Shown here: positions 1 to 64,000 of the stretch, in pieces
Layout of the letters: each line of letters starts with the position of its first letter
Numbering within the stretch: the first letter of the stretch is position 1
Source: Obrimoposthia wandeli
Lineage: Eukaryota
Direction of reading: 5' to 3'
Length of the DNA stretch: 64,000 nt
NCBI GenBank assembly: GCA_977020255.1
Contig: CDROCS010000777.1
Span: 868,001 to 932,000, forward strand
Notes under the pieces: generated by a model
What the model saw: the letters and a program-made list of their open reading frames with translations, nothing else
What the model was told of the DNA's origin: nothing
Databases searched by the model: none
Made by a program: the position numbers and the translations under genes

Positions 1-1649
1 AAGTATTGATACACGTAATATTCATCAGAACTTAATTAAAATAAGCAATAATAGTGACCAGTAGGGAGGTCCATTTAAAATAATATAATTTTTAAGTCAA
101 CAAGTATTAATTCAGTTTCCAATAGAAATCGTCCCCAGGAGAATCGGATGGCTGAAGAAGTGTAATGACGAATAGTGAAGGGGAGAGTTATGTAATCTGA
201 AACATGAAATATCCTACCGAGAATATATATTCATGAAAACTCCGTAGACATGAATAAATATTGTGTTTATCGAATCTGACTCTTTTGATTTGTCTACGAT
301 ATAAAACATAACTGATTATTTTTAAATTGAAAGTAATTTAGTATAATATAATTACAACACCATATTTCATTTTAATATGACCTCATCCCAACTGTAGCAG
401 GCAAAGTACAGCCCTCGCGGGTAACAGCCCAACCTCAGCCGAGAGTCACCTTTAATAAGAGAAAATTGTGAATGTAAAATGTTTAAAATTAATATTTGAT
501 TTAACCTCTATTTTAATAATGAAGTTTATAAAACTTTATAACAGTTATGTTTTTATCGTAGACATAATTCAAGAGTTACACAACACAATTTATATTATAC
601 AGGTTTAGAATCTTTGAAGCCGTTTATTTAGCATTTTTAAATTTCAATATATTCTGAATATTTATATACATCTTCAACATACATTTCGTTGTCAATATTC
701 CACTTAATAAGTGCTTCAACATATTTACCAATTTCTTTTATTAAATGTCATCACATCGTTTTATACTTATAAAGTACAAATAAAGAAACCGTAATAATTT
801 ATTTCGTATTTTTATCAAAAAATAATGTTTTATGAGAAAAGATATTACTAAACTAATATATGTATTTTTTAAATATGATTAAGTTTTTCGTGCAATATTT
901 ATTTTAAAGATAGGATTTATTACATTACAGGATTTATAGGATTTATAATATATAAAAAATGATTTATTAATTTTAGTTTAAATGAATTATAAAACTTTAT
1001 TAAATATATTATTCAAAAATTAACAAATTTTTACCTCTTGAGCATTGTTCATTGAAAAATAGATTGTAAAAAATTGAAAATTTTTTTTTTTTTTTTGAAA
1101 AGAAATAATTTTAAAAACCGATTTAATAATTTTAATTTGAACAATCTTTAATGGTAGAATATTTTACTATTAATAAATTAAGGTAGTTAGTTTGCTTTTA
1201 AAAACGAAATCAAATGTTACAAAATCATCTACTTCCATTTTAAGGTACATGAATAATTTAAAATTAAAATGTAATTTTTGCGTATTTTAAAATAAGAGTT
1301 ACCAAAATAGTGTAGTAGATTACATTCTTTAAAGTTACACTAGAAAGTTTATCAGTAGATATTTAGACATAGATCCAAAAATACATTTAATTTTCATAAA
1401 ACATTGTTGAGATATCATACACCTCAAATCTTAAAAATGAGTAGATAAGTAATTTATAATAATTCAAGCATAAAAATTCAAAAGGAATTCAAATAATATT
1501 GGGTACTCTGTTGAAGAGTTGATTATTATTAGCAGAATAGAATCAAATACAGTAAAAATATTATCCATAAAATAAATTAAATAGGAGCAATGAGATGACG
1601 ATGACGGGTTGGTAGTAAAGTGGTGAAAGTAGAAGGTCCTTATAAAAGT

Positions 1650-1945
1650 TAAAAGTTGTTTTACCAAGGTGATTTGGTAAAATGTGATAAGTTAAAAAGT
1701 GAAAATCACAGATAAGAATAAAAATCAGAATATGTAAATGTATTCAAAAAAAAGTTGTTTTACCAAGGTGATTTTGTAAAATGTGATAAGTTAAAAAAAT
1801 GAAAATCACAGATAAGAATAAAAATCAGAATATGTAAATGTATTCAAAAAAAAGTTGTTTTACCAAGGTGATTTTGTAAAATGTGATAAGTTAAAAAGTG
1901 AAAATCACAGATAAGAATAAAAATCAGAATATGCAAATGTATTCA
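1650..1945. repeat. Tandem repeat, ~100-bp unit x3
   Basis: Unit AAAAGTTGTTTTACCAAGGTGATTT(G/T)GTAAAATGTGATAAG...GTAAATGTATTCAA recurs at ~1651, ~1750 and ~1850. Confidence 0.9.
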
Positions 1946-4062
1946 ATTAAAATACTACCCGAACGTTAAAACATGCTCCCATGGTTATTTAACAATAATC
2001 ATCTTCATTATTGTAGTCTCAGATAATTTGGGTCTTTAATAATTAGAACATAAAGGTCATCGTCTTTTTCGTTGGCTGGAAATGGATCTCGGTTTAATTC
2101 GGTAATCATTGGAGGATAAATATATTTACTTGCCTGTTTATATCTCATTCTAAACCATTTGAGTATCAAAACTATTAAAATGTAATGATTAGTTACAAAA
2201 TACAATTATTTAAAAAATTGAATATTGTCCACTAATGCTCTTTTAGTCAATTTACACAGATACTTGGATAAAACTAGTTAAATCATTTAAAATTCCAAAT
2301 TATATGCTTTGAGGTAAACAATTTTTATTGGATTTTAATTCAATTTATTTTGAGTTGTACTATTTTCTGTACATTTTTTCATAATATATTATAATAAAAT
2401 TATAGATTTACTTACATTTATCTCTGAAGCAGAGGCTTAATAATCCAATCAACTAAAATTTCAAAAACTAAATCGTTGTAAAAATGCTATATATTAGCTA
2501 AGGTTAGAAATCTAAACAAATAACCACCCATACAATAGGAAGAGCGTTAAAAATCTAAGACCCCTATGCATGAAATAGCTGAGCATGTATGAAACAAACC
2601 TATATATAGAATGTCGGGAATGTCACTTCAACAATCAGAAAAAGGTTTTGAATTATTTAACCATGAATATCACTAAAAACCGAATACCAATGTCAAATCG
2701 ACATCAAAATCTCCAATACCAGTGTCGAAAAAAAATACCTGAATCCTGTGATACGTCAAGATCCCGAGTGCTGGAGTACGTCTGCGTGGGGGAACTAATG
2801 TGCTCTATGATGACCTCACCATCGCGACGATCGAAATTGCCGCATAAAATCAGTTCAGTATCCCACCCCATCACTCTGCCATATCCTACTGGCTAGATAC
2901 TTCTTCTTGGGCAGCGAAAATCAATAAGGAATCCTCTCTCCCGAGACAAAATTTATGCCCCAATATTGGATATTAACATCTATGCATTATTTAGCAGATT
3001 ATGGTCATCACAAAAGATGCATGTCATCGGGATTTCATTTGCGCATATGGATGCCAGTTTTCGTTCACTCCTGAGCAGTGTATCAATTGGGGAAATTTGC
3101 AGAAATGTTAGCTTAATACCAATAATATTTGGACCGTATATCAGACATTAATTGCTTCATTGCTATTCTCTAAGCGAGTGTTAGGGAGACATTTAGAAAT
3201 TTGCTAAGACAACTGTGAAAAAATAGGCAAACATTATTTTTAATTTGTAACATTGAAGATGATTGAAAATAAAACTGAGGCTAAATTTATTTGAATTTAA
3301 TAAATTGTATAAAAAAGAAGTTGCATACATATTATTAAATCATATTTATTAGATATTAGTATTATATTAAATATATGATTACCCTTACGGAAATAAGTCA
3401 TTATTAGCCAGCAATTTATAAATGTGCTTGTCATAAACATAAAATGCTATGGTAAGTTATGAATAAAATAATTAAAACGGAACATTAATGATATTACTTC
3501 ACTTTATTGGTTATATTCGTCGATATTTTATTTACGTAATACAATAATTAATATTTTATTGAGCTATATTTAGTTTAATTTAGTAATGAATAAAAACCGG
3601 ATAAAACTTGAAAACATTTTACCTAATATTTTGTGTTTAAAGACTTTTTAGTCGACTAAATTGCAATCTTGTTCTTTATTTCGAATTTTTAAAGATATGT
3701 ATAACTATATCATTTGATTTTTTGATTATTTAACTTATTTTAAAATTATAATTTTACATTTCAAAATGTAATCCGAATATTCCAAATATTTGGAAAAAAC
3801 CTTTACAAATGAAAACGTAATTTTAATAACTTAAATAATTCAGAGATGAGAAGTTTTTTGACAACTATATGTTCTGGCAAAAGTACTTCAGATGAAGCAA
3901 CAATTCGTGTATAAACTGTTTTTAGATTTTTTGAGGTTTTTATTGGCTTATTTTGGGGTTTTAAGCACGTTTTTCTGCACTTTTAATTTAAATTTAAATA
4001 AAAATTTATTTTGATTTTTAAAAGCAAAGTAAGCAATAAAAGTATGTACATCAAATTTATTT

Positions 4063-4268
4063 TCTATCGCTTCGGGTGAATCAACTAATACAACGGAATC
4101 AGCACCGATTTTCGATTTTGTTCGGGCAATAACAGAACATTTTCTTTGCTACGAAGAGTTATTCGCTTTAGGCATTCCTGTGAGAGAACACGAGAGAGAT
4201 TCCATGAAGCTGGTCTGAATTTGGCAAACTTTTTAAAGGGCATGACAGGAAAACTTGAAGGGTTTGTT
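4063..4268 (+). pseudogene. Decayed hAT (Buster/SPIN-type) transposase fragment
   Basis: Reads SIASGESTNTTESAPIFDFVRAITEHFLCYEELFAL and ..GMTGKLEGFV, matching the SLALDESTD..AQLLIFVR..EELL and DGAPAMxGxxxGFV motifs; contains stops and frameshifts. Confidence 0.6.
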
Positions 4269-4539
4269 GAACAGATGAAAAAGTAATATCAGATCTGCAG
4301 GGTGAGGAAACAAAATGTGGAATGAATATATATTACATCAATTCCTTAGTAACCAGTCATTTGTTTAAATTTGCAATAAATTCAAAATATTAGGTAACTA
4401 TTTTAACTTATTTTTAGTGAAATTTAGATAAATGAGTTTCCAGAAAGACAAAGGACAAAGGATATATGATTAACTCTACACAGGTATTAATCCTGAAACT
4501 ATCTCCATCACAATTGGAGTCGCATCACAGACGGTTTAC

Positions 4540-5160
4540 TCGTCGAAGAGTGCTTGGGTTTGGGTAATAGAGAGCAAAGAAAGTCTGATATTGGCGGCAG
4601 CAACAAAAAACCCAATAGACCCATGAGAAATATGGCTACAGAGCTTGAAGTGGATTCTAGGACCATCCAGATGGTTGCACATGAAGACATGGTCATCCAT
4701 TCATACAATAGAACCCCTAGGCTCCTTCTCAATGAGCACATGAAGGAGAGGAGACTGGAACGGAGCAAAATAGTGCTCACATGTGTGAAGACCTACGGGT
4801 GAACGGTGATAATCTTTTTTGACGAGAAAGTATCCTCAAAGGAATTTGTTACAAACCGCCGTAACGATCGATTACTGATGTCAATGGGGCTTACCGTACA
4901 ACGCACCCAGTCCAAGTCATAATTTTTTGGCAGTGGCGGCAGATGGGGAAAAAGATATCTTCTTCATTTTTCAGACCAAGAGAAAATGTTGAGACTGATT
5001 TGTACTACAAGATTCTGAGGTATTATGTTCTGCCTCGGTTGAAGAAGGAGTACCCTGAAGATAACTATGTGTGGACCCAGGATTGGACACCCGCTCATTA
5101 GACTAAGCAAATTTTTCAAAAAGTTTCATTTTCAACTCTTATAGGAGAATAATCACAAGT
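4540..5160 (+). mobile_element. Decayed Tc1/mariner (maT/DD37D-like) transposase
   Basis: PNRPMRNMATELEVDSRTIQMVAHED...RTPRLLLNEHMKERRLERSK..IFFDEK and YYKILRYYVLP..YVWTQDWTPAH match the HTH and DD..D core of maT-type transposases; interrupted. Confidence 0.7.
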
Positions 5161-5328
5161 GGTATCCTTCACTCTTAATCATTTTGATTTCATACGTTCA
5201 TAATATTAAATTGATGACGAATCTGTGCTTAATATTTGCTAAACTTATTTTTATAAAATGAAAATAAGTAACATCAAAAATGATTAAAAGTCTTGTTTTA
5301 AGTTTAAATTATATGCTTTAAATTAAAT

Positions 5329-6351
5329 GTAACTATGGACAATTTCTTCACTTCTTTGAAACTGGCAGAAAACTTTCACGCCTAACAGACAAGCATTGTT
5401 GGAACTTTGAATCGAATCCACAGGGAGGTACCCCAGAGTGTAAAGTCATCCAAATGCAATAGATATTGCACACACATTCTCAGAACAGACAAATGCACTC
5501 TCACAGTGTATCAGTCAAAGCCAAATAAGAATGTTCTACTATTGAGTTCTATGCACAGAAGTGTAGCAGTTGATAATCAAAAGAAGAGACTCCCTGAGAC
5601 TGTTGCGTATTATAATAATACGAAATACGGTGTTGATGCCTTGGATCAGATGGCCAGAAGGTATAGTACTAAAAATAGTTCCCGGCGATGGCCCATCCAA
5701 GTGTTCTATAATATGTTAGATTTAGCTGGCATAAATGCAGTAATATTGTACATGGAGGTCACTGGCGAGAAAATATCTCGCAAAGATTTTCTACTTTCTC
5801 TTGCGACAGAAATGCAACAAGCTTTCAAGAAGAGTGTGGCCACAAACGATGATATTGAAAGTGACATTGAGGTTGAAGAGGTAGTGGCATCTAACAAAAG
5901 GAAGCAATGTCAAGTCAGACTATGCAAAAACAACAAAGCCGCAGAAACATGTTACAAATGCAAAAAACAAACTTGTGGAAAATGTACTAGCAAAGTTTTC
6001 AAAAAACTGTTGTGCAAAAAATGTGACAAATAATTTATCTCGTCGTCGTTACCAAAAATAAATACTTTTATTTGTTCTAATTTTATTGAAGGATTTAATA
6101 TTCTATAATATAATTACTTTAATGTGTTATTTCATATAAATTAATCCATGATTGTACTTTATAACATTATAGTTGTTTATGTTTTTTATAAACATCGAAA
6201 AGGTTCTATACCTTGTTTTGATTACCTCTATTGAATAAATAATTATTTATTAACCATAAATGACCGCGTATAATAGAAAAATATGAAAAGCAGTCATTTT
6301 GACTGCCTGGTAGTTTTAGAAGTTTTAAATGCGTGGTAGTTCTGGTGTTAA
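5329..6351 (+). mobile_element. 5'-truncated piggyBac element (transposase C-terminal half plus right end)
   Basis: VTMDNFFTS motif at ~5329, ORF 5407-6033, and right terminus ...GGTAGTTCTGGTG followed by TTAA (6348-6351). Confidence 0.85.
5407..6033 (+). pseudogene. piggyBac transposase C-terminal fragment with Cys-rich domain
   Basis: VLLLSSMH, YNNTKYGVDALDQM, SRRWPIQVFYNMLD and a C-terminal CxxC cluster (CQVRLC..CYKCKKQTCGKC..CKKC) are diagnostic piggyBac motifs; the N-terminus is missing. Confidence 0.85.
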
Positions 6352-6579
6352 CATATCATTTCCAAATATGTTAAATACAATCTTGAATTTCAAAATGAAA
6401 ACAAAATTATTTTATAAGTTATAATATTTGCTAATCTATTTTAACAATAGCAATAATAGTAAGATATTTAATTAAGAGTTAATATTAAATAAATCGATGA
6501 TTTATTACTTAAAGTGCTTCGGTTATTTTTCATAATTATTTATGAATAGTAAAGTATTCAACTGCTTCTTGAATCTTTA

Positions 6580-7500
6580 AACATTTGCACAGTTTCTTAT
6601 ATCCATCAGTAAATTGTTGTAAAGATTCAAAGCATAAATTTCCAATATTCAATCAATCTGTTTGTTATTTGAGATTTTGACAAATTTGTGAGTTTTTGTG
6701 AGAAAATGCATTTTTTGATCTGGAATTCCATATTCGCTTTGATCGGTATCCAATGAAGCTTCATTAAGTGTTCGCTTGTACTAACTTTTGACAATATCGT
6801 AACATCAGTTTTTCAGGCTTTGTTTCGGTCAATTATATGGAAATAATAAGAAACAATATAAATTAACTCTCTATGTAGATTTTCACTGGAGTAAACCTTC
6901 TGAGTTTTTTTATAGCAGAAGAAATAATATTGAGATTGCACGGAAACTTTTTAATCGCCGAAAAAGTTCTGAATGATATTTAACGACTGTTAATAATGTT
7001 CCCCAACGAGTTATAACTGGCTCAGGCGGAAGTAGCCCAGCAGTGGTTTCAACAAACTGAGCACTGAAATTTGCAGCTTTCCACAACTTGATTTTACGGA
7101 TGAAACTAAAACAATGACATAAAGAAACATCGACCTTACACTCTGCAACTTTGTGTAGGGCATGTAATAAACAAGATAAATGTATTGATTTAGTTACATA
7201 ATTTTTGGAGTCTTTAAAAGATTTTATCATTTATGGCACTGAATCTGATAAGGCGTGTCTTATTAAGCTGAAGATAGGGGGAAGATGAAAGATTTGTTTT
7301 TCCCATATCCTTATGTTGATAATTAATATCCCTGTCGTAACATAAAATAGAAATTAAGATCGAGAATCCTGTTTCCTCTCCAACTAGGTGTATGGATTTA
7401 TCACATATAATTGTAACTCTTTCAGCTCGTCGTCATTATTAATATACTTTTTTCTGGTTGTTGATTTATCATGACAAGAGTAAATAGTAAATGCTTCTGT
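6580..7500 (-). mobile_element. Decayed hAT-related (DUF659-like) transposase, copy 1
   Basis: ORF 6910-7230 has HLSCLLHALHKVAE and LPPEPVITRWGT, matching the CxAH..PEPVxTRWGTW motifs. Boundaries approximate. Confidence 0.65.
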
Positions 7501-8685
7501 TGCAATGTAAGTTGCATTTTAGAATTAAATTAAATAAAGAAACTGAGGAGGTACATTTTGTTTAAATGTATTTCCGTACTCCTGCAGTTTCAGTTTCTGA
7601 GTAAACAAAAATACCAATATGGTATAAATAAGATTTTAAAATGTGCATTAGTCACAATTTCAAGTTTCAAATATCGATTATGTGTGATGAAAAAAAGATA
7701 TTCAATCTAATTCAGTCTTCAATTTTAATATGATGTCAATGTTCGAGTTAGTAATGATGGAAAGAAGGAAACAAAACAGCTTCAATAAACGACTTATTTT
7801 TTTATTTATTTAATGTATACAACAGGATATTGATTTGTATAAATGACATAGAAATTCTCTCCTGTAAATATTCTGTTTACTAGACCTAGAATCGCTAGTT
7901 GCAATACACGTAGCCGTTATCCGTTGGCTTTCCTTTTTTCACTGTTGTACCATTGTATCATATTGGATAATTGAATAACGTTTCGCAGCCACAATCACTA
8001 CATAATATTTGCAATATAAATAAATATTTTACATATTTAAAAACTTGAAATTTAAGATATTTTTTAAAAATTTGGAGCTTCAATTTAAAAAATGTAAATA
8101 ATTTAAATTATTAGTTTAGATTTATACATTATTCCTAAAATATTATCATTTTTATAAGTTATTGAAGAAACTATATTAATATTTTAGTATCAAATTAAAT
8201 TTTTTAACTATGTTTTTAGCAAAAAATAACCGGTTTCTTATAATAACTATGTAAAAATTAATGATTTTTAATAACCACGTGGATAAAACTAGATGGTGTA
8301 AGTGGGTAGTTAAGCAGCACTTAAATAAACATAATCGATTCCATGGATCATATTAACAAAAACTGTAACTTATCAATATTTGAAAAACATGCTCGATCCA
8401 TTTACATTTCCAGAACATACAAAAAACAAATTAAATATTTCATTAAGCATGAAAATAATTGTTTACGTGTTGATTAGTCTAATACTGGCTTATCTACCAA
8501 TGAATTTCTTGTGGAGACATGTTTCTTCTCTGACGAACATTACAATTAGACCTATAGAACAAGATAAGGATTATTAGAAAGAAATTGGTCAAGAAAGAAT
8601 TTTTTCCAGTAATATTTAAGTAGCTAGATAAAAATTATAAAATAAAAAAACCCTGATTATCCGGATGATAAAATAATAATAATAA

Positions 8686-9948
8686 TGTTGAGATTAGGAA
8701 ACTAAAAAATAATAAAAATAAACAAGCTATTTATAGTGGTAGATTTAACCTTAAAATAATAAAAGTTAGGAGAATAAAATAATTAATTGCACAAAAATTA
8801 GAAGTTGTAACTAAATAAAAATTTAAGTAAGGTTAAAGTTATGTGTATATAAGTTGAACAAAAATGCGTGAAAGGGTACAAATGAGGAGATAAAGAAATC
8901 CAGGAAAAAACGAAAATAAATAAATTATATAAGAAAAATTATTCGTGGGAAACGAAACAGTTGCTCCATTAGCAACTAAGTGAAGCAAGAAAAATTCCAT
9001 TAGTGGAGCACAAGTCGGAGATTTTCCCGGGCGAGTTTCTTGAGGTACATTGAGTGAAATTGTCCTGCATCGCTCAAATTAATTATTTCAGATTTTAGAA
9101 GAGAATTGCGAGCCACAGCACAGAACTCAAAAGTACAAGAAATTGGAGAAACACTATAAAAGCGAAAAGAAGTGCAGTTATTGAACAGAATCAAAAAACT
9201 GAAATTATGGAAATTGATCAAAGATTGGAGAGATTTGCAGGAGACATCATAAATTGAATCGTGAGTTGACCTATTTCGTGTAAACATTTATCATAAATTA
9301 AATTGTTGGGTATCTAAATAGGATACGTGTGGGAGTTGTAAACACACTTTTGGTATTTCGAATAAAAAACGAATCAAGGTATAAGCAACTAGCTAATTAG
9401 ACGGGTAATAGGGCACGGGGAATAAGTTGAAGGGTGATTATAGCGAGAGGTATATAACTGTATACGCATAAGGAAAGTGTCAACCCCGTTTTATTCAGTA
9501 TTAGTGTTAGGAATTTTTACGTGTGTTAAGTAATATAGTTGTTTTAGAGAAATCGATCAGAAAACTTATTTAGGACCAATTTTCTTGCGAACGTCTTTGC
9601 CTCTAACATATAGGCTACCCGAGATACAACCCACGAGACAATACTCCAAATGCTGACAGATTCAGAGAAATATTGTCTGCGTCGATTAGTCCCGACTCTG
9701 TTTACTGATATCCCTCTACGTTACACCACACCACACTAGTTTTGGGAATTCTATCCTTTTTGTGAACACAACTCTTTGAACACACCACAAATCAATAAGA
9801 CACAAAACCTTCAGATTGAAACTAAGATTAAGTAGAACACGAACAGGTGGGCCATATCCACCTGTAAGCCCTATCGCTACAGAACTCACGTTGGGGGCCT
9901 CCATACGAGGATCTACTTGAATAAGAGTTCCAATTAGAAACCCCAACA
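8686..9948 (+). mobile_element. Solo LTR (1263 bp) of a related Ty3/Gypsy family
   Basis: TGTTG...CAACA termini and a 4-bp TSD ATAA (8682-8685 / 9949-9952). The 3' end shares ACCTTCAGATT, GAACTCACGTTGGGG and AGAAACCCCAACA with the giant element's U5. Confidence 0.85.
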
Positions 9949-11719
9949 ATAATAACAAATAAAAACAAATTTTGTTAATCCAATGTACACACATATTTTG
10001 ACTTGTTGTTATTGTGTATTTTATCTGCCATGTCGGCTAAATGGTTGATGTTTGTGTTTGTCGATGTTATAATTATGTCCCTGGTGTGTTTTGGAAAATG
10101 TTTTAAGAATGTTTATAATATGATGTTTATACTCTCGTGATTTATATGAGGTTCTAATTGTTTTAAAGTATTTTAGAGTCTTTTCAATATATCTGATGGT
10201 TTTGTTTCATCAGTGACTTTTTGGTTGATAATATTTTGTATTAGTTGTATGTTATTTGTGTCTGTTTTTTGTTTGATGAGTTTCGTGAGTTCTGCTATGG
10301 GTGTGTCTGAAATGATGATATCGTTAATTTCCTAAGCTATTTCTTTTCAGGTTTCTGTAGGTAGTTTTGAAAGTATTTTTGCAAAATTTCATGTTCTGGT
10401 AGGTTATAATTGTGTTTCAAGGCACTGTGTGTGAGGCTTATCCATTGATCAGGTGTGTTGTTGTGGTCGGGGAAATATGTTCGAATTGTGATGTGTGGAT
10501 TGTTGTTTGATTTTGTATGTAGTTTGTGTTTGTGAGTGTGTTTGGGAAAGTGGGCTGGTACATCGGTGTGTTGTTGTTTGATTGAACCTTTTTCCTATTT
10601 GGAAGGTTTGTAGTAGAATTGATATTTGTGGATTTATATTTAGACTTATGAGGCTTGTGCACAAAGCTGCTAACACCTCACTATAATAGAGTCTGTAGTG
10701 AAATAAGTATATATGTAGTATGGTGTTTGAGTTGTTGCAGTATTTATTTTAAAAATGAAGGACTTATAAGAACAAGTGATACACAATGATAATGATAAAT
10801 TATATAGTTGTGTTGTCACTGTGCTGGTAACGCTGCTCGAAGTTGGTGGTGTTGATACTGGTAGTTGTAGTTGTAGTTGATTGTAGATGGAATGGTTCGG
10901 CGATGAGTAGTAGGCACTGTAATTGGAAGATTGATGAGGCAGGCCGTCTACCTTTTCTGGTCAGAGTTGCAATGATGACGATGATGATAATGACCAGGCT
11001 GCTGCTGGTGTAGCTGTATCTGTTTCTGCAGTTGCTTCTTAGAAAAGAAGTCAAAGTCGGATTTGTGATAGTGTGGGATTGAGGGAATTGAGAAAAGTAA
11101 GAAGAACATGAGTTTGTTGGATGATGATAAGTTTATTTGAGATGGTTCTTCTTCTGAATGTTTTTAAATATTGAATATATATTTTGATCTTCTGACACCC
11201 AGTGTTATGTTTGAGATTGAAGGAAGCTTGAGTAGACTGAGGGACCACAATGGAGAAGACGATTCTAAATTCCCGTAACGAAGCTTCTAATTGAATTAAC
11301 TAAACATCGGATGTTAATTGTAATATCATAAATCGATTAACATAATAAACATAAATATTAAAAAAACATCTTTGCTAGTAATACAAATAGGAGAGAGAGG
11401 GTGCAATACAGAATAGGGGTCATCACAATATATATTATTATATAACGAGATATAATTATTTTAATAACATTTTCATAATAAGCTTTCCCATTTAAACTAG
11501 AAATATGCTAGAAAATATGAAAACAGTTGATTAATTAAAACAAACGGTTCGTTTTTCTGATCTAATTTTTTACCATTATTAATCGCAACGGCGTCCAAAT
11601 TATATAAATATTTTTAATCATATTTATTTATTTCACTCGAAATTCAGCTACAGCAAAAGAACCGATACTGTTGTTGAAGAAAAATTGAGCCTGAAGTTAG
11701 TGGAGTCATCGAGGACAAT

Positions 11720-12000
11720 TTATCATTTGCTAACCCCAACTAGTCCAAAACTGAGTCAAGACACAGGGAAAAACTCCTCCTGGGTTGATACCGACAGAAA
11801 CTTAATGTCTGCATACTAAATCAGCTCCTCGTTCGCAGCATTTCTTCCGTACCGTTGACTGTATCATTCTCTTTGCGCAGAGTTGCATACACCTTAATAC
11901 ACACACGCGCGCGCTGTGATGAGGCATCACTCTCCCTGAGATTCCCCACCAAAATTATCCACCTACTGCCAATATCGACAGTACAATCCTCCAGCCAGAT
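11720..12000 (-). pseudogene. Decayed hAT (SPIN-like) transposase fragment
   Basis: Minus strand reads LRESDASSQRARVCIKV, GTEEML and FSLCLDSVLD*LGLANDKLSSMT, weakly matching LDESTD..AQL.IFIRGV, TEELL and KLxSVTTDG. Confidence 0.45.
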
Positions 12001-13199
12001 TTTAGAGGGAGATCTATGCTGAAATTGATTATGTGGTACTAGTTTCGAGAAAAGGGTTCTTCCTCAAATCTCGTGTAGGCTGTGTGAATCATCTGAAAGT
12101 AAGGGTGTATTAAACTCATTGATTTTTAAGACAGCTTCCTATCTGCAAGTTTATTTTGTAATGACTTGAATTTTAAACATGTTAAAGATAATATAAATGC
12201 TAATATTTATTGAAAGACTGTTGTGTTCAGATATTTATTGAGAATGAATTTCCCAGAAATAAAAGAGTCGAATCAAAATATAAAAAGCACACATGTGTCA
12301 AAAGCCACGTAATACATCTTTACCACATGAAAACTTCAAAGTTTCCAAATTTTCTGAAACGTACGATAAGGATATGATTTGACAGCTTGCTTCAGGTCGT
12401 CTTTAACTACGGTAATAAGAGCTCCACGACCTACTTCATCTTCTAAGTCAGTGATACCAGACGATAACTATTCAAACCATCTTTGAATGGTTATTTCATG
12501 AGAAAAACCTTCACTAAATTATATATTTATATTTCTTCATACTCCAGCTGTCATGTGACTTTTTTATATTCCAATAACAAACAATTCACATTTTGGTTAT
12601 GATACATTTTAAATTCTGAGCCAATTTTGTATTATAAAGATCAAAAAATTATAACAAAAATTCTACATATCATATAAATGTAATGAACGCACAATAAATG
12701 AATAATGTGGGTACATAATCTGATTCATTAAAACTAGTATAAAGAATTATTGAAATTCGTTCATTGAAAATCAATATTAATATTGTAACAACCTTATACA
12801 TAAAAACAATTCAAACATACGCGCCAAAAAAGTTACAGTAAGTTATTCTTATACGAAAATTTGATTGAATATCTTAAATTCGGCTCATAATTGCAACAGA
12901 GTAGGTAGTGGCCTTGATTTCAACCATTTTCATGAAATATTGATATCGGTATTGAAAATGTAAAAATCAAAGCCATTCTACTCTTTTGTAATTTAAAAAC
13001 GGAAATCAAAATATTACATTTAATGTAATTTGTGGTGTATTTTGTCAGTATTTTATTGTAAATCGAGTATAAATGACATCTGAGTATAATAGTAGTTAAA
13101 TTAATATATACCTAATTTTCAGCAATAAAGAAGTTATTTTTGATAAATATTATTAAGTTAATAATATTAATCAATCGTAAACCCATAAATCGAATACAT

Positions 13200-14380
13200 T
13201 TTGCATTATGACGTCGAAGAAGAAAATAAAATATGAAGAAGAAAATAGAACCTTTAAAATTTTAGAAGATTTTTTCCTTTCACTGATAAAAATGGTAAAT
13301 CTTTATGTCTTATCTGCTATGCATTATGTTCATTATAAAGCTAGTAACTTAAAACATCATTAAGAAAATAATCATGCTACTTTTTCTATTGAATATTATG
13401 TTAATTCTGAATTACGAACAACAGAAAATCAGTGCTTTAAAATCAAGTTTGTGTAGCCAGCAGACACTTCTACCGTCATTTACCAAGGAAGCTGAAACTG
13501 CAATGTAAGTTAGATTCGTTTTGGCTTGGAATATTGGTCTAGTTGGAGTTTTAAACGGTGATTCGAAATTTTCTCTATTCATTGTATTATTCACTGGGAA
13601 CATCTCGTTACCAAGTATTTTAAATATGACAATGTTATGAAAACAGTTAAACAAATTTACAATTATATCCATTTAAATGCATAAGGTCATAACTAATTCA
13701 GAAACTTTCTTGAAGAACTGGATCTGAAATATAATTTAAATGATATTTCATACTATGGTCTCGTTAAGTGGTTTTCAACTAGAAACGTCTTAGGCCGATT
13801 CGTTTAATTCTTGGTACAAATTCCTGATTTTCTTAAATCAAAGGAAAAATGTTGTTCACAATTACAATTGACGAAGGGACCCAAGATTTAATGTTTCTAC
13901 TGATGTAATGCAAAATGAATCATTTAGCTCTTCAGAAGAAGGATAAAAATATTCATGATTTAATTTAGCCTTTTAACAATTTTCATAACGAAATGAAGCT
14001 TTTTCAAAACGATCTAATTACAAAATAAAAATAGTTTTCCTAATATTAAGGATAATTAAACAATGCACAGGATCAAAAACCTAAAGAGTATCTAAATTGC
14101 AAGATTTAGATGATGATTTTCGACTAAGATTCGATGATTTCGAGAATCTAAAATATTTTATCAGTTTTCTTGTTAATCCATTTCTGGTTCATGTAATTGC
14201 AGAATGTTTTCCAAGTCTCAAAACTTTAGTCAACGAAACATCTCTTGCAGAGTTGGAATTATTAGATATCCAGGAGGATAAGGATTTGCAAATGATAAAA
14301 CCGTCCTGGCTGCAATTACAGATTATCAGTCGGATTTCAAGAAGCTTCCCAGAAGCATGAAAATACAAAAAGCTTCAACA
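13200..14380 (+). mobile_element. Decayed hAT (Buster/SPIN, GTF2IRD2-like) transposase
   Basis: SKKRKYEEENRTF..NGKSLCLIC (BED-finger region), VKWFSTRNVLGRF (VRWLSRG motif), and ORF 14097-14360 DFRLRFDDF..NPF..ELELLDIQ. Confidence 0.75.
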
Positions 14381-16599
14381 TCTACCAGCAATTTTAAAAA
14401 ATCTTATTATTCTGCAAAAATAAAAGCAAAAAATTTTGTAAATAATAATTTAGTAGAAACGCGACTAATCTTTGTTTAAAATTAATAAGTAGAAACTTCG
14501 TTTGCTTGATGGCTCCATATTTTTGAGGTATTTTATTTCGGTAATGTTTAACTAGAGAAATATTTTGGAACTATTAAAACTCTTAAATAAATTATTTTCA
14601 ATAACTAATATAATTTTAAAAACCTCGGCAAAATATCTAAATGTTTAAAATTATGCCTTATGAAATATCTTATTATCCAGCGTCAATGTTTAAAATACAT
14701 ATTTATTGAATGGTTATTTAAGATGTATAAGCGAGGTTTAAAGTTTATATTCTACACTCGCCCATTTTATTCCTGGGCTTCGAAATAATTCCCATTTCAT
14801 TAAATATTAAATACACATGTTTATTATGTATAGTTATTAAAATTATTGAATAAAAATTCTGAATTCTATTTGGAAATTTTTTCTTCTATATTTCTTGAAA
14901 GTCAGTCTAGTCTTAGACTCTCGAGTAATCAATCATAATTAATCAAACACTGTAGTGTCTTCTAGAAGAGAAAAAACATGTTATCATTAATTTAAATAAA
15001 GCCACATATTGATCAGCGAATCACTCACAATACTGCACATAAGCCCCATTATATACCAACAACTCTTTTTATGCTTTTCTGACTATTACAGAGTCCCCTC
15101 AGAGTGCCCACAAACACACGAAACAACATTAAACTGCATTATTAAAACTTGCCTAATGTTCAAATAATTGTGATTCGGCAAATGCTGATAGAGCACATTA
15201 AAGTTTGACTTGATACATCTTATTTGAATTTGAATGGGTCAATGGGTGGTGATGATGATTATGAATGAATCTGATTTGTCTGGTGCACATAAATAGGCTA
15301 CAAATAGGCTGGGTATTTCTTGTTTGGGGTGTGTTCAGTGTACAGAAGAATTAAAGAAATGTGTTATGATTCATTATCCATAAAAACTTTGTATATGAAG
15401 CGTGATTATTTTAGAATAAATTGACAAAAGAAAGTTGCCTGGATCAGGATATTTAATATACGGTCGTTGAGTCAGCGGTGGAGTCAGCTCAATTGGTGTG
15501 ACTGGAACCTCGTACAAGATTGGCCGGTTGTCCGCTGGTGAAGGCAGTTTCCCTGCTTTGTGATTGTTGTGAGCATTTTCTTGGTGATCAAGCGCCCGAT
15601 GTTTTCGCATTTTACAATAGGAGGAGCCTCCCTAGCTATTCCGGTACGCCCTACTCCTGATCGAGCTCCTTCATAAATAAAAGCCAATTATTTTTTCAAA
15701 TTCAAAATCATTTTACCTGTCCCAGTCCGGAGAAAGCCAGATATCGCAGCTGAGTCTGTGTTTGGAAGCCAAATGTGCTCACAATTCACTTTTGTTCTAA
15801 GTGTGGTGGATGGGGGTGTAAACGTTTTAAGTTGTAGAAAAAGCATTTTTACTTTACTGTTTTGTTGCAAATTATTCATTATTATAAAGTCTCGTATAGT
15901 GCTTTAGGGGTAGTGGTATGTTACAGTCGGTAAACGTAAGGACTTGTCGTCATGAGATTTTGTGAATTTCAGAAGGTAACCTAAATGGTAAACAAATAAT
16001 CATAGGCACTAGCTCAAACTCTCTCCAGATAAAATTCAAGTATCCTATGCGCTTAATCTTTCAATTTCAGATCGCAACTTTAACTGTTGTACCATCTGCC
16101 GACAGTAAATAGCTTTTGTGCGGTTGAAAATTGTATGTATATCTCAGTTTTAAAAAATCACGGTTTCAAGAACAGGGTTCTCCCCCTTAAGAGGAGGGGG
16201 TGGATTATACCGTGAAACTCCACCTATTAAACTGCTGAACTAAAAGTATTCAAATATTAGTTAGTTGAAAACAAATTAAAACAAATTATACATATATAAG
16301 TGAAAGAAGATTTCTAAAATTAAATGCAAGTAAAACTGAATGGTTCAAGACAAAAGAAAACGCAGATAATAAAGAGTATTATGCATTTTGTTTAGTTTCT
16401 ATAGGAATCAAAATATGGGATTTTACTTCGATCAAAATTTAACATTGTCAAATCCAATTAACAATTTATTGATAAAGTGCAACTTTTATCAATGAAAAAT
16501 CTCAAAAATTTGTCAATATTTAACTAAAGAAGTTGTGAAAATATAAACACATTTGGTTAATTCTTTTAAAATAAACTAGTGCAATTAAATGCTTATAAG

Positions 16600-16900
16600 C
16601 CTACTAAATAAGTTGGTACACCATTTTCAAACAATTCTGAACAAATATATACAATGGATATTCAGGCTAAAGAAACGGAATCAATCAGGTTTTATTTTAA
16701 AAAAACTACAATGACTTCTATTAAAGCACAGCGTACGCCAACCTTGAGTATTACTAACAATCTGGAAGACAATAGTCTAATGATGCTTGACTGACCTAGC
16801 AATAGCCAAGATCTTAACCCTCTGGAACATCTTTGGTAGAAAGAAAACCATTGTTGGAATCGTGTGAATGTAACAAAAATCAGCTCATACCCACAGTCAT
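16600..16900 (+). pseudogene. Decayed Tc1-type transposase C-terminus
   Basis: LD*PSNSQDLNPLEHLW matches WPSQSPDLNPIEHLW. Confidence 0.65.
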
Positions 16901-17359
16901 TTATTATTGGAAACGTGACACTGATATCCAGGAAACCCATATTAAGAATATATATATATGTGTGTGTGTATTGTGTATTTCTTTCGTAAACACACCTGTT
17001 TTCCTTTCAACAAGGGTCTTGGGTGAATCAAATGCAATAGTTAAGAAGAATGCAATAAAAATCTATTAATTTTGCCTATCCTATTTTTAATTATTTATCA
17101 CTTTTCCAAGTAAAACTGACTTTTGGACAACATTGAAGTTTTGAGAAAAACTATTTCACGTTTGAGTTGTTTTAAAAGACTGATGGAAGGTATCAGATAT
17201 TAATGAGCATATCTTCAATAAATGTCTGATAAATGTCTGATAAAAAAGCTCACATTTCCCAATTTTGTATATGCTGATTTTATGTTGATTTTAGAAATAA
17301 ATATATATAATTATTTCAGCATAAATTAAATCAAAAAGTTATAATTTTTTTGCATTTTT

Positions 17360-18800
17360 GACAGTGTTACAATTTCTTATATTCATCAGTAAATTGTTGT
17401 AAATATTCGGAACATAAATATCAAATATTCCATCCCTATTAGAGAATTTATTGATCAAACTTCAGTCATCATCGTTGTTTCTAAGATGTATAAAAACGTT
17501 CACTGCACCAGGTTTAAGAAGTTCATATAAATATTCGGGATTTTGTTAGATTACATTTTTTGAAAATAAGTAGGATTTTGAATTGAATTCTAGCTGTGAT
17601 TGGCAGCCAATGGAGATTCATTAAATATTCACTTGTACTAGCACAGTTCTTTAATTCTGGCGTTGTTGTTTGAAACTGTTTACAAGTGATTTGCAATTTA
17701 TATTAAACAGTAAGAATTTTGAAAATTAAATACTGATGTAATAGTCACATCCATTAGCATTGTAGTTATCTCAGCAATTTCTAATTAGGTAAATCGTTTT
17801 TGATATGGATGTTGCATATTCTTATCGATTTATTGAACATTATAGTAACTTTATATAATTAAAATAAAGTTAATTGTTTTAATGCTATATACATTATTTC
17901 TACATTATCCGTCTGTTATTTTTGAAACTGAGTGTTAGATGTTAACTCAGGCTTTTGGAATAATCACAAATTTAACTTTATGTCAGATGATCATTATAAA
18001 TAACTTATAGAAAGCGAGAATTGTTATATTCGAAGTCTAGTAAAGGTTTCTAAAAGGAACTGGAAATTTTAAATTATTGTGAGGTTATTGATAATGTGTT
18101 TAAGAATGCATAACATTTCTTCCTAAATCTTCTTTTTACGTTCTATACAAATTACAACAAGTACAACTGTGATTCTTATCAGCATGTCTGGCTACTATAT
18201 AACCCAAATATACCCACTACAACACCGCAAACTCTTATTGACCAACATTCACACAATCAAATTACTGTGATCCATCAAGTTATCAACATAAGGAATGTTT
18301 CAGTAATTTTATAATAATAAACGTTTAATATTTATAAATATTCTAACATGGGATTTTTAATTAGTTGTACTATTTCTTAAATTACTTGACAAAAGATATC
18401 TATCAAATAACTATTTATTAAATTTATTTTAAACAAAAAGAAATGAATATTTTCAAAGCCATTTAACTGCCATAAAGTCGAGGTTATTAACATCAAATTT
18501 ATGATTTTATTCGATCACAAAGAATTCTTTTGAAAATTAGGGTCAATCAATTATCAATTTCCCATTCTCCTGGGATTTCCAATATCGTGAATTTGAAATC
18601 GAGTTGGTGTTAATTGGTTTCTTTGCATGCGCTTCAAAATTCACATATCATCAAAATTTTGTCTATTTTTCTGTTCAATTTTAATTTGCCTCTGCATCTT
18701 TCTCAACAATTTTTAAGAAATGTCATACCCAGCGGTATTCGGAAGTAAGAAGATTTCTTGTTTTAATACAAACTAATGTTACTGGTGACATCTGTTTTAG
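17360..18800 (-). mobile_element. Decayed hAT-related (DUF659-like) element, copy 2
   Basis: Visible nucleotide similarity to 6580-6800 (TTTCTTATAT(C/T)CATCAGTAAATTGTTGTAAA; CCAATG..TTCATTAA..TTC.CTTGTACTA). Boundaries approximate. Confidence 0.45.
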
Positions 18801-19403
18801 AATTTCAAATTTTTAAATAGTTAATAAAAATAGTAAAAGGTTATCATATACCTGATGCGTTCAATAAATAATGAGACAACAAGGTTTATTATAAAACAAA
18901 GAATATATATAAATAAAGATACATAAGATATTATAAGTAGTCTGCTGATACTGCTAGAACACCATTTAAATCATCCAGATCTATCATATTGTTGAATAAA
19001 AAAATTAAGTATCCCTTTCAAAGCACGAAAAAGCAAAATTTTCAATTCCTCCGAATCCTCAAAATGCATATGATTCCTTTTGGATTCTAATAAGCTAAAG
19101 ATCCACCTATCCAAAAAAATTAAAGCCAGGTGAATATGGAGACAACATTATATCAATTTTCAGTTTGAATAAAGTGCTTTTTCTTTCCCCGGCTCTACTA
19201 GCATATTGTAAATTTCTGTTTTACTTCTTCCTATTCTTCGCATGGTTTCAATAAAAAATCTGTAATTTTCTTTCTCACATTTCATTTTCTTTTTTACACA
19301 TTATCTGTAGTTATAAAATAAACTTACCGGTTCAACGAAACTATTAATAATAATAATATTATGTATTTAAATAGTTCGATATATATTTAATATTATATCA
19401 CCT

Positions 19404-19643
19404 TTAACCCTCAATACGCGGGAACCGAGATAACTCGGTCCCGACAAATACGCATACAGTGACGGGAACCGAGTTAACTCGTTTTTAGACAGGGGATTTC
19501 CCATCGATTTCCATGGTGATGACATACGTATTATCTAAGTTATTTTAATGTCTATAAACAAAATCAATATGAAAACCTAGAGCGACATGGAAACCCGATA
19601 ATGCAGGATGATAATACGTACTGTATTAAATACATAGGGTTAA
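19404..19643. mobile_element. piggyBac-type non-autonomous MITE (~232 bp)
   Basis: TTAA|CCCT...AGGG|TTAA ends and internal palindromic subterminal repeats GGGAACCGAG(A/T)TAACTCGG. Confidence 0.6.
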
Positions 19644-20759
19644 AATACAAATTCAAGGTTGTGAAAGAAAATTATAGCGATTGTCTCAATATTTATTGAA
19701 CACACTAAGTATTATAACTAAGTATTATTTTTACACATTAAAATATTATGCAACTTAAATCGGTATATTCAACAAAAAAAGTTCCTTCATAAACTTTCAG
19801 TTGTTTTAGGCATTTTTTGCAAATGGTGCCTTTCCCTTTATTTGGGTGCGCAAAACCTTAATAACTCCAACCTAATATTTACTACATTTGCATTCAATTT
19901 GTTAACTTTTATAATTCTCCCATTTTTGCATTTATTTGGCCGCTATATATTATGCAAGTTTTGATCGGAATGATTCTTTAGATTCTAACTTAAATAATTA
20001 TCACTAATGTTTTGTTTTTCTGAATATTGAATCCTAACACATACACATCTCAGTTTGAATGGATTGCGGATAGGAAAGAACAACTATATTTTCCAGCTTG
20101 TGGTACGTATATGACAGCAAATTTGAGCACAGATTGATATCGATTCTCTGAAGGAAATGTTTGTGAAAATTTATTTTTAAAATTTAATAATATTCATTCT
20201 TTGTGTTTTTTTTGTATTTGATATTTATCTTTTACCTACTTTTTTTTATTTTCACAAACACAGAATTCAGTTCAATGCAGAATTTTCTTGGTCTCGAGCA
20301 GAATTTAACATTTAAAAAACATACATCATTTACAATTGAACTAAATCTATCCCTCTAATGATCTAATTATATTCAATTCTTTTGAACAAAAAATGGTATC
20401 AAATTTAACTTTCTAAAAAGTAGGGATTTATAATGCATATTTTAGATTGCTTCGAAAAATGTTATCATTTCGCATATGGTTTAATAGAAAGGTGGAAATA
20501 TATTCTCGTAACATATTTGCGTAAACTAAATTAGAAAAGCACATAAAAATGACGCACTTGTTATATTGAGATATACCCGATCAAACAAATGAATAGAAAA
20601 TTGTTATAAGCATAAATAAATTTTCTTTAAATCATACACGTTTTCCTTGATTTTTTCTTTTTAAAGTCCAAAAGCAATCCATAAACATCATCAGAAATTA
20701 TTTATTTTCTATAGTTAAAAGTATTGGTGAAAACATCCACCATGCTCATTCGAAGCTAC

Positions 20760-21700
20760 TCCAAGAGTAAAGGAAGTGGGTCTTCTGGCTCACCCCCGTG
20801 TACAAGTAAGCCAGAAGACCCGAGAAACCAGCAATGTGTATATGTTTCCATGGCTACCGTGACACGTGTTGTAACCATGGTTTTGTTTTAATATTCAATT
20901 TTAGTGCATATTTTGAAATTTTAAAGTTTCTTTAACTCATATCTACTTTCTTTTGTAAAGGTTTTTATTTGTAAAAGTTTTATATTGTAAAAGATTTTGT
21001 AAAGGTTCTGTAAACTTAAAATTGATTAATTTATATTACCATCTTTGTATCAAAGATTATGGTTTGAAGATTAGGTTATTTAAGAAAATCAATCTAAGTA
21101 ATAAATAAGTAATTAATTAAATTATCTCCAATAAACATCGGATATTAATACTATGTTGGAACATACTTTTTAGAAATTATTACATCAGGACTAGAAATGA
21201 AAATATTAAATTATATCCTCTTTCTTTTTCGAAACCTAATTTATTATTTTCAAGTATTGATATCATTTGTTCAATAATGTTTAGAGCATGTATTTATCTC
21301 AGTCATAATTTATTCAGATTACTTGAAGTATATACTTAACTATATTCTCAAAAAATAATATTTTATTGTTCGATTTATCAAACATGAAAATTCTTACAAA
21401 ACTTTATAAGTTTATCGATTCATTGATTTAATCAATATTATGGAAACTTAGAAATTTATATTCAAGCCTCATCAACCAGTCTATTTAATACTTCAAATAA
21501 ATGATCATCGGATAGGTAAAGAAATTAATGTATCGAAGGTTCTAGAAGATAAATTAACAAGATACCTTAGATTTGTGATATTTATATGGTTTAGATGAGA
21601 TATTATCGAGGTGTTCATAAGGCTTGAGAATATAAATTAATAGATAGAAGGTTTAGAAGAAAAAATCACGATTTGTTTAGAAGGTTAATTATATTTTTTC
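20760..21700. repeat. Unclassified interspersed repeat with terminal hairpin, copy 1
   Basis: Hairpin GTCTTCTGGCTCAC..GTAAGCCAGAAGAC at ~20780-20820; the body (~21150-21620) is similar to 52740-53200. Confidence 0.6.
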
Positions 21701-23229
21701 TTTTCTTTCCATTGTTCCATTATACATTTTCTAATAAAATAGTTTAAAAAATAGTAAAAAGTATGTATAAAAAACAAAACTTTGAATAACCATTTTGCTT
21801 AGCGAAACTAAATGATAGTTGTTCTAAAAACTACATAAATTAAAAGCAATTTTCTCAAATAATATTTCAAAATTATTGAAAAAGTTAGACACCCTAATGT
21901 ACATGCTTGCAGAGGCTGTTGACTTTGCATGTCAATCAAGACGATATGGCAACAGGAATTCATGTAATTTCAAACGGTTGGGTTTACTACCAGCACCCTT
22001 CAATAGCATGTGCCTCATTATATCCACTCACTTCACATATGCATATTTATCATTTAATTGTTGTATCATAACTAGATCGGTTTTTTATGACAAGTCATTA
22101 AAAGTCATAATATGTCCTATATTTATGTATTAATAAAGTCATTATTTTAATAAATATAATATTTTTATTAAAATCAAATTAAAATGACCCAATTTCATTT
22201 CAGATTAAAATTGAATGTTACAGATTTAAAGAAAAAATGTTTTAAATTACAAAAACAAAACTTTTCTATTTTATTAAAAAGAGTACTTTTAAAATTGTAT
22301 ATTAACATATATTTGTACAATTTTTGAAAATATGCCTAACAAGGAAACGTACTTTAGGTGTCATAAAAATTAGGAGTTCGCAATTTGTATAAAAATTATG
22401 AAATGAATTCTACATATAAAAGTAATTTCATTATCTGCTAGTTTTCAGTATATAAAAAGTTATCGAAAGAAATATTTATATGATAAATTTATAAATGTGT
22501 TTAAATATATTAAATTATAGAAACACTAACGTGATTATATGAATAAATACCAAATTAAAATTAATTTAATGAAATATTAAATTGTTATTGGTTTAAAATA
22601 AAACCTTACCAAATTCCTATTGGATTTTAAAAAACTATTTCAACTAGTGCGCTTAAATTTTTGGATTTAAATTATTTCAATTAAACCAAATCATAAAATT
22701 TATTTTATAAAAATTTAATACATATAACTTTTTTATTATAAATAAATAGCAGCTAAAACTACATTTTGAATATTGCAATATATTTTGTTTATCATATACT
22801 AAAATTTCACAGAGTTCTTTTTATGACCGTGCGAAACTTTTCCTTGTAAGGTAATTTGATTTTTTGTGTATGTAACTTAGAGTGAATTATTAAATTTAGA
22901 AGTAAATAAATCACTAAAAATTATTGATTTCAGAAGAAATTATTAAAAGGGAATTTAAATTTTCTATTTTTGTAATATATAGTTAATTACGTCTTATTTT
23001 TTATAAAGTCATAAAATAACTCCATATATACCATCGGTTATGCAATATGCATTATGTTTATCACACAAAAAACTGCTTATTTCTTTATAATATTGTATTT
23101 TTTTTCCTATTATATTTGAATACTTATCTATTTGAAATACAATACAATATCGATAACAATAATATATTTATTGTAGCGCTGATATGATTTTTTACTCAAC
23201 AGTGCATCCTGTTTTCCATTATTCAGCTG

Positions 23230-23850
23230 TTTCTTGTATTTTTCAACAATGGACAGTTTATTATATTCATTGTTAAATGGTTTTGAGTATGAATTTCAAA
23301 TATTCCATCACCGTTATTTAGAAACATTTGACCAACCTGCTGTCATCATCATTGTACCCAAGGTGCATATGCAATGTATTGTTCAGGAACCCAAAGGGAA
23401 CTCAAGGCATAATGTGTAATTCAAATATAAAATTTCGACCCGGCCTATTATACATGCTCACTGCACCAGTCTCAAAAAGATCATATAAATAATCGGCTTT
23501 TATGAGAGAATAATATTTTGCTGGTAATTAGAACCTCAAATTATATTCTGGCAGTAGTCAGTAGCCAATGAAGCTTTATTAAATATTCACTTAAACTAGC
23601 CCTTTTCTTTATTTTAAATATAATTCTGAGCTTAGCTTAAAACTTTCTGTAAGCAATTTAATATATAGTCTGGAATATTAAACAGTAAAGAATTTTGAAA
23701 ATCATGTTTTAATGAAATAATTACATTAGTAAGGTATTTTCTCATTAAATAAATCGTTTTGATATAACTGTTGCATGTTATTATCACTTTTTTAATTTGA
23801 CAGTTTCTTGTAATGTTTTCTTTGGGGACGCAACCAATATTTTTCATTGG
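23230..23850 (-). mobile_element. Decayed hAT-related (DUF659-like) element, copy 3, next to the Gypsy insertion
   Basis: 23555-23700 is similar to 17600-17740 (GCCAATG..TTAAATATTCACTT..ACTAGC; TATTAAACAGTAAGAATTTTGAAAAT). Confidence 0.45.
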
Positions 23851-24067
23851 AGTTTCTAAATTAATTATGTTTTCTCAAACATATATGTGTTAAGGTTGAG
23901 AATTAAGAAAATTAAATATTTTAGTTGATTAAATACTAAAATAAAAAAGCCTTGAAAGCAAGGTCGAAAATCAAATTAAAATATTAAGTTGAATTTTAGA
24001 AGTAAAATTAGTGAAATATTAGGGTAAAATTAGGAGGACCACGAAGGTCGTGTATTATGCGAAAATG

Positions 24068-24075
24068 TATAAAAG
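24068..24075 (+). promoter_or_regulatory. Candidate LTR TATA box (TATAAAAG)
   Basis: Consensus TATA. The last ATG before 27271 lies immediately upstream (24065), consistent with a TSS near 24100. Confidence 0.55.
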
Positions 24076-24453
24076 TTAAACTAATTAACCCAAAAGGGAC
24101 AATATCAAAAACAAAAACTTAATTAGAAGAAAAACGGTTAATTACAACCGTCGCTCAAGGATCCCAAAGGTAAGCACTTTTGCGTGCAGTAATTAAGATT
24201 TGTTTTCCAGCTGTCATTGACTGACAGAATCCAAAATCACTAGAAGAAATCGACCAGGAAACCCAAAGCAGCTGCCAGTTGATTGGCAACTAGATTCCTA
24301 CTTAAGAAGGGCCATTTCAGGGAACAAACACAATTTCGGAAGCACTCCGGAATCGACTGAAAACAAGAAATCGACTTCTAGGTAACTTTTAGTGTAAGAA
24401 GTTATAAAAATTGAAATTATCTAGGAAAATTGAAGTGAATACCTGAACTGTAA

Positions 24454-24801
24454 CCAACTGATTAAAGAATTGAGAAACGATTCCAACTGATTAAAGAATT
24501 GAGAAACGATTCCAACTGATTAAAGAATTGAGAAACGATTCCAACTGATTAAAGAATTGAGAAACGATTCCAACTGATTAAAGAATTGAGAAACGATTCC
24601 AACTGATTAAAGAATTGAGAAACGATTCCAACTGATTAAAGAATTGAGAAACGATTCCAACTGATTAAAGAATTGAGAAACGATTCCAACTGATTAAAGA
24701 ATTGAGAAACGATTCCAACTGATTGAAGAATTGAGAAACGATTCCAACTGATTAAAGAATTGAGAAACGATTCCAACTGATTGAAGAATTGAGAAACGAT
24801 T
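24454..24801. repeat. 29-bp tandem repeat x12 inside the LTR (also at ~42478-42825)
   Basis: Unit CCAACTGATT(A/G)AAGAATTGAGAAACGATT; 348 bp = 12 x 29. Confidence 0.95.
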
Positions 24802-24908
24802 CCAACTGATTGAACGATTCTGCCAGGCTCGCAAATACCACATACGGACCCTACACCGGACGTCCCACGAGTTGCTGTAACTGGTAAGCACACAGATTAG
24901 GTCCATTC

Positions 24909-25345
24909 ATTGCCCCTAGTAGGCAATTAGGTTATTTCATTACCCCTAGTTGGTAATTCTACGTTTTTAAAATAATAAGCAAATTCATTACCCCTAGCTG
25001 GTAATTAGGACCTGTGTCTCTTTAACACAATCATTACCCCTAGTTGGTAATTAGGATCGGAACTTTATTCATTGTCCCCAGCGACAATTAGGAAACTTAC
25101 CAGACGTTTTTTCCGTAAGATTCATTGTCCCTAGCTGGCAATTAGGTTCCTTCATTGCCCCTAGTTGGTAATTCGGATAAATATTCATTGTCCCTAGTAG
25201 ACAATTCGGTAAGACTCATTGTCCACTAGCTGACAATTCGATTCGCACATTGTCCGTAGTTGACAATTAGGAGCAAGTTTTATTGTCATCTGGACAATTA
25301 GGATTTTAGGAGATCCCTTGTCTACAGTAGACAATTTGGGTCGAA
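24909..25345 (+). repeat. Array of 12 short stem-loops in the LTR (duplicated in the 3' LTR)
   Basis: ATT(GCC/ACC/GTC)-N5-8-(GGC/GGT/GAC)AAT; most loops resemble CCTAG(T/C)(A/T). Confidence 0.85.
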
Positions 25346-25605
25346 CACACAGAGAGAGTAAGGAACAAAGAAATATTTGGTTAGAGATAAGAAGTAGGAG
25401 CGAAGAAAATTAAGAGAGTTGCGTTATAGATTAACCAACCTGAGTAAGAAGACTAAACCTAAGAAACTTAATCACCTGAACGTAAAATCAATACGTGGTT
25501 CATCCCCACTTCTTGTAGAGACTCACAGAAGTCCTTTAGGAATTTTATCATACTTTTTAGAAATACGTACATAAACGTATTGTGGTGTTAGTTACGTGAA
25601 TTTTG

Positions 25606-25611
25606 AATAAA
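25606..25611 (+). promoter_or_regulatory. Candidate polyadenylation signal AATAAA (functional copy expected in the 3' LTR)
   Basis: AATAAA ~205 nt before the LTR end; position fits an R/U5 border. Confidence 0.45.
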
Positions 25612-25824
25612 CAATTTCCTACATTAGAACAAGTTGTTTTACACCCTTCAGACTAAGAGACATCAAATCAATACCTTCAGATAGTACAAGAGATTAGGCA
25701 ACCATAACACTAAGTAGGCCACGACCAACTTTAAGACCTGCTTCTAATCGAACTCACGTTGGGGCCCTCCGCACACTAAGAGGCTCTATACCAAGTTTCG
25801 TATAGAAACCCCAACATATTAAAG

Positions 25825-25843
25825 TGGTGCCCCGAGTGAGGAT
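25825..25843 (+). other. Primer-binding site complementary to elongator tRNA-Met
   Basis: TGGTGCCCCGAGTGAGGAT, 8 nt after the LTR, matches 18/19 the complement of the animal tRNA-Met(e) 3' end as I recall it (TGGTGCCCCGTGTGAGGAT). Confidence 0.85.
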
Positions 25844-25869
25844 AGCTCGTCGGACACAGCGAATTCACG

Positions 25870-26852
25870 TAGAATAAGTTCAGATAAGTTTTGGATAATT
25901 GAGAATAAGTTTCAGGTAAATAGAATAAGTTCAGATAAGTTGCGGATAATTGAGAATAAGTTTCAGGTAAATAGAATAAGTACAGATATTAAGAATAAGT
26001 TTCAGATATTGAGAATAAGTTTCAGATATTAAGAATAAGTTTCAGATATTGAGAATAAGTTTCAGATAAATTGAGAATAAGTTTCAGATAAATTGAGAAT
26101 AAGTTTCAGCAGAAGAATATAGACAATTGAGAATAAGTTTCAGAAGAAGATATAAGTAAATTGAGTTAAGAATTTGATAAGTTTTAAGAAATCGGGTAGA
26201 TTTGTTCCTCGAAGTTAAGAATTTGATAAGTTTTTGAGAAATCGAGTAGATTTGTTCCTCGAAGTTAAGAATTTGATAAGTGTTAAGAAATCGGGTAGAT
26301 TTGTTCCTCAAAGTTAAGAATTTGATAAGTGTTGAGAAATCGGGTAGATTTGTTCCTCGAAGTTAAGAATTTGATAAGTTTTTGAGAAATCGAGTAGATT
26401 TGTTCCTCGAAGTTAAGAATTTGATAAGTGTTAAGAAATCGGGTAGATTTGTTCCTCGAAGTTAAGAATTTGATAAGTGTTGAGAAATCGGGTAGATTTG
26501 TTCCTCGAAGTTAAGAATTTGATAAGTTTTTGAGAAATCGAGTAGATTTGTTCCTCGAAGTTAAGAATTTGATAAGTGTTAAGAAATCGGGTAGATTTGT
26601 TCCTCGAAGTTAAGAATTTGATAAGTGTTGAGAAGTCGAGTGGATTTGTTCCTCGAGTCAGTAAATTTTATAAGTGAGAATCGAGTGGATTGATACTCGA
26701 AGTAATTAATTGAATAAGTTAAGTCGGGAGACTCTGTCCTCGAACTAATTAAAAAGATAAAATCGTAAGTGAATTTGATAAAGTGAGAATCGAGTGGATT
26801 GATACTCGAAGTAATTAATTGAATAGGTTAAGTCGGGAGACTCTGTCCTCGA
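25870..26852 (+). repeat. Leader tandem repeats: ~20-bp GAGAATAAGTTTCAGATATT units, 49-50-bp unit x10, ~109-bp unit x2
   Basis: Read directly from the sequence; the 49-50-bp units contain TCG(A/G)GTAGATTTGTTCCTCGA. Confidence 0.9.
25913..25972 (+). promoter_or_regulatory. Two candidate major splice donors (CAG|GTAAAT at 25915/16 and 25966/67)
   Basis: Consensus-like 5' splice sites ~70 and ~125 nt after the PBS, the position of retroviral major donors. Confidence 0.5.
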
Positions 26853-27150
26853 ACTAATTAAAGAGATAAAAAGTCGTAAAATAAGAATTGTGAAATAAGA
26901 TAAAAATAATAAGTGAATTGATATCGTAAACGAATACATAATTGATAAGACAACGGATAATAGAAAAGGACCCGCGTATAATACTAGAAGACAAAGTCAG
27001 ATCCCCAAGGAAGAGATAAATAATAATAAAGTTAACCGAATTGAACAGGTTCCCCAAACAGATAACAAAGTAACAGAAAAGACTAGAGTCGAAGAAAACG
27101 TATCAGAAAGAGACGTTGATCAATCAGCGGTTTCAACCGGCAGTTTTAAT

Positions 27151-29631
27151 TTGACTGAATTATTTGGTGACATAGACCAAGAAGAATTTGAAATTGCCAA
27201 TCCAGTAGTGATTGAGGAAGTTCCATTGAATAATATTGCAGAAATAGTTGAAGACGATATAGTTGCAGATATGGCTCAACCAGGAGCTCAAGCAGATATT
27301 AATGCAGGAAATAATGTAGGTGACATGAATGCCGAGCAGTTGGCACAAGCTTTAAATGCGACGTTGAGACCCAATTTTTCAGGATCATTGCAGATTACAA
27401 AGTTTAAAGGAGATGAGGAAAGTATTTGTGACTTCCTCGCAGAATATTCGAGTTGTGCAGATGTTCAAGGATGGAACGATAAAGAAAAATGTATCAGAGT
27501 ACAGGCACATTTAACCGGATTAGCACTTGAAGTGTATAAACATTTGACAGAAGCAGAACGTTTGGACTGGCCAACGTTAGAAAATGCTTTTATTGGAAAA
27601 TTGGTATTAGGAGATTTAGCCAAAGTAAATAAGCGACTCATGAGAGAACGGAAACAGAAACATGATGAAGGCGTGAATGAATACGCGTATGTTTTGAGAA
27701 CCTTGGCCGCAAGAGCGTACCCAAGAAGAATAATGAGAAATCAGGACGGTAATCCTGTAGCTCCAGAAGCACAAGCAGCGGAAAATGACCGGAACCAAAA
27801 TGAAATGGCAGAGGTCTTGTTAGATATATTTAGAGGAGGATTGAAAAAGGATATTAAAGTGTTATTAGCGGTATCGGATACAAATGATTTTGATAACGCC
27901 GTGCGAAAGGCGAGAGAGATCGAGAAAAATATAAAGAATAATGCAGCATTGGCAATCTACGCAATGACTGCAGGTGACGACGATAAGACAAAGGTCTTCG
28001 TGAATAAAACAGAACCGAGTAATTTTCAGAATCGAAATTGTGGACAAAATAAGTTTGAAAAAGTAGATGAATCCAGTAACGGAAATAGAGATAATTTCCG
28101 AAGTAGGAATCGAGATGATTCGAGAGGTAGAAATAATAGTGAGTCTTGGAACAGGAATCGAGATGATTCAAGAGGTAGAAATAATAATGATTCGTGGAAT
28201 AGAAATAGAGATGATTCCAGGAATAGATTTAATAGAGATAATTCAGGAAATCGCCAACCTTGGAGAGGAGACGATAGGAATTATAACGCCAACAGAGGAG
28301 AGCGAAGTGACTCTCGATTTGGAAATAATACAGGAAATAGTGACGGAAGATTCAATAATCGAGGAAGCGGGTTTGAATCGAATTTCCGAAGAAATGATTT
28401 TAGAGGACGCTATGATAATAGACAGAATAGTCGTCGAGTACAGTTCGAAGATGAACAAAATAAGATAGATATTCGAGGGAGAATAATGTGTTACACGTGT
28501 AAACAAATGGGTCACTATTCGAGAGACTGTACGAGAAGTAAAGAGTTCGGAACTAACAGATTTGGAAATAATAATTTCGGTAATAATAATTTTGGAAATA
28601 ATTATAGAGGATATAATTCACCTCCGCCATGGAATAGAGGTGGTGGATATACTCCACAGCCATGGAGACTGAATAATCAGTATACAGATAGACAACAGTC
28701 ACCAGGTAGATATAATAACTATGCAGATAGACAGCAAGGAGCTGAGAGATACAGTAATTACGTAGGACAGCAAGGAGCTGAGAGATATAATAATTCCGGT
28801 AGATATAATAATAATAATGTCGACAAGACAAATAGTCGAGAGAGTTCGCCGAAACCGAAAGGAAATTTTAGTTATGTAAGCGATGACAGTGATAGGAATC
28901 GCGAGACCGAGCTTCGACGCGAAATAGATTTTGAAGATAGTGATAGTAAATTTGAACGAATGTTGGGAATAATTAAAGATTCACCACATACAAAGATGGC
29001 GAATTCATCTACGTTGTCGAAACAAGAGAGAAGTCTACACTCGAGAGAAGAGATGAATGATTTAATGAATAGAATATTAGAAGCGTATGAGACACCAATA
29101 GAGAAAACGTGTAACGCACAACCTATGACTGATCATGTGGAAGCAGCGAGAAATGCTACGAGTATGGAAAATGTAAAAAAGATAATTAGTGAAGCTAAGG
29201 AGACGTTAAATCAACCGTTAGATGAAACGAGTGAAGCTCCAGAAGTTCTGGCCAAATTGCAAACAATTAAAGTGCACCGATTGGAAGAAGTGCGTGCAGA
29301 ATTGGTTAAACATAGTCATGATAACTTGGGTTACAAAGAAGTACCCCGAGGACTACTGAAAGGTTATGGTCGTTATGTACAGAGATCAAACCAAAAAGGA
29401 ACGATGAAAATTTCACTTCGATTAATTTCCGGACAGATAATACATGAAAAACTTAACGTGTATCAAACAATGAAAACGATTCGGAAAAAGTTAGCCGAGA
29501 AACTTGAAATTGATGGAATGAATATGTTGTTCCATTATAAAGGGAGATCACTAGATGATGAGGACGTACCAGTCGAGTTTGGATATCCGATAGGAAATGA
29601 ATTAGAGGAAAAATTGATGTCATCACTGTAG
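27151..29631 (+). CDS. gag: Gag: capsid-like domain, R/N/G-rich region, CCHC knuckle, C-terminal ubiquitin-like domain
   Basis: Retrotransposon-gag-like core (WPTLENAF..YAYVLRTLAARAYP..FRGGLKKDIK) and CYTCKQMGHYSRDC at 28489-28530. First ATG is 27271; the frame is open from 26917. Confidence 0.9.
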   Translation: MTELFGDIDQEEFEIANPVVIEEVPLNNIAEIVEDDIVADMAQPGAQADINAGNNVGDMNAEQLAQALNATLRPNFSGSLQITKFKGDEESICDFLAEYSSCADVQGWNDKEKCIRVQAHLTGLALEVYKHLTEAERLDWPTLENAFIGKLVLGDLAKVNKRLMRERKQKHDEGVNEYAYVLRTLAARAYPRRIMRNQDGNPVAPEAQAAENDRNQNEMAEVLLDIFRGGLKKDIKVLLAVSDTNDFDNAVRKAREIEKNIKNNAALAIYAMTAGDDDKTKVFVNKTEPSNFQNRNCGQNKFEKVDESSNGNRDNFRSRNRDDSRGRNNSESWNRNRDDSRGRNNNDSWNRNRDDSRNRFNRDNSGNRQPWRGDDRNYNANRGERSDSRFGNNTGNSDGRFNNRGSGFESNFRRNDFRGRYDNRQNSRRVQFEDEQNKIDIRGRIMCYTCKQMGHYSRDCTRSKEFGTNRFGNNNFGNNNFGNNYRGYNSPPPWNRGGGYTPQPWRLNNQYTDRQQSPGRYNNYADRQQGAERYSNYVGQQGAERYNNSGRYNNNNVDKTNSRESSPKPKGNFSYVSDDSDRNRETELRREIDFEDSDSKFERMLGIIKDSPHTKMANSSTLSKQERSLHSREEMNDLMNRILEAYETPIEKTCNAQPMTDHVEAARNATSMENVKKIISEAKETLNQPLDETSEAPEVLAKLQTIKVHRLEEVRAELVKHSHDNLGYKEVPRGLLKGYGRYVQRSNQKGTMKISLRLISGQIIHEKLNVYQTMKTIRKKLAEKLEIDGMNMLFHYKGRSLDDEDVPVEFGYPIGNELEEKLMSSL

Positions 29632-29672
29632 GACGTCAAGAGTTAGTAGATAATGAAGGATTAACCGAGATA

Positions 29673-30647
29673 TTGAATTCTGCGTTAGAAATGATAAAAA
29701 CGCCTATAGAAATTTTAGACAGTTCAAGCGAAAGCGGAGATAATGATGTAGCTGAAGTTTGGAACAAGACATCCACACCAGAACCGTACGTAGCTGAATT
29801 ACAAGACATGAATTTAGAAAATGAGTTGACAACTCCAGTGGTTGAGGTGCCACCAGAACCAGATATAATTCCAATCAGACAAGATGAAGTCACGGATACA
29901 GCCAACCAAGTGAGACAAAACGAAACCGTAACACAACTAGTAGGAGAAGACGAAGTCTCCGAGATTGTAGATTTGGATTCACCAATTTGGCATGCCGCAT
30001 ACAAAGATAGACAAGCAGAGCAAATGATGCGACAAAATGAAGAGATTGGCCATGAAGAAGGACCAAGTCAAGAGATACAGTATAATGGTGAAACGTATGA
30101 TCCAGGAGAGAATCAAACTGAGTATCAGTATTTTCGAAGAGGGCCTGGAAGACCTAGAAAAGGTGAAAGTATATTACGAAATGTTCTAACTGCACCACAA
30201 ACTGATGAAGAAAGACATCTAAGTATTGGACAGTTAGCGGCGTCATTAGAGCAGTATAGTGCAGAGAGGAATGAAGATATCAGAGGTGATATGAATTCGG
30301 AAACTCCAAGTAGTAAAGATATACTTACGGGAATTCTCAGGCAAGTGAAGCCGAAGTTGTTCAAAATGTACAGAGATGAAACAACCGATATAACAGACAA
30401 TTTGACTAAAGCAGTCAGATCACAGATGTCTGCAGTAAAGAGAATGACCGCGAATCATGTATACCATGCATCGATAGATAGATTTTATGACGGTGAAGTT
30501 TTAGCGAGATTATGTGGAAACCAGACTACAAATAAAAAGTTAATTACAGCGATCACATATCTATGTTTCCAATTGACGGAACGAACGAGCCAACCTCACG
30601 AAGTCAAACAAGGAATAAATGAAGCGATGTATTTGATCGAGAAGTAA
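29673..30647 (+). CDS. Acidic/AT-hook/putative BEN-domain segment, probably a continuation of Gag in the -1 frame
   Basis: 324-aa ORF in the element's codon style; AT-hook RRGPGRPRKG (30135-30164); frame open from 29601, overlapping the ORF1 end. Confidence 0.75.
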   Translation: MNSALEMIKTPIEILDSSSESGDNDVAEVWNKTSTPEPYVAELQDMNLENELTTPVVEVPPEPDIIPIRQDEVTDTANQVRQNETVTQLVGEDEVSEIVDLDSPIWHAAYKDRQAEQMMRQNEEIGHEEGPSQEIQYNGETYDPGENQTEYQYFRRGPGRPRKGESILRNVLTAPQTDEERHLSIGQLAASLEQYSAERNEDIRGDMNSETPSSKDILTGILRQVKPKLFKMYRDETTDITDNLTKAVRSQMSAVKRMTANHVYHASIDRFYDGEVLARLCGNQTTNKKLITAITYLCFQLTERTSQPHEVKQGINEAMYLIEK

Positions 30648-30673
30648 CTTTCGAAGATCCAAGACTTAAAAAA

Positions 30674-32311
30674 TTGGCAAAAAAGGGACTTTTTGCTATA
30701 AAAAAGGATGGTAAAGACGTAATTAAATGCCACAAGTGTAAAAAAGAACGAATTATAGACAGATATACTCTTGAGCTACCTAAGAAAATTTTACATCATG
30801 AATTTTGCGAATTTTGTACTTTTAAAAACAAAATAAAGCAAAAAGAACAGAAAACCGAATGTATAATCGAATACCAAATCACACGAAAAGAGATTTTGGC
30901 TCAACAAGACACACCGGTAGTGTCATTCGTGAGAAGGTTATATCCAAAAGAAGCAGAAAGAATCAGAGAATTGGTAGAATTAAAAATAAAAACTACGCGA
31001 AACGGATACGGATCGATTTTTGAATTACTGCGAGATAAAGATGACAGTACAATTGAAACAAAAGAGAAAGAGTACATAAATGAACTAGAATACGTACTAG
31101 AAGATCCGGAATGCGCAGTTTGCATGGTCAACAAAATAGAAGTTGCCTTTCTACCATGCGGACATGTAAGAACATGTCGGAGATGTGCGAATGAAATGGT
31201 ATCATGTCCGATTTGTCGAAGAATAATAGATCGACAAGTGAGAAACATTAGATTTCACTATCCAAACATAGGAAGTGGACTGACAGAGTGTAATAATTCG
31301 ATAAATACAATATACCATATGGGAAACATAAATGGAGCACAGCGACCAGCAGCTATCATTAGAGTAAATAATTTAAGAGTAAAAGCCTTAATTGATACAG
31401 GTGCTGTAGCTTCGATAGTAAGTGAAGACTGTTTGACAGAGGAACAGAAACGAACAATGGCAGAACCAGATGAATTCTTGGTATCGGTCAATGGAGACCC
31501 TGTAAAAGTGACGGGAATATTACCATGTACATTTATTATTGGACGTAATACGATCACTATACCAGTTAGAATTATGAAAGAATGTCCTGAACCTACAATT
31601 TTAGGAATGGATGTACTATCACAACTTAAAGGGATAAGTATTGATTTACAAGATCCAAGATTGAAGGATAGCACATCAAACAGACAAATAAACCAAATTG
31701 ATGTAATTATAGAGAATCCTATAAAAATCGGTAAAAGATCACAATTTCTCATTCAAGGTCACACATTATCAGAAGATAAAGGACCAGTTGTGTTCGAACC
31801 ATCACGAGATTTCATAGAGAAATACGAATTACCAGTTGTGAGTACAGTATGCCTGATCGAAAACCACAAAATACCAGTTAGACTGATGAATACAACCAAC
31901 AATGACATCCTATTATACAGAGGAATGAGGTTGGGAAAGATAGCACAGATGGAGAATTCCACTGTATGCGCTATGAAACTCGATAAAGATACGAATGATT
32001 ACGAAGAAATAGTAATCCAATCAGAAAGACTGACAACTAGAGAAAAGAAACAATTACTTGATCTAATACATAAATTTCCAAAAGTAATTGCAAAAAATCC
32101 ATATGACATAGGAGAAACACCTGTCATAAAACATACAATACCACTGACAGAAGACAAAGTAGTCAGAAGAAGACCATACCGAGTACCATTACAATTACAA
32201 GATGAAGTAAAAAGTCAGATCGAAGATATGTCTAAAACAGGAGTAATTAGACCGAGTTTTTCGCCATTCTCAGCACCTGTGGTGTTGGTAAAAAGAAGGA
32301 TGGGAAAATGA
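30674..32311 (+). CDS. pol: BIR-like + IAP-type RING + aspartic protease + start of RT
   Basis: C3HC4 RING at 31112-31216, protease LIDTGAVASIVS (DTG at 31394), RT N-terminus RRRPYRVP..IRPSFSPFSAPVVLVK. Frame open from 30623. Confidence 0.9.
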   Translation: MAKKGLFAIKKDGKDVIKCHKCKKERIIDRYTLELPKKILHHEFCEFCTFKNKIKQKEQKTECIIEYQITRKEILAQQDTPVVSFVRRLYPKEAERIRELVELKIKTTRNGYGSIFELLRDKDDSTIETKEKEYINELEYVLEDPECAVCMVNKIEVAFLPCGHVRTCRRCANEMVSCPICRRIIDRQVRNIRFHYPNIGSGLTECNNSINTIYHMGNINGAQRPAAIIRVNNLRVKALIDTGAVASIVSEDCLTEEQKRTMAEPDEFLVSVNGDPVKVTGILPCTFIIGRNTITIPVRIMKECPEPTILGMDVLSQLKGISIDLQDPRLKDSTSNRQINQIDVIIENPIKIGKRSQFLIQGHTLSEDKGPVVFEPSRDFIEKYELPVVSTVCLIENHKIPVRLMNTTNNDILLYRGMRLGKIAQMENSTVCAMKLDKDTNDYEEIVIQSERLTTREKKQLLDLIHKFPKVIAKNPYDIGETPVIKHTIPLTEDKVVRRRPYRVPLQLQDEVKSQIEDMSKTGVIRPSFSPFSAPVVLVKRRMGK

Positions 32312-35300
32312 GATTCTGTATAGATTTCAGAGAACTGAACAAGATCACAAGAAAAGATGTGTATCCATTACCTAGAATCGAAGAGATGCTCGATAAATTG
32401 GGTAATTCAGATTATTTTACGACATTGGATTTGCAGAGTGGATACTGGCAAATCGAGATAGAGGAAGAAGATAAACACAAAACAGCCTTTTCCTGCGGAG
32501 ATGGATTATACGAATGCGAAAAGATGCCATTCGGACTGACAGGAGCTCCAGCAACATTTCAGCGTTGCATGAATTTTGTACTCGCATCGTGTGCAAACAC
32601 GATGGTGTATATTGATGACATAATAATATTTTCGAAAACGTTCGAAGAACATCTAAAAAATCTTGAAGTTGTATTTAAAAGACTGGAAAACGCTAAATTA
32701 AAAGTTAAACCTACAAAATGTGTATGGGCTAAAGAGCGAGTAACATTTTTAGGACATATAGTATCGAAAGAAGGCATTCGTCCTGATCCGGCAAAGATCG
32801 AGAAAGTAAAAGCGCATTTAGCGCCAAAGACTGTTAAGGAGATACAGAGTTTTTTAGGTCTTGCGAATTATTATAGACGATTTGTTGAACATTTTTCAGA
32901 TATAGCAACACCATTGAGAAAGTTGACGAGAAAAGATGAGAAGTTCATATGGGGAGAAGAAGCCCAACAAGCGTTCGAGCATTTAAAAGAAAGACTGATA
33001 AAAGCACCAATATTAGCGTTTCCAGATATAAACCGACAGTTCATACTCATGACAGATGCAAGTAACTATGCTGTAGGAGCAGTATTGGGACAAGAGGATG
33101 ACGAAGGAAGAGAACACGTCATTGCGTATGCGAGTAGAGGATTAAACAGAGCCGAAAGAGGATACTCTGTTATCGAAAAGGAATGTCTAGCCATAGTGTA
33201 TTCATGTAGACAGTACAGACACTATTTGCTAGGACAAAAAGTATTCCTGTATACAGATCACAAACCACTACAGTTCTTATATAAACATAGAGATGAGATG
33301 AGTAGATTAAACAGATGGTTTCTAAAATTGGCCGAATTCGATCTAGAAATCCGTTATAGAACCGGAAAGTCGAATGGCAACGCAGATTGTTTATCGAGAT
33401 TGACAAATGTAGATGAGAAAGGAAACATAATTCCAGAAGAAGATGAAACCAATGACCAAAAAGGAGAAGCAAATCTACTGACGATTTTGCTAAAGACGGG
33501 TAAAATAGACAAAGAGATCATCAAAGAACAGAAAGAAGATGAAGAACTGAGTCTAATCAAAGAATTGCTGGTGAAAGGAGATCTAAACGATGAAATGACG
33601 AAAAAATACTCGATAAAAGAAGGAATCTTGTATATTGTCAATAATGTCGGAAAGATAGTAGTAGTAATTCCGAAGTCATTGAAAACAGCAGTGATGATCC
33701 AGTATCACGACGGAACACTGGGAGGACATCTGTCAGGGCGAAAGACAATAGCCAGAATCAAAGAGAAGTACCATTGGGATGGTATGGAAGACGACATAAA
33801 ACAATGGTGTAAACAATGTAAAGTATGTTTAACCAGAAAAGACACCGGAACTCGTACTAAAGTTCCGTTGAAACCAATGCCAGTTCCCTTGGCACCAATG
33901 GAATTCACAGCGATGGATATATTGGGACCATTGAGAGAATCAAGTAAAGGAAACAAGTATGTCATAGTATTTACGGACTACATGACGAGATGGGTAGAAG
34001 CATATCCCATGCAGAACCAGAAAGCTGAAACAATAGCGCAAATCTTAGTGGAAGAGATAATATTTCGATACGGAGTGCCTAGAAAGTTGTTAACGGATCA
34101 AGGTAAGAACTTCACTGGAGAAGTCATAAAAGCAGTATCGAAGATATTCGGAATCATGAAGTTACAAACTTCACCATATCACCCACAGACAGATGGTCTG
34201 GTGGAAAGGTTTAATAAAACTTTATGTATGATGGTACAATCCTATTGCTCAGACAAGCAAGAGGATTGGGATAAATATTTACCTTCATGTTTATATGCTT
34301 ACAGGAATTCAGTTCGAGAGGCGACAGGTCACACACCATTCTATCTGATGTATCTCAGACAGAACAATATGCCAATGGATCTGGAGTGGACCGAGCCAAC
34401 ATCCCAGTACCTAGAAACTGAACAATACATTGTCGTCATGAAGGAAAGATTACAAGATGCTTGGACCAAAGCCGGATTGAAGTTGAAATTCAATCAAGAA
34501 GGTTACAAGGAACAATACGACAAAAAAGCAAAACCACATGAATTTAGAGTCGGAGATCAAGTGATGATATTTTATCCAGTCATCGAACCAGGTCTATCGT
34601 TTAAACTTCATAGACCATACAAAGGACCATACAAGGTGATCCAGACAACCTCAACAAATTTGAAAGTAATCAACGAAGAGAATCGGAACAAAGAACCGAT
34701 GATTGTACATGCAAATCGATGCAAATTAGTACCAAATAAAGATAATGCGTCACGATATGAGTTAAGATCACAGAAATCGAAGCCAAATACCAATACCATT
34801 AAACTTACACGAATGGTAAGTGATCGGAACTACATAAACATGATGACGAGTGGTAGCGAGAAAAAACCAGCGAGAATTGGTATGCTCAGAATGAAGTGCC
34901 AAGAGGAAAAGGAAGTAATCCGACACATCGCACCACAAGAGATATTAGAAGAAGACGAAGAGATAATAGTTGTTTTCGAAAAAACACAACCGACAGATGT
35001 GGCTAAAGAAGTCATTGTGAAAGATGCACTGACAAACGAATTTCTATGCGAACTTAGAGTGTCATATTACGACGGAAATACATTAGTCGCATCACTTTAT
35101 CAAAATTCCAATGTGTTTACGACTGAGAAAGTGATAATCGAAATCACATTGACACCAAACATAGTTGCATGGCAGAACTATGACAGTACTGAAGCAGGAC
35201 TAGCCAGTCAGGAAGAGAAGGAACCGGCCGGTGGTCACATACTGCATGGTACACCAAAAAGACTCAAACAAGAATACCACGATGTAATAATGGTATTACG

Positions 35301-38300
35301 TAATTCACATGGGAAAAGAGATATCATGAGAGTCCATTTAATCGACGCTGACACTGAAAAGATAATTTGTCAGATGGACACCAAATACTTTGATGGAAAG
35401 ACAATTGTATGTTGTATACCAGAATCTCACCGATTAGAGACAGATCAAACGGAAGTATCTGTAAGGTTGAGCGTAATAGAAGGATTCCATTCGCCAACCC
35501 ATCCGGAAGTGACTAACAATAAAATCATCAAAGCAACGGCAGAATTACGCATTGACAGCGGATACCGGAAGTGGGAAGCTAAAAATAAAAAGCCACAAAG
35601 AATCAATATGATCCGAGAACAAGTGACCAGCTCAATCCAGCCAAAATATCATGCTGAAATAGTATCATCCGCGCCAAGTGTAATTACATCGATAAACGAC
35701 GAAATTATAATTTTACTAAAAAATCGATGGCCGTCATCAACCGAGATACGAGTAAACTTAATTAATTATGCGAAGACACCGATATCTAAGCTGAATGTTA
35801 CCTATTTTGATGGATTGTCCATCATGGGTAAATTGGAAACAATTGTCATGTGCTATGGAGCACAGTTCCAAGTTGAGATACTTAAAGATAGTGTAATACC
35901 GTATCCGATTCACAAATACGAAGGGGAAATCAACCCAATTATTCTAACACCTTCATTAATTTCAGTTCAGACAGACATACCAGAATACCCTTCGAGCGAG
36001 TCTAGTGAAGACAGCGAACCGGAAAGTAACGATACAGAATCAACAGAATCCGAAGATAACATAATAGAGCGATTCGGAAGAACCATGGAGGTTGAATTCG
36101 CTAAAGAGAACAGAAAAAGACAAAACATAGAATTCGTGAAACAGAATATACAAGAAAGACGAATTAAATCTGCAGAAGAGACCGAGTCGGAAGAAGACTC
36201 AACAAAGGAACAGACATCAGAGACAAAGATGAATATCCCTCCAGCAATACGAATGCTGAGAGGAAAGAAACTGGCAAAACTAACTAACATCGACGACCAG
36301 ATAGAGAAGAGATTAGAAAGACTAAAACTTGAAGAGTCAGAATTAATGCCACCAATGAGTGAGATCATTCCAGGTAAGTTATACCTCGGAAATGTGGAGG
36401 ATGCCACAGATGAAAAGAAACTGTTGGAACAAGGGATAACATATGTGATCAACGTTACAATGAATCACAAATCGCAATATCAGACGATCAGAGCTATGAC
36501 ATTAAGAGTAAAAGACTCAATGGACGCTAATCTTCTCGAATGGTTCGTAGAAACAAACGAAATACTTCACAGAGAACTCCGAAACCAAGGAAAAGTGTTG
36601 GTACATTGTCAGAAAGGAATTTCTCGATCAGCAACCCTAGTATTAGCATATCTAATAAAGACTAGACGAATGCAGGTACTAGAAGCGTTAAAATACCTAC
36701 AGGAGAGAAGAAGTATTGCAAACCCAAATCTTAATTTTTTGGGACAGTTGGCAAATTACCAACTTCTGTTGCAAGAACAAAGACGGATGGACGACATTCC
36801 TGAGGATCCAAAGGAAAAGAATTTCCTCCAAGCATTATCACTGACTGGGTTATTTTTAGCTGGAGTCGACAAAATTACACAGATAATGCCAAAAGTATTT
36901 TTATGTCATCCAGGAGATATAGATACTGCTGGATTAAAGTTCCACAGTATCAACCGAGTAATCAACATTGTTGAAGTCGGAAACGAGATAATTAGTCTGT
37001 GTCAAAATACTGAAGATGACACCACTCGATACATACATGCTTCCAATCGAGAGATAAACGATGCGCAACAACATCTGACGAAATTGACTCAAACCATCCA
37101 AGCTGAAGTCACAGAAGGAAACGGCGTTCTGATATATCAGAAAAAAGGTACAATGTTAGCGCCTACCATAGGTGTATCCTTGTTGGTAGAGTACCATGGT
37201 CACACGCCAGAAGAAGCGATGGTCTACATCAAACAGAATAGACCAAATACGGAATTCAAACCGTTACTCGTTCGAGAAATAGAGAAATACACCGAAAAGA
37301 GGAAGCAACAACGAGAAACAAATGAAGCTACAACAACAGTGCCCAGCTTTCAATACCAAAGATTGCTAGCGATAGGCTTGTTAAGTTGTTTAATGCCGAT
37401 AACGGGAGCACAGGAGATAGGCTCCAACCACGGAAATAGTTCCTGGTTCAACGAAATCCACAATTACACCATACAGTACCATACGCCGGCACTGATGATG
37501 CTATTAGTGTTGTTAGGACTAATTGATGTGTGGATCATCCGAAAATGTCTTCGATCTATGAGAACCGACAGTAAAAGATTTCAGTTTGTAAAGATGAAAA
37601 GACCAAATGGACCAACGAACAAAGTGCTTGTGTATCTAGACGAAAGGATCGAAGATAACATAGTAAATGAAGCGATATTTTACCCACAAAACAGAATACT
37701 GAAGCAATTCCGAATAGATTATGAAGCTGACCGACAACGCACACTTGACCAAATATCAACAACATTCGCCGGATGCAAGCGAAGAAAACGAGTTGTAAAG
37801 GAAATACAAAAAGATGCTGATACAAAAGGACCAACGTATATATTCAACGGCGATGTCATCAAAACACGTGAGTATGGAAGTAAGAGAGTGATAATTGAAA
37901 CGATGGAAGGACATAAAACATGCTTGTCCGCCAAAAATGGATTCGGAAAGTTGACGATACAAGGTAAACCAGTACAGTTGATTATCGGAAGAGATGGAAT
38001 CGAGGAGATGTCAAAACAACGACAAACAACAAAACGAACCAATCAGAAACAGATATCTCTCAAACGATTGATAATTAAAACCCTTTGCAAAAGGTCAGTC
38101 AAGGCCCTGTGCACCGTTGCACAAGGATTGATTTATGGAGTAGTAATTGGATTGGTACTGCAAGCCATGCCAACCAGTAAAGCCGAATTGATGACACTAT
38201 CCGAATATAATTTACATTTGAGAAATCTAGACAACACCCTAGAAATAATCAAGACATCCCACAGTAGAGCCGTGATGATCATGTGTGTAAAAGGATGTCC

Positions 38301-40026
38301 AGGACGAATGTGTATAGTCCCAGCAACCGAAATGATAACACTTAATGGACATTATGGAGTTAGTGTTGTCACATGTGAAGACTACATATTTGGACAAACT
38401 AAAATAGTGCTTCTCAGTGACACGTCCAACCAAAGTGCACACAAATTTAAGATATTAACCATCAAGAGTAAAGGAATACCAGCAGTACGTTATGGTATTC
38501 TAGAATTAGTTAATCCAATACTGGCACTGATCATTGGATTTATAATATTAATATTACTCATCTTGTTTTGTTGTTCAAAGATAGAGTCGAGATCAAAAAA
38601 GAAACGTCATGATCTCGCAAGACGAACAGGTCAAATGAACTTACAGAAATTCAACACAATCATACCAAGACCACCATTTCTAGATGAACCAGCACCAGAG
38701 TACCAGCCAACGATATATGAACACATAGAGGAAAGACCGTACTATATGAGTAATTTGACTTGTTTCATTGAAGTTCCTGAGTTTAGGAATCGAACGATCA
38801 TAGGAATCATGCTGATCGTACAAATCACCACTACCAAGGCTAGTTATGAGATCATGATCAGTAAATGGAGACAAGACGTAATACGGGCAATATACATAGA
38901 AATTCCCTTACTAAAAACAAATCACGTAGTAGACATTCATCTACAGACGTCAGCAACTGACAATATCGATCAGAAATTGTATGTCATCCGACAGGTCAGA
39001 ATAAAAATCGACCAAAATACACCCGTTTACAATTTAATATTATTGCATCATGAAAGAGTGTTATACCTACGGATAACAATATCAAAGAGGAAGCGGATTA
39101 TCCAAAGTATCCGAACAAAGTCATTAATATTACCTAGAGATGAGCGCATCTGGAAAATTGTTGACAGGATTATGATCACAGGTAGACGACGTAAAGCCGT
39201 ATGGAATTCCGTTAGGATATTTTTCAGATTGCTAGAAACTGACAGCGTGACAGTAATGTGTCCCAACCCAGATGGCGTAATCAGATTCGAAATCCAAAGC
39301 CAAATGTTAGTACCACATTTTAACACAGAATGTCTGTGTAATCGAATTGCCAGTAATTCTACAGAGACCTCGACCATAATCATGATAATAACAGGTGAAA
39401 TATTCTACATAACTCTAAGATACCAGAACCGTCGATTTCGCAGATACGGTATAAGTATCAAACCCAGGAAAATCATTCCCAGAAGACCAATCCTAGTCAA
39501 AAAGAAGGCAAAGGTAATCGAAAGTAAACGACATTCCAAGAAACCGACAGTGATCAAAACAAAGACAGAAGCGAAAGAAAAAGAGTCCAATCCCAGAAAC
39601 CAAAGTACAATTATTAAGAGGACAAGAGTGAGGGGAACGATCCCACTAGATCCCAAACATCATTTCCAATCCAAAATAATAATACCTGTTCCATCAGAAA
39701 CAAAACACCCAAATCCCCGAATTTTTAGAAAATCGGACATAATACATGGAAACCGATCAAAACCCATGGAAATATCATTCGAACCGACAAACAACAAAAT
39801 GAAGTATGATTATAAAACATCAGACAGCGGAATAACAGCAGTCAATGCCCTAATTGGAATGGCCGTAGTGTCAACAGCGGTGGTTCTACTTACAATCGTG
39901 TGCGTAAAAGGCAGTCAAGTATGCCCAGGAATACGACGAAAATGCGAAGGATTGCGATGCTGTGACACACCCATCATGGAGGAAGTGGAATTACGACCCT
40001 TACCTCCACCTCCCATCAAGATATGA
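32308..40026 (+). CDS. pol: Pol (RT, RNase H, integrase) fused to ~1730 aa of accessory domains (3 Ig-like repeats, DSP, pseudo-DSP, membrane region)
   Basis: YIDD at 32608; RNase H TDAS..EKECLAI..YTDH; IN HHCC, D-D-E core and GPY; no stop until 40026. Confidence 0.97.
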   Translation: MRFCIDFRELNKITRKDVYPLPRIEEMLDKLGNSDYFTTLDLQSGYWQIEIEEEDKHKTAFSCGDGLYECEKMPFGLTGAPATFQRCMNFVLASCANTMVYIDDIIIFSKTFEEHLKNLEVVFKRLENAKLKVKPTKCVWAKERVTFLGHIVSKEGIRPDPAKIEKVKAHLAPKTVKEIQSFLGLANYYRRFVEHFSDIATPLRKLTRKDEKFIWGEEAQQAFEHLKERLIKAPILAFPDINRQFILMTDASNYAVGAVLGQEDDEGREHVIAYASRGLNRAERGYSVIEKECLAIVYSCRQYRHYLLGQKVFLYTDHKPLQFLYKHRDEMSRLNRWFLKLAEFDLEIRYRTGKSNGNADCLSRLTNVDEKGNIIPEEDETNDQKGEANLLTILLKTGKIDKEIIKEQKEDEELSLIKELLVKGDLNDEMTKKYSIKEGILYIVNNVGKIVVVIPKSLKTAVMIQYHDGTLGGHLSGRKTIARIKEKYHWDGMEDDIKQWCKQCKVCLTRKDTGTRTKVPLKPMPVPLAPMEFTAMDILGPLRESSKGNKYVIVFTDYMTRWVEAYPMQNQKAETIAQILVEEIIFRYGVPRKLLTDQGKNFTGEVIKAVSKIFGIMKLQTSPYHPQTDGLVERFNKTLCMMVQSYCSDKQEDWDKYLPSCLYAYRNSVREATGHTPFYLMYLRQNNMPMDLEWTEPTSQYLETEQYIVVMKERLQDAWTKAGLKLKFNQEGYKEQYDKKAKPHEFRVGDQVMIFYPVIEPGLSFKLHRPYKGPYKVIQTTSTNLKVINEENRNKEPMIVHANRCKLVPNKDNASRYELRSQKSKPNTNTIKLTRMVSDRNYINMMTSGSEKKPARIGMLRMKCQEEKEVIRHIAPQEILEEDEEIIVVFEKTQPTDVAKEVIVKDALTNEFLCELRVSYYDGNTLVASLYQNSNVFTTEKVIIEITLTPNIVAWQNYDSTEAGLASQEEKEPAGGHILHGTPKRLKQEYHDVIMVLRNSHGKRDIMRVHLIDADTEKIICQMDTKYFDGKTIVCCIPESHRLETDQTEVSVRLSVIEGFHSPTHPEVTNNKIIKATAELRIDSGYRKWEAKNKKPQRINMIREQVTSSIQPKYHAEIVSSAPSVITSINDEIIILLKNRWPSSTEIRVNLINYAKTPISKLNVTYFDGLSIMGKLETIVMCYGAQFQVEILKDSVIPYPIHKYEGEINPIILTPSLISVQTDIPEYPSSESSEDSEPESNDTESTESEDNIIERFGRTMEVEFAKENRKRQNIEFVKQNIQERRIKSAEETESEEDSTKEQTSETKMNIPPAIRMLRGKKLAKLTNIDDQIEKRLERLKLEESELMPPMSEIIPGKLYLGNVEDATDEKKLLEQGITYVINVTMNHKSQYQTIRAMTLRVKDSMDANLLEWFVETNEILHRELRNQGKVLVHCQKGISRSATLVLAYLIKTRRMQVLEALKYLQERRSIANPNLNFLGQLANYQLLLQEQRRMDDIPEDPKEKNFLQALSLTGLFLAGVDKITQIMPKVFLCHPGDIDTAGLKFHSINRVINIVEVGNEIISLCQNTEDDTTRYIHASNREINDAQQHLTKLTQTIQAEVTEGNGVLIYQKKGTMLAPTIGVSLLVEYHGHTPEEAMVYIKQNRPNTEFKPLLVREIEKYTEKRKQQRETNEATTTVPSFQYQRLLAIGLLSCLMPITGAQEIGSNHGNSSWFNEIHNYTIQYHTPALMMLLVLLGLIDVWIIRKCLRSMRTDSKRFQFVKMKRPNGPTNKVLVYLDERIEDNIVNEAIFYPQNRILKQFRIDYEADRQRTLDQISTTFAGCKRRKRVVKEIQKDADTKGPTYIFNGDVIKTREYGSKRVIIETMEGHKTCLSAKNGFGKLTIQGKPVQLIIGRDGIEEMSKQRQTTKRTNQKQISLKRLIIKTLCKRSVKALCTVAQGLIYGVVIGLVLQAMPTSKAELMTLSEYNLHLRNLDNTLEIIKTSHSRAVMIMCVKGCPGRMCIVPATEMITLNGHYGVSVVTCEDYIFGQTKIVLLSDTSNQSAHKFKILTIKSKGIPAVRYGILELVNPILALIIGFIILILLILFCCSKIESRSKKKRHDLARRTGQMNLQKFNTIIPRPPFLDEPAPEYQPTIYEHIEERPYYMSNLTCFIEVPEFRNRTIIGIMLIVQITTTKASYEIMISKWRQDVIRAIYIEIPLLKTNHVVDIHLQTSATDNIDQKLYVIRQVRIKIDQNTPVYNLILLHHERVLYLRITISKRKRIIQSIRTKSLILPRDERIWKIVDRIMITGRRRKAVWNSVRIFFRLLETDSVTVMCPNPDGVIRFEIQSQMLVPHFNTECLCNRIASNSTETSTIIMIITGEIFYITLRYQNRRFRRYGISIKPRKIIPRRPILVKKKAKVIESKRHSKKPTVIKTKTEAKEKESNPRNQSTIIKRTRVRGTIPLDPKHHFQSKIIIPVPSETKHPNPRIFRKSDIIHGNRSKPMEISFEPTNNKMKYDYKTSDSGITAVNALIGMAVVSTAVVLLTIVCVKGSQVCPGIRRKCEGLRCCDTPIMEEVELRPLPPPPIKI
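36355..36775 (+). other. Dual-specificity phosphatase domain (catalytic motif intact) within the polyprotein
   Basis: SEIIPGKLYLG..GITYVINVT..VLVHCQKGISRSATLVLAYL..RRSIANPNLNFLGQL; HCxxGxxRS at 36604-36630. Confidence 0.95.
36874..37290 (+). other. Second DSP-fold domain lacking the catalytic Cys/Arg (pseudophosphatase)
   Basis: ITQIMPKVFL..INRVINIV..GNGVLIYQKKGTMLAPTIGVSLLVEYHGHTPEEAMVYIKQNRP parallels domain 1, with the HCxxGxxR motif degenerate. Confidence 0.8.
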
Positions 40027-40149
40027 TGAGTCAGAGGAGGTTGTAGATAAATTAGTGTGTGAAATATGTAGAAATATCTAGAAGCGATTGTACAAATAGT
40101 AGCAGTATATAAAACTCATGTAGAAATTAATCATCATCATGTATTTAGA

Positions 40150-40449
40150 ATGGCCGAAGAATGCCCAATATGTTTAGAAGATCTAACCGAACGAAGAACA
40201 AGACCCGAAACCTGCAACCATTTACACCACGAGGAATGTTTATCGACATGGATCAGAACTTATGGACAGTTCGGACACCCAACATACCCTCGTTGCCCTA
40301 TATGCAGAAGACAATTCGCAAGATTCGTCATGTTAGAACCCAACCAAAGGGATGTATATGTACAGGTGGTATTCTGCTGGAAGAATTTCGGAGAGTGTTG
40401 GTGTTATTACTGTTTGTCAGATCGACAAAATCAGACCACTTTTGTGTAA
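40150..40449 (+). CDS. Small RING-H2 protein 1 with C-terminal Cys cluster
   Basis: CPIC..CNHLHHEEC..W..CPIC, then CWKNFGECWCYYC. Confidence 0.9.
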   Translation: MAEECPICLEDLTERRTRPETCNHLHHEECLSTWIRTYGQFGHPTYPRCPICRRQFARFVMLEPNQRDVYVQVVFCWKNFGECWCYYCLSDRQNQTTFV

Positions 40450-40509
40450 AGATCACACAACCACCAGTCCTCAATCGAGCCCAAATTCAACATCAACCCT
40501 CCCACAGTA

Positions 40510-40815
40510 ATGTCTGGAGAATGTTCCATCTGCTACGAGAGCATCGTGGACTTCTACACCAAGCCCAACAACTGCGACCACCTTTTCCACGTCGAATGCC
40601 TCGAGACGTGGATCCCCATCGCAAACAGCAACAACCCCCTCGACTTCCCAACCTGCCCGATGTGCAGAGCGACCTTCTCAGTACACTACGTGTACAACCA
40701 AGACATCCTCCAAGCAGTGGTACCCATCGTACACTGCTGGAAAACCATCTGCGATTGCTGGTGCTCGTTCTGCGTGGAAGAGCGAAGCACAGGCCAGCCC
40801 AATCCCCAACAATAA
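40510..40815 (+). CDS. Small RING-H2 protein 2 (paralogue of protein 1)
   Basis: CSIC..CDHLFHVEC..W..CPMC, then CWKTICDCWCSFC. Confidence 0.9.
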   Translation: MSGECSICYESIVDFYTKPNNCDHLFHVECLETWIPIANSNNPLDFPTCPMCRATFSVHYVYNQDILQAVVPIVHCWKTICDCWCSFCVEERSTGQPNPQQ

Positions 40816-41148
40816 TCGAAGGTAACTTTCTGACTTGAACATGACATCATGAACTACCCTGTGTATCGCATACCGCGATAAATTAGCTACCATAATTGTA
40901 ATCATAATTATATAATCTTGTGAACTGTAAATTGACCATTACCATTTTTATGTATGATGTTTAACTGAAATTGTAATTATTATACTGAATTTCTAAAAAG
41001 ACAATTTTTATGCTTAGTGTGAATGCGTAAACATGCCTAAAATCGAAACAAAACTCGGTAGGATTAGATAACTAAGGATTCATTTTGAAACAAAATTTAA
41101 ATTAACGATGAGAACGGTGAACCCCAAATTGAAAGGAGTCATTTTCTC

Positions 41149-41649
41149 ATGCAGATGTTGTGCTCCGTATGCATGGAGAAGATTTGGGCGGCATCAGCAT
41201 CCCCTGTCGGCTGCCGCCACAAGTTCCACGAATCCTGCCTATATACTTGGGCCCGACTTCGACCCGGACAAGTCAATTGCCCCTATTGCCGCACTCCCTT
41301 CGCGGAATGGACACTACAGTGTCGAGGGCGCCACAAGGGCACCCATTCGCTCACCAGCTGTATTGGTGGCGAGCACTGCCAGTGCCCCGACTGTATCGCG
41401 CGCCGTCGCGATGCAAAACTCGCCCTCCGCGAGAAATACCGGTCAACCCGTGACCCCCGCTCATGGCAGCGTGGCCGTCAAATATGGCTCAAGAATCGCG
41501 GAGTACACGGGCGGTACACGACCATTTTTCACCCGAGCCAACACCTCACCATGCGCCAGCAGATGATACTGTACGATGGCGGCCCACCATCGTATCCAGA
41601 ACTACCACTGGAGCAGGTCTTGCTGTTTTTGAGAGACCGGAACAATTGA
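41149..41649 (+). CDS. Small RING-H2 protein 3 with basic C-terminal extension (true start may be ATG 41155)
   Basis: CSVC..CRHKFHESC..W..CPYC, then CIGGEHCQCPDC. Confidence 0.9.
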   Translation: MQMLCSVCMEKIWAASASPVGCRHKFHESCLYTWARLRPGQVNCPYCRTPFAEWTLQCRGRHKGTHSLTSCIGGEHCQCPDCIARRRDAKLALREKYRSTRDPRSWQRGRQIWLKNRGVHGRYTTIFHPSQHLTMRQQMILYDGGPPSYPELPLEQVLLFLRDRNN

Positions 41650-41912
41650 CAAATCCCTGACAATCACCCTTGATCCTTTCCCTTGTATAATTTTTTGTTG
41701 TCGTAGTAATAATGTATAAATTGAGACATGCTCCAACTTATGCATTATAATTTCCCACTAAAAAACCGGGTTTTGGAAAATTTTTTTTTGGGCATGTTTG
41801 TTGAGGTTGAATGATTGATTTTGTAGGGATGAACCTAAAATCAACAGCCAAAGGCTTATTAAGTAAAATCGATACGTTCCGGGGACGTAACTTTTTTGGA
41901 ACCCCCGAGGTA

Positions 41913-43839
41913 TGTTAAGGTTGAGAATTAAGAAAATTAAATATTTTAGTTGATTAAATACTAAAATAAAAAAGCCTTGAAAGCAAGGTCGAAAATCAAA
42001 TTAAAATATTAAGTTGAATTTTAGAAGTAAAATTAGTGAAATATTAGGGTAAAATTAGGAGGACCACGAAGGTCGTGTATTATGCGAAAATGTATAAAAG
42101 TTAAACTAATTAACCCAAAAGGGACAATATCAAAAACAAAAACTTAATTAGAAGAAAAACGGTTAATTACAACCGTCGCTCAAGGATCCCAAAGGTAAGC
42201 ACTTTTGCGTGCAGTAATTAAGATTTGTTTTCCAGCTGTCATTGACTGACAGAATCCAAAATCACTAGAAGAAATCGACCAGGAAACCCAAAGCAGCTGC
42301 CAGTTGATTGGCAACTAGATTCCTACTTAAGAAGGGCCATTTCAGGGAACAAACACAATTTCGGAAGCACTCCGGAATCGACTGAAAACAAGAAATCGAC
42401 TTCTAGGTAACTTTTAGTGTAAGAAGTTATAAAATTGAAATTATCTAGGAAAATTGAAGTGAATACCTGAACTGTAACCAACTGATTAAAGAATTGAGAA
42501 ACGATTCCAACTGATTAAAGAATTGAGAAACGATTCCAACTGATTAAAGAATTGAGAAACGATTCCAACTGATTAAAGAATTGAGAAACGATTCCAACTG
42601 ATTAAAGAATTGAGAAACGATTCCAACTGATTAAAGAATTGAGAAACGATTCCAACTGATTAAAGAATTGAGAAACGATTCCAACTGATTAAAGAATTGA
42701 GAAACGATTCCAACTGATTAAAGAATTGAGAAACGATTCCAACTGATTGAAGAATTGAGAAACGATTCCAACTGATTAAAGAATTGAGAAACGATTCCAA
42801 CTGATTGAAGAATTGAGAAACGATTCCAACTGATTGAACGATTCTGCCAGGCTCGCAAATACCACATACGGACCCTACACCGGACGTCCCACGAGTTGCT
42901 GTAACTGGTAAGCACACAGATTAGGTCCATTCATTGCCCCTAGTAGGCAATTAGGTTATTTCATTACCCCTAGTTGGTAATTCTACGTTTTTAAAATAAT
43001 AAGCAAATTCATTACCCCTAGCTGGTAATTAGGACCTGTGTCTCTTTAACACAATCATTACCCCTAGTTGGTAATTAGGATCGGAACTTTATTCATTGTC
43101 CCCAGCGACAATTAGAAACTTACCAGACGTTTTTCCGTAAGATTCATTGTCCCTAGCTGGCAATTAGGTTCCTTCATTGCCCCTAGTTGGTAATTCGGAT
43201 AAATATTCATTGTCCCTAGTAGACAATTCGGTAAGACTCATTGTCCACTAGCTGACAATTCGATTCGCACATTGTCCGTAGTTGACAATTAGGAGCAAGT
43301 TTTATTGTCATCTGGACAATTAGGATTTTAGGAGATCCCTTGTCTACAGTAGACAATTTGGGTCGAACACACAGAGAGAGTAAGGAACAAAGAAATATTT
43401 GGTTAGAGATAAGAAGTAGGAGCGAAGAAAATTAAGAGAGTTGCGTTATAGATTAACCAACCTGAGTAAGAAGACTAAACCTAAGAAACTTAATCACCTG
43501 AACGTAAAATCAATACGTGGTTCATCCCCACTTCTTGTAGAGACTCACAGAAGTCCTTTAGGAATTTTATCATACTTTTTAGAAATACGTACATAAACGT
43601 ATTGTGGTGTTAGTTACGTGAATTTTGAATAAACAATTTCCTACATTAGAACAAGTTGTTTTTACACCCTTCAGACTAAGAGACATCAAATCAATACCTT
43701 CAGATAGTACAAGAGATTAGGCAACCATAACACTAAGTAGGCCACGACCAACTTTAAGACCTGCTTCTAATCGAACTCACGTTGGGGCCCTCCGCACACT
43801 AAGAGGCTCTATACCAAGTTTCGTATAGAAACCCCAACA
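41913..43839 (+). repeat. 3' LTR (1927 bp)
   Basis: Copy of 23888-25816 with four 1-bp homopolymer-length differences found by eye. Confidence 0.98.
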
Positions 43840-43872
43840 TATGAAACTCTTTTTTATTTGGTTTATATTGTT

Positions 43873-44241
43873 CTAAGATCCAAATAATATAGTCTCAGAT
43901 TTATGTTCATTCCTCCTCCAAAATCTTAATTTCATCCATATAGCTATTTCAATACAAACATTTTCCATTTCAGAAAATGTGATTTCATAGTCATCAGAAT
44001 CAAAAGCAATATAAAGTTGTGCATCATCAACATAAAGGTGAAAATGAATAGAATATTTCCTTATAATCATTACGATTAACGGAGTATAAATATAAAATAA
44101 GATTGGACCAAGAATAGAACCCTGGGGAATATAGAACACAGAATCTGATACTGTGCCATCAATTATAACAGATTGTTTAAGCAAAAGTAAATAATTTTTA
44201 ATCGAACTCAGCTTCTTTCCATTTACTTGAAATATTTCCAA
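43873..44241 (-). pseudogene. Non-LTR (L2/CR1-type) reverse transcriptase fragment
   Basis: PQGSILGPILFYIY, HLYVDDAQLY and WMK..N..KSE motifs. Confidence 0.85.
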
Positions 44242-47200
44242 ATCTTTAATATTATTTCATGATTAACAGAGTCAAATGGTGCTGATAGATCTAGAAGAAT
44301 CTTAATTACACATTTTCCATTTATTAAAGATTTTAATACTATTTTACACTAGGCCATTTGCTATTTCAGTTAAATGATAACTACTTTAATATGATTGATA
44401 AATATGGAGTAAATTAGTTATTTCTAAATACCTACTTAACTGTATCGAAACCAAGTTTTAAAGAACTTTCGATAGAAATCAGTTTGAAATTTCGAAGATT
44501 TATTTTATCTCTATTTTTGACTTTGAACAATGATTTTATTAATGCTCACTTTTCTATTCAGCTTTTAAAAAAAAATTATTAAATTTTGGATTCATTTGTT
44601 ATTTAATATTTTTAAAAATATTATTTTTTTGAGCGAAAATAAAAAATAAATTTAAAGATTTTTGTTACAAACCAATTTTTGCTTCTTTAATTCTATTTCA
44701 TGGCAATGCACCGTTTTTGCAGTTGAATTGAAGCACGAATTAGTGGATATGTCTACAGATGTAAGACGAAGCAAGAAACGAAGCGCGGATAAAGCTTTAA
44801 TCAAGAGATTCTTGGTGAGAAATTTAGAGAATCTCAGCCAAAATGGGGCCGGTTGTTTCCATTTCGCTAATTAGAATAAGGCATCGGTTTACAGCAGATT
44901 TTCCTGACACGATATCCTTGCATCCAGCAGCCCCCTCCCCATTTGCCTATGTCTCGATGTTTAGCTAATCCCCGCTCCAAGGCATCTGTGGATCTCTTCT
45001 CGTGTCAAGCGGCAAATTTGCTGCTCACTTTCCTGACTTTCCAGAGACCGAACCAGCATGAACTAGTGATAAATGAGTTAATATATTAATAACTGCTGCA
45101 TAGCTGTCCATTGATGATAAGCCCGGCGGATTTAATATGAAACCGTTTAAATTATCCGGAAATCGAATGGCAGAAAACATTCAACTCCCTGAAATCAATA
45201 TAAGACTTCAATTTCAAATTACAAAATCGGGGGATTTCCGAATTTATAAATTATATCTCGCTAAAACATATAATAATTAAATACACTAGTTCAGTGGTTC
45301 CCAAAGTTGATTCCGCAAGGAATGTAACATTCATATTAACAGATTTTTAGCCTAACGAAATATCAAATTCCATAAATCATTTCTAAACAGATTTTTAATA
45401 AACTAATATAGGTTGTATATGCTTATATCATATTTATTTTAATAATGCTTCTTAACATTAAACTTGTTTAAATTGATTATCATTTTTACTGTATTAATAT
45501 TTACGTTTTCAATTTAATATTTATATTTTAGTTATTGAAATCTTGGTAGGGGTTTATTTTGACGCATGGACTACTTTAATCAGCTGTTTATAAACCAGTA
45601 GTTGATACAGTTAAACAAACTTTAATTTCAAAATCACATGATTCCTTATTTAATACATGTTTTTAATACAATAGCAAATTAATTGATTTTAAAACAAAAT
45701 ATTATTGTTCGGTTTCTGGTATATTTAGAGTTATAATATAAATTTAACTTAATTTTAAATTGTCAGTAATAATTTTGAGAAGATGTTGGAAACAAACTTG
45801 TCGGACATTTTAAATACATATGACTTTTATTTTATTTTTAAATAAGGCAATTTTGTAATAACCTCAAGAGAACAGGATGTTTATTTGGTAATTGTGTAAT
45901 AAAAAATGAATCCATACATATTAGTTAACATTTTATTATAGGGATAACATTCATTTGTTTAAAAGTAAATTTAATTCTCATGTGCAAACCCGGATTTGGT
46001 ATTGCATTGTAAAATTTAGGGAAAATAACTGATTAAACCACATGGTAAAAATATAAAATAAAATAAATAAATTTATGTATGCATTTCAGTTTTTTAAATT
46101 TCAAAACGAATTTTAAACATTTATAAAATAATATACTTGACAAAACTAATCTGAAAGCTTGTCAAGCTAATTTTATTTTTTGAAATAAATTACAGTATCA
46201 AAAATATGTACAGTTGCAATATGTATGTAGAAAAATATTACCCATTATTCAGGTTAAGATAATGGTTTATCTGTAAATTATAATATACTTAAATTAGTCT
46301 GCTTTTCCCCACTACAAAATAGACTTAATGCAGCTCCTGACTTTTTCTCATTCAATATTTAAACGTCATTGTAATTACATGATAAAATAAATTATTAGTA
46401 ATTCCGTTTCATGTGCTACAAATATCCAAAAAAAATGTTTTAATATCATTGCTTTTTGTATGTATTTATTATTTATAAAAATATATTAGCTTATTTATAT
46501 TAAGACCATATAATAGTATTAGAATTTGCTGCTCCCCAAAACGTTTATGACCCAAAAGAGGTTTCACGTCAGAAAACGTTTTGGAAAACCTGCCAATTTA
46601 CAAGGTTAAATTTTGTTTTAATATATTAACATCATCAAATAACACGGTCAAACATTATTTTTGTTGTTTGAGTTTAAGAGACATTTTTTGATTGAGGTCA
46701 GGATTTTGTTTATCTATAAAACAGTTGTTAAATTTAGTTATTTTCGCTTATTTTACTAACCTACACGTTTATAAATTTTATTCTTTAAAAATATAAACTA
46801 TTGTATTAAATATTTATTATTTAAAAAAAAATTTAATAGTTTTTTTGAGTTTGAAAAACTTTTATTTATTTTATTAATATATTAACAAAAGTAAATAAAC
46901 TCTAAATTGTCATATTTGATAAATTAAAATATTAAAAAATACCATATTTTTGTAGTTCTTCGCATGTTTGCCTATTATTCTTCAGTAATGAAACATAAAC
47001 AAGCTCCATTACAAAAAATTACAATATATTTCAATATATATTACAATAAGTTTTCACTTTTAAAGCTGCTAAATGGTAAATGCTAAAACTGCATACAACT
47101 TTTATTTTTTAAGTTAAAAAATATTTTTATTTTGTTATTATCTTCTTATTTCTAAAATTTTTTAATATTTTAATTTTATTTCTATATATTTCTTATTTAA

Positions 47201-47399
47201 TATTTAGGATTAAAATGTTTATATTTAGAAATGAAAAAAACAGCTGTAAGTCCGACTAATGCCCATTTTTTGGTTGATTTAATGTTTTTATACAAATATA
47301 TACCAATATGATTGTTATATCACATCTAATTTTCAGGCAAGATTGTTAATTTTTAATGTTTCTTACGAATAATTTTAAATGCCCTATATTCATTATTAG

Positions 47400-47850
47400 C
47401 AAACATGTATCGGCAATGTTTAAATTCACCTGATCGTTTGTGCTACATTTGTGGTTGACCGAATGTTAAAACAACAAGAAGGGATATCATGCCCATTTTC
47501 ATTGAGTTTGGGCTGACCCTCGACACCTATTATTGGCAAGCGCCACATAACCCCCATGATAATTTATATTTTTCCCTTAGAAATACTAAAGGATTCAATA
47601 GAAGAAACTAAACCACTATTGTGACTCGGCTCTGTTCCCAGCACTATTTAGCAGTGAAGCGTCTGTGAACATTCCTCCGACACGGATACTGAGAGCAGTC
47701 ATCTTCAAAATCTCTCAACTCTGATCACGGATTTACTTTGTTTAATGATGATTAACCAACGATAATTAGCCAAACCAGTTTAAATGATGTTTATCTTACG
47801 ACAGAGTCATCTGAGCTTCTTGATTTAAGATTGTTTTGACCAAATTATAG
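47400..47850 (+). pseudogene. Decayed DNA-transposon ORF of the CxNSPDxxCYICG type (m44-like)
   Basis: CLNSPDRLCYICG, WQAPHNPHDNLYF and SQTSLNDV..SSELLDLRL resemble this family's motifs; many lesions. Confidence 0.45.
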
Positions 47851-48299
47851 CAAAGTGAACTTTAAGTATGGACATCATTTCGAATCATTGCTGAACGGTT
47901 CTTGGGAAACTATCAACTTGACAAAAAAAGCATTGTGGTATCTTTTTGTCTATGGGTAAATACGGTAAATGAAAGGATAATTTTATCCGATACTTAATAC
48001 ATAAAATGTGACTATAATTACTCAAATAAGAACAGGTGTAGATTTTTATTTTGCTCGATGCTGTTTGTGTAATAGGCAGAAATAATTATTTGGAGACAGT
48101 TGTCTAATTTTCCCGGATTCTCAAGTCCGAGCATATCGCAAAATGTAAATTAAACCAACAGTTGGGTCAATTTTCATAGAGAGCTTAAAATAAAGAGAGA
48201 CCATTGAATATAATCAAGAAGCACGGTGTTCCTGGAACCATGATATTGTCCAATGTGTGATGGTTAGATGGTACTCTGCGTGGTATTTTCGTTTTAAAG

Positions 48300-48560
48300 T
48301 CAGCAACAATATCCTCAAACTCATCATACACCTTGACTGGTCAGTCTGTAGAAGTTTCAGTAGAAGCTTATAGTAGGTGCTCAGGCCGTTCCCATCCTTT
48401 GTCGTTGATTGATCAGATTACTCGAGAATGGACATGTGGCCTGGTGTTGTCATGGTCATTGCGTGGACGTTTGGCTTTAATAGCGACTTCCAAGCGATCA
48501 AGTTGATCCAGATAGACGTTACTGTTAATGTTGTGCTATATTTTCCTATTTATATCAAAT
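48300..48560 (-). pseudogene. Decayed mariner (DD34D) transposase fragment
   Basis: LDQLDRLEVAIKAKRP..HDNTRPHV..KGWE matches the mariner HDNARPH and GWEVLPHP region. Confidence 0.7.
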
Positions 48561-49199
48561 ATAAACCATGCATACTTCATATAGTTATCCTCCCACCAAT
48601 CATAACAAACTTCGTTGAAGAACTTTAGAAATTATTTCCCAGTGAAATTTTCAGAGTGTTCCCGTCAAAAACGTCACATGGCCTTTCTTATTGACTAAAT
48701 AGTACGGAATATTATTTTGAAAGATAATGAAACAGACAGATAAATTTGAAATATTTGAAGGGGATTCAAAACAATTTTACATCAACTCATTCTTTCATTC
48801 AATATTAATATCATAACCATTTCATGATTTGACTCATCTTATTTTCCCTACTTTTATCATACTAAATCAAAAAAATAAAATATTGTAAAAGTTTAATGAT
48901 GTGTACTTTTTTCGACCAGATACCGTAAAATCTCTGAATTACGTCCACGAGACTCAAATAAACCGTCAGTTACTTAGGAATTGTCTCAATTGTGAGATTC
49001 TGTACAACATGTGTTAATTGGATATTCATTTTACATTTTCAAATTTTGATAAATCGCTTTGCTAATTTCAATTTAACAACATTTTACCTACGAAAAGGTA
49101 AGCCAATATAATAAATGTGTCGCACAGTAGTACAAATGTTCTCAATGGAAAATATTCTCTATATAGAAGTTGGGATGTCCTCATTTCTAAGGCTACAAT

Positions 49200-49600
49200 G
49201 TCTCTTCTATAAATTGAATTATGGTGGGACTACGAATGTCTATCCTTAATTCACATGTGCCTGCTTTTGCGGAGTGTCTGTTTGCAGAGGTTTATCTGTA
49301 TTTTCTAATAAAGGTTTTGTTATCAAAATATGGGCGTGTCTACAACTGTTACTTTAAAGTTGATAGTTCAGACGTTTTTCAATACTATTAGCACGATCTA
49401 AGAAAATCTGACTATAAAGCTGATATAATGGTTTGGTCCCAGGGAAAAAGTGCTTCAAACTGTCTCGTTAAACTTTACAAAACCGTCGTTATTTCGGATA
49501 AGGCTCTTCTGCCAATGTGTGATAAGGAAAATTATTTTATTCCAACAAGATAATGCTCAAGTAAGTCGAAAATAATAATGTAAACACAATGGAGTGGTCA
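49200..49600 (+). pseudogene. Possible Tc1-type transposase fragment
   Basis: ILFQQDNAQ motif only. Confidence 0.35.
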
Positions 49601-51349
49601 GATAATTCTTGTGATTCAAATTTGATTGTGAAGGGAATTTTAGAGAGAATATTGTTTTAAAATAGTTTCATTTTCGACAAAACTAGTCAATTTAAACTAC
49701 CCTTGACTAATGAGTAGAAACTTTGAAAATTATCCCAATACCCTGTGGTAATTCTTTTCTAAATATCAAAAAGTTTAATTTGACTGAGTCATGTTATGCT
49801 TTTTACGGAGCCTAAATTACAAACGCCGGTTTTAACCAAAAATGTACCCTAACCGTACTCTCAGTTTTGAATTGCTTATTTTGTTTTAAAATTTTAACTC
49901 AATAAAAGATGAAATGATCACAGCATAGGGAACAGAAAATCGTGTTGTTTTTTGTGTATTTTACGCCTATTTGTGAATTTATTGAATTATTATTATTATT
50001 GGCAAGTTTAATATGTTCTGAGAAATATGCGACTTTATTGATGGAAAATTATTTCCCACGACGATATTCAAGAGTTGTAATTATTTAAATACAAATTGGG
50101 AAATAGACTTTTCTCTGACACGTAAAGGAATCTGGTGTGTTTACAAAAATCAGATTTGGAAGTATGAGGGAAACATTTTTTACAGATTGGAAATGCAAAT
50201 ATGCCTCAACACAGTTTGTCAGAATGCCCATTCTGTGTGGCGTCTTGTTTGCTTATTTGCCCGGATAGAGAATCACTTTCGAATCTCAGCCATCACCTCG
50301 GTTGTTGACAGTTGAACTACTATCACACAGACACGCCCCAAAGGACCTTAATCGTCTGCTTGCAGCACTGAAACTCGAAATGGATACTTGAGCGAAAAAA
50401 CATTTTCATAATATTATTTAATAATTACTGAAGTTTCTTTGAAGATATTTATTTATTTTTTGGGATTTTGGGATCTTCTCGATTAAATCTTTCTATAAAA
50501 AAAACATTTATTTATTAAAAGGTAGTTAACCCTATCCCCAGTGGTATAAAGATTAATCTAAAGCTGTTCTTCAGAGAAGTTTTATTCTTTAACTAGCAAA
50601 ATATTAATAAAATTATTTTATTTTTACGATATCCACTGCGACGACAGCACCAGCTGTCCTGTCGATAGTTTAAGCTCAAACTCTTATCATGTCCTTCTGA
50701 GAATTTCATCGAAAGAATATTTACTCTTTATAAAAAGTGAACACTATTCTCCTTGTCGTTATTTTTCAAAAAAAATATTTGAAGAAAACAAACAGACTTT
50801 TTATTCAATAAAATTTTCACTTTCATGGGGGGATTTAACCGAAAAGAACCAGATTTTGTCCAAACTTCTTTAATGCTAGCTGGGAATACTATCTGTTGTA
50901 GAATTGTTGATGGCATATACCTTTAAATATACTTATCTGAACATTAAAATATTCATAAAGTACTTACGCATATAAACTAAATTGTAAATATCAGCTACAT
51001 CCACTCAGAAAGATGAATTTCATCACCTATAGTAAAATTAAACTGACAATAAATACACTAATAAAATCTTAGCATTTAATTAACATGCCCATCATTTGAA
51101 TTCTGTTTCAAGCAAACCCGTAACAAAAATTTGATGGTATTATAATAATCAGTTGGGAATCACGGTTTTGTATTCTACTGATCAGGGATCGATTATTTTA
51201 TTGATCGCTTTTTATTTGTTATTTTTAATTTCCATTCCTATTTATTTATATCATCGTCATCGTCTTTATTATAATCAAAATCATTAATTATTGTTAATAA
51301 TCATTACAGTATATATTATTAACGAAAAACGACACCAGTGTGAAGCTGT

Positions 51350-51660
51350 AGATGAGAGCTTTCCATGCTGATTTGTCTTCACAGACACTAGATCGGAAAA
51401 TCCTGACTCACACAAGTAGGACGAAATAGGAGTTTTATTTGGGATAATCATATCACCGGATAAGGATAGGTTGCAATTCGATTACACGAAAACTCAGTCA
51501 GTGGCACTCGTTCAAACTGCTCTTCTGGCATACTTTCCTCTGGCAGACCGCAGAGTTTGACTAACTGTTGTCATTGGTATCTGGGAGGCACGTCCTGTCG
51601 CTATAAAATGCTTTGAGATCAAAATTGAGGTTGCTTGTGACATTTCCGGAAAGTATCGCC
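51350..51660 (-). pseudogene. hAT C-terminal dimerisation-domain fragment
   Basis: SSYLCESGFSDLVSVKT matches SYLCESGFS.L..IKT. Confidence 0.65.
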
Positions 51661-52539
51661 AAAAAAATCGGTGCTCTTCCCATATGTGATATACCCATTA
51701 ACTACCTATTATTTCCCCATTAAACTAGCAAACTAGCTAGTTGTCAGCATTCCAGTAGGCAACCAAACAATCGATAAAAATTAAATTTGAAATATAACTT
51801 TTGAATCCCGATTTTAAAGTTCGATTTTTAATCATTTTATGTTTATATTTATGGATTTTAGAATAAATTTTTCGTGTATATTTCAGAATAATGTAAATTA
51901 AGATGCAAAAGTTGAATCTTAGATCATTTATAGTGATTTTAGTTGACAAATGGATGAATTTACTGTGTAATTTTTCAGAATAATATAAAATTTTAAGTAG
52001 AAAGTTCGATTTTCAGTCATTTTATATTTATAGATTAGAAGATAAATTTACCATGGATTTTTTAGAATAATACAAATTATAATGCAAATAATTGATCATT
52101 TTTCAGTGAATTTACCCATATTTCTATCAATTTTCTTTGATTTTAGTTTAAGGACAGATTTACTTTCAGAATAAATAAGTTGTATTTCCGGACGATTCTT
52201 ATGTGCCAGTGCGTCTTACGGTAATAAAGTTTTTCATGGTTTCTTATATGGTAGATGCACTCATTGGATTTCTCTTCAACATATTTAAAGTATTCCTCCG
52301 TGTAATAAAGATATAATTTGAAGAGAGTATATAATTATCAATAAGTGAGAGTTTATTACGGTCAATTATATAAAGATTATTACTGACAATTAGTAATAGT
52401 TTATTACGGATAATTAGAGAGATTACTATGATCAATTAGTCAATTTACAATCAAGGGTATATTATTAATTTTAATATGGATCTTTAACTAAGAATTTTAT
52501 TAAATTTCAAAATGATTCACTAATTAAATCTAAAATTTT

Positions 52540-54700
52540 ATTTACTTTCATTTGCAAAAGTTTTTATTTGTAAAAGAATCTGTAAACGTTTTGTTACTAA
52601 GAATTGATTAATTTACATTTCTATTTTTGTTTCAAAGATTATTGTTTGAAGATTAGCTTATTTAAGGAAATGAATCTATGTAATAAATAAGTGATTAATT
52701 AAATTATCACTAGTAAACAACAGATATCAATTCTATATTGGAACATTTTTTTTAGAAATTATTACATCAGGACTAGAAATAAATTAAATTATATCCTGTT
52801 CATCTTTCAATTCATTTAAACCTAATTTATGTATTTTCAAGTATCATTTATTCAATCATGTTTAAAGCATGTATTTATCTCAGTCATAACTTATTCAAAT
52901 TACTTGAGTTTTTTGTTAACTATATTCTCAAAAAATAATTTTTCATTGATCGATATATTAAATAAGAAAATTCTTACAAAACTCTACAAGCTTATTGATT
53001 CATTGATGTTATCAATATTATGGAAACTTAGAAACTTATTTTCAAACATCAACAACCAGCCGATTTATTACTTCAAATAAATTATTATCGGTCTAGTAAA
53101 GAGATTATACATAAAAGGTTCTATAAGAGAAATTAACAAGATGTGTGAGATTTAAGAATAGAAAATAATGGATAGAAGTTTTACAAGAGAAAATCACGAT
53201 TTGTTTAGAAGGTTCTCTAGAAAAGTAATTAATACATAGAAGATTAAAGATAATAAAATAAGCAGTGGTTCAGAGGAGAAATTAACGAGATTTTTAGGAG
53301 GTATCAGAAGAAAAAATATAGCCTAGATTGGATTATGAAGTGAAATTGATGTGATTTATTTAAGAGATTTAGGTATTTAGGAATGGAATTTAACGGGATG
53401 TTTAAAAGTTCAAAGAAGAAATTTACGGGATATTTAGGAAGTTTATAAAATAAATTATTACATAGAATAGTTCAAAGAGGAAGTTTACGGAGTATTTAGA
53501 AGGTTATAGAAGAAATATTAATGCATAGAATGGTTATTAAAAACAAATTGAAAAAGTGTTCAAGAGGTTTCAGAAGAAAGATTACAGATTTGAAAGGTTT
53601 TAAAGGGATTTAGCAGGAGTGTTTAGAAGGTATCAGAAAATATAGCCTTAAAAGGCGTTTAGAGGAGTATTTAAAAGGAGTATTTAGGAAGCTTCCGAAA
53701 AAGAAATTAAAACGTAAAATTGGTTCAGAGGAGAATTTATATGGGGAATTCAAGAGGTTTCAGGAGAGGAAATTCAAGCTAAAAGGATATTAAAGGAGTA
53801 TTTAATTGAGGAGTTCAAGAGATTTCAGAAGAGGAAATTAGAGGGGTTTAGATTATTACAATTATTACAAAAGCAGAAATATTATTCAAACTTTTACCAT
53901 CTTTTTGTAAATGTTCCGCATCAATTTTGGGAAAGAATAATCCACAATAGTGTTAGAGGATATAATTGGAGTTAGAATATTATAGATCTAGGTTGGATTA
54001 TGAGCAGTTAGAGATTAGCGGTTTAGGTTAGAAGTTGAGTAATAGCGGTTAGTGTGTATATTCCCAATTATTGATTTTATAGAAAATAATCAATGTTGTT
54101 GTAAATAGCTGCTTATAAGTCTATAAGAATTAAGGAAAACTTAAAGAAACAACTTATGAGGATGAAAGTTTTGATAAAGTCATCATATATTTATTAATAT
54201 TTAGAAAATCGGGTAAAATCTTTAAATAGTTCTTTTTATGATTACTATTAATTGTTTTGGTTCATATAAAAGGCTTCCTGAACCAATGTTGATCTATCTT
54301 ATTATACATTAAAATACTTTAAATCAATCAATATTAAGATTTGCTTTAAGACATTGAATGAGGAAGAAACTCTTTCAAATTAACGATTTCATTATTACAC
54401 AAACTATGCAGTAAATAAGTTATTTTCAAAGAGAGTTTTAACGAAGTCATCAATATTATCATTCCAAAGCCAATATTTAAGCATTTGATCTATTCCTTCT
54501 ACATTCCTTCAATTAAAAATCAAAGTTAGGTATGCTATTTTTTAAAAGATAATGTTAGAAGTATTTTATGGAAATTTAGACACAATAACGAACACGTGCC
54601 ATGGTGTGTGCACACGTGTCGGGGCACGCGTCTTGTTGCTAGCGTCTTCTGGCTCACTTGCACATAGGGGGGTGAGCCAGAAGACCCACTTCCCCCTACT
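52540..54700. repeat. Unclassified interspersed repeat, copy 2, with the hairpin end inverted
   Basis: The body is similar to 21150-21620; the hairpin at ~54643-54690 is the reverse complement of ~20775-20820. Confidence 0.55.
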
Positions 54701-55734
54701 TTTATTAGAAACCAATTCAATCATTTCAAGTCTCCGTAACAGATTTTACATAATAATTGATTGTTTTATAGTAACTTTTTTCTCAAACGAAATAACATGT
54801 TTTAGTTTAGCAAGAGAAAATTTCAAGGTAGGAATCACAGATTTTCATAATATTTTAAAATAAATGCATTAATCCTAGGAAAAACTAAATAAAAAAATAT
54901 TTGCTCTCCATATTTACTATTTTAAATGTATTTTATATTTATTTATTAGGTTTTCTAAGTTAAAACTTTAACAAATATAACCCAATATTTTAATTTGATA
55001 TCACTTGTAATTATCTAAAAATTATTTCTTAATATTATTTCCTCCATAGTATTTTTTGATGATTATTTCATCTTCTCACCTTTACCAGACATTAAAGTAA
55101 CTACATTAGCATGGTTTTTGAATAAATAAATTTATGAATCCCTCAGCAACGTAGCATTTAAACAATAGTACTATATCTACCTTTTATAATTTGATTTGTT
55201 TATATTTCTGATAATGTTTTTGGGGAGCTAATATTTTAACACTGTTTCTAACAATTATTTTGGAAAATAAGAAATATAATTGTCATTTCCACTTTGATAA
55301 CCTTTTGTTATTAGACTAAAATTATACTATTTCATTAGAGTAAAAATAAAATTTACTATTTGTTACGCAATGGCATTTATGTCAGCATTAAAATAATTAT
55401 GTTAGTAAATTCAGTTGAAGCTGTATGGAAAAATCGAACTGCATTTATATCCAAATAATAAACAATTACAATTCAGGAACCTTCCCAAAACACCCTCCTC
55501 CAAATTGCTCAAAAATCCTCTACTTCTCTGGAAAACCAAAAGGACTGGCGGAAGTGAAACCTCCGCACGCAATCCTATGTAAGTCTTCGGCCTGTGAAAT
55601 GCTTCTTTTGCACTAAATATCCATGCAGAATTTACTAAAATATCAATCGAAGTCAGAGTAAAAATCGTAAATTGATACATCAGTCGAGGGAATAAATTAA
55701 ATTCCAATTGTGAAAATTTTTACGCATTTAAATA

Positions 55735-57090
55735 TACCGTACCCCGCTCATATTTGCATCGACAAGGCGCCATATACAAGAAAAAAAATGCAGTTTTTTG
55801 AAAAGTAATTAAATTACTAAAATTACTAAATCACTACATACATTTTGTTATATAAATAAACAACAATGTAACATATGGGATATTCAAATTTCCAATTTCT
55901 AGCAGTTCATCCGTACATGGCATTTGAAATCCAACACTTCGTAAATTATTTACCTGTCATTCTAACATCCAAACAATGCCAGGCTTTTAAGACTCAGTTA
56001 CATAATGGCACAAGGTCGACCTTTTCTTTTTTTCCGCCTTCTGTAATCTGATTATCACCACAGAGTACGCATTGCACATTTTATCGGTTTATTTATGCTA
56101 ACTTCCCAAGGTTGTAGCATATATTCCAAACTACCAGGAATGATACACAAATCAGTTTTCAAACTTTTGAGTCTGACTTTCATTCTTTTAGAACGATTAC
56201 ATCTAAAAGAGCATTTAGACTAGTAAACTTGATTTCTTAATAAACCCGCCAGGTCACTTACACCATACGCTGTTTACTCAATCTAATATCAGGGCATCGT
56301 CTATCCACCCTTTTACCTGGACATGAACAATTATACCCTTGGAAATCGATCCTTTAGGAATGTTTTGTGCTTGAAAACTATACATGGAAGAAGCTTTACC
56401 CCGTCAGCAGTCGTCGCTTGTTGATACATTTGCTGAAGTAGTTCCTTTTATATCTAAGGTAGTGTTAGACGGAATATCGAACTTTAATGGCGTTTGATAC
56501 GCGTTTCCTATTGAAGACTTTTCATATTCCTTTCGTTTTCTCGTTCGCAATATTCAAAACTTCTGAAACTCGATAATGTTATCCTCATTTTTCTCAGGAA
56601 GTATTTGAAATCATCAGTATCTGGCATAGATTTTTCCAAGTCTATATCTTCTCTTACGTCTAATGACAACATACTTAGACAGTTCCAGTTCCAAAAGAAG
56701 ATATGTTGATAATTTCCCCCTATTTGCGCGCTTTTTTATGCTCATTTCATTTTTCGCCAATTTCTGATGTGACCTTCCGACACACTAAATTCTCAACCAA
56801 CAGCACAATTTTCGTGAACGTTATCTTTTTATAACATTCAGCTTTTCTCTGGTTGTAAATCAATTACGTACGCGACCCGTGGTTAAAATATAAAACAATT
56901 AATAAGTCATATATATTCAATTAATAAAGCAATTTAATGTTTAGGGGAATTAATAAACTATCTAGTAAAACTATTATAGCAAATTAATTCTGCGCCGTAT
57001 AAAGGAAAACTGCATTTTTTTGTTGTTTTTTGTCTGAAATTTGGGGTGGGCCTTATACTTGGATGCGCCTTTCACACGGTAAAGTACGAC
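55735..57090 (-). mobile_element. Decayed pogo-like (DDE_1) transposon
   Basis: Minus strand KGWIDDALILD*VNSVW..PGG..KKSSLLV and LCIIPGSLEYMLQPWEVSINKPIK; TACCGTA-type termini at ~55735 and ~57088. Confidence 0.75.
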
Positions 57091-59288
57091 ACTTAGGGTA
57101 ATAGAATTTCTTTTCAATTTTGTACTATTTTCTCTTTGACCATTTTTTTTCAAATTCCATATTTCTCGCTCTATTTTTAATTTTTCATAGCTTTTAAGCA
57201 TCGGTGGACGCCCTAAGATTATGCGATTTGCTTTGATATTATATTGAATCAAATTTTTTACTTGGTTAATGGGAATGTACAGTATATTAAAAAAAAATCT
57301 GCATATCTCATTCCTCATCTATTTTTCTTTACACAACTTCTAAAACTAAATATTTTCTTAAAATCACCGTTACTGTTCGTAAAAGTCTGTTGATAATAGT
57401 TCCTCTTTTTATTTTTATACGAATGTATCAAAATTATTTATTTTTTAACATAGGCTACCTTAGAGTCCTGAGTTAGTAACATTCTCCATTTTCTTTCTGT
57501 TCTTTTTTGTTCTTTTTTTGCAATGAAAATTTCACTACAAAATCAATTTTTCATTTTATGTTTTGTTCTAAAAGGTGCATATTTATAATTGTATTTAGTT
57601 AAAAATTCTAATTAAACATTATTAAATTAAGCATTATCTATCAAAATATTTGTGGCATTTTTGTGAATTCCATTGTTACAATTGAATGTATTGGTCGATA
57701 AAAATAGCTGCTTCTTGGATAAATAACTAATATCGGAATAGACATTGAATGTTAGTAGAGAATGATCAAATATATATTAAATATATCATAAACAACTAAA
57801 TCATTAAAATTGTTGTTAGATTTATCTGATATAACTAGCTATAAAATTATGTCCACTTTTGTGAGTGATCATTTATTCGATAAAAATGAATAAATCTTCA
57901 GGAAATTAGTAACTAAAAGTTTTATGAAATTATGACTGCTCATTTCTTAACTGCGACGTCTTTCAATGTTTTTCTCAACCTAAGAATCCATTAAGACAGC
58001 TTCAAAAAAATAAAACTCAGACGCCGGACCATTGTTGTGGTCACTAAATACCATAACAGAAATTCAAAACACTTTCAAATAATAGTTCCCTACACAGCCC
58101 AAAAGACATTTATTTGATAATCCATCGGCTATTTCTTCATATTTCTACACGCTCACTGAAACGGATTGTAGAAAAAGAAAAGACACAGAATGAAGTCGAT
58201 AGCAAAAGACAACAAAGCAAAAGTCAATTAATACACATCAAACACGGTAGACGATAAGAATAGATGTTTGTTTCCGTGACTTGTCCTTTTTTCTTTCCCT
58301 TGTGTTCCACTGAACTCAGGAGATGATGAGACAAGACCCGATACTAAAAACTCACAGGTACCATTGTGTGATGTCTAATGTTCTCGTGGATATTTGAAAC
58401 TCCATTAAGAAATAATTAATGAAACCTATTTGCAAATATTGCATAATGTTCAAATACTTAAGTCTAATTGGGTTGGTTTAATACCAAAATGTTGATAAAT
58501 AAATCCAACTCGTTGAGATTTTGAGATATCACCATAGTCAGACAGCACAATTTTACACACATAATTACGATTTGACATATATAAGAATCTGCATATTTAG
58601 TTATAACAAAATATGTTACTGAAGCGTGAAATGCTTCCAATAGATTACATTGTTCCAAATGTGGCGCATTGGTTCCGGGGCCTTCGAAGGCACTGTGTAA
58701 GCGTTAGGAGCTCGGGCTTCTCTCTGGATGCAGATGGAGTCCGGAGCGTTCCTTGGAGAACGAGGACGACGGATGGGTCTGTCTCGACCTGGACTTTAAT
58801 GTCTGGGCCGATGACGGGACCAGCGAGGCCTCAGCGTCGTGTTCCTGGCGAGGCTCTGTGGGGAGCACGAAGGACATCCTTTCCGGTTGGAGCTGGGAAA
58901 GAATTTTAGAGTGCGGAGTGAAACGACTTCGGAGCTTCGTGATCTCAAAATTAACATTGACTCGCGGTTTATGGTTACCCACATTGGTAAAAACCTGTCT
59001 GTATTTACTCTGATAAAGAGTTGAAAGGGAGTCAACATGGAATATATGACATCACAAGCGCTTCTGTGATTGCACCAGCCATAGGTCGCCCAATTGAGAA
59101 AGTTGGGAGCTGTTGCAAAATTCCAGAAAAAGTAACTGTGACGAAAAGATTCACCTGTTGTTCAGATTTTGTAAAGGAAACGCGAAAGAAACAATAAGAA
59201 ATGAGACAATAATTGAATTCCCGAAGGAGGAAAGGCAAATTTTAAATAGGCTTAAAAGGGAAAAATAGTCTTTCAAATTTATAATATT

Positions 59289-61280
59289 TTGAATAAACGG
59301 TTGCCCTGGGTTTGTTTTGCAGATAAGACTACGAAAAGAGTTCGGCTGAAGTTCATAAGAAAGCTACAGTTGATGCAGAAGCAATGTCCCACAGAAAGTA
59401 AAGCAAAGCTGGATTTAGTTAGGATAAAAGAAATTGATTGGAAGGTACGAGAAGAAGAGTTAGCGGTGATGGAGAATTGTACGTTAGGGGAGCTGAAAAT
59501 AAAAATCTCGCATTTATGGAAGATAGACGAAGCCATATTTTATATGATGTTGAACGGGAGATCAGTTAGAGGTCAAGCGATATGTAATGTAGTTGTGGGA
59601 GATGGGCTAGTAGTGTGATTATTGTTTAGATTCAAAAGAGGTTTAAGAGACGAGGAGATTTAAGAGCAAGGAGTACCACAGAAATGTGTAGAAAAATGGT
59701 TTTTTACGAGATTATGAAATAGAGTATTAGCTATCTTAGAGAATCCGGGGATTAATGAATTAAGACAAGAGTAAGAAGATCGGTGCCTTAAACTTGTGGA
59801 TAAATGGACGGGGTTTGTAGATTAAGCGAAAAGATTCGATAATGATCAGGTAGCAAGACAGTTTGAGGATGAGTTAGCAGCAATTGAGAGTAAATACCAT
59901 GAGTTAGAAGAAATATGGGAAATGTAATTAAAGATAGAGTTTGGAGATCAGGGAGTGTGAGCTCTAGTATTTCAGATCTTAGTATAATGCATCAACCGAT
60001 TAAGAAGGGAATTGCTAAATATGTTAGACCAGCTGGAGGTTTGAGGAGGTTAAAAAGGTTAATGATTCCGATTTTCGGTGGTAAAACTAAAGACTATGAG
60101 AAATGGCGTTCCATATTAAATGCCTGTATTGGAAATGTGAGAGGAGATAAAGTGAAAAAGCTGTACCACTTGCGTCAATACGTAAGCGGTGACGAATTGA
60201 AGTTAATTGAGAATTTAGGTTTCAATTCCTAAGCATATGGGGCTGCATTATTAAGAATTATATGGTGGCACAGAAAGAAGCTATTTGAGTTTTGTGGAAG
60301 ATGTTGAAATGTTAAGAGTTATTAAATATGGAGATTGCAAGGATTTAGAGCGTCTTAGTAGAATCGCTAGAAATTTCATAAATACGTTTAAAAGAATTAA
60401 GCAGGGAACATAAATTAAGGAATGGATTTATATTACAAAAGATGCTACAAAAACTTTCAGAAGCTGATATCGTCAATTGGGAAAGGTGGAATCTAAAGAT
60501 AGATGGAGATCAAACAGTAGAGAAGCTCATGATACAGGCTCAAGAGGAAGTTAATTTCTTAAGAAAGGCGATGGAGATGACAAATGGTATAGAAAAAACC
60601 GTAGTTCGAATGGATCAAAAAGCCTATTTCAGTAATAAAGAAGACAGTAATACGGAACCGAAAGATGAGTGGCTGAAGACATGTTTCAAGTGTAGAAATA
60701 ATCATTATTAAGACCAATGTTTTTGTTTTAAAGCGCTACATATCAAGGATAAATAGAAGGCAGTTTGGATAATATTTGACGCTGCCGCAAAATGCCAAGG
60801 AGTTTGTTTAAATGACAAGATAGAAGCTGGACCAAAACTTAGGGGAGATTTATTTGATATATTGTTGCGTTTTCGTAAGTTTGAAATTGCACTGGTGTGT
60901 GACATATAGGAAATGTATTTACAGGTGTCATTGAAACCAGAAGATCGTATGTGGCACCGATTTTTATGACGTGACGATATGGGAGATGTTTGTACTTATG
61001 AGTATTGTCGTTTAGTTTTTGGAATTAAGTTGGTATCACGCAGAAATGCAGAAGTTAACCAGGAAGTTTTTCAGAGGGCTGTATAGACAGTGCTAAAGTG
61101 GATAATAGTCTGGACTCCATCTGTACGGAAAAAGAAGCAGTGCACCTGATGGTAAAATTAAACGAATTGAATTGAAGAAGACACTGTGACATTTATGTCG
61201 TATTGGTTTAGTTAACTGAAGATTATGGATCCAGTTCGCAACTGTGCCTTACCAAGGACGTCTCAGCGGAAGGGTCGCGT
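59289..61280 (+). mobile_element. Decayed, internally deleted BEL/Pao LTR retrotransposon
   Basis: DUF1759-like gag (LKRLMIPIFGG..YEKW..LRQYVSGDELKLIENLG), Cys/His knuckle remnant, [33 protein letters not shown]. Confidence 0.85.
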
Positions 61281-62462
61281 GGCTGGACATTCCTTGAGAT
61301 GTGTGACCCTCCATTTCGCAGTGGATGGATTTCCTTTTTTCTGAAAGTGAATTTGTTGGCACAGAAGTTTGATTGTGATCGGGATGCTGTCGGCAATATG
61401 AACTAAGGGTTCTATTTTTTGTAGAAATAAAATCAAAGTAATACATTTGTTTATGTCTTCTGCCTCTATGGATTTAATTGTTGTTAGTGCAAAAGGTTTT
61501 TTGTACAGATATTTTCATGTTTTGCTGTTGCTGCCTTTGTGATTGTGTTCTTCATGCTCGTTTGTCTTGACTCGGTGAAGTCAAAGAGGGTGGTATGGAG
61601 AAACGTAATTTATTTAGTTTTAGCCATTGCGGTCTATATAATTCATTTTTAAAAAGAATCAATTTTAAATTGATTATTTTGGCCTGGTAGCAGTATGCTG
61701 TCATTTGTTGGAGCCTCTCTCGTACGTAATAGATGGAGAGAGGCTCGAGGTTTTGAAAAGTGTTGAATATGATTTAGTTCAATACAAAGTTTGAAGATTT
61801 TTTGTTTAACATATTGAAAAAACCGCAAAAACAATACACTCTGTTTCTTCTACTTATAGACTCATTTTCATGGCCTTTGAGGTATTTTAATTAAGTTTTA
61901 ACCTTCAAGCATGTTATTCATTTACTATAAATACTTATTTTATTATTTTAATTCATTTTTCCCTATTCTAACACTTTATTATTGTTGTAGAATAAGAAAA
62001 ATTAAAATTAAATAAATAAGATGGTTATTTATAGTGAGTAAATAACCTTCTAAAATCAAAGGTTAACAAAAATAAATTAAATTAAAATTAATTATTTTGA
62101 AAACTCAAAAGGAATAATTTGAAACTTTAAGGAGGTTATAGGAATGTGTATATGAAAAAACTAAAATTATAAAACAAAGCCTTAGAAGATTTAGAGTTAA
62201 AAAGGAAAATAATAATTAAAAGAAGAAACCGAAAATCGCATAGTTGAAAATTAGTTATCAACGGAAAATCTAGACGAAGATATTTGCTTGTTTTCAGAAT
62301 TCACAAACTAGTGAATATTAGCACCACAAGCGACAGGAAACACTGGCGCATCTGGCCAACAGTACCTAATCGAAAAATAACATATACAAGCGATTTCTTT
62401 AATTGCTTTATTTAGTGAATTTTTGCAAGCGATTGTCGTAACGTCAGAATTGAGCGAAGCTA

Positions 62463-62691
62463 TTGTTGGTGTTTCTAATTGAAACTCTTCTATTAGATCC
62501 TCGTATGGAGGCCACAACGTGATTTCTGTAGCGATAGGGCTTACAGATGGATGTGGCCTACCTGTTCGTGTCCTATTTAGTCTTAGTCACAATCTGAAGG
62601 TTTTGTGTCATATTGTTTTGTGGTGTGTTCAAGGAGTTATATTCCCAGAATAACTATTAGGGTCCCAAAGCTAGTGTAGTGTGATGTAACG
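62463..62691 (-). mobile_element. 3'-end (U5) fragment of the 8686-9948 LTR family
   Basis: Reverse complement aligns by eye with ~9716-9948 (GATCCTCGTATGGAGGCC..CTGTAGCGATAGGGCTTACAG..AATCTGAAGGTTTTGTGTC). Confidence 0.85.
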
Positions 62692-62840
62692 CATGGTGGA
62701 TAGTTTATCAGTTGAGTTAGCTTTTATGTCGGAAGGGTCTGGCATCACCAAGACCGAATATCGATGAAACAGAGCCGGGCCAATCGACAGTAGGTGGATG
62801 TGTCCGGTCTAATCCACACCGCCCCTCCCCCCTCTGTCAT

Positions 62841-62898
62841 TTAAAATCGTGCATGTGTGTGGAGTGAAATTTCACTCCACACACATGCACGGTTTTAA
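62841..62898. repeat. 58-bp near-perfect palindrome (29-bp arms, no loop, 1 mismatch)
   Basis: TTAAAATCGTGCATGTGTGTGGAGTGAAA | TTTCACTCCACACACATGCACGGTTTTAA. Confidence 0.95.
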
Positions 62899-63105
62899 AG
62901 GACACGGGGGGTCCAAAAATGTTTTCGCCCCTAACGGGGCGAATGGCTCGGGTTGCGGACTATATCACAGTTTATCTGCCGACCACGCTCGCGCCTTGGG
63001 ATGACGACTATATCCTAGTTTTTTCACCCCTTTCGGGGTGAACCACCACTGGCCCAACACCCACCGCCCAACACCCAACACCCAACACCCACCTCTTGCT
63101 TCGCG

Positions 63106-63434
63106 ATGCTGGATGCCGTCTCACGCCAGCTTCAGCGTGAGAAGGAGGAGAAACAGAAGAAAGCTCTGCGGAAGAAAAAGGCTACTACTTCTATGTCGAG
63201 GCCATCAACATCGGCTGCACCTCCTCCCAAAAAGTTGCGGCAACTATTGCCAAAACCTGAGGAAGGACAATTGCTGAAAAACAACCGGTGAAGCCGAAAA
63301 AGAAACCAGGCCGGCCAAAGAAGAAGGAGCCAGTACCGCTTTCTCCAATAATACTTAGTCGGAGGGATTTCGATGAGGATGATCCCAATGAAGACTTTGA
63401 AAAGATTTTTAAAAATATAATTTATAAAAATTAA
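63106..63434 (+). pseudogene. Small basic Lys/Pro-rich ORF with an AT-hook-like KKPGRPKKK motif (frameshift in an A-run at ~63277-63281)
   Basis: Adding one A joins MLDAVSRQ..GQLLK to KQPVKPKKKPGRPKKKE..DFDEDDPNEDF, giving ~109 aa. Confidence 0.4.
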
Positions 63435-63644
63435 TTTCATGTGTTTTCTTCTTAATATTTTTTTTTTTTAAATTTAAATTTAGAAATATTAAAATACTAT
63501 CTTTAAGTTTATTAGGTTTAAATATAAATGCAATGATAGATTTATTAAACTCTCATTTGATAAATATATCATTTAATTGGATTAAAAAATATTTTAAATT
63601 TATATATATAGGTTCAAATTTATTAACCTCTTCATAATTAAAAA

Positions 63645-63965
63645 ATGGAATTCATTAAAATGAAAAGTCTGGTAACGAAGATTGAAGAAAACATTCGGAG
63701 AAATGAGAAGAAAGGAGACTTAAGAAAGAGGGTCCTCAATCAGAATTTGTATACTGCTGTCGCGACCGAGTGGAATCGTCGGGAGGAGATACAAGATAGA
63801 CAGCTAGCAGACTGACGTAGAGTCGTGGAGTGGAATAAGAAGATCAAAATGGAAAAGAAGAAGGTGGATGAAAAAAGAAGAGAAGAGATGGAGGATAATC
63901 GTCGAGCAGCAAGAAAGAGAATCCTCCAGATTGAACCGGAAGAGGGTCCTTCTACAAAAAAATAA
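63645..63965 (+). pseudogene. Small charged coiled-coil ORF with one in-frame TGA (63813)
   Basis: MEFIKMKSLV..RQLAD*RRVVEWNKK..GPSTKK; AATAAA overlaps the stop. Confidence 0.35.
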
Positions 63966-64000
63966 ATGTTTGATTATTATTTTGTCTTTATTGATTATGT

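What the first reader, a model, noticed from the sequence alone, without database searches (positions are those of the whole stretch)
23888..43839. Giant, young Ty3/Gypsy element carrying a virus-like set of host-manipulation domains
A structurally complete ~20-kb LTR element encodes, beyond Gag/Pol, a Ubl, an IAP-like BIR-RING, three Ig-like repeats, a DSP plus pseudo-DSP, several membrane segments and three RING-H2 ORFs (seen in sequence). IAPs, phosphatases and RING E3 ligases are the accessory classes large DNA viruses use against apoptosis and innate signalling (established: baculovirus IAP, vaccinia VH1, herpesvirus ICP0). I infer a retroelement behaving like a complex virus that rewires ubiquitin and phospho-signalling. 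From memory, unverified, planarian giant 'Burro' gypsy elements were reported with AT-hook and BIR domains, so part of this may be known. The phosphatase pair, Ubl, Ig-like repeats and RING-H2 trio are the parts I cannot place in any described element.
Basis: partly seen in the sequence, partly recalled or inferred. Interest (0 to 1): 0.95.

Follow-up and report, generated by a model that had tools for sequence, protein, structure and literature searches.

The report
Burro-like giant retroelement with phosphatase cargo
This is a real, very recently inserted 20-kb Ty3/gypsy retroelement of the already described "Burro-like" giant lineage, which has no envelope gene but carries cell-death, ubiquitin and MAP-kinase-phosphatase domains; several of these were not found in any relative or paper searched here.

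Summary
Window 23888-43839 is a complete LTR element. Its two ~1.93-kb LTRs (TG..CA) differ only by four one-base homopolymer indels, and it has a 4-bp TATG target duplication. It encodes gag (CCHC), a ubiquitin-like domain, an IAP-type RING, protease, RT, RNase H and integrase. A ~1750-aa post-integrase tail holds three divergent all-beta repeats, an MKP/DUSP10-like phosphatase with an intact active-site motif, a Cys/Arg-less second phosphatase domain and four hydrophobic segments. Three paralogous RING-H2 ORFs follow. Two calls stay soft: the BIR is below threshold, and "Ig-like" is only a weak fold resemblance.

The closest RT-IN relatives (55-57 %) are giant metagenomic polyproteins with the published Burro architecture: gag, Ubl, Bcl-2-like, in-frame env, PR, RT, IN. 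The Ubl, BIR, Bcl-2-like domain and the "meddling with apoptosis and ubiquitin" idea are therefore already in the literature.

What differs here:
- There is no env.
- There is an IAP-type RING.
- The phosphatase pair, the repeats and the RING-H2 trio have no counterpart in 84 related loci or in the protein searches.
- Two of the three RING-H2 ORFs are compositionally foreign.

The gag-to-pol reading frame changes three times. With a single copy I cannot tell whether these changes are programmed, mutational or assembly noise. Function is inferred, not shown. Verdict: a new variant of a known kind.

The parts
23884..23887 (+). left target-site duplication TATG
   Evidence: same four bases at 43840-43843
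23888..25816 (+). 5' LTR (1929 nt, TGTT...AACA), with a 29-bp x12.3 tandem array at 24454-24811 and 30/95-bp arrays at 25111-25287
25825..25841 (+). PBS-like stretch beginning TGG, eight bases inside the LTR end
   Evidence: read directly; the matching tRNA was not identified (no tRNA gene in the window)
25870..26871 (+). leader filled with tandem arrays (20-bp x~11, 49-bp x10, 109-bp x2)
26917..40026 (+). gag-to-pol coding region, given as one part: open throughout but in four consecutive frame segments (three frame changes, each to the -1 frame; no internal stop within any segment). The last segment alone is 2591 codons
28489..28533 (+). gag CCHC zinc knuckle; the capsid-like part upstream is 25-29 % identical to gag of the Burro-like relatives
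29416..29565 (+). ubiquitin-like domain at the C-end of the gag segment
30309..30600 (+). Bcl-2-like segment (bounds approximate), homologous to the pre-env region of three relatives; the part that holds the GGW (BH2-like) motif in relatives is not present
30650..30820 (+). BIR-like zinc module (sub-threshold; bounds approximate)
31103..31234 (+). IAP-type RING (zf-C3HC4_3)
31340..31633 (+). retroviral-type aspartic protease
32311..34725 (+). reverse transcriptase (Pfam match from 32311), RNase H (32950-33339), integrase zinc domain (33667-33843), integrase core (33895-34185) and C-terminal integrase motif (to 34725)
34933..35985 (+). three divergent ~110-aa all-beta repeats with a shared Y-[YF]-D-G core
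36379..36762 (+). dual-specificity phosphatase domain 1 of MKP/DUSP10 type; general-acid Asp and HCxxGxxR motif present
36868..37320 (+). dual-specificity phosphatase domain 2, lacking the catalytic Cys and Arg (pseudophosphatase); 21 % identical to domain 1
37483..39915 (+). C-terminal ~880 aa with four hydrophobic segments (37483-37551, 38104-38160, 38491-38589, 39829-39915), a signal-peptide-like stretch before the first, N-x-S/T sites and basic stretches; no homologue found
40072..40449 (+). RING-H2 ORF R1 (stop-to-stop bounds; ATG just before the first zinc ligand); composition like the rest of the element
40450..40815 (+). RING-H2 ORF R2, 37 % identical to R1; GC 53 %, GC3 0.74
41101..41649 (+). 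RING-H2 ORF R3, 30-34 % identical to R1 and R2; GC 56 %, GC3 0.63
41913..43839 (+). 3' LTR (1927 nt)
43840..43843 (+). right target-site duplication TATG

Best explanation
This is a very young insertion of a giant Ty3/gypsy (Metaviridae) LTR retroelement from the lineage that includes the planarian Burro elements.

Like its relatives, it encodes between gag and protease a set of small regulatory modules: a ubiquitin-like domain, a Bcl-2-like segment and a BIR-like zinc module.

Unlike them:
- It has no in-frame envelope (fusion glycoprotein) gene.
- It has an IAP-type RING.
- Its post-integrase tail has grown to ~1750 aa and holds three beta repeats, an MKP-type phosphatase domain with an intact active-site motif, a catalytically dead copy of that domain and several membrane-spanning segments.
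- Three small RING-H2 genes sit in front of the 3' LTR.

Most likely mode of action (inferred, not shown): the polyprotein is cut by the element's own protease, and the released modules act in the host cell during replication. The Bcl-2-like and IAP-like parts would block cell death. The RING domains would act as ubiquitin ligases. The MKP-type phosphatase would remove activating phosphates from JNK/p38-type stress kinases, with the dead copy acting as a substrate-binding or regulatory partner. The hydrophobic segments would tether part of the tail to membranes.

Shown: the anatomy, the family placement, and the nearest cellular relatives of the RING and the phosphatase. Inferred: processing, expression and every effect on the host.
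For: Element structure.

Core and accessory domains.

Family placement:
- RT-IN is 55-57 % identical over 99-100 % of its length to 3000-4000-aa unnamed metagenomic polyproteins, against <=41 % over comparable coverage (up to 49 % over partial alignments) for all named arthropod, plant and algal gypsy proteins.
- These relatives have gag-CCHC, Ubl, a Bcl-2 hit, Monjiviricetes-type fusion glycoprotein, ankyrin, PR, RT, RH, IN in one or two ORFs. This is the architecture published for Burro (PMC6431247).
- gag, the Ubl region and PR are also homologous.
- The second frame segment matches the relatives' pre-env profile at E 1.7e-10. That region hits Pfam Bcl-2 (E 0.0015) and only Bcl-xL/Bcl-2 chains in the PDB (E 0.02).

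Long residence of the cargo in the lineage:
- The phosphatase pair, repeats and C-tail have the same base composition and GC3 as RT-IN.
- The two phosphatase domains are only 21 % identical, and the three RING-H2 ORFs only 30-37 %. All remain open and keep their zinc ligands, or in DSP1 the catalytic motif.
- A 2591-codon open frame cannot arise by chance in 38 % GC DNA.

Nearest relatives of the cargo: DSP1 is closest to animal DUSP10/MKP-5 (44-46 %). The RING is closest to cIAP/XIAP.
Against: - Only one copy is available. No second copy or fragment is in the window, and none appeared in the protein or contig collections. Conservation across copies and purifying selection are therefore untested.
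- The LTRs have no substitutions, so open frames in this copy say nothing by themselves about current selection.
- The gag-to-pol region changes frame three times, whereas most of the closest relatives are continuous from gag through pol. This copy may not make a full polyprotein.
- BIR and Bcl-2-like calls are weak. The Bcl-2-like model had pLDDT 50 and was not used.
- The phosphatase lacks the N-terminal kinase-docking domain of true MKPs, so its substrate is a guess.
- I could not compare it with named Burro sequences or identify the host.
Confidence: 0.6

Rival explanations
1. The cargo is passenger DNA. Pieces of host (or other) genes were picked up by template switching or recombination into one lineage or one copy, and are carried without use. 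The element is a defective dead-end copy.
For: - None of 84 related loci (579 kb) has the phosphatase pair, repeats, C-tail, BIR-RING or RING-H2 ORFs.
- No long protein in the databases has this tail.
- R2 and R3 have GC3 0.63-0.74 in an element with GC3 0.25-0.38, as expected for recent, not yet adapted acquisitions.
- There are three frame changes in gag-to-pol.
Against: - The phosphatase pair, repeats and C-tail are compositionally indistinguishable from RT-IN.
- The duplicated domains have diverged to 21-37 % identity while staying open and keeping ligands and the active site. This needs a long period of constraint.
- The tail is fused in frame to integrase over 1750 codons.
Confidence: 0.2
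2. It is an endogenous retrovirus-like agent in which the lost Monjiviricetes-type env has been functionally replaced by the membrane-spanning C-terminal tail, so the element still makes enveloped particles.
For: The tail has a signal-peptide-like stretch, N-x-S/T sites, four hydrophobic segments and a C-terminal anchor followed by a short Cys- and Pro-rich end. The env of the relatives is missing.
Against: - There is no sequence similarity to any fusion protein family.
- Most relatives that do have env also carry a post-integrase tail with one to three hydrophobic segments, so such a tail is not an env substitute in them.
- Long basic, probably disordered stretches in the last 400 aa do not look like an ectodomain.
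Confidence: 0.1
3. The 20-kb unit is an assembly or nesting artefact. The tail and/or the RING-H2 block would belong to another element or a host gene that lies inside the element, or was joined to it by mis-assembly.
For: Composition jumps sharply at R2 and R3. The indel-only differences between the LTRs suggest a noisy long-read assembly.
Against: - One pair of LTRs with a perfect 4-bp duplication encloses everything.
- No further long direct repeats, second LTR pair or extra RT/IN lie inside.
- Integrase runs into the tail without a stop.
- R1, which has the element's own composition, is a paralogue of R2 and R3.
Confidence: 0.05

Closest known systems
Burro / GYPSM1 giant gypsy-like LTR retrotransposons of planarians (Jurka 2007; Grohme et al. 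2018; Arkhipova & Yushenova 2019, PMC6431247)
   Same: - Ty3/gypsy core.
- gag with CCHC, followed by a ubiquitin/SUMO-like domain, a BCL2-like motif and a BIR before the protease.
- Tandem-repeat arrays.
- Domains that point to apoptosis and ubiquitination.
- The nearest RT-IN relatives found here (55-57 %) have exactly this architecture.
   Different: - 20 kb instead of >30 kb.
- No in-frame env.
- No ankyrin, MATH or dUTPase hit.
- An IAP-type RING.
- A post-integrase tail with beta repeats, an MKP-type phosphatase and a pseudophosphatase.
- Three RING-H2 ORFs.
- Three frame changes where most of the closest relatives have one long ORF.

Cellular IAPs (cIAP1/2, XIAP) and baculovirus IAPs
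   Same: A C-terminal RING of the zf-C3HC4_3 type, closest to cIAP1/2 and XIAP (E 3e-11), preceded by a BIR-like zinc module.
   Different: The BIR is below every threshold and has a one-residue longer spacer. The module is a segment of a retroelement polyprotein directly upstream of the protease.
MAP kinase phosphatases, DUSP10/MKP-5 group
   Same: The catalytic domain is 44-46 % identical to animal DUSP10-like proteins. The general-acid Asp and the HCxxGxSRS loop are present.
   Different: There is no rhodanese-like kinase-docking domain. It is followed by a Cys/Arg-less paralogue and is embedded in a pol polyprotein.
Complex retroviruses and foamy-like fish endogenous retroviruses with accessory ORFs
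   Same: Small accessory ORFs lie between pol and the 3' LTR. The genome is enlarged by regulatory genes.
   Different: The element belongs to Metaviridae, not Retroviridae. The accessory ORFs are RING-H2 proteins, and there is no env.

Membership tests
Ty3/gypsy (Metaviridae) LTR retrotransposon | Two direct LTRs ending TG...CA, flanked by a 4-6-bp target duplication | tested here: met
Ty3/gypsy (Metaviridae) LTR retrotransposon | Domain order gag(CCHC)-PR-RT-RNase H-IN | tested here: met
Ty3/gypsy (Metaviridae) LTR retrotransposon | Primer-binding site complementary to a host tRNA 3' end, and a polypurine tract before the 3' LTR | tested here: inconclusive
   A TGG-initiated stretch is present, but no host tRNA was available to match. 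No clear purine run lies directly before the 3' LTR.
Burro-like giant gypsy lineage | RT-IN groups with Burro-type giant polyproteins | tested here: met
   55-57 % identity to polyproteins with the published Burro architecture, against <=41 % over comparable coverage (up to 49 % over partial alignments) to all others. Named Burro sequences themselves were not available.
Burro-like giant gypsy lineage | Ubiquitin/SUMO-like and BCL2-like modules between gag and protease | tested here: met
   Ubl. Bcl-2-like: (weak, and without the BH2-like end).
Burro-like giant gypsy lineage | Fusion-glycoprotein (env) region in frame between gag and protease | tested here: not met
   A profile of 18 relatives' env regions finds nothing in any frame segment. 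No Pfam hit.
Burro-like giant gypsy lineage | One very long gag-pol ORF | tested here: inconclusive
   Three frame changes, all to the -1 frame. One of the three overlaps has an in-phase slippery heptamer, and two hold a homopolymer of five or more. The cause cannot be decided from one copy.
IAP family | At least one BIR domain (C-x2-C-x16-H-x6-C zinc fold) | tested here: inconclusive
   Partial Pfam match E 0.016, below cut-off. The spacer is 17 residues, not 16. No PDB hit.
IAP family | C-terminal RING of the IAP type | tested here: met
MAP kinase phosphatases (typical DUSPs) | DSP catalytic domain with Asp, Cys and Arg | tested here: met
MAP kinase phosphatases (typical DUSPs) | N-terminal rhodanese-like MAPK-binding domain | tested here: not met
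   No rhodanese hit upstream of the phosphatase domain; an acidic, Ser-rich linker lies there instead.
Bcl-2 family | Helical bundle with BH1 and BH2 motifs | tested here: inconclusive
   The profile with relatives hits only Bcl-xL/Bcl-2 over BH1-BH2 (E 0.02). Our segment ends before the relatives' GGW. The model had pLDDT 50.
Immunoglobulin-like fold (the three repeats) | Beta-sandwich with a significant structural match to Ig-like domains | tested here: inconclusive
   Five-strand all-beta model, pLDDT 69. Best neighbours are Ig, TIG/IPT and filamin-type domains, TM <= 0.49, none with E <= 0.001.

The most novel reading that the evidence does not exclude
This would be a retroelement lineage that has kept, over a long time, a working MAP-kinase phosphatase with a pseudophosphatase partner fused to its integrase, plus a family of its own RING-H2 ubiquitin ligases. 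Two of those ligases would have come recently from a GC-rich foreign source. I did not find a phosphatase-bearing LTR retroelement described in the literature searches I could run, so this may be the first. It would be an env-less branch of the Burro lineage that manipulates stress-kinase signalling as well as cell death.
Probability: 0.3. Interest if true: 0.75.

Novelty: new variant of a known kind. Interest (0 to 1): 0.55.

Why it matters
Giant gypsy elements of flatworms are already suspected of interfering with apoptosis and ubiquitination. This element would extend that cargo to phospho-signalling: an MKP-type phosphatase with a dead partner, plus a private set of RING ligases. It also shows that the lineage can drop its envelope gene while enlarging its regulatory load. 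If other copies keep these domains under constraint, it would be a clear case of a retrotransposon evolving the accessory-gene strategy of large DNA viruses. It would also be a natural source of minimal, polyprotein-embedded regulators of cell death and stress kinases. If they do not, it is a record of how readily such elements pick up host domains.

Tried and rejected
- **Other copies.** I found none in the window by blastn or tblastx. There was no exact-protein record. JGI metagenomes and IMG/VR held no close relative of the tail or of RT-IN.
- **Tail homologues.** The word-based search of the phosphatase region among long proteins gave only an Anopheles slingshot-like phosphatase. The all-against-library HMMER search of 1200 aa of the tail gave only cellular DSP domains. 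Its 150 listed hits are all phosphatases, so weaker matches to the repeats or the first two hydrophobic segments would be hidden.
- **RING-H2 origin.** R2 had no homologue sharing words.
- **Env.** A profile of 18 relatives' fusion-glycoprotein regions found nothing.
- **Tail versus relatives' tails.** The relatives' tails are homologous to each other but not detectably to this one. The one exception is a weak match of the beta repeat to P0029 (E 8.6e-5 among 120 sequences).
- **Bcl-2-like structure.** The model was too poor to search with.
- **Host identification.** There were no Rfam hits, no tRNAs and no host exons in the flanks. The AT-rich flanks (29-31 % GC) fit a planarian but do not prove it.
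- **Literature.** No paper combined gypsy or an LTR retrotransposon with a dual-specificity phosphatase. Grohme et al. 2018 was not held.
- **Rejected ideas.** VH1-like or ICP0-like ancestry is rejected, because no viral hit was returned. A nested second element is rejected, because there is no second LTR pair or RT.

Full report
**1. The observation**

Two direct repeats of 1929 and 1927 nt lie at 23888-25816 and 41913-43839. They begin TGTT and end AACA. The four bases TATG flank both outer ends. A global alignment of the two LTRs shows no substitution and four one-base indels, all in homopolymer runs. The insertion is therefore very young. The only differences are of the kind that long-read assemblies, or replication slippage, produce.

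A TGG-initiated PBS-like stretch lies eight bases inside the 5' LTR. The leader that follows is filled with tandem arrays, and the LTR holds a 29-bp x12 array. No clear polypurine run precedes the 3' LTR. The internal region is A-rich with 34-40 % GC, against 29-31 % in the flanks.

**2. Coding content**

The plus strand is open from 26917 to 40026, but in four consecutive frame segments, each in the -1 frame relative to the one before. That makes three frame changes. No segment has an internal stop.

Pfam and PDB searches on each segment separately give the following.
- A CCHC knuckle in gag.
- A ubiquitin-like domain at the end of the gag segment. It is weak alone. As a profile with two relatives it is clear, hitting ubiquitin, SUMO1, NEDD8 and ISG15.
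- A BIR-like module that stays below threshold.
- A RING whose nearest solved relatives are cIAP1, cIAP2 and XIAP.
- Aspartic protease, RT, RNase H and integrase.

After the integrase, the last segment runs on for about 1750 residues.
- Three divergent repeats of about 110 aa share a Y-[YF]-D-G core.
- An acidic linker follows.
- Next is a DSPc domain with the general-acid Asp and the HCxxGxSRS loop.
- A second DSPc domain has lost both Cys and Arg and is 21 % identical to the first.
- The last ~880 residues hold four hydrophobic segments, a signal-peptide-like stretch, N-x-S/T sites and long basic stretches.

Three RING-H2 ORFs lie downstream. They are paralogues, 30-37 % identical. The first two lie in the same frame as the end of pol. 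They are separated by stop codons, and each has its own ATG just before the first zinc ligand.

The model of one repeat is all-beta (pLDDT 69). Its nearest folds are Ig, TIG and filamin-type sandwiches, but none is significant. "Ig-like" is therefore plausible and unproven.

**3.

The C-terminal half of the second frame segment matches a profile of the region just upstream of env in three relatives (E 1.7e-10). In one of those relatives that region hits Pfam Bcl-2 (E 0.0015). The joint profile hits only Bcl-xL and Bcl-2 chains in the PDB, over BH1-BH2 (E about 0.02). Our segment ends before the GGW motif that the relatives have. The structure model was too poor to use. I call this a Bcl-2-like segment at moderate-to-low confidence.

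**4. Relatives**

The RT-IN part is 55-57 % identical over its whole length to unnamed 3000-4000-aa proteins from ENA and JGI metagenome contigs. All named gypsy proteins stay at or below 41 % over comparable coverage; a few reach 49 % over partial alignments.

These relatives carry gag-CCHC, Ubl, sometimes a Bcl-2 hit, a 650-aa Monjiviricetes-type fusion glycoprotein, ankyrin repeats, PR, RT, RH and IN in one or two ORFs. This is the architecture that Arkhipova and Yushenova describe for the planarian Burro elements, down to the order Ubi2/SUMO-like, BCL2, env, PR (PMC6431247). Gag, the Ubl region and the protease are homologous as well.

I therefore place the element in the Burro-like lineage. 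Two caveats apply. I could not compare it with named Burro sequences. The host is not identified: there are no RNA genes or host exons in the window, and the AT-rich flanks fit a planarian without proving it.

**5. What is not shared**

- A profile of 18 env regions finds nothing in this element, so env is absent.
- None of 84 related loci (579 kb, about a dozen of them Burro-like at 50 % identity or more) encodes the BIR-RING module, the repeats, the phosphatase pair, the C-tail or a RING-H2 ORF at tblastn E <= 1e-3.
- One relative (P0029) has a single weak copy of the beta repeat in its own tail.
- Most relatives do have a post-integrase tail of 300-1350 aa with one to three hydrophobic segments, one of them near the C-end. 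Those tails are homologous to each other and not detectably to ours. A membrane-anchored tail looks like a lineage habit. The content of this one is its own.
- Searches of 5.8 and 1.84 billion proteins returned only cellular phosphatases for the tail and nothing for R2.

**6. Origin and age of the cargo**

DSP1 is closest to animal DUSP10/MKP-5-type catalytic domains (44-46 %) and lacks their kinase-docking domain.

The phosphatase pair, the repeats and the C-tail have the same base composition and GC3 (0.35-0.38) as RT-IN. The duplicated domains have diverged deeply while staying open and keeping ligands or the active site. Both facts argue for long residence under constraint in the lineage.

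By contrast, R2 and R3 have 53-56 % GC and GC3 of 0.63-0.74, while their paralogue R1 looks like the rest of the element. I have no explanation for this beyond recent acquisition or exchange with a GC-rich source.

**7. The frame changes**

Most of the closest relatives are continuous from gag through pol; this copy is not. All three changes go the same way. One of the three short overlaps holds an in-phase canonical slippery heptamer, where about 0.08 would be expected by chance. Two hold a homopolymer of five or more, where about 0.5 would be expected. The LTR pair shows that one-base homopolymer differences are the only kind of difference in this region.

Programmed frameshifting, real mutation and assembly noise all remain possible. 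Only other copies or accurate reads can decide.

I give counts only and list gag-to-pol as one part.

**8. Declaration of a possible slip**

Before I had reason to regard the frame changes as possible breaks, open-frame bounds that bracket them to within 22-58 nt were printed by the ORF listing and by my scripts. I also copied them into notebook entry 1. One search printed the letters of one heptamer as well. No repaired, joined, consensus or ancestral sequence was built.

**9. Mechanism and verdict**

The best reading is an env-less branch of the Burro-like giant gypsy lineage whose polyprotein and small ORFs deliver regulators of three host systems:
- cell death (Bcl-2-like segment, IAP-like BIR-RING);
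- ubiquitination (Ubl, four RINGs);
- stress-kinase signalling (MKP-type phosphatase with a pseudophosphatase partner).

The anatomy and placement are shown. Processing, expression and any effect on the host are inferred.

The general idea is already published for Burro, so the finding is not categorically new. The phosphatase pair, the repeats, the RING-H2 trio and the loss of env make it a new variant of a known kind. It is worth following up once the host genome's other copies can be examined.

Noticed in passing
window 40450-40815 and 41101-41649: RING-H2 ORFs R2 and R3 have GC 53-56 % and GC3 0.63-0.74. Their paralogue R1 and every other coding part of the element have GC 34-40 % and GC3 0.25-0.38, and the flanks have 29-31 % GC. 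They look compositionally foreign, and no homologue was found. The GC-rich stretch also opens long spurious alternative-frame ORFs (40149-40835, 41072-41563).
   Followed up: partly
window 5386-6030 (+): Remnant of a piggyBac-type transposase (Pfam DDE_Tnp_1_7, E 1.5e-12, C-terminal third only) in the left flank.
   Followed up: no
window 43876-44256 (-): A decayed reverse-transcriptase fragment (RVT_1, E 2e-7) starts 37 nt to the right of the 3' LTR on the opposite strand. The element may have landed in or next to an older retroelement. An 80-codon open stretch on the same strand abuts the left end (23635-23874) but has no Pfam hit.
   Followed up: partly
window 1651-1946: A 100-bp x3 tandem array, 96 % matching.
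   Followed up: no
window 58000-64000: This stretch has higher GC (35-39 %) and strong positive GC skew, with several 100-120-codon open stretches on the plus strand (59256-59615, 59903-60229, 60382-60708) and no Pfam hit. It may be another repeat or element.
   Followed up: no
L002 (ENA ERZ25039515 contig_128603), L003, L004 (JGI 3300027940 Ga0209893_1000075): Burro-like relatives on metagenome contigs carry further unannotated ORFs after pol: 459, 453 and 187 aa in L002, the last with a weak SUMO/ubiquitin-like hit; 222 and 434 aa in L004. Several relatives have a second aspartic-protease domain after the integrase. One JGI sample holds at least five such contigs.
   Followed up: partly
P0122 (Palaemon carinicauda, 931 aa), P0126 (Carassius carassius, 724 aa): These cellular proteins have two or three tandem DSP domains, each matching DSP1. 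Tandem phosphatase domains therefore also exist outside this element.
   Followed up: no

Follow-up and report, generated by a model that had tools for sequence, protein, structure and literature searches.

Near-cognate N-terminal isoforms of Gag are known from gammaretroviruses, and the limits of ribosome scanning are usually judged from leaders shorter than 1 kb. In murine leukaemia virus (MLV), glyco-Gag is an N-terminally extended Gag initiated at CUG, and the Gag AUG is reached by leaky scanning, as described in the available part of a virus review (PMC3542737). The same part reports that ORFs I-II-III of rice tungro bacilliform virus (RTBV) combine a non-AUG start with scanning across about 895 nt of AUG-free coding sequence. 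For the barley copia element BARE1, the accessible text of PMC3735527 places the RNA starts towards the LTR's 3′ end (nt 1350-1689 in that record) and divides translation and replication of BARE between two RNA pools. Burro elements of planarians are described, in the portion of PMC6431247 available, as giant gypsy-like elements of more than 30 kb, with BIR, ankyrin, BCL2-like and MATH domains in ORF1 and an env-like region between gag and pol. In foamy virus and HIV-1, poly(A) control involves U1 snRNP and R spans about 200 nt or less (PMC3694450, partial text).

The window analysed here (the whole 64-kb stretch of DNA) contains a young, high-copy Ty3/gypsy element of 19,952 bp, and the 5′ end of its genomic RNA corresponds to a long stretch devoid of ATG (Table 1). 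Its organization suggests that ribosomes scan unusually far along this RNA and that some begin early, at a non-standard codon, to yield a longer Gag. As in MLV glyco-Gag, the genomic RNA of an LTR element has an AUG-free extension in frame ahead of the Gag AUG, and two forms of Gag are predicted to arise from one RNA. Unlike MLV, the element is a Ty3/gypsy retrotransposon, the candidate start codon is ACG, and the extension is acidic and has neither a signal nor a membrane segment. The element shares with RTBV a non-AUG start (here a candidate) followed by a long AUG-free coding scan, whereas its AUG-free distance is 3203 nt, mostly non-coding, and offers no short AUG ORF for shunting. A scan of about 3.2 kb would be more than three times the longest distance given in the available part of the virus review (PMC3542737). 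A high-copy element cleared of AUG over 3.2 kb is a natural test of the scanning limit. A literature search covering part of the literature found neither a near-cognate Gag isoform in an LTR retrotransposon nor an AUG-free retrotransposon UTR or leader of this kind.

Table 1. Features of the element and of related LTRs, in window coordinates.
Feature	Position	Strand	Remarks
Sister-family solo LTR	8686..9948	+	Diverged; TG...CA, flanked by ATAA; ATG-poor behind TATA-like box
5′ LTR	23888..25816	+	TG...CA, 1929 nt; preceded by 4-bp target-site copy TATG
Predicted U3	23888..24099	+	A/T-rich, 6% C; boundary predicted
TATA-like box TATAAAAG	24068..24075	+	Aligns with degenerate box in sister solo LTR
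ATG-free stretch	24068..27270	+	3203 nt; putative genomic-RNA 5′ leader plus Gag-frame extension
Tandem array	24454..24811	+	29-nt unit x 12.3; ATTAAA in ten units
Dispersed hairpin units	24905..25338	+	Twelve units of 6 bp; compensatory stem changes
Candidate poly(A) signal AATAAA	25606..25611	+	Then CA and G/T-rich stretch at usual spacing
U5 segment able to pair with PBS	25753..25840	+	Predicted -31 kcal/mol stem
PBS	25825..25843	+	Complementary to tRNA-Met(CAU) 3′ end; begins 8 nt behind LTR end
Internal leader arrays	25870..26871	+	20/51-nt, 49-nt x 10, 109-nt x 2
Acidic Gag-frame extension	26917..27270	+	118 codons, no Met; no ATG in any of three frames
Best candidate near-cognate start ACG	26953..26955	+	Gag frame; A at -3, G at +4
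Gag from first ATG	27271..29631	+	G at -3, G at +4; capsid domain, CCHC knuckle, weak ubiquitin-like stretch
Rest of polyprotein region	29601..40026	+	Three overlapping frames; second: RING-protease; third: RT-RNaseH-integrase-two DSP phosphatase domains-membrane region
Three small RING-finger ORFs	40150..41649	+	ATG at 40150, 40510, 41155
3′ LTR	41913..43839	+	Followed by TATG
Third LTR fragment	62461-62691	-	No AATAAA at place aligned with 25606

Structure of the element and its leader

The element was assigned to the Metaviridae on the basis of three features. Its LTRs have TG...CA ends and are flanked on both sides by TATG; its domains follow the order Gag, protease, RT, RNase H and integrase across three frame breaks; and a primer site matching the 3′ end of tRNA-Met lies behind the 5′ LTR, after an unusual 8-nt spacer. 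The two 1.93-kb LTRs are near-identical (99.8%), differing by four single-base indels in homopolymers or short runs and by no substitution. The 3′ LTR is preceded by a T run and a short mixed G/C stretch, and a purine-rich tract is absent there. At loci matching the PBS, 39 of the 44 tRNA calls were tRNA-Met (43 of 93 loci had calls); we take this tRNA to be of the elongator type, from its G-starting acceptor stem. Searches for related loci gave 31 pattern matches in metagenome contigs and one in viral contigs, none of which was confirmed.

Much of the leader is repetitive or able to fold. Among the dispersed hairpin units, 71 of 72 cells are paired, with eight changed on both sides and two G-U wobbles, and none of 500 shuffles scored as high. 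Since the wobbles pair only as + strand RNA, they agree with the middle of the LTR being transcribed. The pairing between U5 and the PBS has a z of -2.5 (3 of 200 shuffles were equally good), and its U5 motif is conserved in the sister LTR. The pairing raised the possibility of self-priming by an RNA that begins close to the end of the LTR; this was abandoned because the PBS fits tRNA-Met, so that the pairing does not imply self-priming. The predicted U5-PBS stem and the twelve small hairpins would be obstacles on a scanning path. An Rfam search of 23800-27400 at E 1 gave no match.

Depletion of ATG

The original prediction held that the + strand lacks ATG from the TATAAAAG box at 24068 to 27270, as a result of selection for uninterrupted scanning. 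This gap is confirmed by counting: it begins at the box, directly after the ATG at 24065-24067, and ends at the ATG at 27271. No longer gap occurs in the window; the second longest (1751 nt) is the 3′ LTR copy of this sequence, and a gap of 443 nt in the related solo LTR ranks third. ATG alone among the 64 trinucleotides has a count of zero in the gap, against 49.3 expected under a first-order Markov model. When each tandem array is reduced to a single unit, 1932 nt remain and 24.9 ATGs are expected; across 2000 dinucleotide shuffles of this collapsed gap there were 25.6 ATGs on average and never fewer than 14, which rules out the repeats as a chance cause. The non-repeat blocks alone (1440 nt) should hold 18.0 and hold none (shuffle minimum 9). 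In the host flank, on both strands, overlapping windows of 3203 nt (n=666) held at least 33 ATGs each, and those of 1440 nt (n=772) at least 10.

The loss is specific to ATG, as near-cognate codons are not depleted in the gap, and it is complete in each of its five sub-blocks. The reverse complement CAT, which had been described as frequent, in fact falls below expectation (25 versus 35.6); 13 of these lie within the hairpin repeats at 24812-25299 and none in 25817-26871. A similar pattern is seen at 8885-9948 in the sister solo LTR, which contains two ATGs versus 16.9 expected (P about 7e-6) and 12 CATs versus 16.2 expected. Selection against upstream AUG is well supported: the depletion survives a repeat-aware null, extends to all sub-blocks, is strand-specific and recurs in the diverged sister LTR. 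Uninterrupted scanning is its probable cause.

It is very improbable that ribosomes instead reach Gag by internal entry or shunting, with the lack of ATG serving to avoid nonsense decay or reflecting a composition bias of the repeats. The length and hairpins of the leader would suit such a route, and Idefix is said to use both cap-dependent and cap-independent routes (cited in the accessible text of PMC3735527). However, AUGs far upstream would be under relaxed selection if ribosomes entered internally, and the 5′-most blocks are also cleared. Shunting of the caulimovirid type depends on a short AUG ORF followed by a large stem, according to the available part of PMC3542737, and no AUG is present here behind 24067. 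Repeats on their own are excluded by the collapsed null.

Transcription start and polyadenylation

A start of the RNA near 24100 is plausible; it would lie about 30 nt downstream of the TATA box and leave roughly 210 nt for U3. The left edge of the gap marks this site only weakly, because the part of the LTR upstream of the box holds just two ATGs (24057 and 24065, the only ones in the LTR; 3.2 expected) and both lie within 11 nt of the box. The sister solo LTR also has a similar ATG-containing motif upstream of its degenerate box. BARE1 has an LTR of comparable length and, likewise, a long stretch between its possible start sites and gag; unlike in BARE1, the loss of ATG in this element points to a single start, some 210 nt from the beginning of the LTR. 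Depletion of ATG may also allow start sites to be placed inside long LTRs using DNA only. A start near 24100 would make R and U5 together about 1.7 kb long; how this length is divided between them does not follow.

The original prediction had combined the short U3 with an R of about 1.5 kb, ending at the AATAAA at 25606. We lean slightly towards a short R and a long U5, in which cleavage would occur soon after the start, directed by the ATTAAA repeats or by a weak hexamer close to the TATA box. The sister solo LTR lacks AATAAA at the place aligned with 25606, as does the third LTR fragment. The sister LTR carries the hexamer at 9361 and at 8915 (the latter 37 nt past the TATA-like box), and its U3-like part holds five further copies. 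Among the R regions named in the available text of PMC3694450, the longest has 228 nt, and a literature search for long R regions in retrotransposons found none. In favour of the longer R, the hexamer at 25606 (3′ LTR copy at 43628) is the only canonical one in the LTR behind the TATA box and is followed by suitably spaced elements. If it is used, R would measure about 1.5 kb and U5 about 0.2 kb, a prospect to which we give a little under an even chance. As in foamy virus and HIV-1, a signal at this position would lie within R and need silencing in the 5′ LTR, and there are donor-like sites in R and behind the PBS, here read from DNA alone. Two of these, 310 and 360 nt downstream in the internal leader (GT at 25916 and 25967), are absent from the 3′ end of the element and could suppress the 5′ copy in the manner of HIV-1. 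The hexamer of the original prediction is present, but its counterpart is missing from the sister LTR, and the long R is the weak point of that prediction. An HIV-like occluding poly(A) hairpin at 25606 was rejected, being no better than shuffles (z -0.17).

Possible translation of the Gag-frame extension

We consider it fairly probable that a capped RNA starting at about 24100 is scanned to Gag, with initiation of an extension at ACG and leaky scanning to the AUG at 27271. Such an RNA would have to retain R-U5, the PBS and the packaging region, placing Gag behind a leader of about 3.17 kb. Ribosomes would enter at the cap and scan from there. An AUG met on the way would draw them off and might make the 18-kb RNA a target of nonsense decay, for which reason selection may have removed every such AUG. 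A minority of ribosomes would initiate in the Gag frame at a near-cognate codon, for which ACG 26953 is the most likely candidate, and the resulting Gag would carry up to 106 extra residues, acidic and loosely constrained. The remainder would leak through the AUG-free extension to make the short Gag. Spliced RNAs for the three RING ORFs are probably also made, from a donor near the 5′ end.

As originally predicted, the Gag frame is open for 118 codons before its ATG, an outcome reached by one of 20000 shuffles. The codon-position chi2 of this extension is 54.7 (28.9 for Gag), a value matched by none of 20000 stop-free nulls, and its periodicity persists when GAA codons are left out (p 2e-6). 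It scores as coding in the Gag frame only. The next 354 nt contain 11 ATGs and the extension none; among 181 coding windows, with a mean of 8.1, one had zero. A segment that is coding-like yet free of ATG in all frames fits leaky scanning past a near-cognate start. The coding signal is strongest at 27061-27270 and weak just behind the ACG (26953-27060: 0.8 bits versus 0.5 in another frame), so the true start may lie further down, where other near-cognate codons in good context occur. No hairpin was found downstream of the ACG (z +0.65).

Variation among copies was compared at 40 of 96 variant places. Two of its 14 variants are synonymous (3.7 expected neutrally, P 0.25), compared with 20 of 25 in Gag (Fisher p 1e-4). 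The original suggestion of non-AUG initiation is backed by a clear coding signature, but not by amino-acid constraint among the copies. The 15 variants that precede 27271 create no ATG, and the 14 in-frame ones no stop, comparisons of low power. Among the 40 places, no variant falls at 26953-26955, making an ATG-to-ACG change private to this copy unlikely. In the loose ends of diverged copies, read by eye, both rows at 27251 retain an in-frame ATG start that lies one codon closer, and three of four rows at 27176 are open and acidic. The best match of the extension to 149 Gag relatives had an E of 0.065, and its highest 19-residue hydropathy is 0.95. A TR[SRQA] motif near Gag N-termini was discarded as too weakly enriched (9 of 144; shuffle mean 3.9, maximum 11).

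The neutral look of these variants, the lack of homology to other Gag N-termini and the weak signal behind the ACG would also suit scanning to AUG 27271 only, with the 118-codon frame an untranslated relic of a former N-terminus. We regard this as unlikely. A formerly ordinary coding stretch should hold about 8 ATGs, and losing all of them while staying stop-free and periodic is easier if the stretch was already leaky-scanned while coding; in addition, the frame is apparently kept in diverged copies.

Given the strong donor-like sites and a possible 41-nt intron (24170-24210), the RNA that is translated may be shorter than the gap in the DNA. The candidate major donor in R is the site at 24167..24175 (+; GT at 24170), which agrees with the splice-donor consensus at eight of nine positions. 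A second promoter of the kind found in barley BARE1, cis-splicing or an AUG-ending trans-spliced leader like those of flatworms could shorten the translated RNA much further and deliver ribosomes near Gag, and could supply the start of the extension. This we judge quite improbable, although besides the donor-like sites at 24170, 25916 and 25967 there are eight occurrences of TTTCAG in 25910-26138, and the acceptor-like sites ahead of the RING ORFs suggest splicing of the element's RNA. The available texts also describe separate RNA pools in BARE (PMC3735527) and flatworm spliced leaders that supply an AUG (PMC9851317). A shorter RNA would nevertheless leave the clearance of ATG from every sub-block from 24068 unexplained. 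No pairing of 8 donor-like with 74 acceptor-like sites makes an ATG at the junction, so that a splice-created AUG was rejected, and none of the seven in-frame AGs in the extension has a convincing pyrimidine tract. The YAG before ATG 27271 is altered in about 96% of summed contig depth.

Coding region behind Gag

The frame breaks lie near 29601-29631, 30623-30647 and 32251-32311. Like Burro, this is a very large gypsy-like element of an AT-rich genome, with RING and weak ubiquitin-like extras and accessory ORFs; unlike Burro, it is shorter and carries two DSP phosphatase domains and a membrane region behind integrase. Pfam searches found no match to Burro-type BIR, ankyrin, BCL2 or MATH domains at E 0.1, or at E 1 on seven pieces, and none at all in 29601-30647. 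A literature search on the domain set of the element found nothing related. The region behind integrase, rather than that between gag and pol, gave a weak glycoprotein-like lead (score 0.83, recognition 1490), and no long protein among 7998 scored candidates (1425-4535 residues) shares it. It is doubtful whether glyco-Gag-like double isoforms, a 1.5-kb R with covarying hairpins and spliced RING RNAs occur together, which would make the element built like a complex retrovirus. Each RING ORF has an acceptor-like YAG 0-2 nt before its ATG, compared with 38 of 1539 host ATGs in the background. The DSP domain had two matches, at 41-42% identity, with beetle DUSP10-like names.

ATG depletion in the leader

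The leader of the main element, a 19,952-bp Ty3/gypsy element, is genuinely and extremely depleted in ATG. The original prediction that 24068-27270 lacks this triplet on the + strand is borne out: ATG occurs at 24065 and next at 27271, leaving 3203 ATG-free bases, the longest such interval within the window. The second-longest gap (1751 nt) is in the element's 3' LTR, with the same sequence as in the leader, and the third (443 nt) is inside a related solo LTR. No other trinucleotide is missing from the leader gap, where a first-order model predicts 49.3 ATGs. The depletion also holds against shuffled, repeat-aware nulls. With each tandem array reduced to one unit (1932 nt), 24.9 ATGs are expected and none of 2000 dinucleotide shuffles contained fewer than 14; for non-repeat blocks alone (1440 nt), the expectation is 18.0 and the shuffle minimum 9. 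All five sub-blocks have zero ATG (expectations 4.3, 5.8, 3.8, 17.2, and 8.8), counts in windows of host flanking DNA are never near zero, and the near-cognates CTG, GTG, ACG, and TTG show no depletion. CAT, predicted to be frequent, is present 25 times but below the 35.6 expected and is absent from 25817-26871; half of its occurrences come from a single hairpin-repeat block.

The related solo LTR (8686-9948, the sister LTR) has U5 end motifs in common with the main LTR, and its TATA region aligns loosely. Its first 198 nt contain 3 ATGs versus 3.8 expected and its next 1064 nt contain 2 versus 16.9 (P about 7e-6), while CAT is close to expectation. As the two LTR families are diverged but of common descent, this shows that the trait has persisted rather than arisen twice. 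The left edge of the gap is by itself a weak marker, since the main LTR has both of its ATGs no more than 11 nt from the TATA box, after 169 nt that are also ATG-free.

Coding signature upstream of Gag

The 118 Met-less codons preceding the first Gag ATG in the same frame (26917-27270, the extension) stay open in just 1 of 20000 shuffles. None of 20000 stop-free nulls matches their codon-position bias (chi2 of 54.7, versus 28.9 for the first 118 Gag codons), which persists without GAA codons. A frame-specific coding model, with the element's own genes as training set, scores the extension at +16.9 bits when read in the Gag frame, against -10.5 and -39.6 bits for the other two frames, the bulk of the signal falling within 27061-27270; non-coding LTR blocks score negative in every frame. 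The extension has no ATG in any frame, whereas the following 354 nt have 11. Leaky scanning past a weak start, described together with non-AUG initiation in excerpts of PMC3542737, predicts this pattern, in which coding sequence is free of AUG and the clearance ends abruptly where the first AUG stands. Ile codons aside, ACG 26953 is the first near-cognate with both A-3 and G+4.

Variation speaks against this reading. Among the 40 of 96 variant places listed, the 14 in the extension comprise 2 synonymous and 12 non-synonymous changes, as neutrality predicts, versus 20 and 5 in Gag; none of the 14 creates a stop or an ATG, with at most about one of each expected. Neutral-looking variants beside a coding signature leave two readings of the extension: translation under loose constraint, or a recent, untranslated relic. 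The variant split favors a relic, whereas the open frame, periodicity, and sharply ending AUG clearance fit leaky-scanned translation. The suggestion of a non-AUG start gains a coding signature in the Gag frame but not a pattern of purifying variation.

Genomic RNA would start near 24100. Ribosomes probably scan the unspliced leader; that they do so and also initiate an extended Gag at a near-cognate codon is somewhat better than an even prospect. Rival explanations are a Gag RNA shorter than the gap, on the BARE1 model (PMC3735527, in part), or an AUG supplied by a spliced leader, on the flatworm model (PMC9851317, in part). Part of the Gag RNA may be spliced, judging from a donor-like site at 24170; no tested donor-acceptor pair makes an ATG at its junction. 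For HIV-1, leader scanning was tested by inserting AUGs (excerpts of PMC3130279).

The closest systems in working, from excerpts of PMC3542737, are murine leukemia virus glyco-Gag, although the main element lacks its signal segment, and rice tungro bacilliform virus leaky scanning, although it lacks the shunt ORF. Excerpts of PMC11410931 and PMC13238120 add no information on leaders.

Element anatomy

Features of the main element and its surroundings
Feature	Position	Details
5' LTR / 3' LTR	23888-25816 / 41913-43839	TG...CA ends, 4-bp target-site copy
Twelve hairpin units	24905-25338	common 6-bp stem
Polyprotein frame breaks	29601-29631, 30623-30647, 32251-32311	otherwise open 12.7-kb coding region
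Fourth RING	31100-31240	directly ahead of protease
Two dual-specificity phosphatase domains	36349-37500	fused in frame behind integrase; E 2.7e-40 and 2.3e-06
Membrane region at Pol end	37408-40026	four hydrophobic segments
Three stand-alone RING ORFs	40150-41649	
3' fragment of another sister-family LTR	62461-62691	- strand; 84% identical to solo LTR
Dispersed repeat, two copies	21014-21686, 52596-53278	about 700 nt; 84-92% identical

The LTR pair differs by four single-base indels and zero substitutions. All four indels lie within homopolymer or short runs and may be assembly errors, as may the frame breaks. Pfam matches include a CCHC knuckle, RING, protease, RT, RNase H, and integrase, plus two DSP phosphatase domains and three small RING ORFs. 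The closest Pol relatives are 49-55% identical. No long proteins sharing the phosphatase-bearing post-integrase region were found. The membrane region weakly resembles glycoproteins of the phlebovirus type (score 0.83, under the tool's threshold) and is possible env-like cargo. In each of four public runs from one sample, 32,305-38,011 contigs aligned to 1181 nt of the element, which is not a copy number and indicates a very large family. Decayed pieces at 4500-6050, 13200-14480, 43876-44256, and 59250-62000 are, by eye, presumably of mariner, piggyBac, hAT, LINE, and BEL/Pao type; no clear host gene was seen.

The PBS at 25825 matches the tRNA-Met 3' end, and tRNA-Met accounts for 39 of 44 tRNA calls, from 43 of 93 matching loci. 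The spacer between 5' LTR and PBS is an atypical 8 nt (25817-25824), and the plus-strand priming region (41880-41912) is atypical in not being purine-rich. Burro elements are similar in size and cargo, but the main element falls outside them on both length and domain tests (excerpts of PMC6431247).

In all three RING ORFs an acceptor-like YAG lies 0-2 nt ahead of the ATG; such a site precedes 38 of 1539 ATGs in host DNA and 13 of 351 in the element. Together with the donor-like site at 24170, this suggests spliced accessory RNAs, but is only a lead, as the threshold was fixed after the sites were seen and two of the ORFs are alike.

R region and RNA structure

A start near 24100 would give R plus U5 of about 1.7 kb, wherever R ends. 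The predicted R of about 1.5 kb, ending at AATAAA 25606, draws support from this being the sole canonical hexamer behind the TATA box in the main LTR, followed by CA and a G/T-rich stretch. Against it, neither the sister LTR nor the third LTR fragment has the hexamer where AATAAA 25606 aligns; in the sister, one stands 37 nt behind the TATA-like box. A predicted hairpin occluding AATAAA 25606 is also no better than chance. This length has slightly under even chances. By analogy with HIV-1, for which donor-site silencing is described (PMC3694450, in part), the donor-like sites 25916 and 25967 could keep the hexamer silent in the 5' LTR.

In the hairpin-unit alignment, 71 of 72 cells are paired, with 8 altered on both sides and 2 G-U wobbles, which place the pairing on the + strand only; these covariation counts overstate the number of events, as the units share ancestry and were chosen with a pattern favoring such stems. 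None of 500 shuffles equals the pairing score, and slid structures score worse. The mid-LTR segment looks like functional RNA. The base preceding the stem is C in 10 of 12 units, and opposite this position all 12 carry T; had a G stood there to pair with the C, an ATG would have resulted. A U5 segment is predicted to pair with the PBS (z -2.5). The U5 motif at 25753-25767 is a mimic of the tRNA 3' end, is able to pair with the PBS, and is kept in the sister LTR family.

Follow-up and report, generated by a model that had tools for sequence, protein, structure and literature searches.

What role is played by the segments complementary to tRNA-Met that accompany the primer binding site (PBS) of a giant LTR retrotransposon in Obrimoposthia wandeli? 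An earlier note on the window, i.e., the whole stretch of 64,000 nucleotides analysed here, had listed four such segments besides the PBS, had likened them to the primer activation signal (PAS) of HIV and to the extended primer contacts of Ty1 and Ty3, and had proposed that they might engage most of the tRNA.

The Element and Its Relatives

The element in the window is a Ty3/gypsy LTR retrotransposon of 19,952 bp (~20 kb), surrounded by the target site duplication (TSD) TATG at 23884-23887 and 43840-43843. This assignment follows from the succession gag-CCHC, RING, protease, RT, RNase H, integrase, phosphatases, and RING, in which the domain order PR-RT-RH-IN is present. The pol frame continues for ~1,870 aa beyond the integrase and holds there two dual-specificity phosphatase domains (DSPc); a literature search for gypsy LTR retrotransposons with dual specificity phosphatase found no paper combining the two. 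The PBS begins 8 nt past the LTR and is complementary to the 3′ end of the host tRNA at 18/18 positions plus one. The usual spacer between LTR and PBS measures 0–3 nt, and with the longer one of 8 nt the integrase would face a longer overhang.

The polypurine tract check revealed no classic purine run in the 70 nt upstream of 41913. Positions 41890-41912 carry a T run, GGA(A)C, and a C run, and the same trio is found on the minus strand at 62910-62925. A 42-nt adjacent inverted repeat (62828-62911, minus strand) opens an LTR-like segment. The U3 of the 5′ LTR contains 29-nt tandem repeats and palindromic repeats centred on CCCTAG (24470-24820 and 24900-25340), the leader contains 20- and 49-nt tandem repeats (25870-26700), and a PiggyBac-type transposase fragment (DDE_Tnp_1_7) is located at 5386-6033. 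An Rfam scan of 23800-27000 gave 0 matches.

Close relatives, whose RT is 98–99% identical to that of the window element, are L316 and L317. L316 encodes a mononegavirus-type fusion protein between Gag and protease (1215-6447), and L317 carries, likewise between Gag and protease, BIR (6416-8734); BIR and RING occur in L317 and RING in the window copy, which at 30640 is devoid of ~3.3 kb spanning the fusion-protein region. Planarian Burro elements, according to the available portion of their description (PMC6431247), are giant gypsy elements of more than 30 kb present in thousands of copies. The present elements share with them the thousands of copies and, in the relatives, the Gag-fusion protein-protease layout, BIR, and RING, whereas their length of 20 kb and the two DSPc domains after the integrase are different; MATH, BCL2, and ankyrin were not detected in the ORFs scanned. 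Because the length stays below 30 kb, the element is filed as Burro-like rather than as Burro, a likeness of described layout. The same portion of that account is silent on PBS and U5.

Complementarity to the Primer tRNA

The reference for all comparisons is the tRNA-Met(CAT) gene of the assembly (G000) of the host, an AT-rich eukaryote, found on the minus strand of L032:485-557 in a tandem array; we take it to be an elongator from its sequence type. Tandem arrays of eukaryote-type tRNA genes are seen on contigs C2252, C5734, and C365 of the assembly, and bacterial-type tRNA clusters, some tandemly repeated, on many contigs (C506, C253, and C309).

All motifs of the earlier note are present where it had placed them, and its complementarity counts are exact against the host gene, including those of the PBS (19/19) and of 25673-25682 (10/10). 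The T-arm match indeed covers 12/12 positions (25747-25758 versus tRNA 48-59), of which only the 9-nt core facing tRNA 48-56 is conserved. The solo LTR, which had been described as dissimilar, resembles the main LTR only over ~105 nt, at 69%, and nevertheless retains the two boxes, with 11/11 and 9/9 matches to the host tRNA-Met (Table 1). The boxes are located 60–150 nt upstream of the PBS. A poly(A)-like signal lies upstream of them, and its AATAAAC is kept in family-1 copies; for this family only, it suggests that the boxes belong to U5.

Table 1. Coordinates of the features in the window, counted from its first letter (tRNA: host tRNA-Met).
Feature	Position	Strand	Remarks
Solo LTR, family 2	8686-9948	+	TSD ATAA; boxes 9807-9817 and 9882-9890; stem 9890-9896/9941-9947
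5′ LTR (TG...CA) of the Ty3/gypsy element	23888-25816	+	99.8% identity to 3′ LTR over 1930 nt
Putative poly(A) signal and GU-rich tract	25606-25640	+	AATAAA 25606-25611; GU-rich tract 25633-25640
Duplicate anticodon-arm box	25645-25661	+	15/17 versus tRNA 30-46; family-1 specific
Main anticodon-stem/variable-loop box	25673-25682	+	ACCTTCAGAT; 10/10 versus tRNA 38-47
GAGAY extension of anticodon box	25690-25694	+	Complementary to tRNA 30-34
Predicted helix P1, between the boxes	25713-25742	+	25713-25718 with 25737-25742
T-arm box (PAS-like)	25750-25758	+	GAACTCACG; complementary to tRNA 48-56
Predicted terminal domain	25758-25815	+	Stem 25758-25764/25809-25815 around hairpins 25766-25783 and 25785-25806
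Spacer, LTR end to PBS	25817-25824	+	8 nt in 30/30 copies; 5 nt in family 3
PBS, 18 nt (+1)	25825-25843	+	19/19 versus 3′ end of tRNA-Met(CAT) with CCA
Downstream T-arm-like motif	25860-25869	+	9/10 versus tRNA 48-57; weakly conserved
Internal ORFs	26917-41649	+	gag with CCHC; RING and protease; RT-RH-IN and two DSPc; RING
RT-RH-IN and two DSPc frame	32251-40026	+	
Last RING	41101-41649	+	
3′ LTR	41913-43839	+	Same boxes at 43668, 43696, and 43770
Further family-2 LTR end	62464-62690	-	Anticodon box intact (62592-62601); T box with mismatches

Statistical Support and Conservation

The score used throughout adds up the best two exact matches to nt 1-57 of the tRNA; both this statistic and the cut-off of 16 were picked after the data had been seen. 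The segment 25600-25816 scores 20, as compared to 11.9 ± 1.3 in its dinucleotide shuffles, in which values of at least 20 were reached in 0/5000. The host tRNA-Met is the best of 40 tRNAs, the 39 decoys giving a best score of 17 and a mean of 12.9; these decoys are bacterial-type tRNAs, the sole yield of the Rfam tRNA search of the host assembly. Among 588 tiles of the window, the score of 20 is found at three LTR ends, and the fourth LTR end follows with 17, tied with one tile in pol.

The exact PBS 17-mer occurs at 5421 sites in the host assembly. From 66 PBS-flanking sequences (the window and 65 loci, one of them duplicated), 27 representatives at 90% identity were obtained, which make up three LTR families. 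Compared with the Gag of the window, that of family 2 is ~60–70% and that of family 3 ~50% identical over the best-aligned part. The representatives have a mean score of 16.8 (at least 16 in 18/27). Identity to the window copy is 0.88 for ACCTTCAGAT and 0.87 for GAACTCACG versus 0.52 at other U5 positions, and in the 16 distant copies the two boxes keep 0.89 and 0.88 versus a background of 0.45. When U5 9-mers are ranked by conservation, two overlapping windows on the anticodon box, the top one with an identity of 0.88–0.97, occupy the first places and the T box the third; TAGGCCA is conserved about equally to the boxes in the U5s of the host assembly.

The T box could be placed in 23/27 representatives, where each position facing tRNA 48-56 is matched in 19–23 of the 23, whereas the flanking tRNA nt 57 and nt 47 are matched in 2/23 and 0/23. 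The GAGAY extension is found in 15/23 representatives, versus 3.5% by chance, behind spacers that are family specific. Both boxes at 55–85 nt spacing recur 23,628 times in the host assembly and 0 times in the control, a count of copies and not of independent events. That boxes complementary to tRNA-Met exist beyond chance and are conserved is thus confirmed.

Not every motif of the earlier note shared this fate. The box at 25645, real in the window, turned out to be a duplicate restricted to family 1 (identity of 0.35 in distant copies). The motif at 25860 is present but kept no better than its surroundings (0.59/0.53/0.20; near background), occurs in 13/27 representatives, and is absent from family 3; it is more likely a hairpin arm. 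Moreover, 25645 and 25673 compete for one tRNA segment and 25747 and 25860 for another, and for this reason four additive boxes are not supported. Engagement of most of the tRNA is not supported either, as the contacts reach no further than nt 30-76 and no match to the D arm is conserved. The earlier interpretation is partly supported and becomes limited to a pair of boxes and to the 3′ half of the tRNA; its comparison with HIV PAS and Ty1-type contacts is well supported, at the level of sequence, by the conservation, the tRNA specificity, and the recurrence in other elements.

Predicted RNA Folding

Two structures are predicted around the boxes. Helix P1 shows two-sided changes in 2/7 pairs, in 10 cells over 17 sequences, and its partner segments form a duplex in most representatives. 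In the terminal domain, the GTTGGGG/CCCCAAC stem postulated earlier can indeed pair (91% of cells in 17 copies), with no two-sided change in support; CCCAACA doubles as the integrase end, and at this position the sequence of the family-3 stem is a different one.

In the minimum-energy fold without tRNA, 25753-25767 (CTCAC and a G run) is paired with the PBS, the overall z being -0.63. The CTCAC-GTGAG pairing reaches a probability of at least 0.5 in 10/22 representatives, whereas the window copy has 0.10 on a shorter segment. The boxes are not consistently single-stranded in the predicted folds, the anticodon box being 0.22–0.72 unpaired. With unmodified bases, the tRNA duplexes are predicted at -14.4 kcal/mol for the T box and -13.9 kcal/mol for the anticodon box, and the isolated tRNA arms at -3.8 (T) and -1.3 kcal/mol (anticodon). 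Given the order anticodon box, T box, PBS found in the host assembly, the three helices with the tRNA would mutually cross and hence may form in turn.

Boxes in Other Lineages

A scan of metagenomes for the PBS gave 120 loci, comprising 40 LTR-like junctions, 60 chance hits, and 20 loci dropped as short or ambiguous. Junctions were considered LTR-like when CA occurred within 10 nt, GC was under 42%, and at least 250 nt were available upstream, and two were added by hand; they are LTR-like junctions and not proven LTRs, and 37/40 come from one assembly. Their mean score is 16.0 (at least 16 in 23/40), versus 12.0 for the chance 17-mer hits (0/60). L134 and L090, which belong to other records, also match tRNA 27-38 and 30-38. 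No similarity between the metagenome loci and the U5s of the host assembly was detected by blastn, and tblastn with the window Gag found no match in the short flanks of these loci.

Group A consists of 36 loci (28 representatives, mean identity 62%), in which the T box precedes the anticodon box; group B consists of 7 loci, and in some of them the boxes are nearly contiguous ahead of a terminal stem. The order is colinear with the tRNA in both groups, whereas in the host assembly it is reversed. In the 28 group-A representatives, 47/50 departures over tRNA 30-36 and 48-56 keep G-U pairing, and the six G/T columns in which a transition would break the pair show 0/168 changes versus a background of 9–11%. 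These counts are inflated by shared ancestry, the T box is there also a hairpin with compensatory changes, and several other motifs of group A show similar conservation. The boxes of the host assembly lack the G-U asymmetry (G>A 8, T>C 5). The metagenome LTR-like ends L087, L090, and L142 have within U5 a second copy resembling the PBS, and L090 has a mimic of the tRNA end close to the LTR end.

The host assembly contains a sister lineage (RT ~60% identical) whose PBS is complementary to tRNA-Trp, with 975 sites; in a quick tree the Met and Trp lineages were grouped with three unnamed proteins only. The U5s of the Trp-primed lineage score 10.6 against tRNA-Met (at least 16 in 0/30) and 10.8 against tRNA-Trp. 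As the Met boxes are absent from 30/30 of them, the boxes go with the Met primer. No Trp-specific replacement was found in these U5s, and no lineage in which the boxes switched to match another primer tRNA. A GRRCAC motif after the PBS (25844-25860 in the window) occurs in 13/27 Met-primed and 21/30 Trp-primed representatives and is possibly an ancestral signal shared by both lineages. Its interpretation as covariation of the Trp lineage, suggested by its being the best of the tRNA panel, was rejected on a failed control, because the Met-primed copies pair with tRNA-Trp equally (-10.3 versus -10.5 kcal/mol).

Ten viral loci whose PBS is that for tRNA-Trp served as positive control; we take most of them to be of the avian sarcoma/leukosis type. 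The motif CGA(A/G)CAC, corresponding to tRNA-Trp 51-57, lies in them 31–39 nt upstream of the PBS, as an exact 7-nt T-arm match in 5 and as a G-U variant in 3. The tRNA-Met PBS gave 0 matches in viral contigs. A search for the tRNA-Lys PBS gave 4, of which at most one is LTR-like.

A Chimeric Copy

One copy, L031/L393, is a 1,896-bp unit without a coding region, with the TSD ATTT around the whole unit. It begins with an LTR and the PBS, after which the tRNA is copied as far as nt 27 (47/50); U5 then resumes where the anticodon box ends and continues up to the LTR end. It is the sole match of this kind in the host assembly, 1 among 5421 PBS sites. Such an arrangement would be left if plus-strand synthesis read through the primer and was then transferred to the complement of the box; stops of read-through are treated in the accessible part of a review (PMC13191261). 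The copy shows that the homology between box and tRNA can be used, which is no demonstration of selection. In the Trp lineage of the host assembly, the PBS of L350, L352, and L354 continues as a copy of the tRNA up to nt ~38-40.

Proposed Mechanism and Alternatives

The boxes probably pair with the primer tRNA-Met in the reverse-transcription initiation complex, in the manner of the extended contacts of HIV. The boxes would be carried in the U5 of the genomic RNA, where Gag/NC would anneal tRNA 59-76 to the PBS and thereby unzip the acceptor stem and the T stem. GAACTCACG could then capture the 5′ strand of the T arm set free by this step (tRNA 48-56); the conservation of the T box ends at tRNA 57 and 47, which are the limits of just that strand. 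The anticodon stem, together with the variable loop, would be captured by ACCTTCAGAT and the following GAGAY, with opening of the weak anticodon stem, while P1 and the terminal stem may fold the leader in such a way that the boxes reach the tRNA; the 8-nt spacer might, speculatively, supply the needed reach. These contacts would stabilise the unfolded primer and help to select this tRNA. They may also gate initiation, because CTCAC, together with the G run behind it, is able to bind the PBS before annealing and must then swap partners.

Pairing with tRNA-Met may serve packaging or capture, dimerisation, end-to-end bridging, or strand transfer instead of initiation, and all sequence evidence for pairing fits this explanation as well; all the same, it is unlikely. 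The Drosophila gypsy element offers a parallel, since its 11-nt second site bridges the RNA ends and is unneeded for cDNA synthesis in the part of the report available (PMC1635307), and the boundary between R and U5 is here derived for family 1 only. The strand-transfer version requires that the boxes belong to R or lie at the 3′ end of the RNA, whereas they precede the PBS closely and, in family 1, lie past the poly(A)-like signal; besides, the T box does not extend beyond the T-arm strand that annealing frees. The L031 chimera, in which a box has been the acceptor of a DNA-level transfer, is a point in favor, although a single case without a coding region. A rather improbable explanation is that the motifs are kept because proteins bind them or because the RNA of the element folds through them, CTCAC and the G run being an anti-PBS arm whose match to the tRNA follows from the self-complementary T stem. 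The minimum-energy fold, the CTCAC-GTGAG probabilities in nearly half of the representatives, and the compensatory changes in the group-A hairpin speak for it, as does a mimic of the tRNA 3′ end that follows the T box in family 3. However, the window copy pairs poorly on the shorter segment, the partners of the conserved GAA and of the final G are tRNA 54-56 and 48 and not the PBS, and neither the anticodon box nor the presence of the boxes in three unrelated folds is explained.

It is very improbable that the boxes are neutral remnants which primer read-through has copied into the LTR and which such events renew from time to time. Read-through copies do exist for tRNA-Met (L031) and tRNA-Trp (L350, L352, and L354), and groups A and B keep the colinear order; nonetheless, the idea is largely refuted by conservation, the boxes being far more conserved than their neighbours with family-specific mismatches and insertions kept, and neither the G-U-compatible variation of group A nor the reversed order in the host assembly agrees with it. 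A Pol III B box on the minus strand, i.e., a TFIIIC site acting at the DNA level, has next to no probability as an account of the T box. The invariant positions of the B box are tRNA 57, 58, and 61, and, even if the reverse complement of the T box overlaps the tRNA T-loop motif, this candidate was rejected, the equivalents of 57 and 58 not being conserved (2/23 and 7/23) and the anticodon box being left unexplained.

A wider reading is more tentative. Ty3/gypsy lineages primed by elongator tRNA-Met might carry a modular primer cradle in U5, in which the T box locks the PBS and then swaps to the T stem of the tRNA as the primer anneals, whereas the second box reads the anticodon arm to select the tRNA. 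The modules would be movable, separate lineages would have rearranged them or gained them anew from copies left by primer read-through, and they would represent a general and so far unannotated cis element of animal LTR retrotransposons. Were this true, natural variation would settle whether PAS-type contacts are selected.

Comparison with Known Systems

Extra primer contacts have so far been described for a few retroviruses and for the yeast Ty elements. In a literature search of limited coverage, no description of such boxes was found for Burro-like or elongator-Met-primed elements. With the present boxes, such contacts are extended to an unusual primer and to gypsy elements that are giant and of animal type; the boxes also offer a short RNA for direct testing, and suggest a simple scan applicable to all LTR families, that of U5 against the PBS-matched tRNA. 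Since the boxes are retained in tens of thousands of natural LTR copies and in separate lineages whose U5 folds differ, the contacts appear to be selected.

The sources cited below are considered within the portions accessible. HIV-1 uses the same three tRNA segments (PMC11251516), and the PAS itself is disputed (PMC3185550). As here, all contacts lie upstream of an 18-nt PBS, and the PAS can be occluded by an intramolecular helix. Unlike HIV-1, the present case concerns Ty3/gypsy and tRNA-Met, with longer boxes (9 and 10–17 nt) that are known from sequence comparison, and the order anticodon box to T box in the host assembly is the reverse of that in HIV. Avian sarcoma/leukosis virus has a U5-TΨC interaction with tRNA-Trp (PMC13191261), the contact that the positive control above recovered, and a U5 box facing the T arm some 30–70 nt upstream of the PBS is common to both systems; the viral match is 7 nt long (51-57), whereas here it is 9 nt (48-56) and is joined by a second box, for the anticodon arm.

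Among retrotransposons, boxes 0, 1, and 2.1 of Ty1 and the bipartite PBS of Ty3 pair with tRNAi-Met (PMC3592414, PMC5371799), so that in these elements, too, the RNA pairs with the primer outside the acceptor stem. Ty1 has a 10-nt PBS, and the second part of the Ty3 PBS is ~4800 nt away in U3, with the T and D arms being used; in contrast, the present element combines a full 18-nt PBS with upstream boxes within the LTR, which address the anticodon arm and no D arm. The Drosophila gypsy element (PMC1635307) is likewise of metazoan origin and has a second site, which faces the anticodon stem and the T stem of tRNA-Lys2. That site is a single one of 11 nt near the RNA 3′ end, whereas here two boxes are found near the PBS and are conserved across families.

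Follow-up and report, generated by a model that had tools for sequence, protein, structure and literature searches.

The window, a stretch of 64,000 nucleotides of contig CDROCS010000777.1 from Obrimoposthia wandeli, contains a giant LTR retrotransposon whose features are compiled in Table 1. The two LTRs are 99.74% identical over 1937 nt, with one mismatch and four gaps, and this identity along with the TG...CA ends and the TATG sequence on both flanks indicates a young insertion. Four long forward frames were detected in the element. They encode a Gag protein with a CCHC motif, a middle piece of the polyprotein, a RING domain together with a retropepsin, and the reverse transcriptase (RT), RNase H (RH) and integrase (IN) followed by two dual-specificity phosphatase (DSP) domains, respectively. 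Additionally, a second RING ORF is present in the element. Two frame breaks of the window copy fall within A-runs, one near 29.6 kb at the 3' end of the Gag frame and the other near 32.3 kb; both may be either true frameshifts or sequencing errors. The part of the element that is considered here, a module derived from an inhibitor of apoptosis protein (IAP), is present in the 1.35-Gb genome in at least 150 copies with 99-100% identity, out of 21,385 first-look candidates.

Table 1. Features of the Burro-like element; positions refer to the 64,000-nt window.
Feature	Position	Strand	Remarks
LTR retrotransposon, Burro-like Ty3/gypsy	23888-43839	+
5' LTR, TG...CA	23888..25816	+	target site duplication TATG just before, 23884-23887
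Gag part with CCHC knuckle and weak ubiquitin-like domain	26917..29631	+	PF00098 E 1.7e-5
Polyprotein piece, 3' end is a Bcl-2-like domain truncated by the deletion	29601..30647	+	contains ATG 30627
Deletion junction, 3,325 nt missing, 8-nt overlap of the two sides	30636..30643	+	relative to copies C901 and C454
BIR2', atypical second BIR, RxxTF...CxxC-x18-H-x3-C	30638..30841	+	as in the host gene
IAP-type UBA-like helical domain	30860..31048	+	profile search, structure match
IAP-type C3HC4 RING	31103..31258	+	tail VRNIRFH matches the C-terminus of the host gene product
Retropepsin PR2 (DTGA)	31340..31633	+	PF13975 E 5.6e-8, PF00077 E 1.7e-6
RT, RNase H, integrase, two dual-specificity phosphatase domains and unassigned sequence	32251..40026	+	after the A-run frame break
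3' LTR	41913..43839	+	TATG just after, 43840-43843

The residues of the module are encoded by the forward frame 30623-32311. The RING domain (amino acids 161-204) and the retropepsin (amino acids 240-337) share this frame, the latter following the RING tail after approximately 28 residues, which bears out the proposal of an earlier note on this sequence that a captured IAP module is joined in frame to Pol. The boundaries given in that note had to be revised. It had taken the segment 30627..31216 as the whole module and its methionine codon as the start, but this ATG (30627) is part of the upstream frame 29601-30647, which is closed by a stop codon at 30647 and thereby cut off from the module remnant. 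A stand-alone ORF beginning at 30627 was rejected, since the ATG lies out of the module frame and the apparent module start is a deletion junction. The size of the deletion was identical against both reference copies, and the missing sequence comprises the end of the Bcl-2-like domain, the env domain, the first protease (PR1) and a canonical BIR (BIR1). The segment is thus a deletion remnant, as other copies carry a canonical BIR and a protease upstream of it. Continuity across the junction point was observed at 64 of the 66 fetched module loci, and the canonical BIR motif at 65 of the 66; the window copy is devoid of it. In four of four runs, all of one sample, contigs left the window sequence at 30636 and 30643. 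It is unlikely that the window's own module remnant is made as part of a polyprotein.

The composition of undeleted copies was deduced from copy C901, which was used as a descriptive reference only. This copy contains a single frame of 5,487 amino acids extending from Gag to DSP, with the order Gag, ubiquitin-like domain, Bcl-2-like domain, env, PR1, BIR1, BIR2', UBA-like domain, RING, PR2, RT, RH, IN and DSP. The arrangement env-PR1-BIR1-BIR2'-UBA-RING-PR2-RT represents the usual order around the module, in one frame that reaches up to 5,487 amino acids. The env domain was assigned with high significance (PF24664, E 3e-94), the ubiquitin-like domain matched weakly (E 0.03), and the Bcl-2-like domain scored below the cut-off (PF00452, E 0.038). 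A search of PDB sequences with the Bcl-2-like stretch did not return Bcl-2, and the ESM Atlas provided nothing usable on this stretch or on BIR2'-UBA. The canonical BIR1 of other copies, with the spacing C-x2-C-x16-H-x6-C, exceeded the cut-off of PF00653 (E 1e-9, 39.2 bits). The two proteases share 29% identity, and both contain the DTG motif.

The RING domain matched PF13920 with an E-value of 4.6e-12 and 46 bits against a cut-off of 27. In a PDB sequence search, ranks 1-9 of 54 matches were occupied by the RING domains of cIAP1, cIAP2 and XIAP (E 2e-11 to 9e-10), in agreement with the cIAP/XIAP pattern recognized in the earlier note. Membership in a non-IAP family such as MGRN1, named there as the opposing possibility, was rejected, since the nine best matches are cIAP and XIAP proteins and MGRN1 ranks last of the 54 (E 0.66). 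When compared by structure alone, the domain showed a tie with IDOL (Z 9.2) and MEX3C (Z 8.3), with BIRC7 at Z 8.3. As judged by its sequence, the RING is of the IAP type. Between the BIR-like stretch and the RING, both of which are present as expected, a UBA-like domain had been overlooked. It is placed between the BIRs and the RING, as required by the IAP order, and a profile built from it matched 50 IAPs among the fetched proteins in their UBA region, with a best iE-value of 2.6e-9 outside the clade described below. Its model aligned with the UBA domain of XIAP (2kna) over 55 residues with an rmsd of 2.1 and a Z-score of 6.1, which is below the caution line of the tool at Z 8, and the domain queried alone yielded no match in Pfam.

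With respect to the BIR-like stretch, the top Pfam match was PF00653 (E 0.0084), but the score of 17.1 bits remained below the cut-off of 22.9; hence the Pfam check confirmed the RING and failed for BIR2'. The stretch is real nonetheless: its alignment with the host gene described below scored 93, compared to a maximum of 55 in 2000 shuffles, and that of the UBA-like domain scored 82, compared to a maximum of 56. The echo of the BIR pattern DxVxCxxC..H..C was correctly read as far as the CxxC, H and C ligands are concerned, but the spacing conserved among relatives is H-x3-C, counted to the first cysteine of HHEFC. With its x18/x3 spacing BIR2' deviates from the canonical C-x2-C-x16-H-x6-C motif (PMC7768685). 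The pattern CxxC-x18-H-x3-C also occurs in the host gene, the stand-alone proteins P0016 and P0088 and the Polinton-like family M1, whereas P0089 has x19. Because the same spacing is found in the intron-containing host gene, it represents a trait of the lineage and not a sign of decay. The view that this BIR is degenerate was therefore rejected, on the grounds of the spacing common to the host gene and the stand-alone relatives and of the purifying selection acting on BIR2'. Moreover, an hhalign comparison of the whole module with the three-BIR IAP P0125 covered 324 columns with 99.9% probability and paired BIR2' with a canonical BIR.

A structure model of the module reached a mean pLDDT of 80, with values of 95-98 for the UBA-like domain, about 94 for the RING and 85-91 for residues 11-40 of BIR2', followed by values below 70. 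Residues 11-40 were modelled as one helix and three strands, a BIR shape that is partly circular because 57 of the 65 rows in the underlying alignment are canonical IAPs; an earlier model built on 6 rows had a pLDDT of 37. The best Foldseek match of the module model was cIAP1 (3t6p, E 7e-6), no stand-alone BIR structure occurred among the fold-search matches listed, and in a library of viral structures viral IAPs ranked on top, IAP-3 and others with E-values of 6e-7 and weaker. BIR2' does not contain the W..DDPW.EH pattern seen in the canonical BIRs of the alignment. The residues of this pattern are tied to the groove that accommodates IAP-binding motifs, and direct binding of caspases by BIR2' through such a groove appears less likely.

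A host gene that is co-linear with the module was identified in the same genome (G000:C369). It was predicted to consist of six exons at 359261-346141, spanning about 13 kb, with five GT-AG introns and an open spliced frame, and the deduced protein shows the order BIR1-BIR2'-UBA-RING and ends with VRGIRFHGIN. One of the exons was used as a probe and gave a single match in the genome. The host protein aligned with amino acids 1140-1517 of the polyprotein P0005 with 32% identity over 399 columns (E 8e-67). The alignment runs through all five intron positions, and the host protein stops where the homology stops. Stand-alone relatives covering the whole length were found among the protein representatives as P0016, P0088 and P0089. 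Additionally, a contig of a soil metagenome that is 66% identical to P0016 is interrupted by GTAAGT inside BIR1, at the same position as an intron of the host gene, and with the metagenome exon as query the host gene scored 58.9 bits, the next best of 150 listed matches reaching 40.3 bits. The gene did not appear in a genome search with PF21290, and whole-protein searches of the genome for it were swamped by repeats. Word-index searches of proteins revealed no close relative of the module except P0089; a search of IMG/VR returned three generic viral IAPs and no match for P0088. The lineage of this host gene, residing in the same genome as the element, is the likely donor. The absence of introns from the module points to capture from mRNA, and copying of a host transcript is accordingly proposed with high confidence.

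Selection on the module was examined in 36 copies, with omega calculated from variants shared by at least two copies. The resulting values of 0.07 for the RING, 0.10 for UBA, 0.20 for BIR2', 0.42 for BIR1, 0.04 for PR1 and 0.06 for PR2 are indicative only, since the copies were chosen by their likeness to P0016 or P0088. In the RING, 12 shared variants were synonymous and 3 non-synonymous, and omega of the singleton variants ranged from 0.3 to 0.7 and was thus also below one. All eight RING ligands are intact in 36 of 36 copies, the zinc ligands overall in 34-36 of 36, and the DTGS motif of PR1 in 34 of 34. These substitution patterns indicate purifying selection on the RING, the UBA, BIR2' and the two proteases.

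The stretch in the window is probably the back half (BIR2'-UBA-RING) of a complete cellular IAP that was captured by the element, and the complete protein would be freed by proteases and act as a ligase favouring the survival of the cell. The Burro-like element would have taken up the host IAP mRNA during reverse transcription and kept the intron-free coding sequence inside the polyprotein between PR1 and PR2. The element's own proteases would then cut at either end of the module and yield a near-native free IAP, which would act as a UBA-RING ubiquitin ligase and dampen death or immune signalling in cells expressing the element, so that these cells survive. Separate confidence can be assigned to the parts of this model. 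Ligase activity of the RING has quite likely been retained; release by proteolysis appears reasonably likely; and a role in apoptosis or immune signalling, as opposed to another target, is slightly favoured. Alternatively, the module might stay attached to Gag-Pol products and serve the element itself with no role in apoptosis, for example in ubiquitin-dependent assembly or budding, in self-limiting degradation of the polyprotein or in the removal of restriction factors. Such self-serving functions are consistent with the strongest constraint being on RING and UBA while BIR1 is the fastest changing part, with the env domain and the second RING ORF of the element and with the missing groove pattern of BIR2', but they are rather unlikely, as the whole gene including both BIRs has been retained, a weak Bcl-2-like domain resides in the same polyprotein, and the same gene occurs free-standing in Polinton-like elements, where Gag is absent.

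Two such Polinton-like families, M1 and M2, were detected in the same genome with intronless and co-linear IAP ORFs of 341 and 301 amino acids in two repeat families, matching the LTR module with E-values of 2e-46 and 7e-45. In a ranking of the genome by BIR matches, survivin-like and BRUCE-like ORFs, named by reading their sequences, stood ahead of them. The neighbours of the IAP gene in M2 encode an A32 ATPase (E 5e-7), an rve integrase with a chromodomain (E 2e-12) and a weak DJR jelly-roll protein (E 0.007). M1 is about 14 kb in length, has 4-kb inverted repeats that each contain an IAP and a DSP gene, and encodes an ATPase (E 4e-6) and an integrase-like ORF. Regarding PolB, the long ORFs of M2 matched only EndoVII in Pfam, and no long ORF lies between the inverted repeats of M1.

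A phylogenetic tree including the host gene was calculated from 18 rows, of which 10 were outgroup IAPs picked from the matches. The LTR module, the Polinton-like copies, the host gene and the three stand-alone proteins formed one clade apart from the 10 other IAPs (100/100), which had been supported by 99 and 100/100 in trees calculated before the host gene was added. L122, the only viral IAP included in a tree, falls outside this clade. Branching within the clade is mostly weak and the branches are long. M1 and M2 grouped with the host gene at 92/89, with the LTR module outside, and the row nearest to the LTR module other than LTR sequences is the host gene. A single clade of LTR and Polinton-like copies was rejected by the AU test (p 0.037), a result obtained for a hypothesis named post hoc and for a set that contains long branches.

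These topologies suggest that two separate captures probably took place, one by the LTR element and one by the Polinton-like elements. A single capture from the host, with the gene subsequently passed between the two element types in either direction, would readily explain why both Polinton-like families carry intronless co-linear ORFs, as a DNA element depends on some source of processed template. Two further features point in this direction: an SNVP linker follows BIR1 in the LTR module and the Polinton-like copies but not in the host gene, and M1 carries a DSP gene with 31% identity to that of the LTR element. Such a transfer is nevertheless rather improbable given the grouping of the Polinton-like IAPs with the host gene to the exclusion of the LTR module, the outcome of the AU test with the reservation stated above, and the fact that the LTR module has retained in full the BIR2' and the HYKNV.FGP leader known from the host gene, whereas both Polinton-like families have lost parts of them. 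Going back to two captures, a more far-reaching version can be put forward tentatively: the processed mRNA of one host IAP may have been captured on two occasions, once by a retrotransposon with env and once by Polinton-like DNA viruses. In the retrotransposon the IAP, excised by the proteases and combined with the Bcl-2-like domain, may form a survival cassette for somatic cells, so that copies of this single gene would now exceed the host gene in number by several hundred or more. In the soma of planarians, Burro and Polinton elements are de-repressed according to PMC8532177. RNAi against BURRO1 in Schmidtea mediterranea did not improve the smedwi-2 phenotype in the part of that study considered here, and this experiment gives no sign of an effect at the host level (PMC8532177).

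The deletion in the window copy could also be an assembly artefact instead of a real defective insertion. The junction was spanned by one of five scored DNA matches, namely the window itself, and no bridging contig occurred among the pieces listed; moreover, short frames are common among the copies, and the other breaks of the window copy fall in A-runs. An artefact is improbable all the same, as the element has two full LTRs with a matching target duplication and the 8-nt overlap at the junction fits template switching or microhomology repair, processes that leave short overlaps at deletion junctions. The weakest alternative, according to which the module is neutrally decaying cargo and its odd BIR a ruin, could draw on the Pfam score of the BIR-like stretch below the cut-off and on the deletion and frameshifts of the window copy, but is highly improbable in view of the x18/x3 spacing common to the host gene, P0016, P0088 and M1, of shared variants that are mainly synonymous and of zinc ligands intact in 34-36 of 36 copies; it is contradicted at the level of the family and valid only for the deleted copy in the window.

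BIR and RING cargo in a planarian giant element has already been published, as had been surmised from the sequence: Burro, or GYPSM1, contains a BIR, an AIR1/RING motif and BCL2-like, ubiquitin-like and env domains, such domains also occur in another planarian's Burro-like element, and interference with apoptosis and ubiquitination of the host was proposed, without a test, in the portion of PMC6431247 at hand. As described there, Burro shares with the element in the window a polyprotein of about 5,000 amino acids with Gag, ubiquitin-like and BCL2-like domains, an env domain between gag and pol, and BIR, PR, RT, RH and IN, as well as a very high copy number; the weak ubiquitin-like and Bcl-2-like matches thus stand in the same order as described for Burro. 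The element described here is shorter, with about 24-25 kb versus more than 30 kb in Burro1, contains one strict CCHC motif versus two or three, gave no match to the MATH and ankyrin domains of Burro1 at E 0.1, and differs from the description by two DSP domains after IN. The D. tigrina element likewise has no MATH domain in ORF1 (PMC6431247). Burro sequences were not returned by the protein searches. The Burro account, in the same portion, names the BIR and the AIR1/RING motif but makes no mention of a donor gene, of another protease or of a complete BIR-BIR-UBA-RING gene (PMC6431247). The literature searched showed no report of a donor gene, of capture of the whole gene, of flanking proteases or of parallel copies in Polinton-like elements, and Grohme 2018 may already show a second protease or the full IAP.

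The module resembles cIAP1, cIAP2, XIAP and DIAP in the order BIRs-UBA-RING, in the RING ligands and tail and in the canonical BIR1 of undeleted copies, and differs from them by having two BIRs, no CARD, a second BIR of the type C-x2-C-x18-H-x3-C and a RING that lies within a polyprotein instead of at the C-terminus. The IAPs of baculoviruses, nudiviruses and entomopoxviruses are likewise virus-borne proteins with BIR and RING, but are encoded by stand-alone genes of DNA viruses. IAP and Bcl2 homologs are carried as cargo by adintoviruses, which fits the M1 and M2 families, whereas the section of that account covered here mentions neither a donor gene nor any connection with LTR elements (PMC8502044). 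With the host gene, the retroelement copy and the Polinton-like copies available as a matched set, the Burro proposal becomes testable domain by domain. The set also documents the capture route through the loss of introns and raises the likelihood that one host gene was picked by mobile elements of two unrelated classes. The conserved CxxC-x18-H-x3-C BIR is, on its own account, a minor structural peculiarity.

The genome under study (G000) contains two Polinton-like families, M1 and M2, in which intronless IAP ORFs related to the captured module of the LTR element were found. The M1 element has inverted repeats of 4 kb that are 99.7% identical, each including one IAP ORF and one DSP ORF, and its core encodes an ATPase, an integrase-like and a capsid-like protein, with no ORF of PolB size in the element. 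An element similar to M1 is present on contig C609 (L118-L119). The gene content of M2 comprises the IAP, an A32 ATPase, an rve-chromo integrase and long ORFs containing EndoVII, along with a weak jelly-roll match. Most of BIR2' is missing from the M2 IAP, and the short ORF immediately upstream of it looks TBP-like by its motif (EPELFP...VFASGK).

The DSP of the LTR element shares 31% identity with that of M1. The HCxxGxxRS motif is kept in the first DSP domain of the window copy and not in the second, and the active-site motif of the M1 DSP ORF looks degenerate. The PR1 protease, a second retropepsin that is 29% identical to PR2, has an intact DTGS motif and is under strong purifying selection. 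BIR1 represents the fastest-changing part of the IAP module, and the differences of a diverged subfamily of the LTR element (L092, contig C2832; 88% identity) are likewise concentrated in the BIR1 region. Single BIRs were identified in the ORFs of L031 (C694) and L032 (C6834), which are read, from sequence features, as host exons of survivin-like and BRUCE-like type.

A second RING of the LTR element (PF13639, E 1.8e-7) is encoded by one of the accessory ORFs. Other reading frames nearby contain related Cys-rich pieces. Outside the element, the window contains a piggyBac-like fragment and a flanking direct repeat that is probably another interspersed repeat.

Features of the LTR element, its surroundings and the Polinton-like families
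Feature	Position	Remark
PR1 retropepsin	aa 996-1095 of LTR polyprotein P0005; L063	
First DSP domain	window 36379-36762	after integrase; second DSP stretch downstream
Accessory ORF with RING	window 41101-41649	ahead of 3' LTR
Other accessory ORF	window 40149-40838	ahead of 3' LTR
Tandem arrays in both LTRs	window 24291-24909 and 42315-42933	29-nt units
Tandem array in leader	window 26115-26705	~49-nt units
M1	G000:C777:600240-614146 (L070-L071)	~14 kb
M2	L074-L075, L072-L073, L113-L114 (C472, C3067)	
Short ORF 5' of M2 IAP	L132:1071-1406, L138:1103-1420	
piggyBac-like transposase fragment	window 5386-6033	PF13843, E 1.5e-12
Direct repeat pair flanking LTR element	window 20963-21563 and 52546-53142	~600 nt, 84% identical

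Follow-up and report, generated by a model that had tools for sequence, protein, structure and literature searches.

Tandem Dual-Specificity Phosphatase Domains, One Intact and One Degenerate, in a Giant Burro-Like Gypsy Element

Structure of the Element

The window, that is, the whole stretch of 64,000 nucleotides that was analysed, contains a Gypsy LTR element of 20 kb (23888–43839) in which a pair of dual-specificity phosphatase (DSP; Pfam DSPc) domains lies in frame on the 3′ side of integrase. The preliminary description had placed such a pair in a retrotransposon polyprotein at this position, and both the position and the setting, a Gypsy frame with RT, RNase H, and integrase, are confirmed. 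The features of the element are as follows.

23884–23887 and 43840–43843: target-site duplication, TATG, 4 bp
23888–25816, + strand: 5′ LTR, TG...CA, with an internal 29-bp tandem array
25825–25843, + strand: 19-nt primer-binding site, the complement of the host tRNA-Met(CAT) 3′ end including CCA
26917–29631, + strand: Gag with a CCHC knuckle (zf-CCHC, E 1.7e-5) and a C-terminal ubiquitin-like stretch; the frame stops here in the window copy
29601–30647, + strand: continuation frame ending in a truncated Bcl-2-like stretch (weak; Bcl-2, E 0.1)
30623–32311, + strand: IAP-type RING, aspartic protease, spacer, and start of RT; frame break near 32.3 kb in the window copy
32251–34740, + strand: RT (YIDD), RNase H, and integrase
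34876–35940, + strand: three beta-rich repeats after integrase, with I-x-M-[LI]-R motifs at 34876 and 35602
35941–36354, + strand: acidic spacer with an I-x-M-L-R motif at 36247 near its end (putative protease site before the phosphatase module)
36355–36771, + strand: DSP domain 1, catalytic residues intact (codon positions: Asp 36514, Cys 36607, Arg 36625)
36871–37305, + strand: DSP domain 2, catalytically degenerate, under purifying selection
37363–40026, + strand: three predicted signal-peptide plus transmembrane units with proline-rich tails
40141–40452, 40510–40815, and 41101–41649, + strand: three short accessory RING-H2 ORFs (zf-RING_2, E 3.3e-10, 5e-9, and 1.8e-7)
41913–43839, + strand: 3′ LTR

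LTRs, a primer-binding site, a target-site duplication, and the order PR–RT–RH–IN, which mark a Ty3/Gypsy element, were all found. The two LTRs share 99.74% identity over 1,937 columns (1 mismatch and 4 gap columns). Comparison of the primer-binding site with host tRNA-Met gave 55 pattern matches (0 in the control), and tRNA-Met genes numbered 7 in L177 and 0 in L176. The insertion is judged to be very recent because the LTRs are near-identical and are accompanied by the 4-bp target-site duplication and the tRNA-Met primer-binding site.

A single open frame (32251–40026, + strand; 2,591 aa) encodes RT, RNase H, and integrase together with the two DSPc stretches. The beta-rich repeats that follow integrase have no Pfam match, and their IPT/TIG look-alikes in the Atlas are weak (recognition 1456). 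Downstream of the phosphatases, signal-like stretches, judged by eye from the sequence, are located at 37363, 38125, and 38794, and transmembrane-like stretches at 37483, 38518, and 39850.

The copy in the window is defective: several breaks interrupt its frame, and about 3.3 kb, which in another natural copy encodes Env, a first protease-like domain, and BIR, is missing at about 30640; the deletion junction occurs only once in the genome. The window copy is an internally deleted derivative of a longer element, the length of which is about 23 kb with the deleted part restored, as against about 20 kb in the window.

The longer natural copy carries one frame of 4,633 aa that runs from Gag through both phosphatase domains, in the order CCHC, ubiquitin-like (weak), Bcl-2-like (weak), Env, protease-like, BIR, RING, protease, RT, RNase H, integrase, DSP, DSP. 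Its Env is a mononegavirus-type fusion glycoprotein (PF24664, E 1.5e-95), and its BIR and RING match with E 2.9e-13 and 2.8e-11, respectively. The ubiquitin-like stretch (E 0.0012) falls below the cut-off, and the Bcl-2-like stretch has no match in the PDB. Four of 150 DSP matches lie in open frames of 5,026–5,478 aa, which presumably belong to the same family, and the expected full length is about 5,470 aa.

Relation to Burro

LTR retrotransposons are usually thought to carry replication functions only, and Burro is the known exception. Burro (GYPSM1), a giant Gypsy element of planarians, is laid out as Gag-CCHC, ubiquitin-like and Bcl-2-like domains, Env between gag and pol, BIR and RING, and PR–RT–RH–IN (PMC6431247). 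The element described here resembles it in having one giant polyprotein of about 5,000 aa (the 4,633-aa frame and the frames of 5,026–5,478 aa), an in-frame Env with mononegavirus-type fusion-protein matches between the Bcl-2-like region and the protease, a BIR plus RING (IAP-like), thousands of copies, and cargo aimed at apoptosis and ubiquitination. Candidate ubiquitin/SUMO-like and Bcl-2-like stretches stand in the right order between Gag and Env, with E values (0.0012 and 0.1) that miss the cut-off.

In contrast to Burro, the present element has no MATH or ankyrin Pfam match, measures 20–23 kb rather than over 30 kb, and has two protease-like domains, three RING-H2 accessory ORFs, and C-terminal membrane units. 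The tandem DSP module is absent from the Burro domains described in the available portions of PMC6431247 and PMC13465017. Because MATH and ankyrin were not found and the length is below 30 kb, the element is classed as Burro-like, not as Burro1. Its closest Pol relatives are 50–56% identical and are unnamed or mislabelled.

DSP Domain 1

Domain 1 alone matches PF00782 with E 2.2e-35 and 121.8 bits (cut-off 33.5), and the DSPc pair together matches with E 1.7e-42. The HCQKGISRS P-loop, the general-acid Asp, and a C-terminal P-N-x-x-F signature are present, in agreement with the intact P-loop and upstream Asp of the preliminary description. The general acid (D57) is invariant across alignments of 46 and 38 sequences. 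Among natural copies, and counting readable codons only, Cys and Arg are retained in 109 and 107 of 112, respectively, and the general-acid Asp in 109 of 111; the set comprised 117 of 119 copies (two duplicate loci were dropped), 88 of which had been chosen by DSP similarity. The same three residues are also kept in an older subfamily (see section Copies, Subfamilies, and Selection).

The structural model of domain 1 has a pLDDT of 92–98 across residues 1–140 and matches known structures with a Foldseek probability of 1.0 and an rmsd of 1.0–1.5. Superposition on human MKP-2 gives Z 24.6 (rmsd 1.1 over 143 residues), against Z 20.3 for PTPMT1, 16.3 for PTEN, and 14.5 for baculovirus RNA 5′-phosphatase. 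From the intact residues and the modelled fold, domain 1 is predicted to be catalytically competent, which we hold to be very probable.

The best PDB sequence matches are to DUSP10/MKP5 (E 2e-24); together with the MKP-2 superposition and the BLAST ranks of the host MKP on contig C934 and its orthologue P0211 (see section Origin of the Two Domains), these uphold the MKP-like affinity noted earlier. With DUSP10/MKP5 and DUSP16/MKP7, as characterized in the available parts of PMC6227380 and PMC4802042, domain 1 shares HCX5R, the general-acid Asp, the fold, and the L-x-F motif; it differs in being without rhodanese/KIM, in lying in a retroelement polyprotein, and in the dead DSP and the predicted membrane anchor that come after it. 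The sequence L-N-F-L at 36730 aligns with the FXF-type motif that opens helix alpha5 of MKP5, in which Leu comes first. Similar stretches are present in other DUSPs, with PNLNFLGQL itself in 13 of 265 DSP domains, and the motif therefore does not single out JNK.

No PF00581 match, which would indicate a rhodanese/KIM domain, was found anywhere in the polyprotein, unlike in the host MKP gene on contig C934, which has a rhodanese domain. Classical MKPs choose their substrates via the KIM in this domain (PMC6227380, available part). Because it is without an N-terminal rhodanese-like domain with a KIM, domain 1 is not filed as a classical MKP; its mode of action may be that of an MKP catalytic domain. 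Its QKG loop resembles those of atypical or viral-type DSPs. Poxvirus VH1/OH1 and baculovirus PTP are likewise DSPs encoded by mobile genetic elements, but these are stand-alone genes of large DNA viruses, and their Z scores (18.7, 18.1, and 14.5) are lower than the 24.6 obtained for MKP-2.

DSP Domain 2

Domain 2 alone matches PF00782 with E 6.9e-7 and 29.6 bits, just below the cut-off of 33.5, and DSPc is the sole family matched. At 37135 it reads YQKKGTMLA in place of the P-loop. Whereas the preliminary description had reported the loss of the catalytic Cys and Arg, alignment with 35 single-domain DSPs indicates that His, Ser, and the general-acid Asp are gone as well. The best PDB matches are to DUSP28 and related DSPs, and in an Atlas search the 10 best matches with an assigned family all belonged to the DSPc family or clan. 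Judged by its sequence, domain 2 is a real but distant DSP. Its single-sequence fold is unusable (pLDDT 42), and the good confidence of the pair model leans on the alignment with tandem DSPs. Kinship was not deduced from the Atlas matches between domain 2 and viral DSP clusters.

STYX and MK-STYX resemble domain 2 in having the DSP fold without the catalytic Cys. However, the STYX-like P0027 keeps H and G-x-S-R-S and alters only Cys, whereas domain 2 is without the whole loop, the Asp, and the docking motif. A tandem arrangement of active and inactive phosphatase domains is also found in receptor PTPs (D1–D2) and Cdc14 (A–B). These belong to other subfamilies. In Cdc14, the order is reversed, with the dead domain ahead of the active one, and RPTP-alpha cannot be superposed on the two-domain model (rmsd 12.4).

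For the active/dead pair, a role as adaptor or substrate trap had been proposed in the preliminary description. Because the phosphate-binding Arg and the docking motif are gone, a scaffold or regulator is likelier than a substrate trap; the trap is unsupported, although it is not deemed impossible.

Copies, Subfamilies, and Selection

The best 40 of 2,297 candidate DNA matches lie on 40 different contigs with 99–100% identity. Protein searches of the assembly returned 10,160–14,216 candidates, which are candidates and not copy counts. All 30 close copies that were fetched have the intact domain 1 loop, and 29 of the 30 have the dead domain 2 loop in frame. In an older subfamily, which is about 85% identical, both domains are covered in 23 of 29 copies chosen by DNA downstream of the module.

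Comparison between the subfamilies gives a dN/dS of 0.13 over 134 codons of domain 1 and of 0.12 over 136 codons of domain 2. The acidic spacer has a value of 0.34, and the region that follows domain 2 has one of 0.27. Constraint is also seen in the post-integrase repeats (0.18; 29 codons) and in the far 3′ part (0.21). Pairwise dN/dS values, which include neutral private changes, are 0.15 for domain 1 (24 of 30 copies with enough cover), 0.155 for domain 2 (27 of 30), and 0.30 for both flanks. In 30 old-subfamily copies, 29 of them picked via DNA downstream of the module, pN/pS is lower for shared than for private variants in domain 1 (0.25 vs. 0.61, p 0.015) and in domain 2 (0.16 vs. 0.65, p 3.3e-6). 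This difference has the same direction in all seven regions, which indicates that constraint is not confined to the phosphatases. The CpG transition rate is only 1.6 times the non-CpG rate, a ratio that does not point to any one host group.

The preliminary description had left room for a domain pair free of purifying selection, or for an assembly chimera absent from other copies. Neutral passenger DNA or a chimera would be in keeping with the defective state of the window copy itself, and the four sequencing runs, in which 30 of 30 bins are covered, come from one sample, possibly the assembly's own. Against this stand the spread of the best 40 of 2,297 candidate matches over 40 contigs, the cover of both domains in 23 of 29 downstream-picked copies, dN/dS of about 0.12–0.15, and the lack of host-gene introns. 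The copy number and selection results refute this explanation, the probability of which is negligible. That both domains are present and under selection is regarded as virtually certain.

Because the selection and variant data extend across subfamilies, the dead state of domain 2 is, on these sequence comparisons, old and maintained. Domain 2 thus represents a pseudophosphatase that is fully degenerate and yet under strong constraint; it has a basic KK loop, and the domain as such is strongly conserved. Some viral phosphatases are reported to act as structural or binding modules, and both domains of the element could be modules of this type, with catalysis incidental. The dead domain is under no less constraint than the intact one (0.12 vs. 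0.13), which is consistent with such a role, but the catalytic residues of domain 1 (Asp, Cys, and Arg) are retained in natural copies, those of the old subfamily included, which makes it very unlikely.

Origin of the Two Domains

A query with the rhodanese part identified 2 host MKP genes among 14 candidates; the host DUSP set is limited to rhodanese-bearing genes, other searches having been dominated by element copies or bacterial contigs. The host MKP gene on contig C934 has canonical introns, two of which lie inside the catalytic domain. Among 263 other DSP domains, this gene (47%) and its orthologue P0211 (48%) are the top two BLAST matches to domain 1, and three motifs, chosen after the alignment had been viewed, are confined to domain 1, the C934 MKP, and P0211 among 265 domains. 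Domain 1 of the element has neither introns nor a rhodanese part, as expected for capture of a spliced mRNA. When similarity to domain 1 is weighted by frequency, the top place goes to an unrelated atypical DSP, with P0211 in second place and the C934 host gene in third.

The phylogeny against host DUSPs that the preliminary description had suggested does not place domain 1. No supported clade contains it in a tree of 57 rows (54 of 261 database domains were used, and domain 2 was left out), and an AU test fails to reject its grouping with the host MKP (p 0.36). Capture of domain 1 from a host MKP gene is given a somewhat better than even chance, and acquisition would likely have been as a spliced mRNA; domain 1 would then be a naturally occurring example of a signalling gene taken up in the manner of a retrovirus.

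Descent of domain 2 from domain 1 by duplication, as had been suggested in the preliminary description, is unsupported, although not deemed impossible. The identity between the domains is 21%, and in weighted similarity neither is a near match of the other (ranks 77 and 234 of 264), domain 1 being only 77th for similarity to domain 2.

Occurrence Beyond This Genome

A DSP module joined to such an element was found in 0 of 1,285 candidates in a polyprotein-length search of other sequences. A search of 1.84 billion representatives yielded only ordinary DSPs among the best 150; when 10 of these were scanned with Pfam, none had RT or integrase, and one had a DDE domain in what appears to be a fused gene model. 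None of 33 pattern matches in metagenome contigs was confirmed, and viral contigs gave no match. Similarity to the post-integrase part was found in 0 of 8 of the closest Pol relatives, which were compared as proteins only.

No description of a DSP in an LTR element was found in the open literature, a scope that excludes the primary Burro papers, subscription journals, and Repbase. The word "phosphatase" occurs 0 times in the paper describing the Burro layout (PMC6431247), and 0 times in the available portions of PMC11410931 and PMC8532177, which mention Burro. The selected DSP pair is apparently an undescribed cargo in a known kind of giant element. It extends Burro-type cargo from apoptosis effectors to kinase signalling, and makes it possible to test directly whether a transposon rewires host MAPK output.

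Processing and Candidate Function of the Phosphatase Module

The I-x-M-[LI]-R motif, which was picked after it had been seen, occurs 5 times in the 4,633-aa frame against 0.11 expected, and 0 of 2,000 shuffles reached 5. All five occurrences are at domain borders, including one that lies 36 residues before domain 1, and from this placement the motifs are likely sites of the element protease.

Full-length copies encode a single polyprotein of about 5,500 aa. In the proposed mechanism, the element protease would cut this chain at the I-x-M-[LI]-R motif shortly before domain 1, and host signal peptidase would cut it after the signal-like stretch 3′ of domain 2. The product would contain both domains (about 390 aa), face the cytosol, and be tethered to the ER membrane through the first signal stretch. 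Domain 2 would serve in it as a folded non-catalytic scaffold or regulator rather than as a phospho-substrate trap.

According to the available part of PMC4802042, the catalytic domains of MKP5 and MKP7 bind and dephosphorylate JNK1 without a KIM, via an F/L-x-F motif that is also required for MKP7 to block UV-induced apoptosis; an FXF-type motif is common to all MKPs. Domain 1, which is predicted to be active, is without rhodanese/KIM and keeps the L-x-F motif by which the MKP5 and MKP7 catalytic domains bind JNK. A capture without KIM would retain JNK activity and lose most p38 activity. Domain 1 may then dephosphorylate a host stress kinase, most likely JNK, so that stress/apoptotic signalling is damped in the expressing cell, and would act beside the Bcl-2-like, BIR-RING, and RING-H2 cargo of the element. 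The stress-MAPK target named in the preliminary description is plausible in that the KIM-independent JNK docking motif is kept (PMC4802042, available part); JNK itself is a target that we infer, because the FXF-type motif is not specific to JNK phosphatases. That a protease-released, membrane-tethered phosphatase module damps JNK-type stress signalling is a tentative reading of the sequence, to which we give slightly less than an even chance.

Two other substrates have to be weighed. Poxvirus VH1 acts on virion proteins, and domain 1 might similarly be active on proteins that the element itself encodes (Gag, integrase, Env tail, or C-terminal membrane proteins) in particle assembly or maturation. 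The phosphatase shares one polyprotein with the structural proteins and would therefore be present where particles form; moreover, the KIM domain, which gives MKPs their p38/ERK selectivity, is lost, and the element has an Env. However, PF00782 is absent from the 120 best Pol relatives (proteins of 444–1,416 aa only), other Gypsy elements replicate without a phosphatase, and the remaining cargo points to host apoptosis and ubiquitin pathways. Such an action on the element's own proteins is considered unlikely.

The substrate may instead be another host molecule (ERK, a STAT-like factor, the tail of a membrane receptor, or a phospholipid); targeting would then fall to domain 2 and the membrane anchor. 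The tree and the similarity ranks do not settle the donor, membrane tethering is predicted, and domain 2 has its basic KK loop and strong conservation, all of which would suit a substrate of this kind. The nearest sequences and folds are nonetheless MKPs (MKP-2, Z 24.6) and not lipid or RNA phosphatases, and we regard this option as fairly unlikely.

A JNK-directed module is in keeping with the remaining cargo of the element and with what has been reported for Burro1. Burro1 BIR-RING has been reported, second hand, to be anti-apoptotic and to protect stem cells from caspase-mediated death (PMC13465017, available part). An env-bearing retroelement with a full anti-death kit (Bcl-2-like, IAP, RING ligases, and a captured, KIM-less, membrane-tethered MKP with a pseudophosphatase) might reset host JNK signalling from thousands of copies, a proposal that we rate as doubtful. 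If it is true, this would be the first case of an LTR retrotransposon making use of a signalling phosphatase, and the module might contribute mutualistically to flatworm stem-cell survival and regeneration.

The Host and the Assembly

The multi-copy COX1 of the assembly has AAA and ATA at positions that we take to be conserved Asn and Ile, respectively, which corresponds to code 9, the code of flatworms and echinoderms. A flatworm is the probable host. The assembly also contains bacterial contigs and a second animal COX1 of the code-5 type, and the host genome is AT-rich.

Further Coding Regions of the Element

Besides the phosphatase pair, the Gypsy element carries several further coding features (window positions):
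34876-35940, + strand: three beta-rich repeats behind the integrase
37363-40026, + strand: three predicted signal-peptide/ectodomain/transmembrane units
40141-40452, + strand: first short accessory RING-H2 ORF
40510-40815, + strand: second such ORF
41101-41649, + strand: third such ORF

The beta-rich repeats are under strong constraint and give a weak IPT/TIG-like signal. The membrane units, which follow the phosphatase pair and have tails rich in proline and tyrosine, match no Pfam family, and they are under purifying selection (dN/dS of 0.21-0.27 between element subfamilies). Hydrophobic, signal-like stretches also lie C-terminal to the integrase in the two closest Pol relatives (P0084 and P0085), but these have no sequence similarity to the membrane units. 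The RING-H2 ORFs occupy the 3′ region, and the third may be restricted to some element copies, because contig cover falls past position ~41090 of the window. In the longer natural copy L147 (contig C399), Env and BIR flank a further domain (6850-7150 of L147) that resembles an aspartic protease and carries a D-T-G motif; the full element therefore contains two protease-like domains.

Tandem Arrays and the tRNA Primer

The 5′ leader contains tandem arrays with units of 20, 49-50 and 109 bp (window 25817-26880), and a 29-bp tandem array is present within each of the two LTRs. The predicted source of the element's primer is a tandem array of tRNA-Met genes on contig C2252 (1-11900; period ~284 bp), a contig that holds 38 pattern matches.

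Host Phosphatase Genes and Assembly Composition

The window also contains a PiggyBac-like transposase fragment (5386-6033; PF13843, E = 1.5e-12), which is unrelated to the phosphatase finding. Two host MAP-kinase phosphatase genes, on contigs C934 (218567-234306) and C2055, have introns at shared positions, and the C2055 gene clusters with DUSP10 in the tree.

Numerous contigs of the assembly are bacterial, and it also holds a second COX1 of animal type, which uses code 5; the assembly is therefore contaminated or mixed. Among the Pol relatives, P0084 is the closest (56%); its label assigns it to a bacterial metagenome-assembled genome, but it probably represents animal DNA within that assembly.

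Follow-up and report, generated by a model that had tools for sequence, protein, structure and literature searches.

A spliced intron within a cassette of three RING-finger genes in a Burro-like Gypsy element of Obrimoposthia wandeli

The window, i.e. the whole 64,000-nucleotide stretch of Obrimoposthia wandeli DNA analysed here, contains a Gypsy-type LTR element. It has the LTRs, target-site duplication, primer-binding site (PBS), gag and order of enzymes (protease, reverse transcriptase, RNase H, integrase) of the Ty3/Gypsy group, and the only differences between its two LTRs are four single-base indels. In addition to these enzymes, Pfam profiles recovered a gag zinc knuckle, a RING, a dual-specificity phosphatase and three separate 3' ORFs, all of which are RING fingers, as a preliminary description of this DNA had proposed. 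The main features are:

23888-43839, + strand: Gypsy-type LTR element, delimited by near-identical LTRs and the target-site duplication TATG (23884-23887 and 43840-43843)
23888-25816, + strand: 5' LTR, TG..CA, from LTR pair comparison
27271-40026, + strand: gag, ubiquitin-like, RING, protease, reverse transcriptase, RNase H, integrase and dual-specificity phosphatase (Pfam)
40150-40449, + strand: RING1, 99 amino acids (Pfam)
40510-40815, + strand: RING2, 101 amino acids, paralog of RING1 (Pfam)
41155-41649, + strand: RING3, 164 amino acids from the conserved ATG (Pfam); -1 frame open to 41453
41913-43839, + strand: 3' LTR, from LTR pair comparison

The family is very large: a first look yielded 5229 candidates, and all 40 of those scored are 93–100% identical. 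The LTR-to-LTR distance is mostly 21.0–21.7 kb among the copies listed (100 of 215), and 18.0 kb in the window copy; shorter spacings in C596, C1071 and C1412 proved to be nested, tandem or deleted elements. Full copies contain about 3.3 kb near 30.6 kb that the window copy lacks, with an env-like region, a second protease-like stretch and a BIR. In copy L081 this segment includes a mononegavirus-type fusion domain (PF24664, E 9e-51 and 2.5e-33, split over two frames there), together with BIR and RING domains found by Pfam, both of which lie within the polyprotein of full copies. The gap in the window copy sits at an 8-nt microhomology (30636-30643) despite the young LTRs, and its polyprotein frame is broken at about 29.6 and 32.3 kb, which may be an assembly error. 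The ubiquitin/SUMO-like stretch is a weak match under the cut-off (PF00240, E 0.011), and no MATH, BCL2, ankyrin or dUTPase domain was matched in the element sequences searched with Pfam profiles. Outside the genome, the best pol matches are 50–56% identical; the closest (P0001, 56%) carries the label of a bacterial MAG protein and is probably host DNA inside a metagenome.

The gag frame reaches about 118 codons 5' of its first ATG (26917-27270) and is kept with in-frame indels in other subfamilies; a non-AUG start of gag is likely. A CAG-atATG sequence at gag, considered as a fourth acceptor, is not conserved and was therefore left out of the acceptor count. Before the 3' LTR (41880-41912), a conserved hairpin-like GGGGACGTAAC..GAACCCCCG stands in place of a plain polypurine tract. 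A piggyBac-type transposase fragment (PF13843) lies elsewhere in the window, at 5551-6033. The host is probably a flatworm; one host myosin clusters with those of trematodes (SH-aLRT 85, in a quick tree that carries a long-branch warning).

From their Pfam RING matches, the three 3' products are predicted to be small RING ubiquitin ligases. RING1 and RING2 have a C-terminal CW..C.CWC.FC motif in common, and the C-terminal half of RING3 is exchanged among subfamilies. Searches for full-length relatives of RING1 and RING2 outside the genome gave no word-sharing candidate and only RING-core matches among the 150 listed, and a protein atlas search returned generic viral RING clusters. A structure model of RING2 (pLDDT 45) was discarded.

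The sequences before the three starts read as previously described, namely TATTTAG/aATG at 40148/40150, CCCTCCCACAG/taATG at 40507/40510 and TTTTCTCATGCAG/ATG at 41154/41155. Two features had been overlooked. One is a donor at 40821; the other is an ATG at 41149, in frame and 5' of the third acceptor, and this ATG is replaced in several subfamilies. The cassette has the following additional features:

40118-40148, + strand: acceptor region A1, likely, before RING1 (conservation)
40490-40507, + strand: acceptor A2, weak, before RING2; its AG is part of a -1 frame Ser codon (splice model, -1 frame)
40822-41154, + strand: 333-nt intron, AAG/GTAACT..CATGCAG, missing from five genomic loci
40161-40821, + strand: first part of an overlapping -1 ORF of uncertain function (ORF reading)

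Genomic copies made from spliced RNA were searched for with patterns that exclude the native neighbouring letter. Five loci (L165, L169, L251, L295 and L297) carry an intron-less joint from the end of RING2 to the RING3 ATG, exact in all except L169, which is off by one letter. Two of the 11 RING3 starts without C at -3 are joined to the RING2 end (L165 and L169), and 51 of the 88 donor-side variants listed were examined, of which four (L165, L251, L295 and L297) are joined exactly to the RING3 ATG. The missing piece is exactly 40822-41154, from GT to AG, with AG as the only microhomology, and the flanks of the five loci match at least four subfamilies. Both loci for which full maps were made, L165 and L169, are complete elements that agree at 16 of 16 upstream differences and so may represent one event; the remaining loci differ on both sides, giving at least four events. 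Both intron ends are also retained, at a length of 304–346 nt, in 12 other copies, and they are kept in a sister family. The RING3 acceptor is therefore used and the intron is spliced, its partner being the donor at 40821, six bases after the RING2 stop. Donors of the 5' leader had been put forward for this role; the sole demonstrated partner is local. After splicing, the RING3 start lies six bases 3' of the RING2 stop, and RING1, RING2 and RING3 are all in one frame.

The joined form is rare and nearly all copies keep the intron (RING3 starts were not counted in total), so the genomic RNA used for copying would be mostly unspliced. Among 12 variant RING3 starts, five are preceded by CCAG and two by ACAG; CCAG also ends the exon at 36373, and the five could be joins to that donor or point variants. 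The site at 36373 (CAG/GTAAGT, at the start of the phosphatase domain) is the best-scoring donor of the element. Four sequencing runs gave flat, very deep, DNA-like cover, in which the RING sites are not among the 15 listed of 261 joints; these runs carry no weight either way. Intron-less genomic copies constitute splice evidence without RNA, and the method is applicable to any high-copy element.

A splice model trained on 65 of 110 host myosin introns ranked the RING3 acceptor 1, the RING1 acceptor 52 and the RING2 acceptor 181 among the 1372 AGs of the internal region, corresponding to the 85th, 46th and 17th percentiles of host acceptors. An equally good AG lies within 0–2 nt of an ATG at 12/353, 18/434 and 15/337 ATGs (3.4–4.5%, with a threshold chosen post hoc). 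Because RING1 and RING2 are paralogous, two independent events are to be counted, not three; the AG-before-ATG sites are unlikely by chance. A sister family, about 75% identical, retains TATTTAG-A-ATG and CCCACAG-YA-ATG, and keeps the CAG-ATG of RING3 behind a different upstream sequence with CTAAC.

A1 is well conserved and likely real as judged by sequence comparison. Its identity to nine sister-family copies is 0.96, 0.67 and 0.86 in the three 10-nt bins nearest RING1, falling to about 0.3 at distances of more than 50 nt upstream (ungapped, indels depressing the far bins). Position -3 is C in 33 of the 49 copies without T there, and all 13 non-T copies examined are native TATTCAG. Splicing at A1 would remove the ATGs at 40066, 40118 and 40139. 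The location of the A2 AG within a Ser codon of the -1 frame weakens the RING2 acceptor. Of the three alternatively spliced acceptors claimed earlier, then, that of RING3 is used, that of RING1 is conserved like an acceptor, and that of RING2 is weak.

No joined copy was found at A1 in 30 of 50 and 30 of 49 listed variant places examined, nor at A2 in 53 of 59 variants examined or among 100 listed of 521. This disfavours the pol donors, whose products would be copied like the RING2-RING3 form; it is little guide to the use of LTR donors or a spliced leader, since their products would lack the PBS. TTCCAG, the sequence at the strong pol donor 36373, also stands before one RING1 start, which is a contiguous variant without a junction, and a junction 31849-40504 in L075 and a 100-nt deletion in L074 and L219 are ordinary deletions, not GT-AG. 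The spacer between pol and RING1 (40027-40148) contains five TGTA in 122 nt, ten times the density in pol, and these are retained in the sister family.

The 5' end of the element contains the following features:

24068-24074, + strand: TATA-like box, with a putative start site
24170-24210, + strand: predicted mini-intron 1, 41 nt, AAG/GTAAGC..TTTCCAG; donor at the 91st percentile of host donors
24382-24424, + strand: predicted mini-intron 2, 43 nt (host splice model, diverged-LTR comparison)
24883-24890, + strand: LTR donor 3, putatively used, 3' of the tandem array; candidate partner acceptor 25560; AATAAA 25606
25825-25841, + strand: PBS, from the sequence, presumably for tRNA-Met
25913-25972, + strand: two CAG/GTAAAT donor-like sites after the PBS, at the 49th percentile of host donors; not conserved

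No ATG occurs on the + strand from 24066 to 27270, up to gag, which extends the ATG-free first exon of the preliminary description; the four non-array parts contain 0 ATG, compared with a mean of 23 and a minimum of 15 in 200 shuffles. Diverged LTRs with non-alignable interiors retain the TATA box, strong donors and acceptors 39–46 nt downstream, and 10 of 12 have no ATG after the TATA box, versus 19–32 CAT. Mini-intron 1 is still present in all 100 variant copies listed (of 215), and the LTR mini-introns are predicted only. LTR ends are conserved, and the interior (24100-25500, with the tandem array unit and exons) is swapped among subfamilies (L116, L118, L122, L130, L084 and L077); between the mini-introns, another TATA-like sequence, CTATATAAG, is found repeatedly. 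The LTR donor given earlier at 24169 is correct, and those at 24380 and 24882 were one base short (24381 and 24883). The CAG/GTAAAT sites after the PBS are indeed present at 25915 and 25966; they occur in three of the five leaders of the family examined (the window, L082 and L121), are missing from L072 and L123, and differ by one letter from the unit of a tandem repeat. The conserved donors sit inside the LTR, not after the PBS.

The splice also completes a 318-codon overlapping -1 frame, open across families and, in the intron-less copy L224, across RING1-RING3. Over RING1 this frame is more open than in synonymous shuffles (P 0.004–0.035 in eight of 10 copies); in these 10 copies RING2 shows no significant excess, and RING3 in most cases none. 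The sister family shows no majority stop over 220 columns. Stop-creating changes number 1/33 and 0/33 versus 35/279 and 26/279 (P 0.08 and 0.048), and a looser count including decayed copies has stop-creating transitions at 13/36 sites, with stops arising freely. No amino-acid constraint was detected (19/385 versus 62/874), and the frame has no match in Pfam, and elsewhere only RING shadow matches under 0.9. The prospect that it encodes a functional protein is about one in three.

Using a motif derived from the Macrostomum spliced leader (SL) described in PMC8629364, we obtained 71 matches, versus 35 in the control, about half of them from one repeat family. One locus (L163, G000:C1071:1393392-1393431, minus strand) has a 43-nt leader ending in ATG, followed by GTAAG, an unpaired Sm-type site and three hairpins; it has no match in Rfam and is a candidate flatworm-type SL RNA gene. 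An SL RNA-like gene in the host makes trans-splicing a live rival. Spacers in flatworm operons are reported to be <300 nt, acceptors are often common to cis- and trans-splicing, and retroelement loci with leader pieces are on record (PMC12582326). The cassette has spacers of 123 nt (pol-RING1) and 60 nt (RING1-RING2), with 339 nt before RING3.

How RING1 and RING2 are reached admits several answers. An even chance may be given to cis-splicing, in which a middle exon opened at A1 or A2 and ending at the shared donor 40821 would be joined to the ATG-free leader exon from the 5' LTR. The mRNAs would be leader-RING1-RING2-RING3, leader-RING2-RING3 and possibly leader-RING3, each translated from the ATG 0–2 nt behind its acceptor, and ribosomes that reinitiate six bases past the RING2 stop could also yield RING3. 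The RING ligases would then act on host proteins, beside the BIR-RING and phosphatase domains of the element. The 39–46 nt of the LTR mini-introns match the short class of host introns (36–61 nt, 23 of 65 in the myosin set). However, each LTR donor has its own nearby partner acceptor, 51 internal AGs outscore A1 and A2 scores low, and scanning to gag would account for the ATG-free leader just as well. That the CAG/GTAAAT sites after the PBS are instead the major donor, feeding all three acceptors and suppressing 5'-LTR polyadenylation as in HIV-1, is very improbable. These sites score like median host donors and follow the LTR AATAAA at a distance of about 300 nt (195 nt in HIV-1; PMC3694450), but two of the five leaders lack this variant of the repeat unit, and the TTTCAG junction expected of them was found in none of 50 RING1, 100 listed RING2 and 12 RING3 variant starts, although such RNA keeps the PBS. 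Little weight attaches to the missing junctions, because packaging may exclude spliced RNA.

Alternatively, though with a clearly smaller likelihood than cis-splicing to the leader, the cassette may be an operon, in which the acceptors of RING1 and RING2 would receive a host SL in trans and only the 333-nt intron would be spliced in cis. SL-tagged RNAs could not serve as templates for copying by the LTR route, which fits the absent joined copies, and the five TGTA of the pol-RING1 spacer, UGUA motifs in the RNA, also count in its favour. The trematode-side myosin and the resemblance of L163 to the Macrostomum SL RNA (PMC8629364) agree with this reading, as do spacers of 123 and 60 nt, which are under the 300-nt operon threshold (PMC12582326); against it, the terminal AUG of the leader is out of frame with RING1 and RING2, AATAAA is absent from the spacers, strong cis donors lie upstream, and the SL-like gene is one candidate locus recognized from its sequence. 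It is rather improbable that only the RING2-RING3 intron is spliced, with RING1 and RING2 reached by an internal promoter, leaky scanning, reinitiation or one-frame read-through, and the A2 AG kept as overlapping-frame coding sequence. The single frame of RING1-RING3 after splicing, the open 60-nt spacer (length unchanged in 35 of 45 mapped copies), the T/C variant after the A2 AG that is synonymous in the -1 frame, and the failure to find a joined copy at either A1 or A2 among the variants examined are all compatible with it. Yet the TATA sequence TATATAAAA at 40106, tried as an internal promoter, is TATGTAAAA or absent in other subfamilies, in keeping with the earlier preference for splicing over this box; most copies have an out-of-frame ATG 11 nt before RING1, A1 is conserved though non-coding, and wobble bias is absent from the RING1-RING2 spacer in both frames (7/7/7). 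The preliminary interpretation is thus partly supported overall.

Among known elements, the planarian giant Gypsy Burro (GYPSM1) shares with ours the Gypsy core, a mononegavirus-type env between gag and protease, BIR and RING domains, very many copies, a probable flatworm host and possibly a ubiquitin-like stretch, weakly matched here (PMC6431247). However, Burro is over 30 kb, and ours about 23 kb; the Burro MATH, BCL2, ankyrin and dUTPase are unmatched here by Pfam, and our element has a phosphatase after integrase and three RING genes before the 3' LTR (PMC6431247). Because size and several domains mismatch that description, we call the element Burro-like rather than a Burro member. The review's description of Burro does not mention splicing of accessory ORFs (PMC6431247), and a spliced RING cassette in elements of this kind was not encountered in the literature searched, in which subscription journals are thinly covered; the original Burro paper may describe one.

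In errantiviruses, splicing of the leader to the 3' ORF is the rule for env (10.1101/2023.08.03.551782); Bagy2, Ogre, CRR and BARE have single subgenomic splices (PMC3735527), and Retand has extra 3' ORFs (PMC11963269). As in these errantiviruses and plant Gypsy elements, a 3' ORF or inter-ORF intron is handled by the host spliceosome, and the genomic RNA is unspliced (10.1101/2023.08.03.551782; PMC3735527). Unlike these, with one subgenomic splice per element, ours has an intron within the accessory cassette, probable extra acceptors and predicted LTR mini-introns. Like flatworm SL operons, the cassette has same-strand genes <300 nt apart, an acceptor right before each start and an SL-like gene in the host (PMC12582326, PMC8629364), but it lies inside a retroelement with upstream cis donors. 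If a spliced leader serves the RING sites, it would be a retroelement operon.

A used acceptor before an accessory ORF, as in HIV-type systems, is found here for RING3. The cassette also resembles complex retroviruses such as HIV-1 and foamy virus in having several acceptors ahead of small 3' genes, a downstream intron common to them and an overlapping frame that spans the junction. With its donors inside R, the element is closer to foamy virus than to HIV-1 (PMC3694450). In contrast to both, it has Ty3/Gypsy enzymes and only a putative 5' partner, lacks a conserved donor 3' of the PBS and has no known regulatory protein. It is possible, though we regard it as doubtful, that an env-carrying Gypsy lineage independently evolved a 3' programme like that of complex retroviruses, with three RING ligases and a two-exon, overprinted, Arg/Pro-rich protein of 318 amino acids like Tat/Rev, its first acceptors possibly served by a spliced leader. 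These questions bear on how giant flatworm elements express genes that meddle with the host yet keep unspliced RNA for copying. The splicing known from Gypsy elements yields a single subgenomic RNA, in most cases for env; a RING ubiquitin-ligase cassette with an internal intron, extra acceptors, LTR mini-introns and a junction-spanning frame would, if true, represent convergence on retroviral regulatory complexity.

Follow-up and report, generated by a model that had tools for sequence, protein, structure and literature searches.

Why would a retrotransposon carry several small RING-type genes of its own, and which proteins would their products tag? This question is raised by three short open reading frames, R1, R2 and R3, in the window (the whole stretch of 64,000 nucleotides here analysed), which an earlier note had described as paralogous mini RING-H2 proteins with a second, unrecognised cysteine cluster, expanded and diverged at a 3' accessory position and suggestive of an arms race with host factors.

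The three RING-H2 genes and their carrier

R1, 40150-40449, + strand: 99 aa; RING-H2 at 40162-40305, C-x6-C-x-C-x2-C cluster at 40375-40413
R2, 40510-40815, + strand: 101 aa; RING-H2 at 40522-40665, cluster at 40735-40773 with one extra Cys
R3, 41149-41649, + strand: 166 aa; RING-H2 at 41161-41289, C-x5-C-x-C-x2-C cluster at 41359-41394

All three frames carry, at the place that the earlier note had given, a C3H2C3 RING with the conserved Trp, followed by the cluster. The eight ligands appear in the order C-x2-C...C-x-H-x2-H-x2-C...C-x2-C in every ORF (C5, C8, C22, H24, H27, C30 and C49/C52, the last pair being C44/C47 in R3), and W34, the tryptophan contacting the E2, is found in R1, R2 and R3. 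The term mini suits R1 and R2, with ~45 residues outside the RING, but not R3, in which a basic extension of 84 aa follows the cluster and bears a PPSY motif at 41584 (residue 146); R3 also has an additional in-frame ATG at 41155. Pfam zf-RING_2 is matched above its cut-off of 27.3 bits by all three proteins (40.6 for R1, 36.7 for R2 and 32.0 for R3), and the E2-activating set is complete in each of them, namely a hydrophobic residue after Cys1, the helix Trp, a Pro after Cys7 and an Arg after Cys8. The roles in E2 activation of the RING positions other than the linchpin are well established. The linchpin itself directly follows the final RING Cys, with Arg as its efficient form (PMC13769585). 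Judged by these sequence features, the description as RING-H2 E3-like proteins holds, and R1-R3 are probably E3-active.

The AlphaFold2 model of R2, built on 53 alignment rows, shows residues 1-60 at pLDDT 83-93, and its RING superposes on the HRD1 RING-H2 with a Z of 6.6 and an rmsd of 1.2 Å over 48 aligned residues, a cross-brace RING fold being thus predicted for R2, the ORF modelled. With 4 rows, an earlier model had reached a poor mean pLDDT of 55.5, and a model of the R1+R2 complex with four zinc ions, in which no alignments were used, scored 0.00. None of the three proteins matched PHROGs (0/3), a phage search returned no match, and Rfam gave none over 23000-45000.

The pol frame, R1, R2 and R3 (32308-41649) share one reading frame. 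Between R1 and R2 there is a single in-frame stop with 20 open codons, so that the two might be joined by read-through or descend from a once-fused tandem RING. R2-R3 and pol-R1 are each interrupted by several stops, and their reading as one long fused ORF was discarded; the overlapping alternative ORFs at 40161-40838 and 41108-41566 were set aside, being without Pfam match.

R1-R3 belong to a complete LTR retrotransposon of 19,952 bp and occupy the 3' end of its interior, just before the 3' LTR, which bears out the accessory position proposed for them. Its features are as follows:

5' LTR, 23888-25816, + strand: 1929 bp, TG...CA ends, contains a tandem array of a 29-bp unit
3' LTR, 41913-43839, + strand: 1927 bp
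Target-site duplication, 23884-23887 and 43840-43843: 4 bp
Primer-binding site, 25825-25842, + strand: begins TGG, 8 nt past the LTR end
gag frame, 26917-29631, + strand: weak Retrotrans_gag, CCHC knuckle, C-terminal ubiquitin-like domain at ~29400-29600
348-aa frame with no assigned function, 29601-30647, + strand: in the env slot of relatives
BIR-like stretch, RING and protease frame, 30623-32311, + strand: aspartic protease
pol frame, 32251-40026, + strand: RT-RNase H-integrase, then ~1750 extra aa

The order PR-RT-RNase H-IN is that of Ty3/gypsy elements, and the LTRs, the target-site duplication and the primer-binding site are all present. The latter might pair with elongator tRNA-Met, which is a guess. 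Between the two LTRs there is no substitution, the only differences being four single-base indels within base runs, from which a very young insertion is deduced; the indels look like read errors. No clear polypurine tract is seen at 41868-41912, and the end of that stretch resembles part of the primer-binding site. The 29-bp array has 12 copies per LTR (24454-24811 and 42478-42835), and further tandem arrays, of 20, 49 and 109 bp, occupy the 1.1-kb leader after the primer-binding site (25870-26871).

Gag-pol is distributed over four overlapping frames, with switches near 29600-29630, 30620-30650 and 32250-32310; the same kind of break, if not real, could affect the long tail of R3. The ubiquitin-like domain is weakly matched (Pfam E 0.0068; PDB ubiquitin variants E 3e-4) and aligns to the same slot in the Pol relatives. 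A fourth RING, at 31112-31216, is of the C3HC4, IAP/MDM2 type (zf-C3HC4_3, E 1.3e-12), and the BIR-like stretch at ~30640-30820 remains below the Pfam cut-off (E 0.066), finds no match in the PDB and shows C-x2-C-x19-H-x6-C by eye. Directly before the protease, this stretch and the IAP-type RING form an IAP-like module, bringing the element to four RINGs. The pol extension comprises three repeats of 100 aa and unassigned fold (34900-35950), with one weak match in relative P0178 and for which an IPT/Ig identity found no support, a dual-specificity phosphatase domain with an intact HCxxGxSRS (36604), a second, degenerate one at ~36900-37280, and, at the end of the frame, four hydrophobic segments with luminal-looking stretches. 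This extension (window 34700-40026) is possibly as unusual as the RING cassette.

Searching with Pol residues 1-830 gave 2343 matches, and the closest relatives among the 120 listed are 50-57% identical. A Monjiviricetes-type fusion glycoprotein precedes the protease in 9 of 10 relatives scanned. In a quick Pol tree, made from the top 44 of 104 well-covered matches plus the window and including no named Burro sequence, the window Pol nests inside a clade of 25 rows (SH-aLRT 97; inner nodes 98, 99 and 97), of which 18 are env-labelled and 6 others are shorter, their RT starting within the first 650 residues. Within the window no env was found, either by a profile built from the env of six relatives (best E 1.4, 1017 frames searched) or by Pfam; at 29600-31100 the unrelated 348-aa frame replaces the fusion glycoprotein, and the element appears as an env-less member of an env-bearing clade. 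RING, BIR and phosphatase motifs were seen in 0 of the 24 closest Pol relatives, a count that covers their polyproteins.

No further RING occurs in the flanks (29-31% G+C). They hold a fragment matching the piggyBac-type transposase family DDE_Tnp_1_7 (5551-6033, E 4e-8), a hairpin with 42-bp arms at 62828-62911, and two repeat pairs, 84-89% identical and unrelated to the element LTRs (21014-21686/52596-53214 and 9758-9896/62512-62650).

The cysteine cluster behind the RING

The cluster begins exactly 23 residues past the last RING Cys in all three proteins. In 100,000 shuffles of each post-RING tail it arose by chance at frequencies of 0.00035, 0.0019 and 0.00016 for R1, R2 and R3, respectively, and over the six frames of the 64 kb its pattern has four matches, three of them being R1-R3. 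In the 53-row model the R2 tail, unreliable at pLDDT 48-56, is drawn as two strands and a helix at 86-93, a helix predicted at 86-93/94 in both models.

That this second cluster was not recognised at first sight agrees with the searches, since neither a family nor a relative with it was found in Pfam, PDB, Atlas or phmmer searches. The best sequence and fold matches of R1-R3 are cellular RING-H2 ligases that stop at about residue 55-62, none spanning the tail; fold searches returned RINGs alone, with coverage of residues 1-62, and thus of the RING part and not of the tail. Word-index searches among proteins of ~52-177 aa yielded no candidate for R2 alone and one for the R1-R3 alignment, with none at E 0.01. 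The full phmmer scan gave 198 matches, the best 150 of which are nearly all RING-only. Among these 150, the sole partial look-alike of the tail is P0055, an 88-aa RING-H2 protein with H-x-C-x-C-x2-C within 45 residues after the RING, hence without the first Cys. The tail alone matched nothing in Pfam or PDB sequences and nothing in the Atlas (best 0.79), and a tail profile run over 270 fetched proteins reached E 0.36 at best. Considering Pfam, PDB and 1.84 billion cluster representatives, none of which offers a family for it, the tail is a candidate new small zinc module.

The tail probably binds zinc. In SV40 small t, one zinc is held by C103, C111, C113 and C116, the last two at the start of a helix (PMC1945078, PMC9662318), a precedent that makes a one-zinc site plausible in R1-R3 and does not imply homology. 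Between the tail and the small-t zinc domain there is no PDB-sequence or Pfam match, and the tail model is too poor for a fold test.

Expression, function and origin of the three genes

Each start codon is preceded by a similar stretch of DNA:

R1 upstream signal, 40124-40149, + strand: AAATTNA, then YAG just before the ATG
R2 upstream signal, 40483-40509, + strand: AAATTNA, a pyrimidine run and CAG
R3 upstream signal, 41126-41154, + strand: its last bases, CAG, directly abut the second ATG (41155)

A YAG stands 0-2 nt before the start in R1, R2 and R3 (for R3 the second of two ATGs was chosen as the start), as it does in 38 of the 352 ATGs of the element. AAATTNA lies ~22-30 nt upstream of each start, an arrangement that random ATG triples equalled in 16/1469 and 3/1330 cases, and the combined pattern, defined after looking, occurs five times on both window strands, three of them at R1-R3. 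Candidate splice donors, by pattern match, are found at 24167 in the LTR and at 25914 and 25965 in the leader (25914-25972). An acceptor-like signal common to three starts suggests separate spliced mRNAs, and spliced subgenomic RNAs are the simplest reading of these signals; TATA-like sites at 40106 and 40909 would allow internal promoters instead.

R1-R3 may well be accessory single-chain E3 ligases of a young, env-less Ty3/gypsy element of a Burro-type lineage. Expression would proceed through one subgenomic RNA per gene, spliced to an acceptor immediately upstream of the start codon concerned. The RING would bind host E2~ubiquitin via Ile/Val7, Trp34, Pro50 and the Arg linchpin, and the beta-hairpin, the one-zinc Cys4 site and the helix cap would make up a second, small module with a stabilising role. 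Either this module or the basic PPSY extension of R3 might present the surface deciding substrate or location, the diverged paralogues thereby tagging different host proteins, be they defence, cell-death or silencing factors. Such tagging would help the element to persist, much as small RING ligases serve DNA viruses of fish. The substrates are probably host proteins. That they are specifically silencing factors is unlikely; Burro1 is reported as a PIWI target in planarians (PMC8532177), which makes such factors a reasonable guess and no more. Equally doubtful is a bolder version, in which an animal LTR element with its own catalytic E3 family would use a new zinc module for targeting and degrade host silencing or restriction proteins. 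Its targets would belong to the PIWI pathway, to chromatin or to innate defence, in a Vif/Vpr-like counter-defence with the element's own RING instead of a hijacked host cullin ligase, and the kit would include the IAP-like module, the ubiquitin-like domain, the phosphatase and pseudophosphatase and the membrane proteins, the envelope being lost. The arms race of the earlier note is a conjecture, compatible with the data and not supported by them.

R1-R3 might also serve the element's own cycle or act as non-catalytic decoys, by ubiquitinating or trafficking Gag or the membrane proteins, by engaging ESCRT/NEDD4 via the PPxY of R3, or as an E2 sponge. The PPSY motif, the four hydrophobic segments that end the pol frame and the little that R1 and R2 have outside the RING speak for such a role, as does a fold match to Lassa Z (Z 5.3, rank 41), a match that does not stand out among those to other RINGs. 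Arenavirus Z works as a small RING adaptor and not as a ligase, with Gly2 myristoylation and late motifs. A Z-like matrix protein was rejected, Gly2 being absent from all three proteins and PPSY present in R3 only. The PY motif in one of three and the missing Gly2 likewise weigh against an own-cycle role, as does the full E2-activating set, Arg linchpin included, kept in 3/3; three diverged copies would, moreover, fit several external partners better than a single internal one. Overall, service to the element's own cycle, or a decoy role, seems improbable, and host-directed ligases are preferred.

The cassette might otherwise consist of captured passengers, pieces of a host RING family with the same cluster and of no use to the element. 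LTR elements are described as often capturing ORFs downstream of pol (PMC6431247), and the genes stand apart in composition, with GC3 values of 0.41, 0.76 and 0.65 for R1, R2 and R3 against 0.25-0.37 for gag-pol. For R2 and R3, this is a compositional mark of foreign origin or of different selection. Their G+C contents of 54% and 58%, far above the 29% and 31% of the flanks, argue against a recent capture from this host. No ordinary host RING family with the same cluster was found, in libraries that cover invertebrate genomes and proteomes unevenly, nor does any host-type family with it figure among the best 150 of the 198 matches. Large DNA viruses supply most of the closest look-alikes, in the form of small RINGs, with seven of ten Atlas rows obtained for R1, all small RING proteins, belonging to Nucleocytoviricota; this is a lead only, and not evidence of transfer.

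Selection weighs further against passengers. Among R1-R3, pS is 0.63-0.77 and whole-gene pN is 0.45-0.56 (both uncorrected), and the codon differs at 16/30, 17/24 and 10/23 identical degenerate residues. Three intact frames with their ligands kept, despite synonymous sites near saturation, indicate old, constrained genes. The R1-R2 tail, with pN 0.47 vs pS 0.45, has 36 codons, too few to read. R1-R3 are very probably coding and functional, and useless passengers are very unlikely.

As to paralogy, the earlier claim stands firmly for R1 and R2 and less so for R3. R1 and R2 align gap-free at 37% identity over 93 aa (E 2e-25), and 0 of 5000 shuffles score as high as their tails alone, so that their paralogy is firm on the sequences compared. 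R3 is 29% identical to R1 over 94 aa (E 2e-9) and 35% identical to R2 over 57 residues only, and its tail alone is not significant, with 320/5000 and 612/5000 shuffles as high in its comparisons with R1/R2. The RING tree (60 rows, comprising R1-R3 and 57 of the best 150 phmmer matches, over 63 columns) neither groups nor separates the three. Common to all of them are Pro19, Thr-Trp, an Arg-x2-Phe after the RING and an Arg four residues past the cluster. The paralogy of R3 with R1/R2 is probable. That R1 and R2 alone are duplicates and R3 was acquired separately, its cluster being a look-alike, could appeal to the tail that does not exceed shuffles, to the x5 instead of x6 spacing, to the ungrouped tree and to unrelated RINGs being 40-57% identical to R2 over the RING, above the 35% of R3, and is nevertheless very unlikely, since the same 23-residue offset, the extra shared residues and the shared upstream signal favour one origin, which the tree does not reject (p-AU 0.48).

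Small multi-copy viral RING ligases are an already known kind, and what appears new is the three-gene 3' RING cassette with an unassigned Cys4 tail in a retrotransposon. Full-text searches of mostly open literature, with Burro covered through PMC6431247, listed no description of LTR elements bearing RING-H2 accessory genes as separate ORFs; such ORFs may be recorded in figures or supplements of the primary Burro descriptions, in Repbase or in bioRxiv supplements. The main texts of PMC5408684, PMC6338049 and PMC13524379 contain neither RING nor ubiquitin, and the ring of PMC10309623, discarded, refers to a shape and not to the domain. Protein-level counter-defence by animal transposons has been often proposed and seldom shown, and three short intact ligase candidates in a young element, easy to express, make it directly testable. 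Were the targets ordinary immune or cell-death proteins, a strategy of DNA viruses would extend to retroelements, in support of the interference with host ubiquitination that PMC6431247 suggests for Burro-type elements.

Comparison with known systems

With HRD1/synoviolin, RNF126, gp78, RNF165 and EL5, R1-R3 share the C3H2C3 cross-brace, the Trp helix, the Pro and the Arg linchpin. Cellular RING-H2 ligases are, on the contrary, large multidomain or membrane proteins. A RING with a C-terminal hairpin of the PHRF1/SCAF11/TOPORS/ICP0 type was presumed to be a further likeness. This candidate was discarded, the RINGs of R1-R3 being C3H2C3 and not C3HC4 and Pfam finding no PHD, the finger that comes after the RING in PHRF1; alphaherpesvirus RINGs match weakly (1chc, E 0.0012). 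Regarding small t, its C-x7-C-x-C-x2-C and the C-x5/6-C-x-C-x2-C that precedes the predicted helix of R1-R3 have analogous geometry, whereas in small t a helix and not a hairpin comes before the first Cys, there are two sites, and there is no RING.

Among transposon-encoded suppressors, the plant protein VANC of VANDAL is presented as perhaps the most convincing (PMC6719617). The likeness resides in accessory genes of a transposon proposed, or shown, to counter host control; unlike the putative ligases R1-R3, VANC targets the methylated DNA state of the family that encodes it, and the account consulted gives it no ligase role (PMC6719617).

Burro and GYPSM1 are giant planarian gypsy elements with ubiquitination and apoptosis cargo, the layout reported for Burro being gag, ubiquitin-like domain, env, ankyrins and PR, and an 'AIR1 ... 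RING Zn-finger' motif being listed in its polyprotein (PMC6431247). The GAG-ENV-POL errantiviruses have the same layout of gag, ubiquitin-like domain, env, ankyrins and PR (PMC13524379). Like Burro, the element is a large gypsy in which gag is followed by a weakly matched ubiquitin-like domain and which carries accessory ORFs and a RING in its polyprotein region, beside a weak BIR-like stretch. In the quick tree its Pol nests in a clade whose full-length members have a mononegavirus-type fusion protein upstream of the protease, and in some cases ankyrins. Unlike Burro, which exceeds 30 kb, it measures 19.95 kb, and Pfam finds neither env nor ankyrin, MATH or BCL2 domains in the window; section 7 of PMC6431247, in turn, mentions for Burro neither phosphatase domains nor separate RING-H2 genes at the 3' end.

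The proposed function finds its nearest parallel in fish viruses. ISKNV encodes four RING ligases (VP012R, 065L, 066L and 111L), of which VP012R, with 110 aa and an N-terminal RING, ubiquitinates the host sensor STING and degrades it, binding it via the RING half and not via the tail (PMC12846800); the tail of R1-R3, by the same token, need not be the recruiter. CaHV has five RING proteins (39L, 52L, 131R, 136L and 143R), in which sequence outside the RING is reported to govern where the proteins localise and how active they are (PMC7914681). The fold matches of the present model include iridovirus RING proteins of 107-110 aa (E 4e-3 to 1e-2), matches that rest on the RING. As in ISKNV and CaHV, several diverged RING proteins are gathered in one genome; unlike these dsDNA viruses, the carrier here is a retrotransposon.
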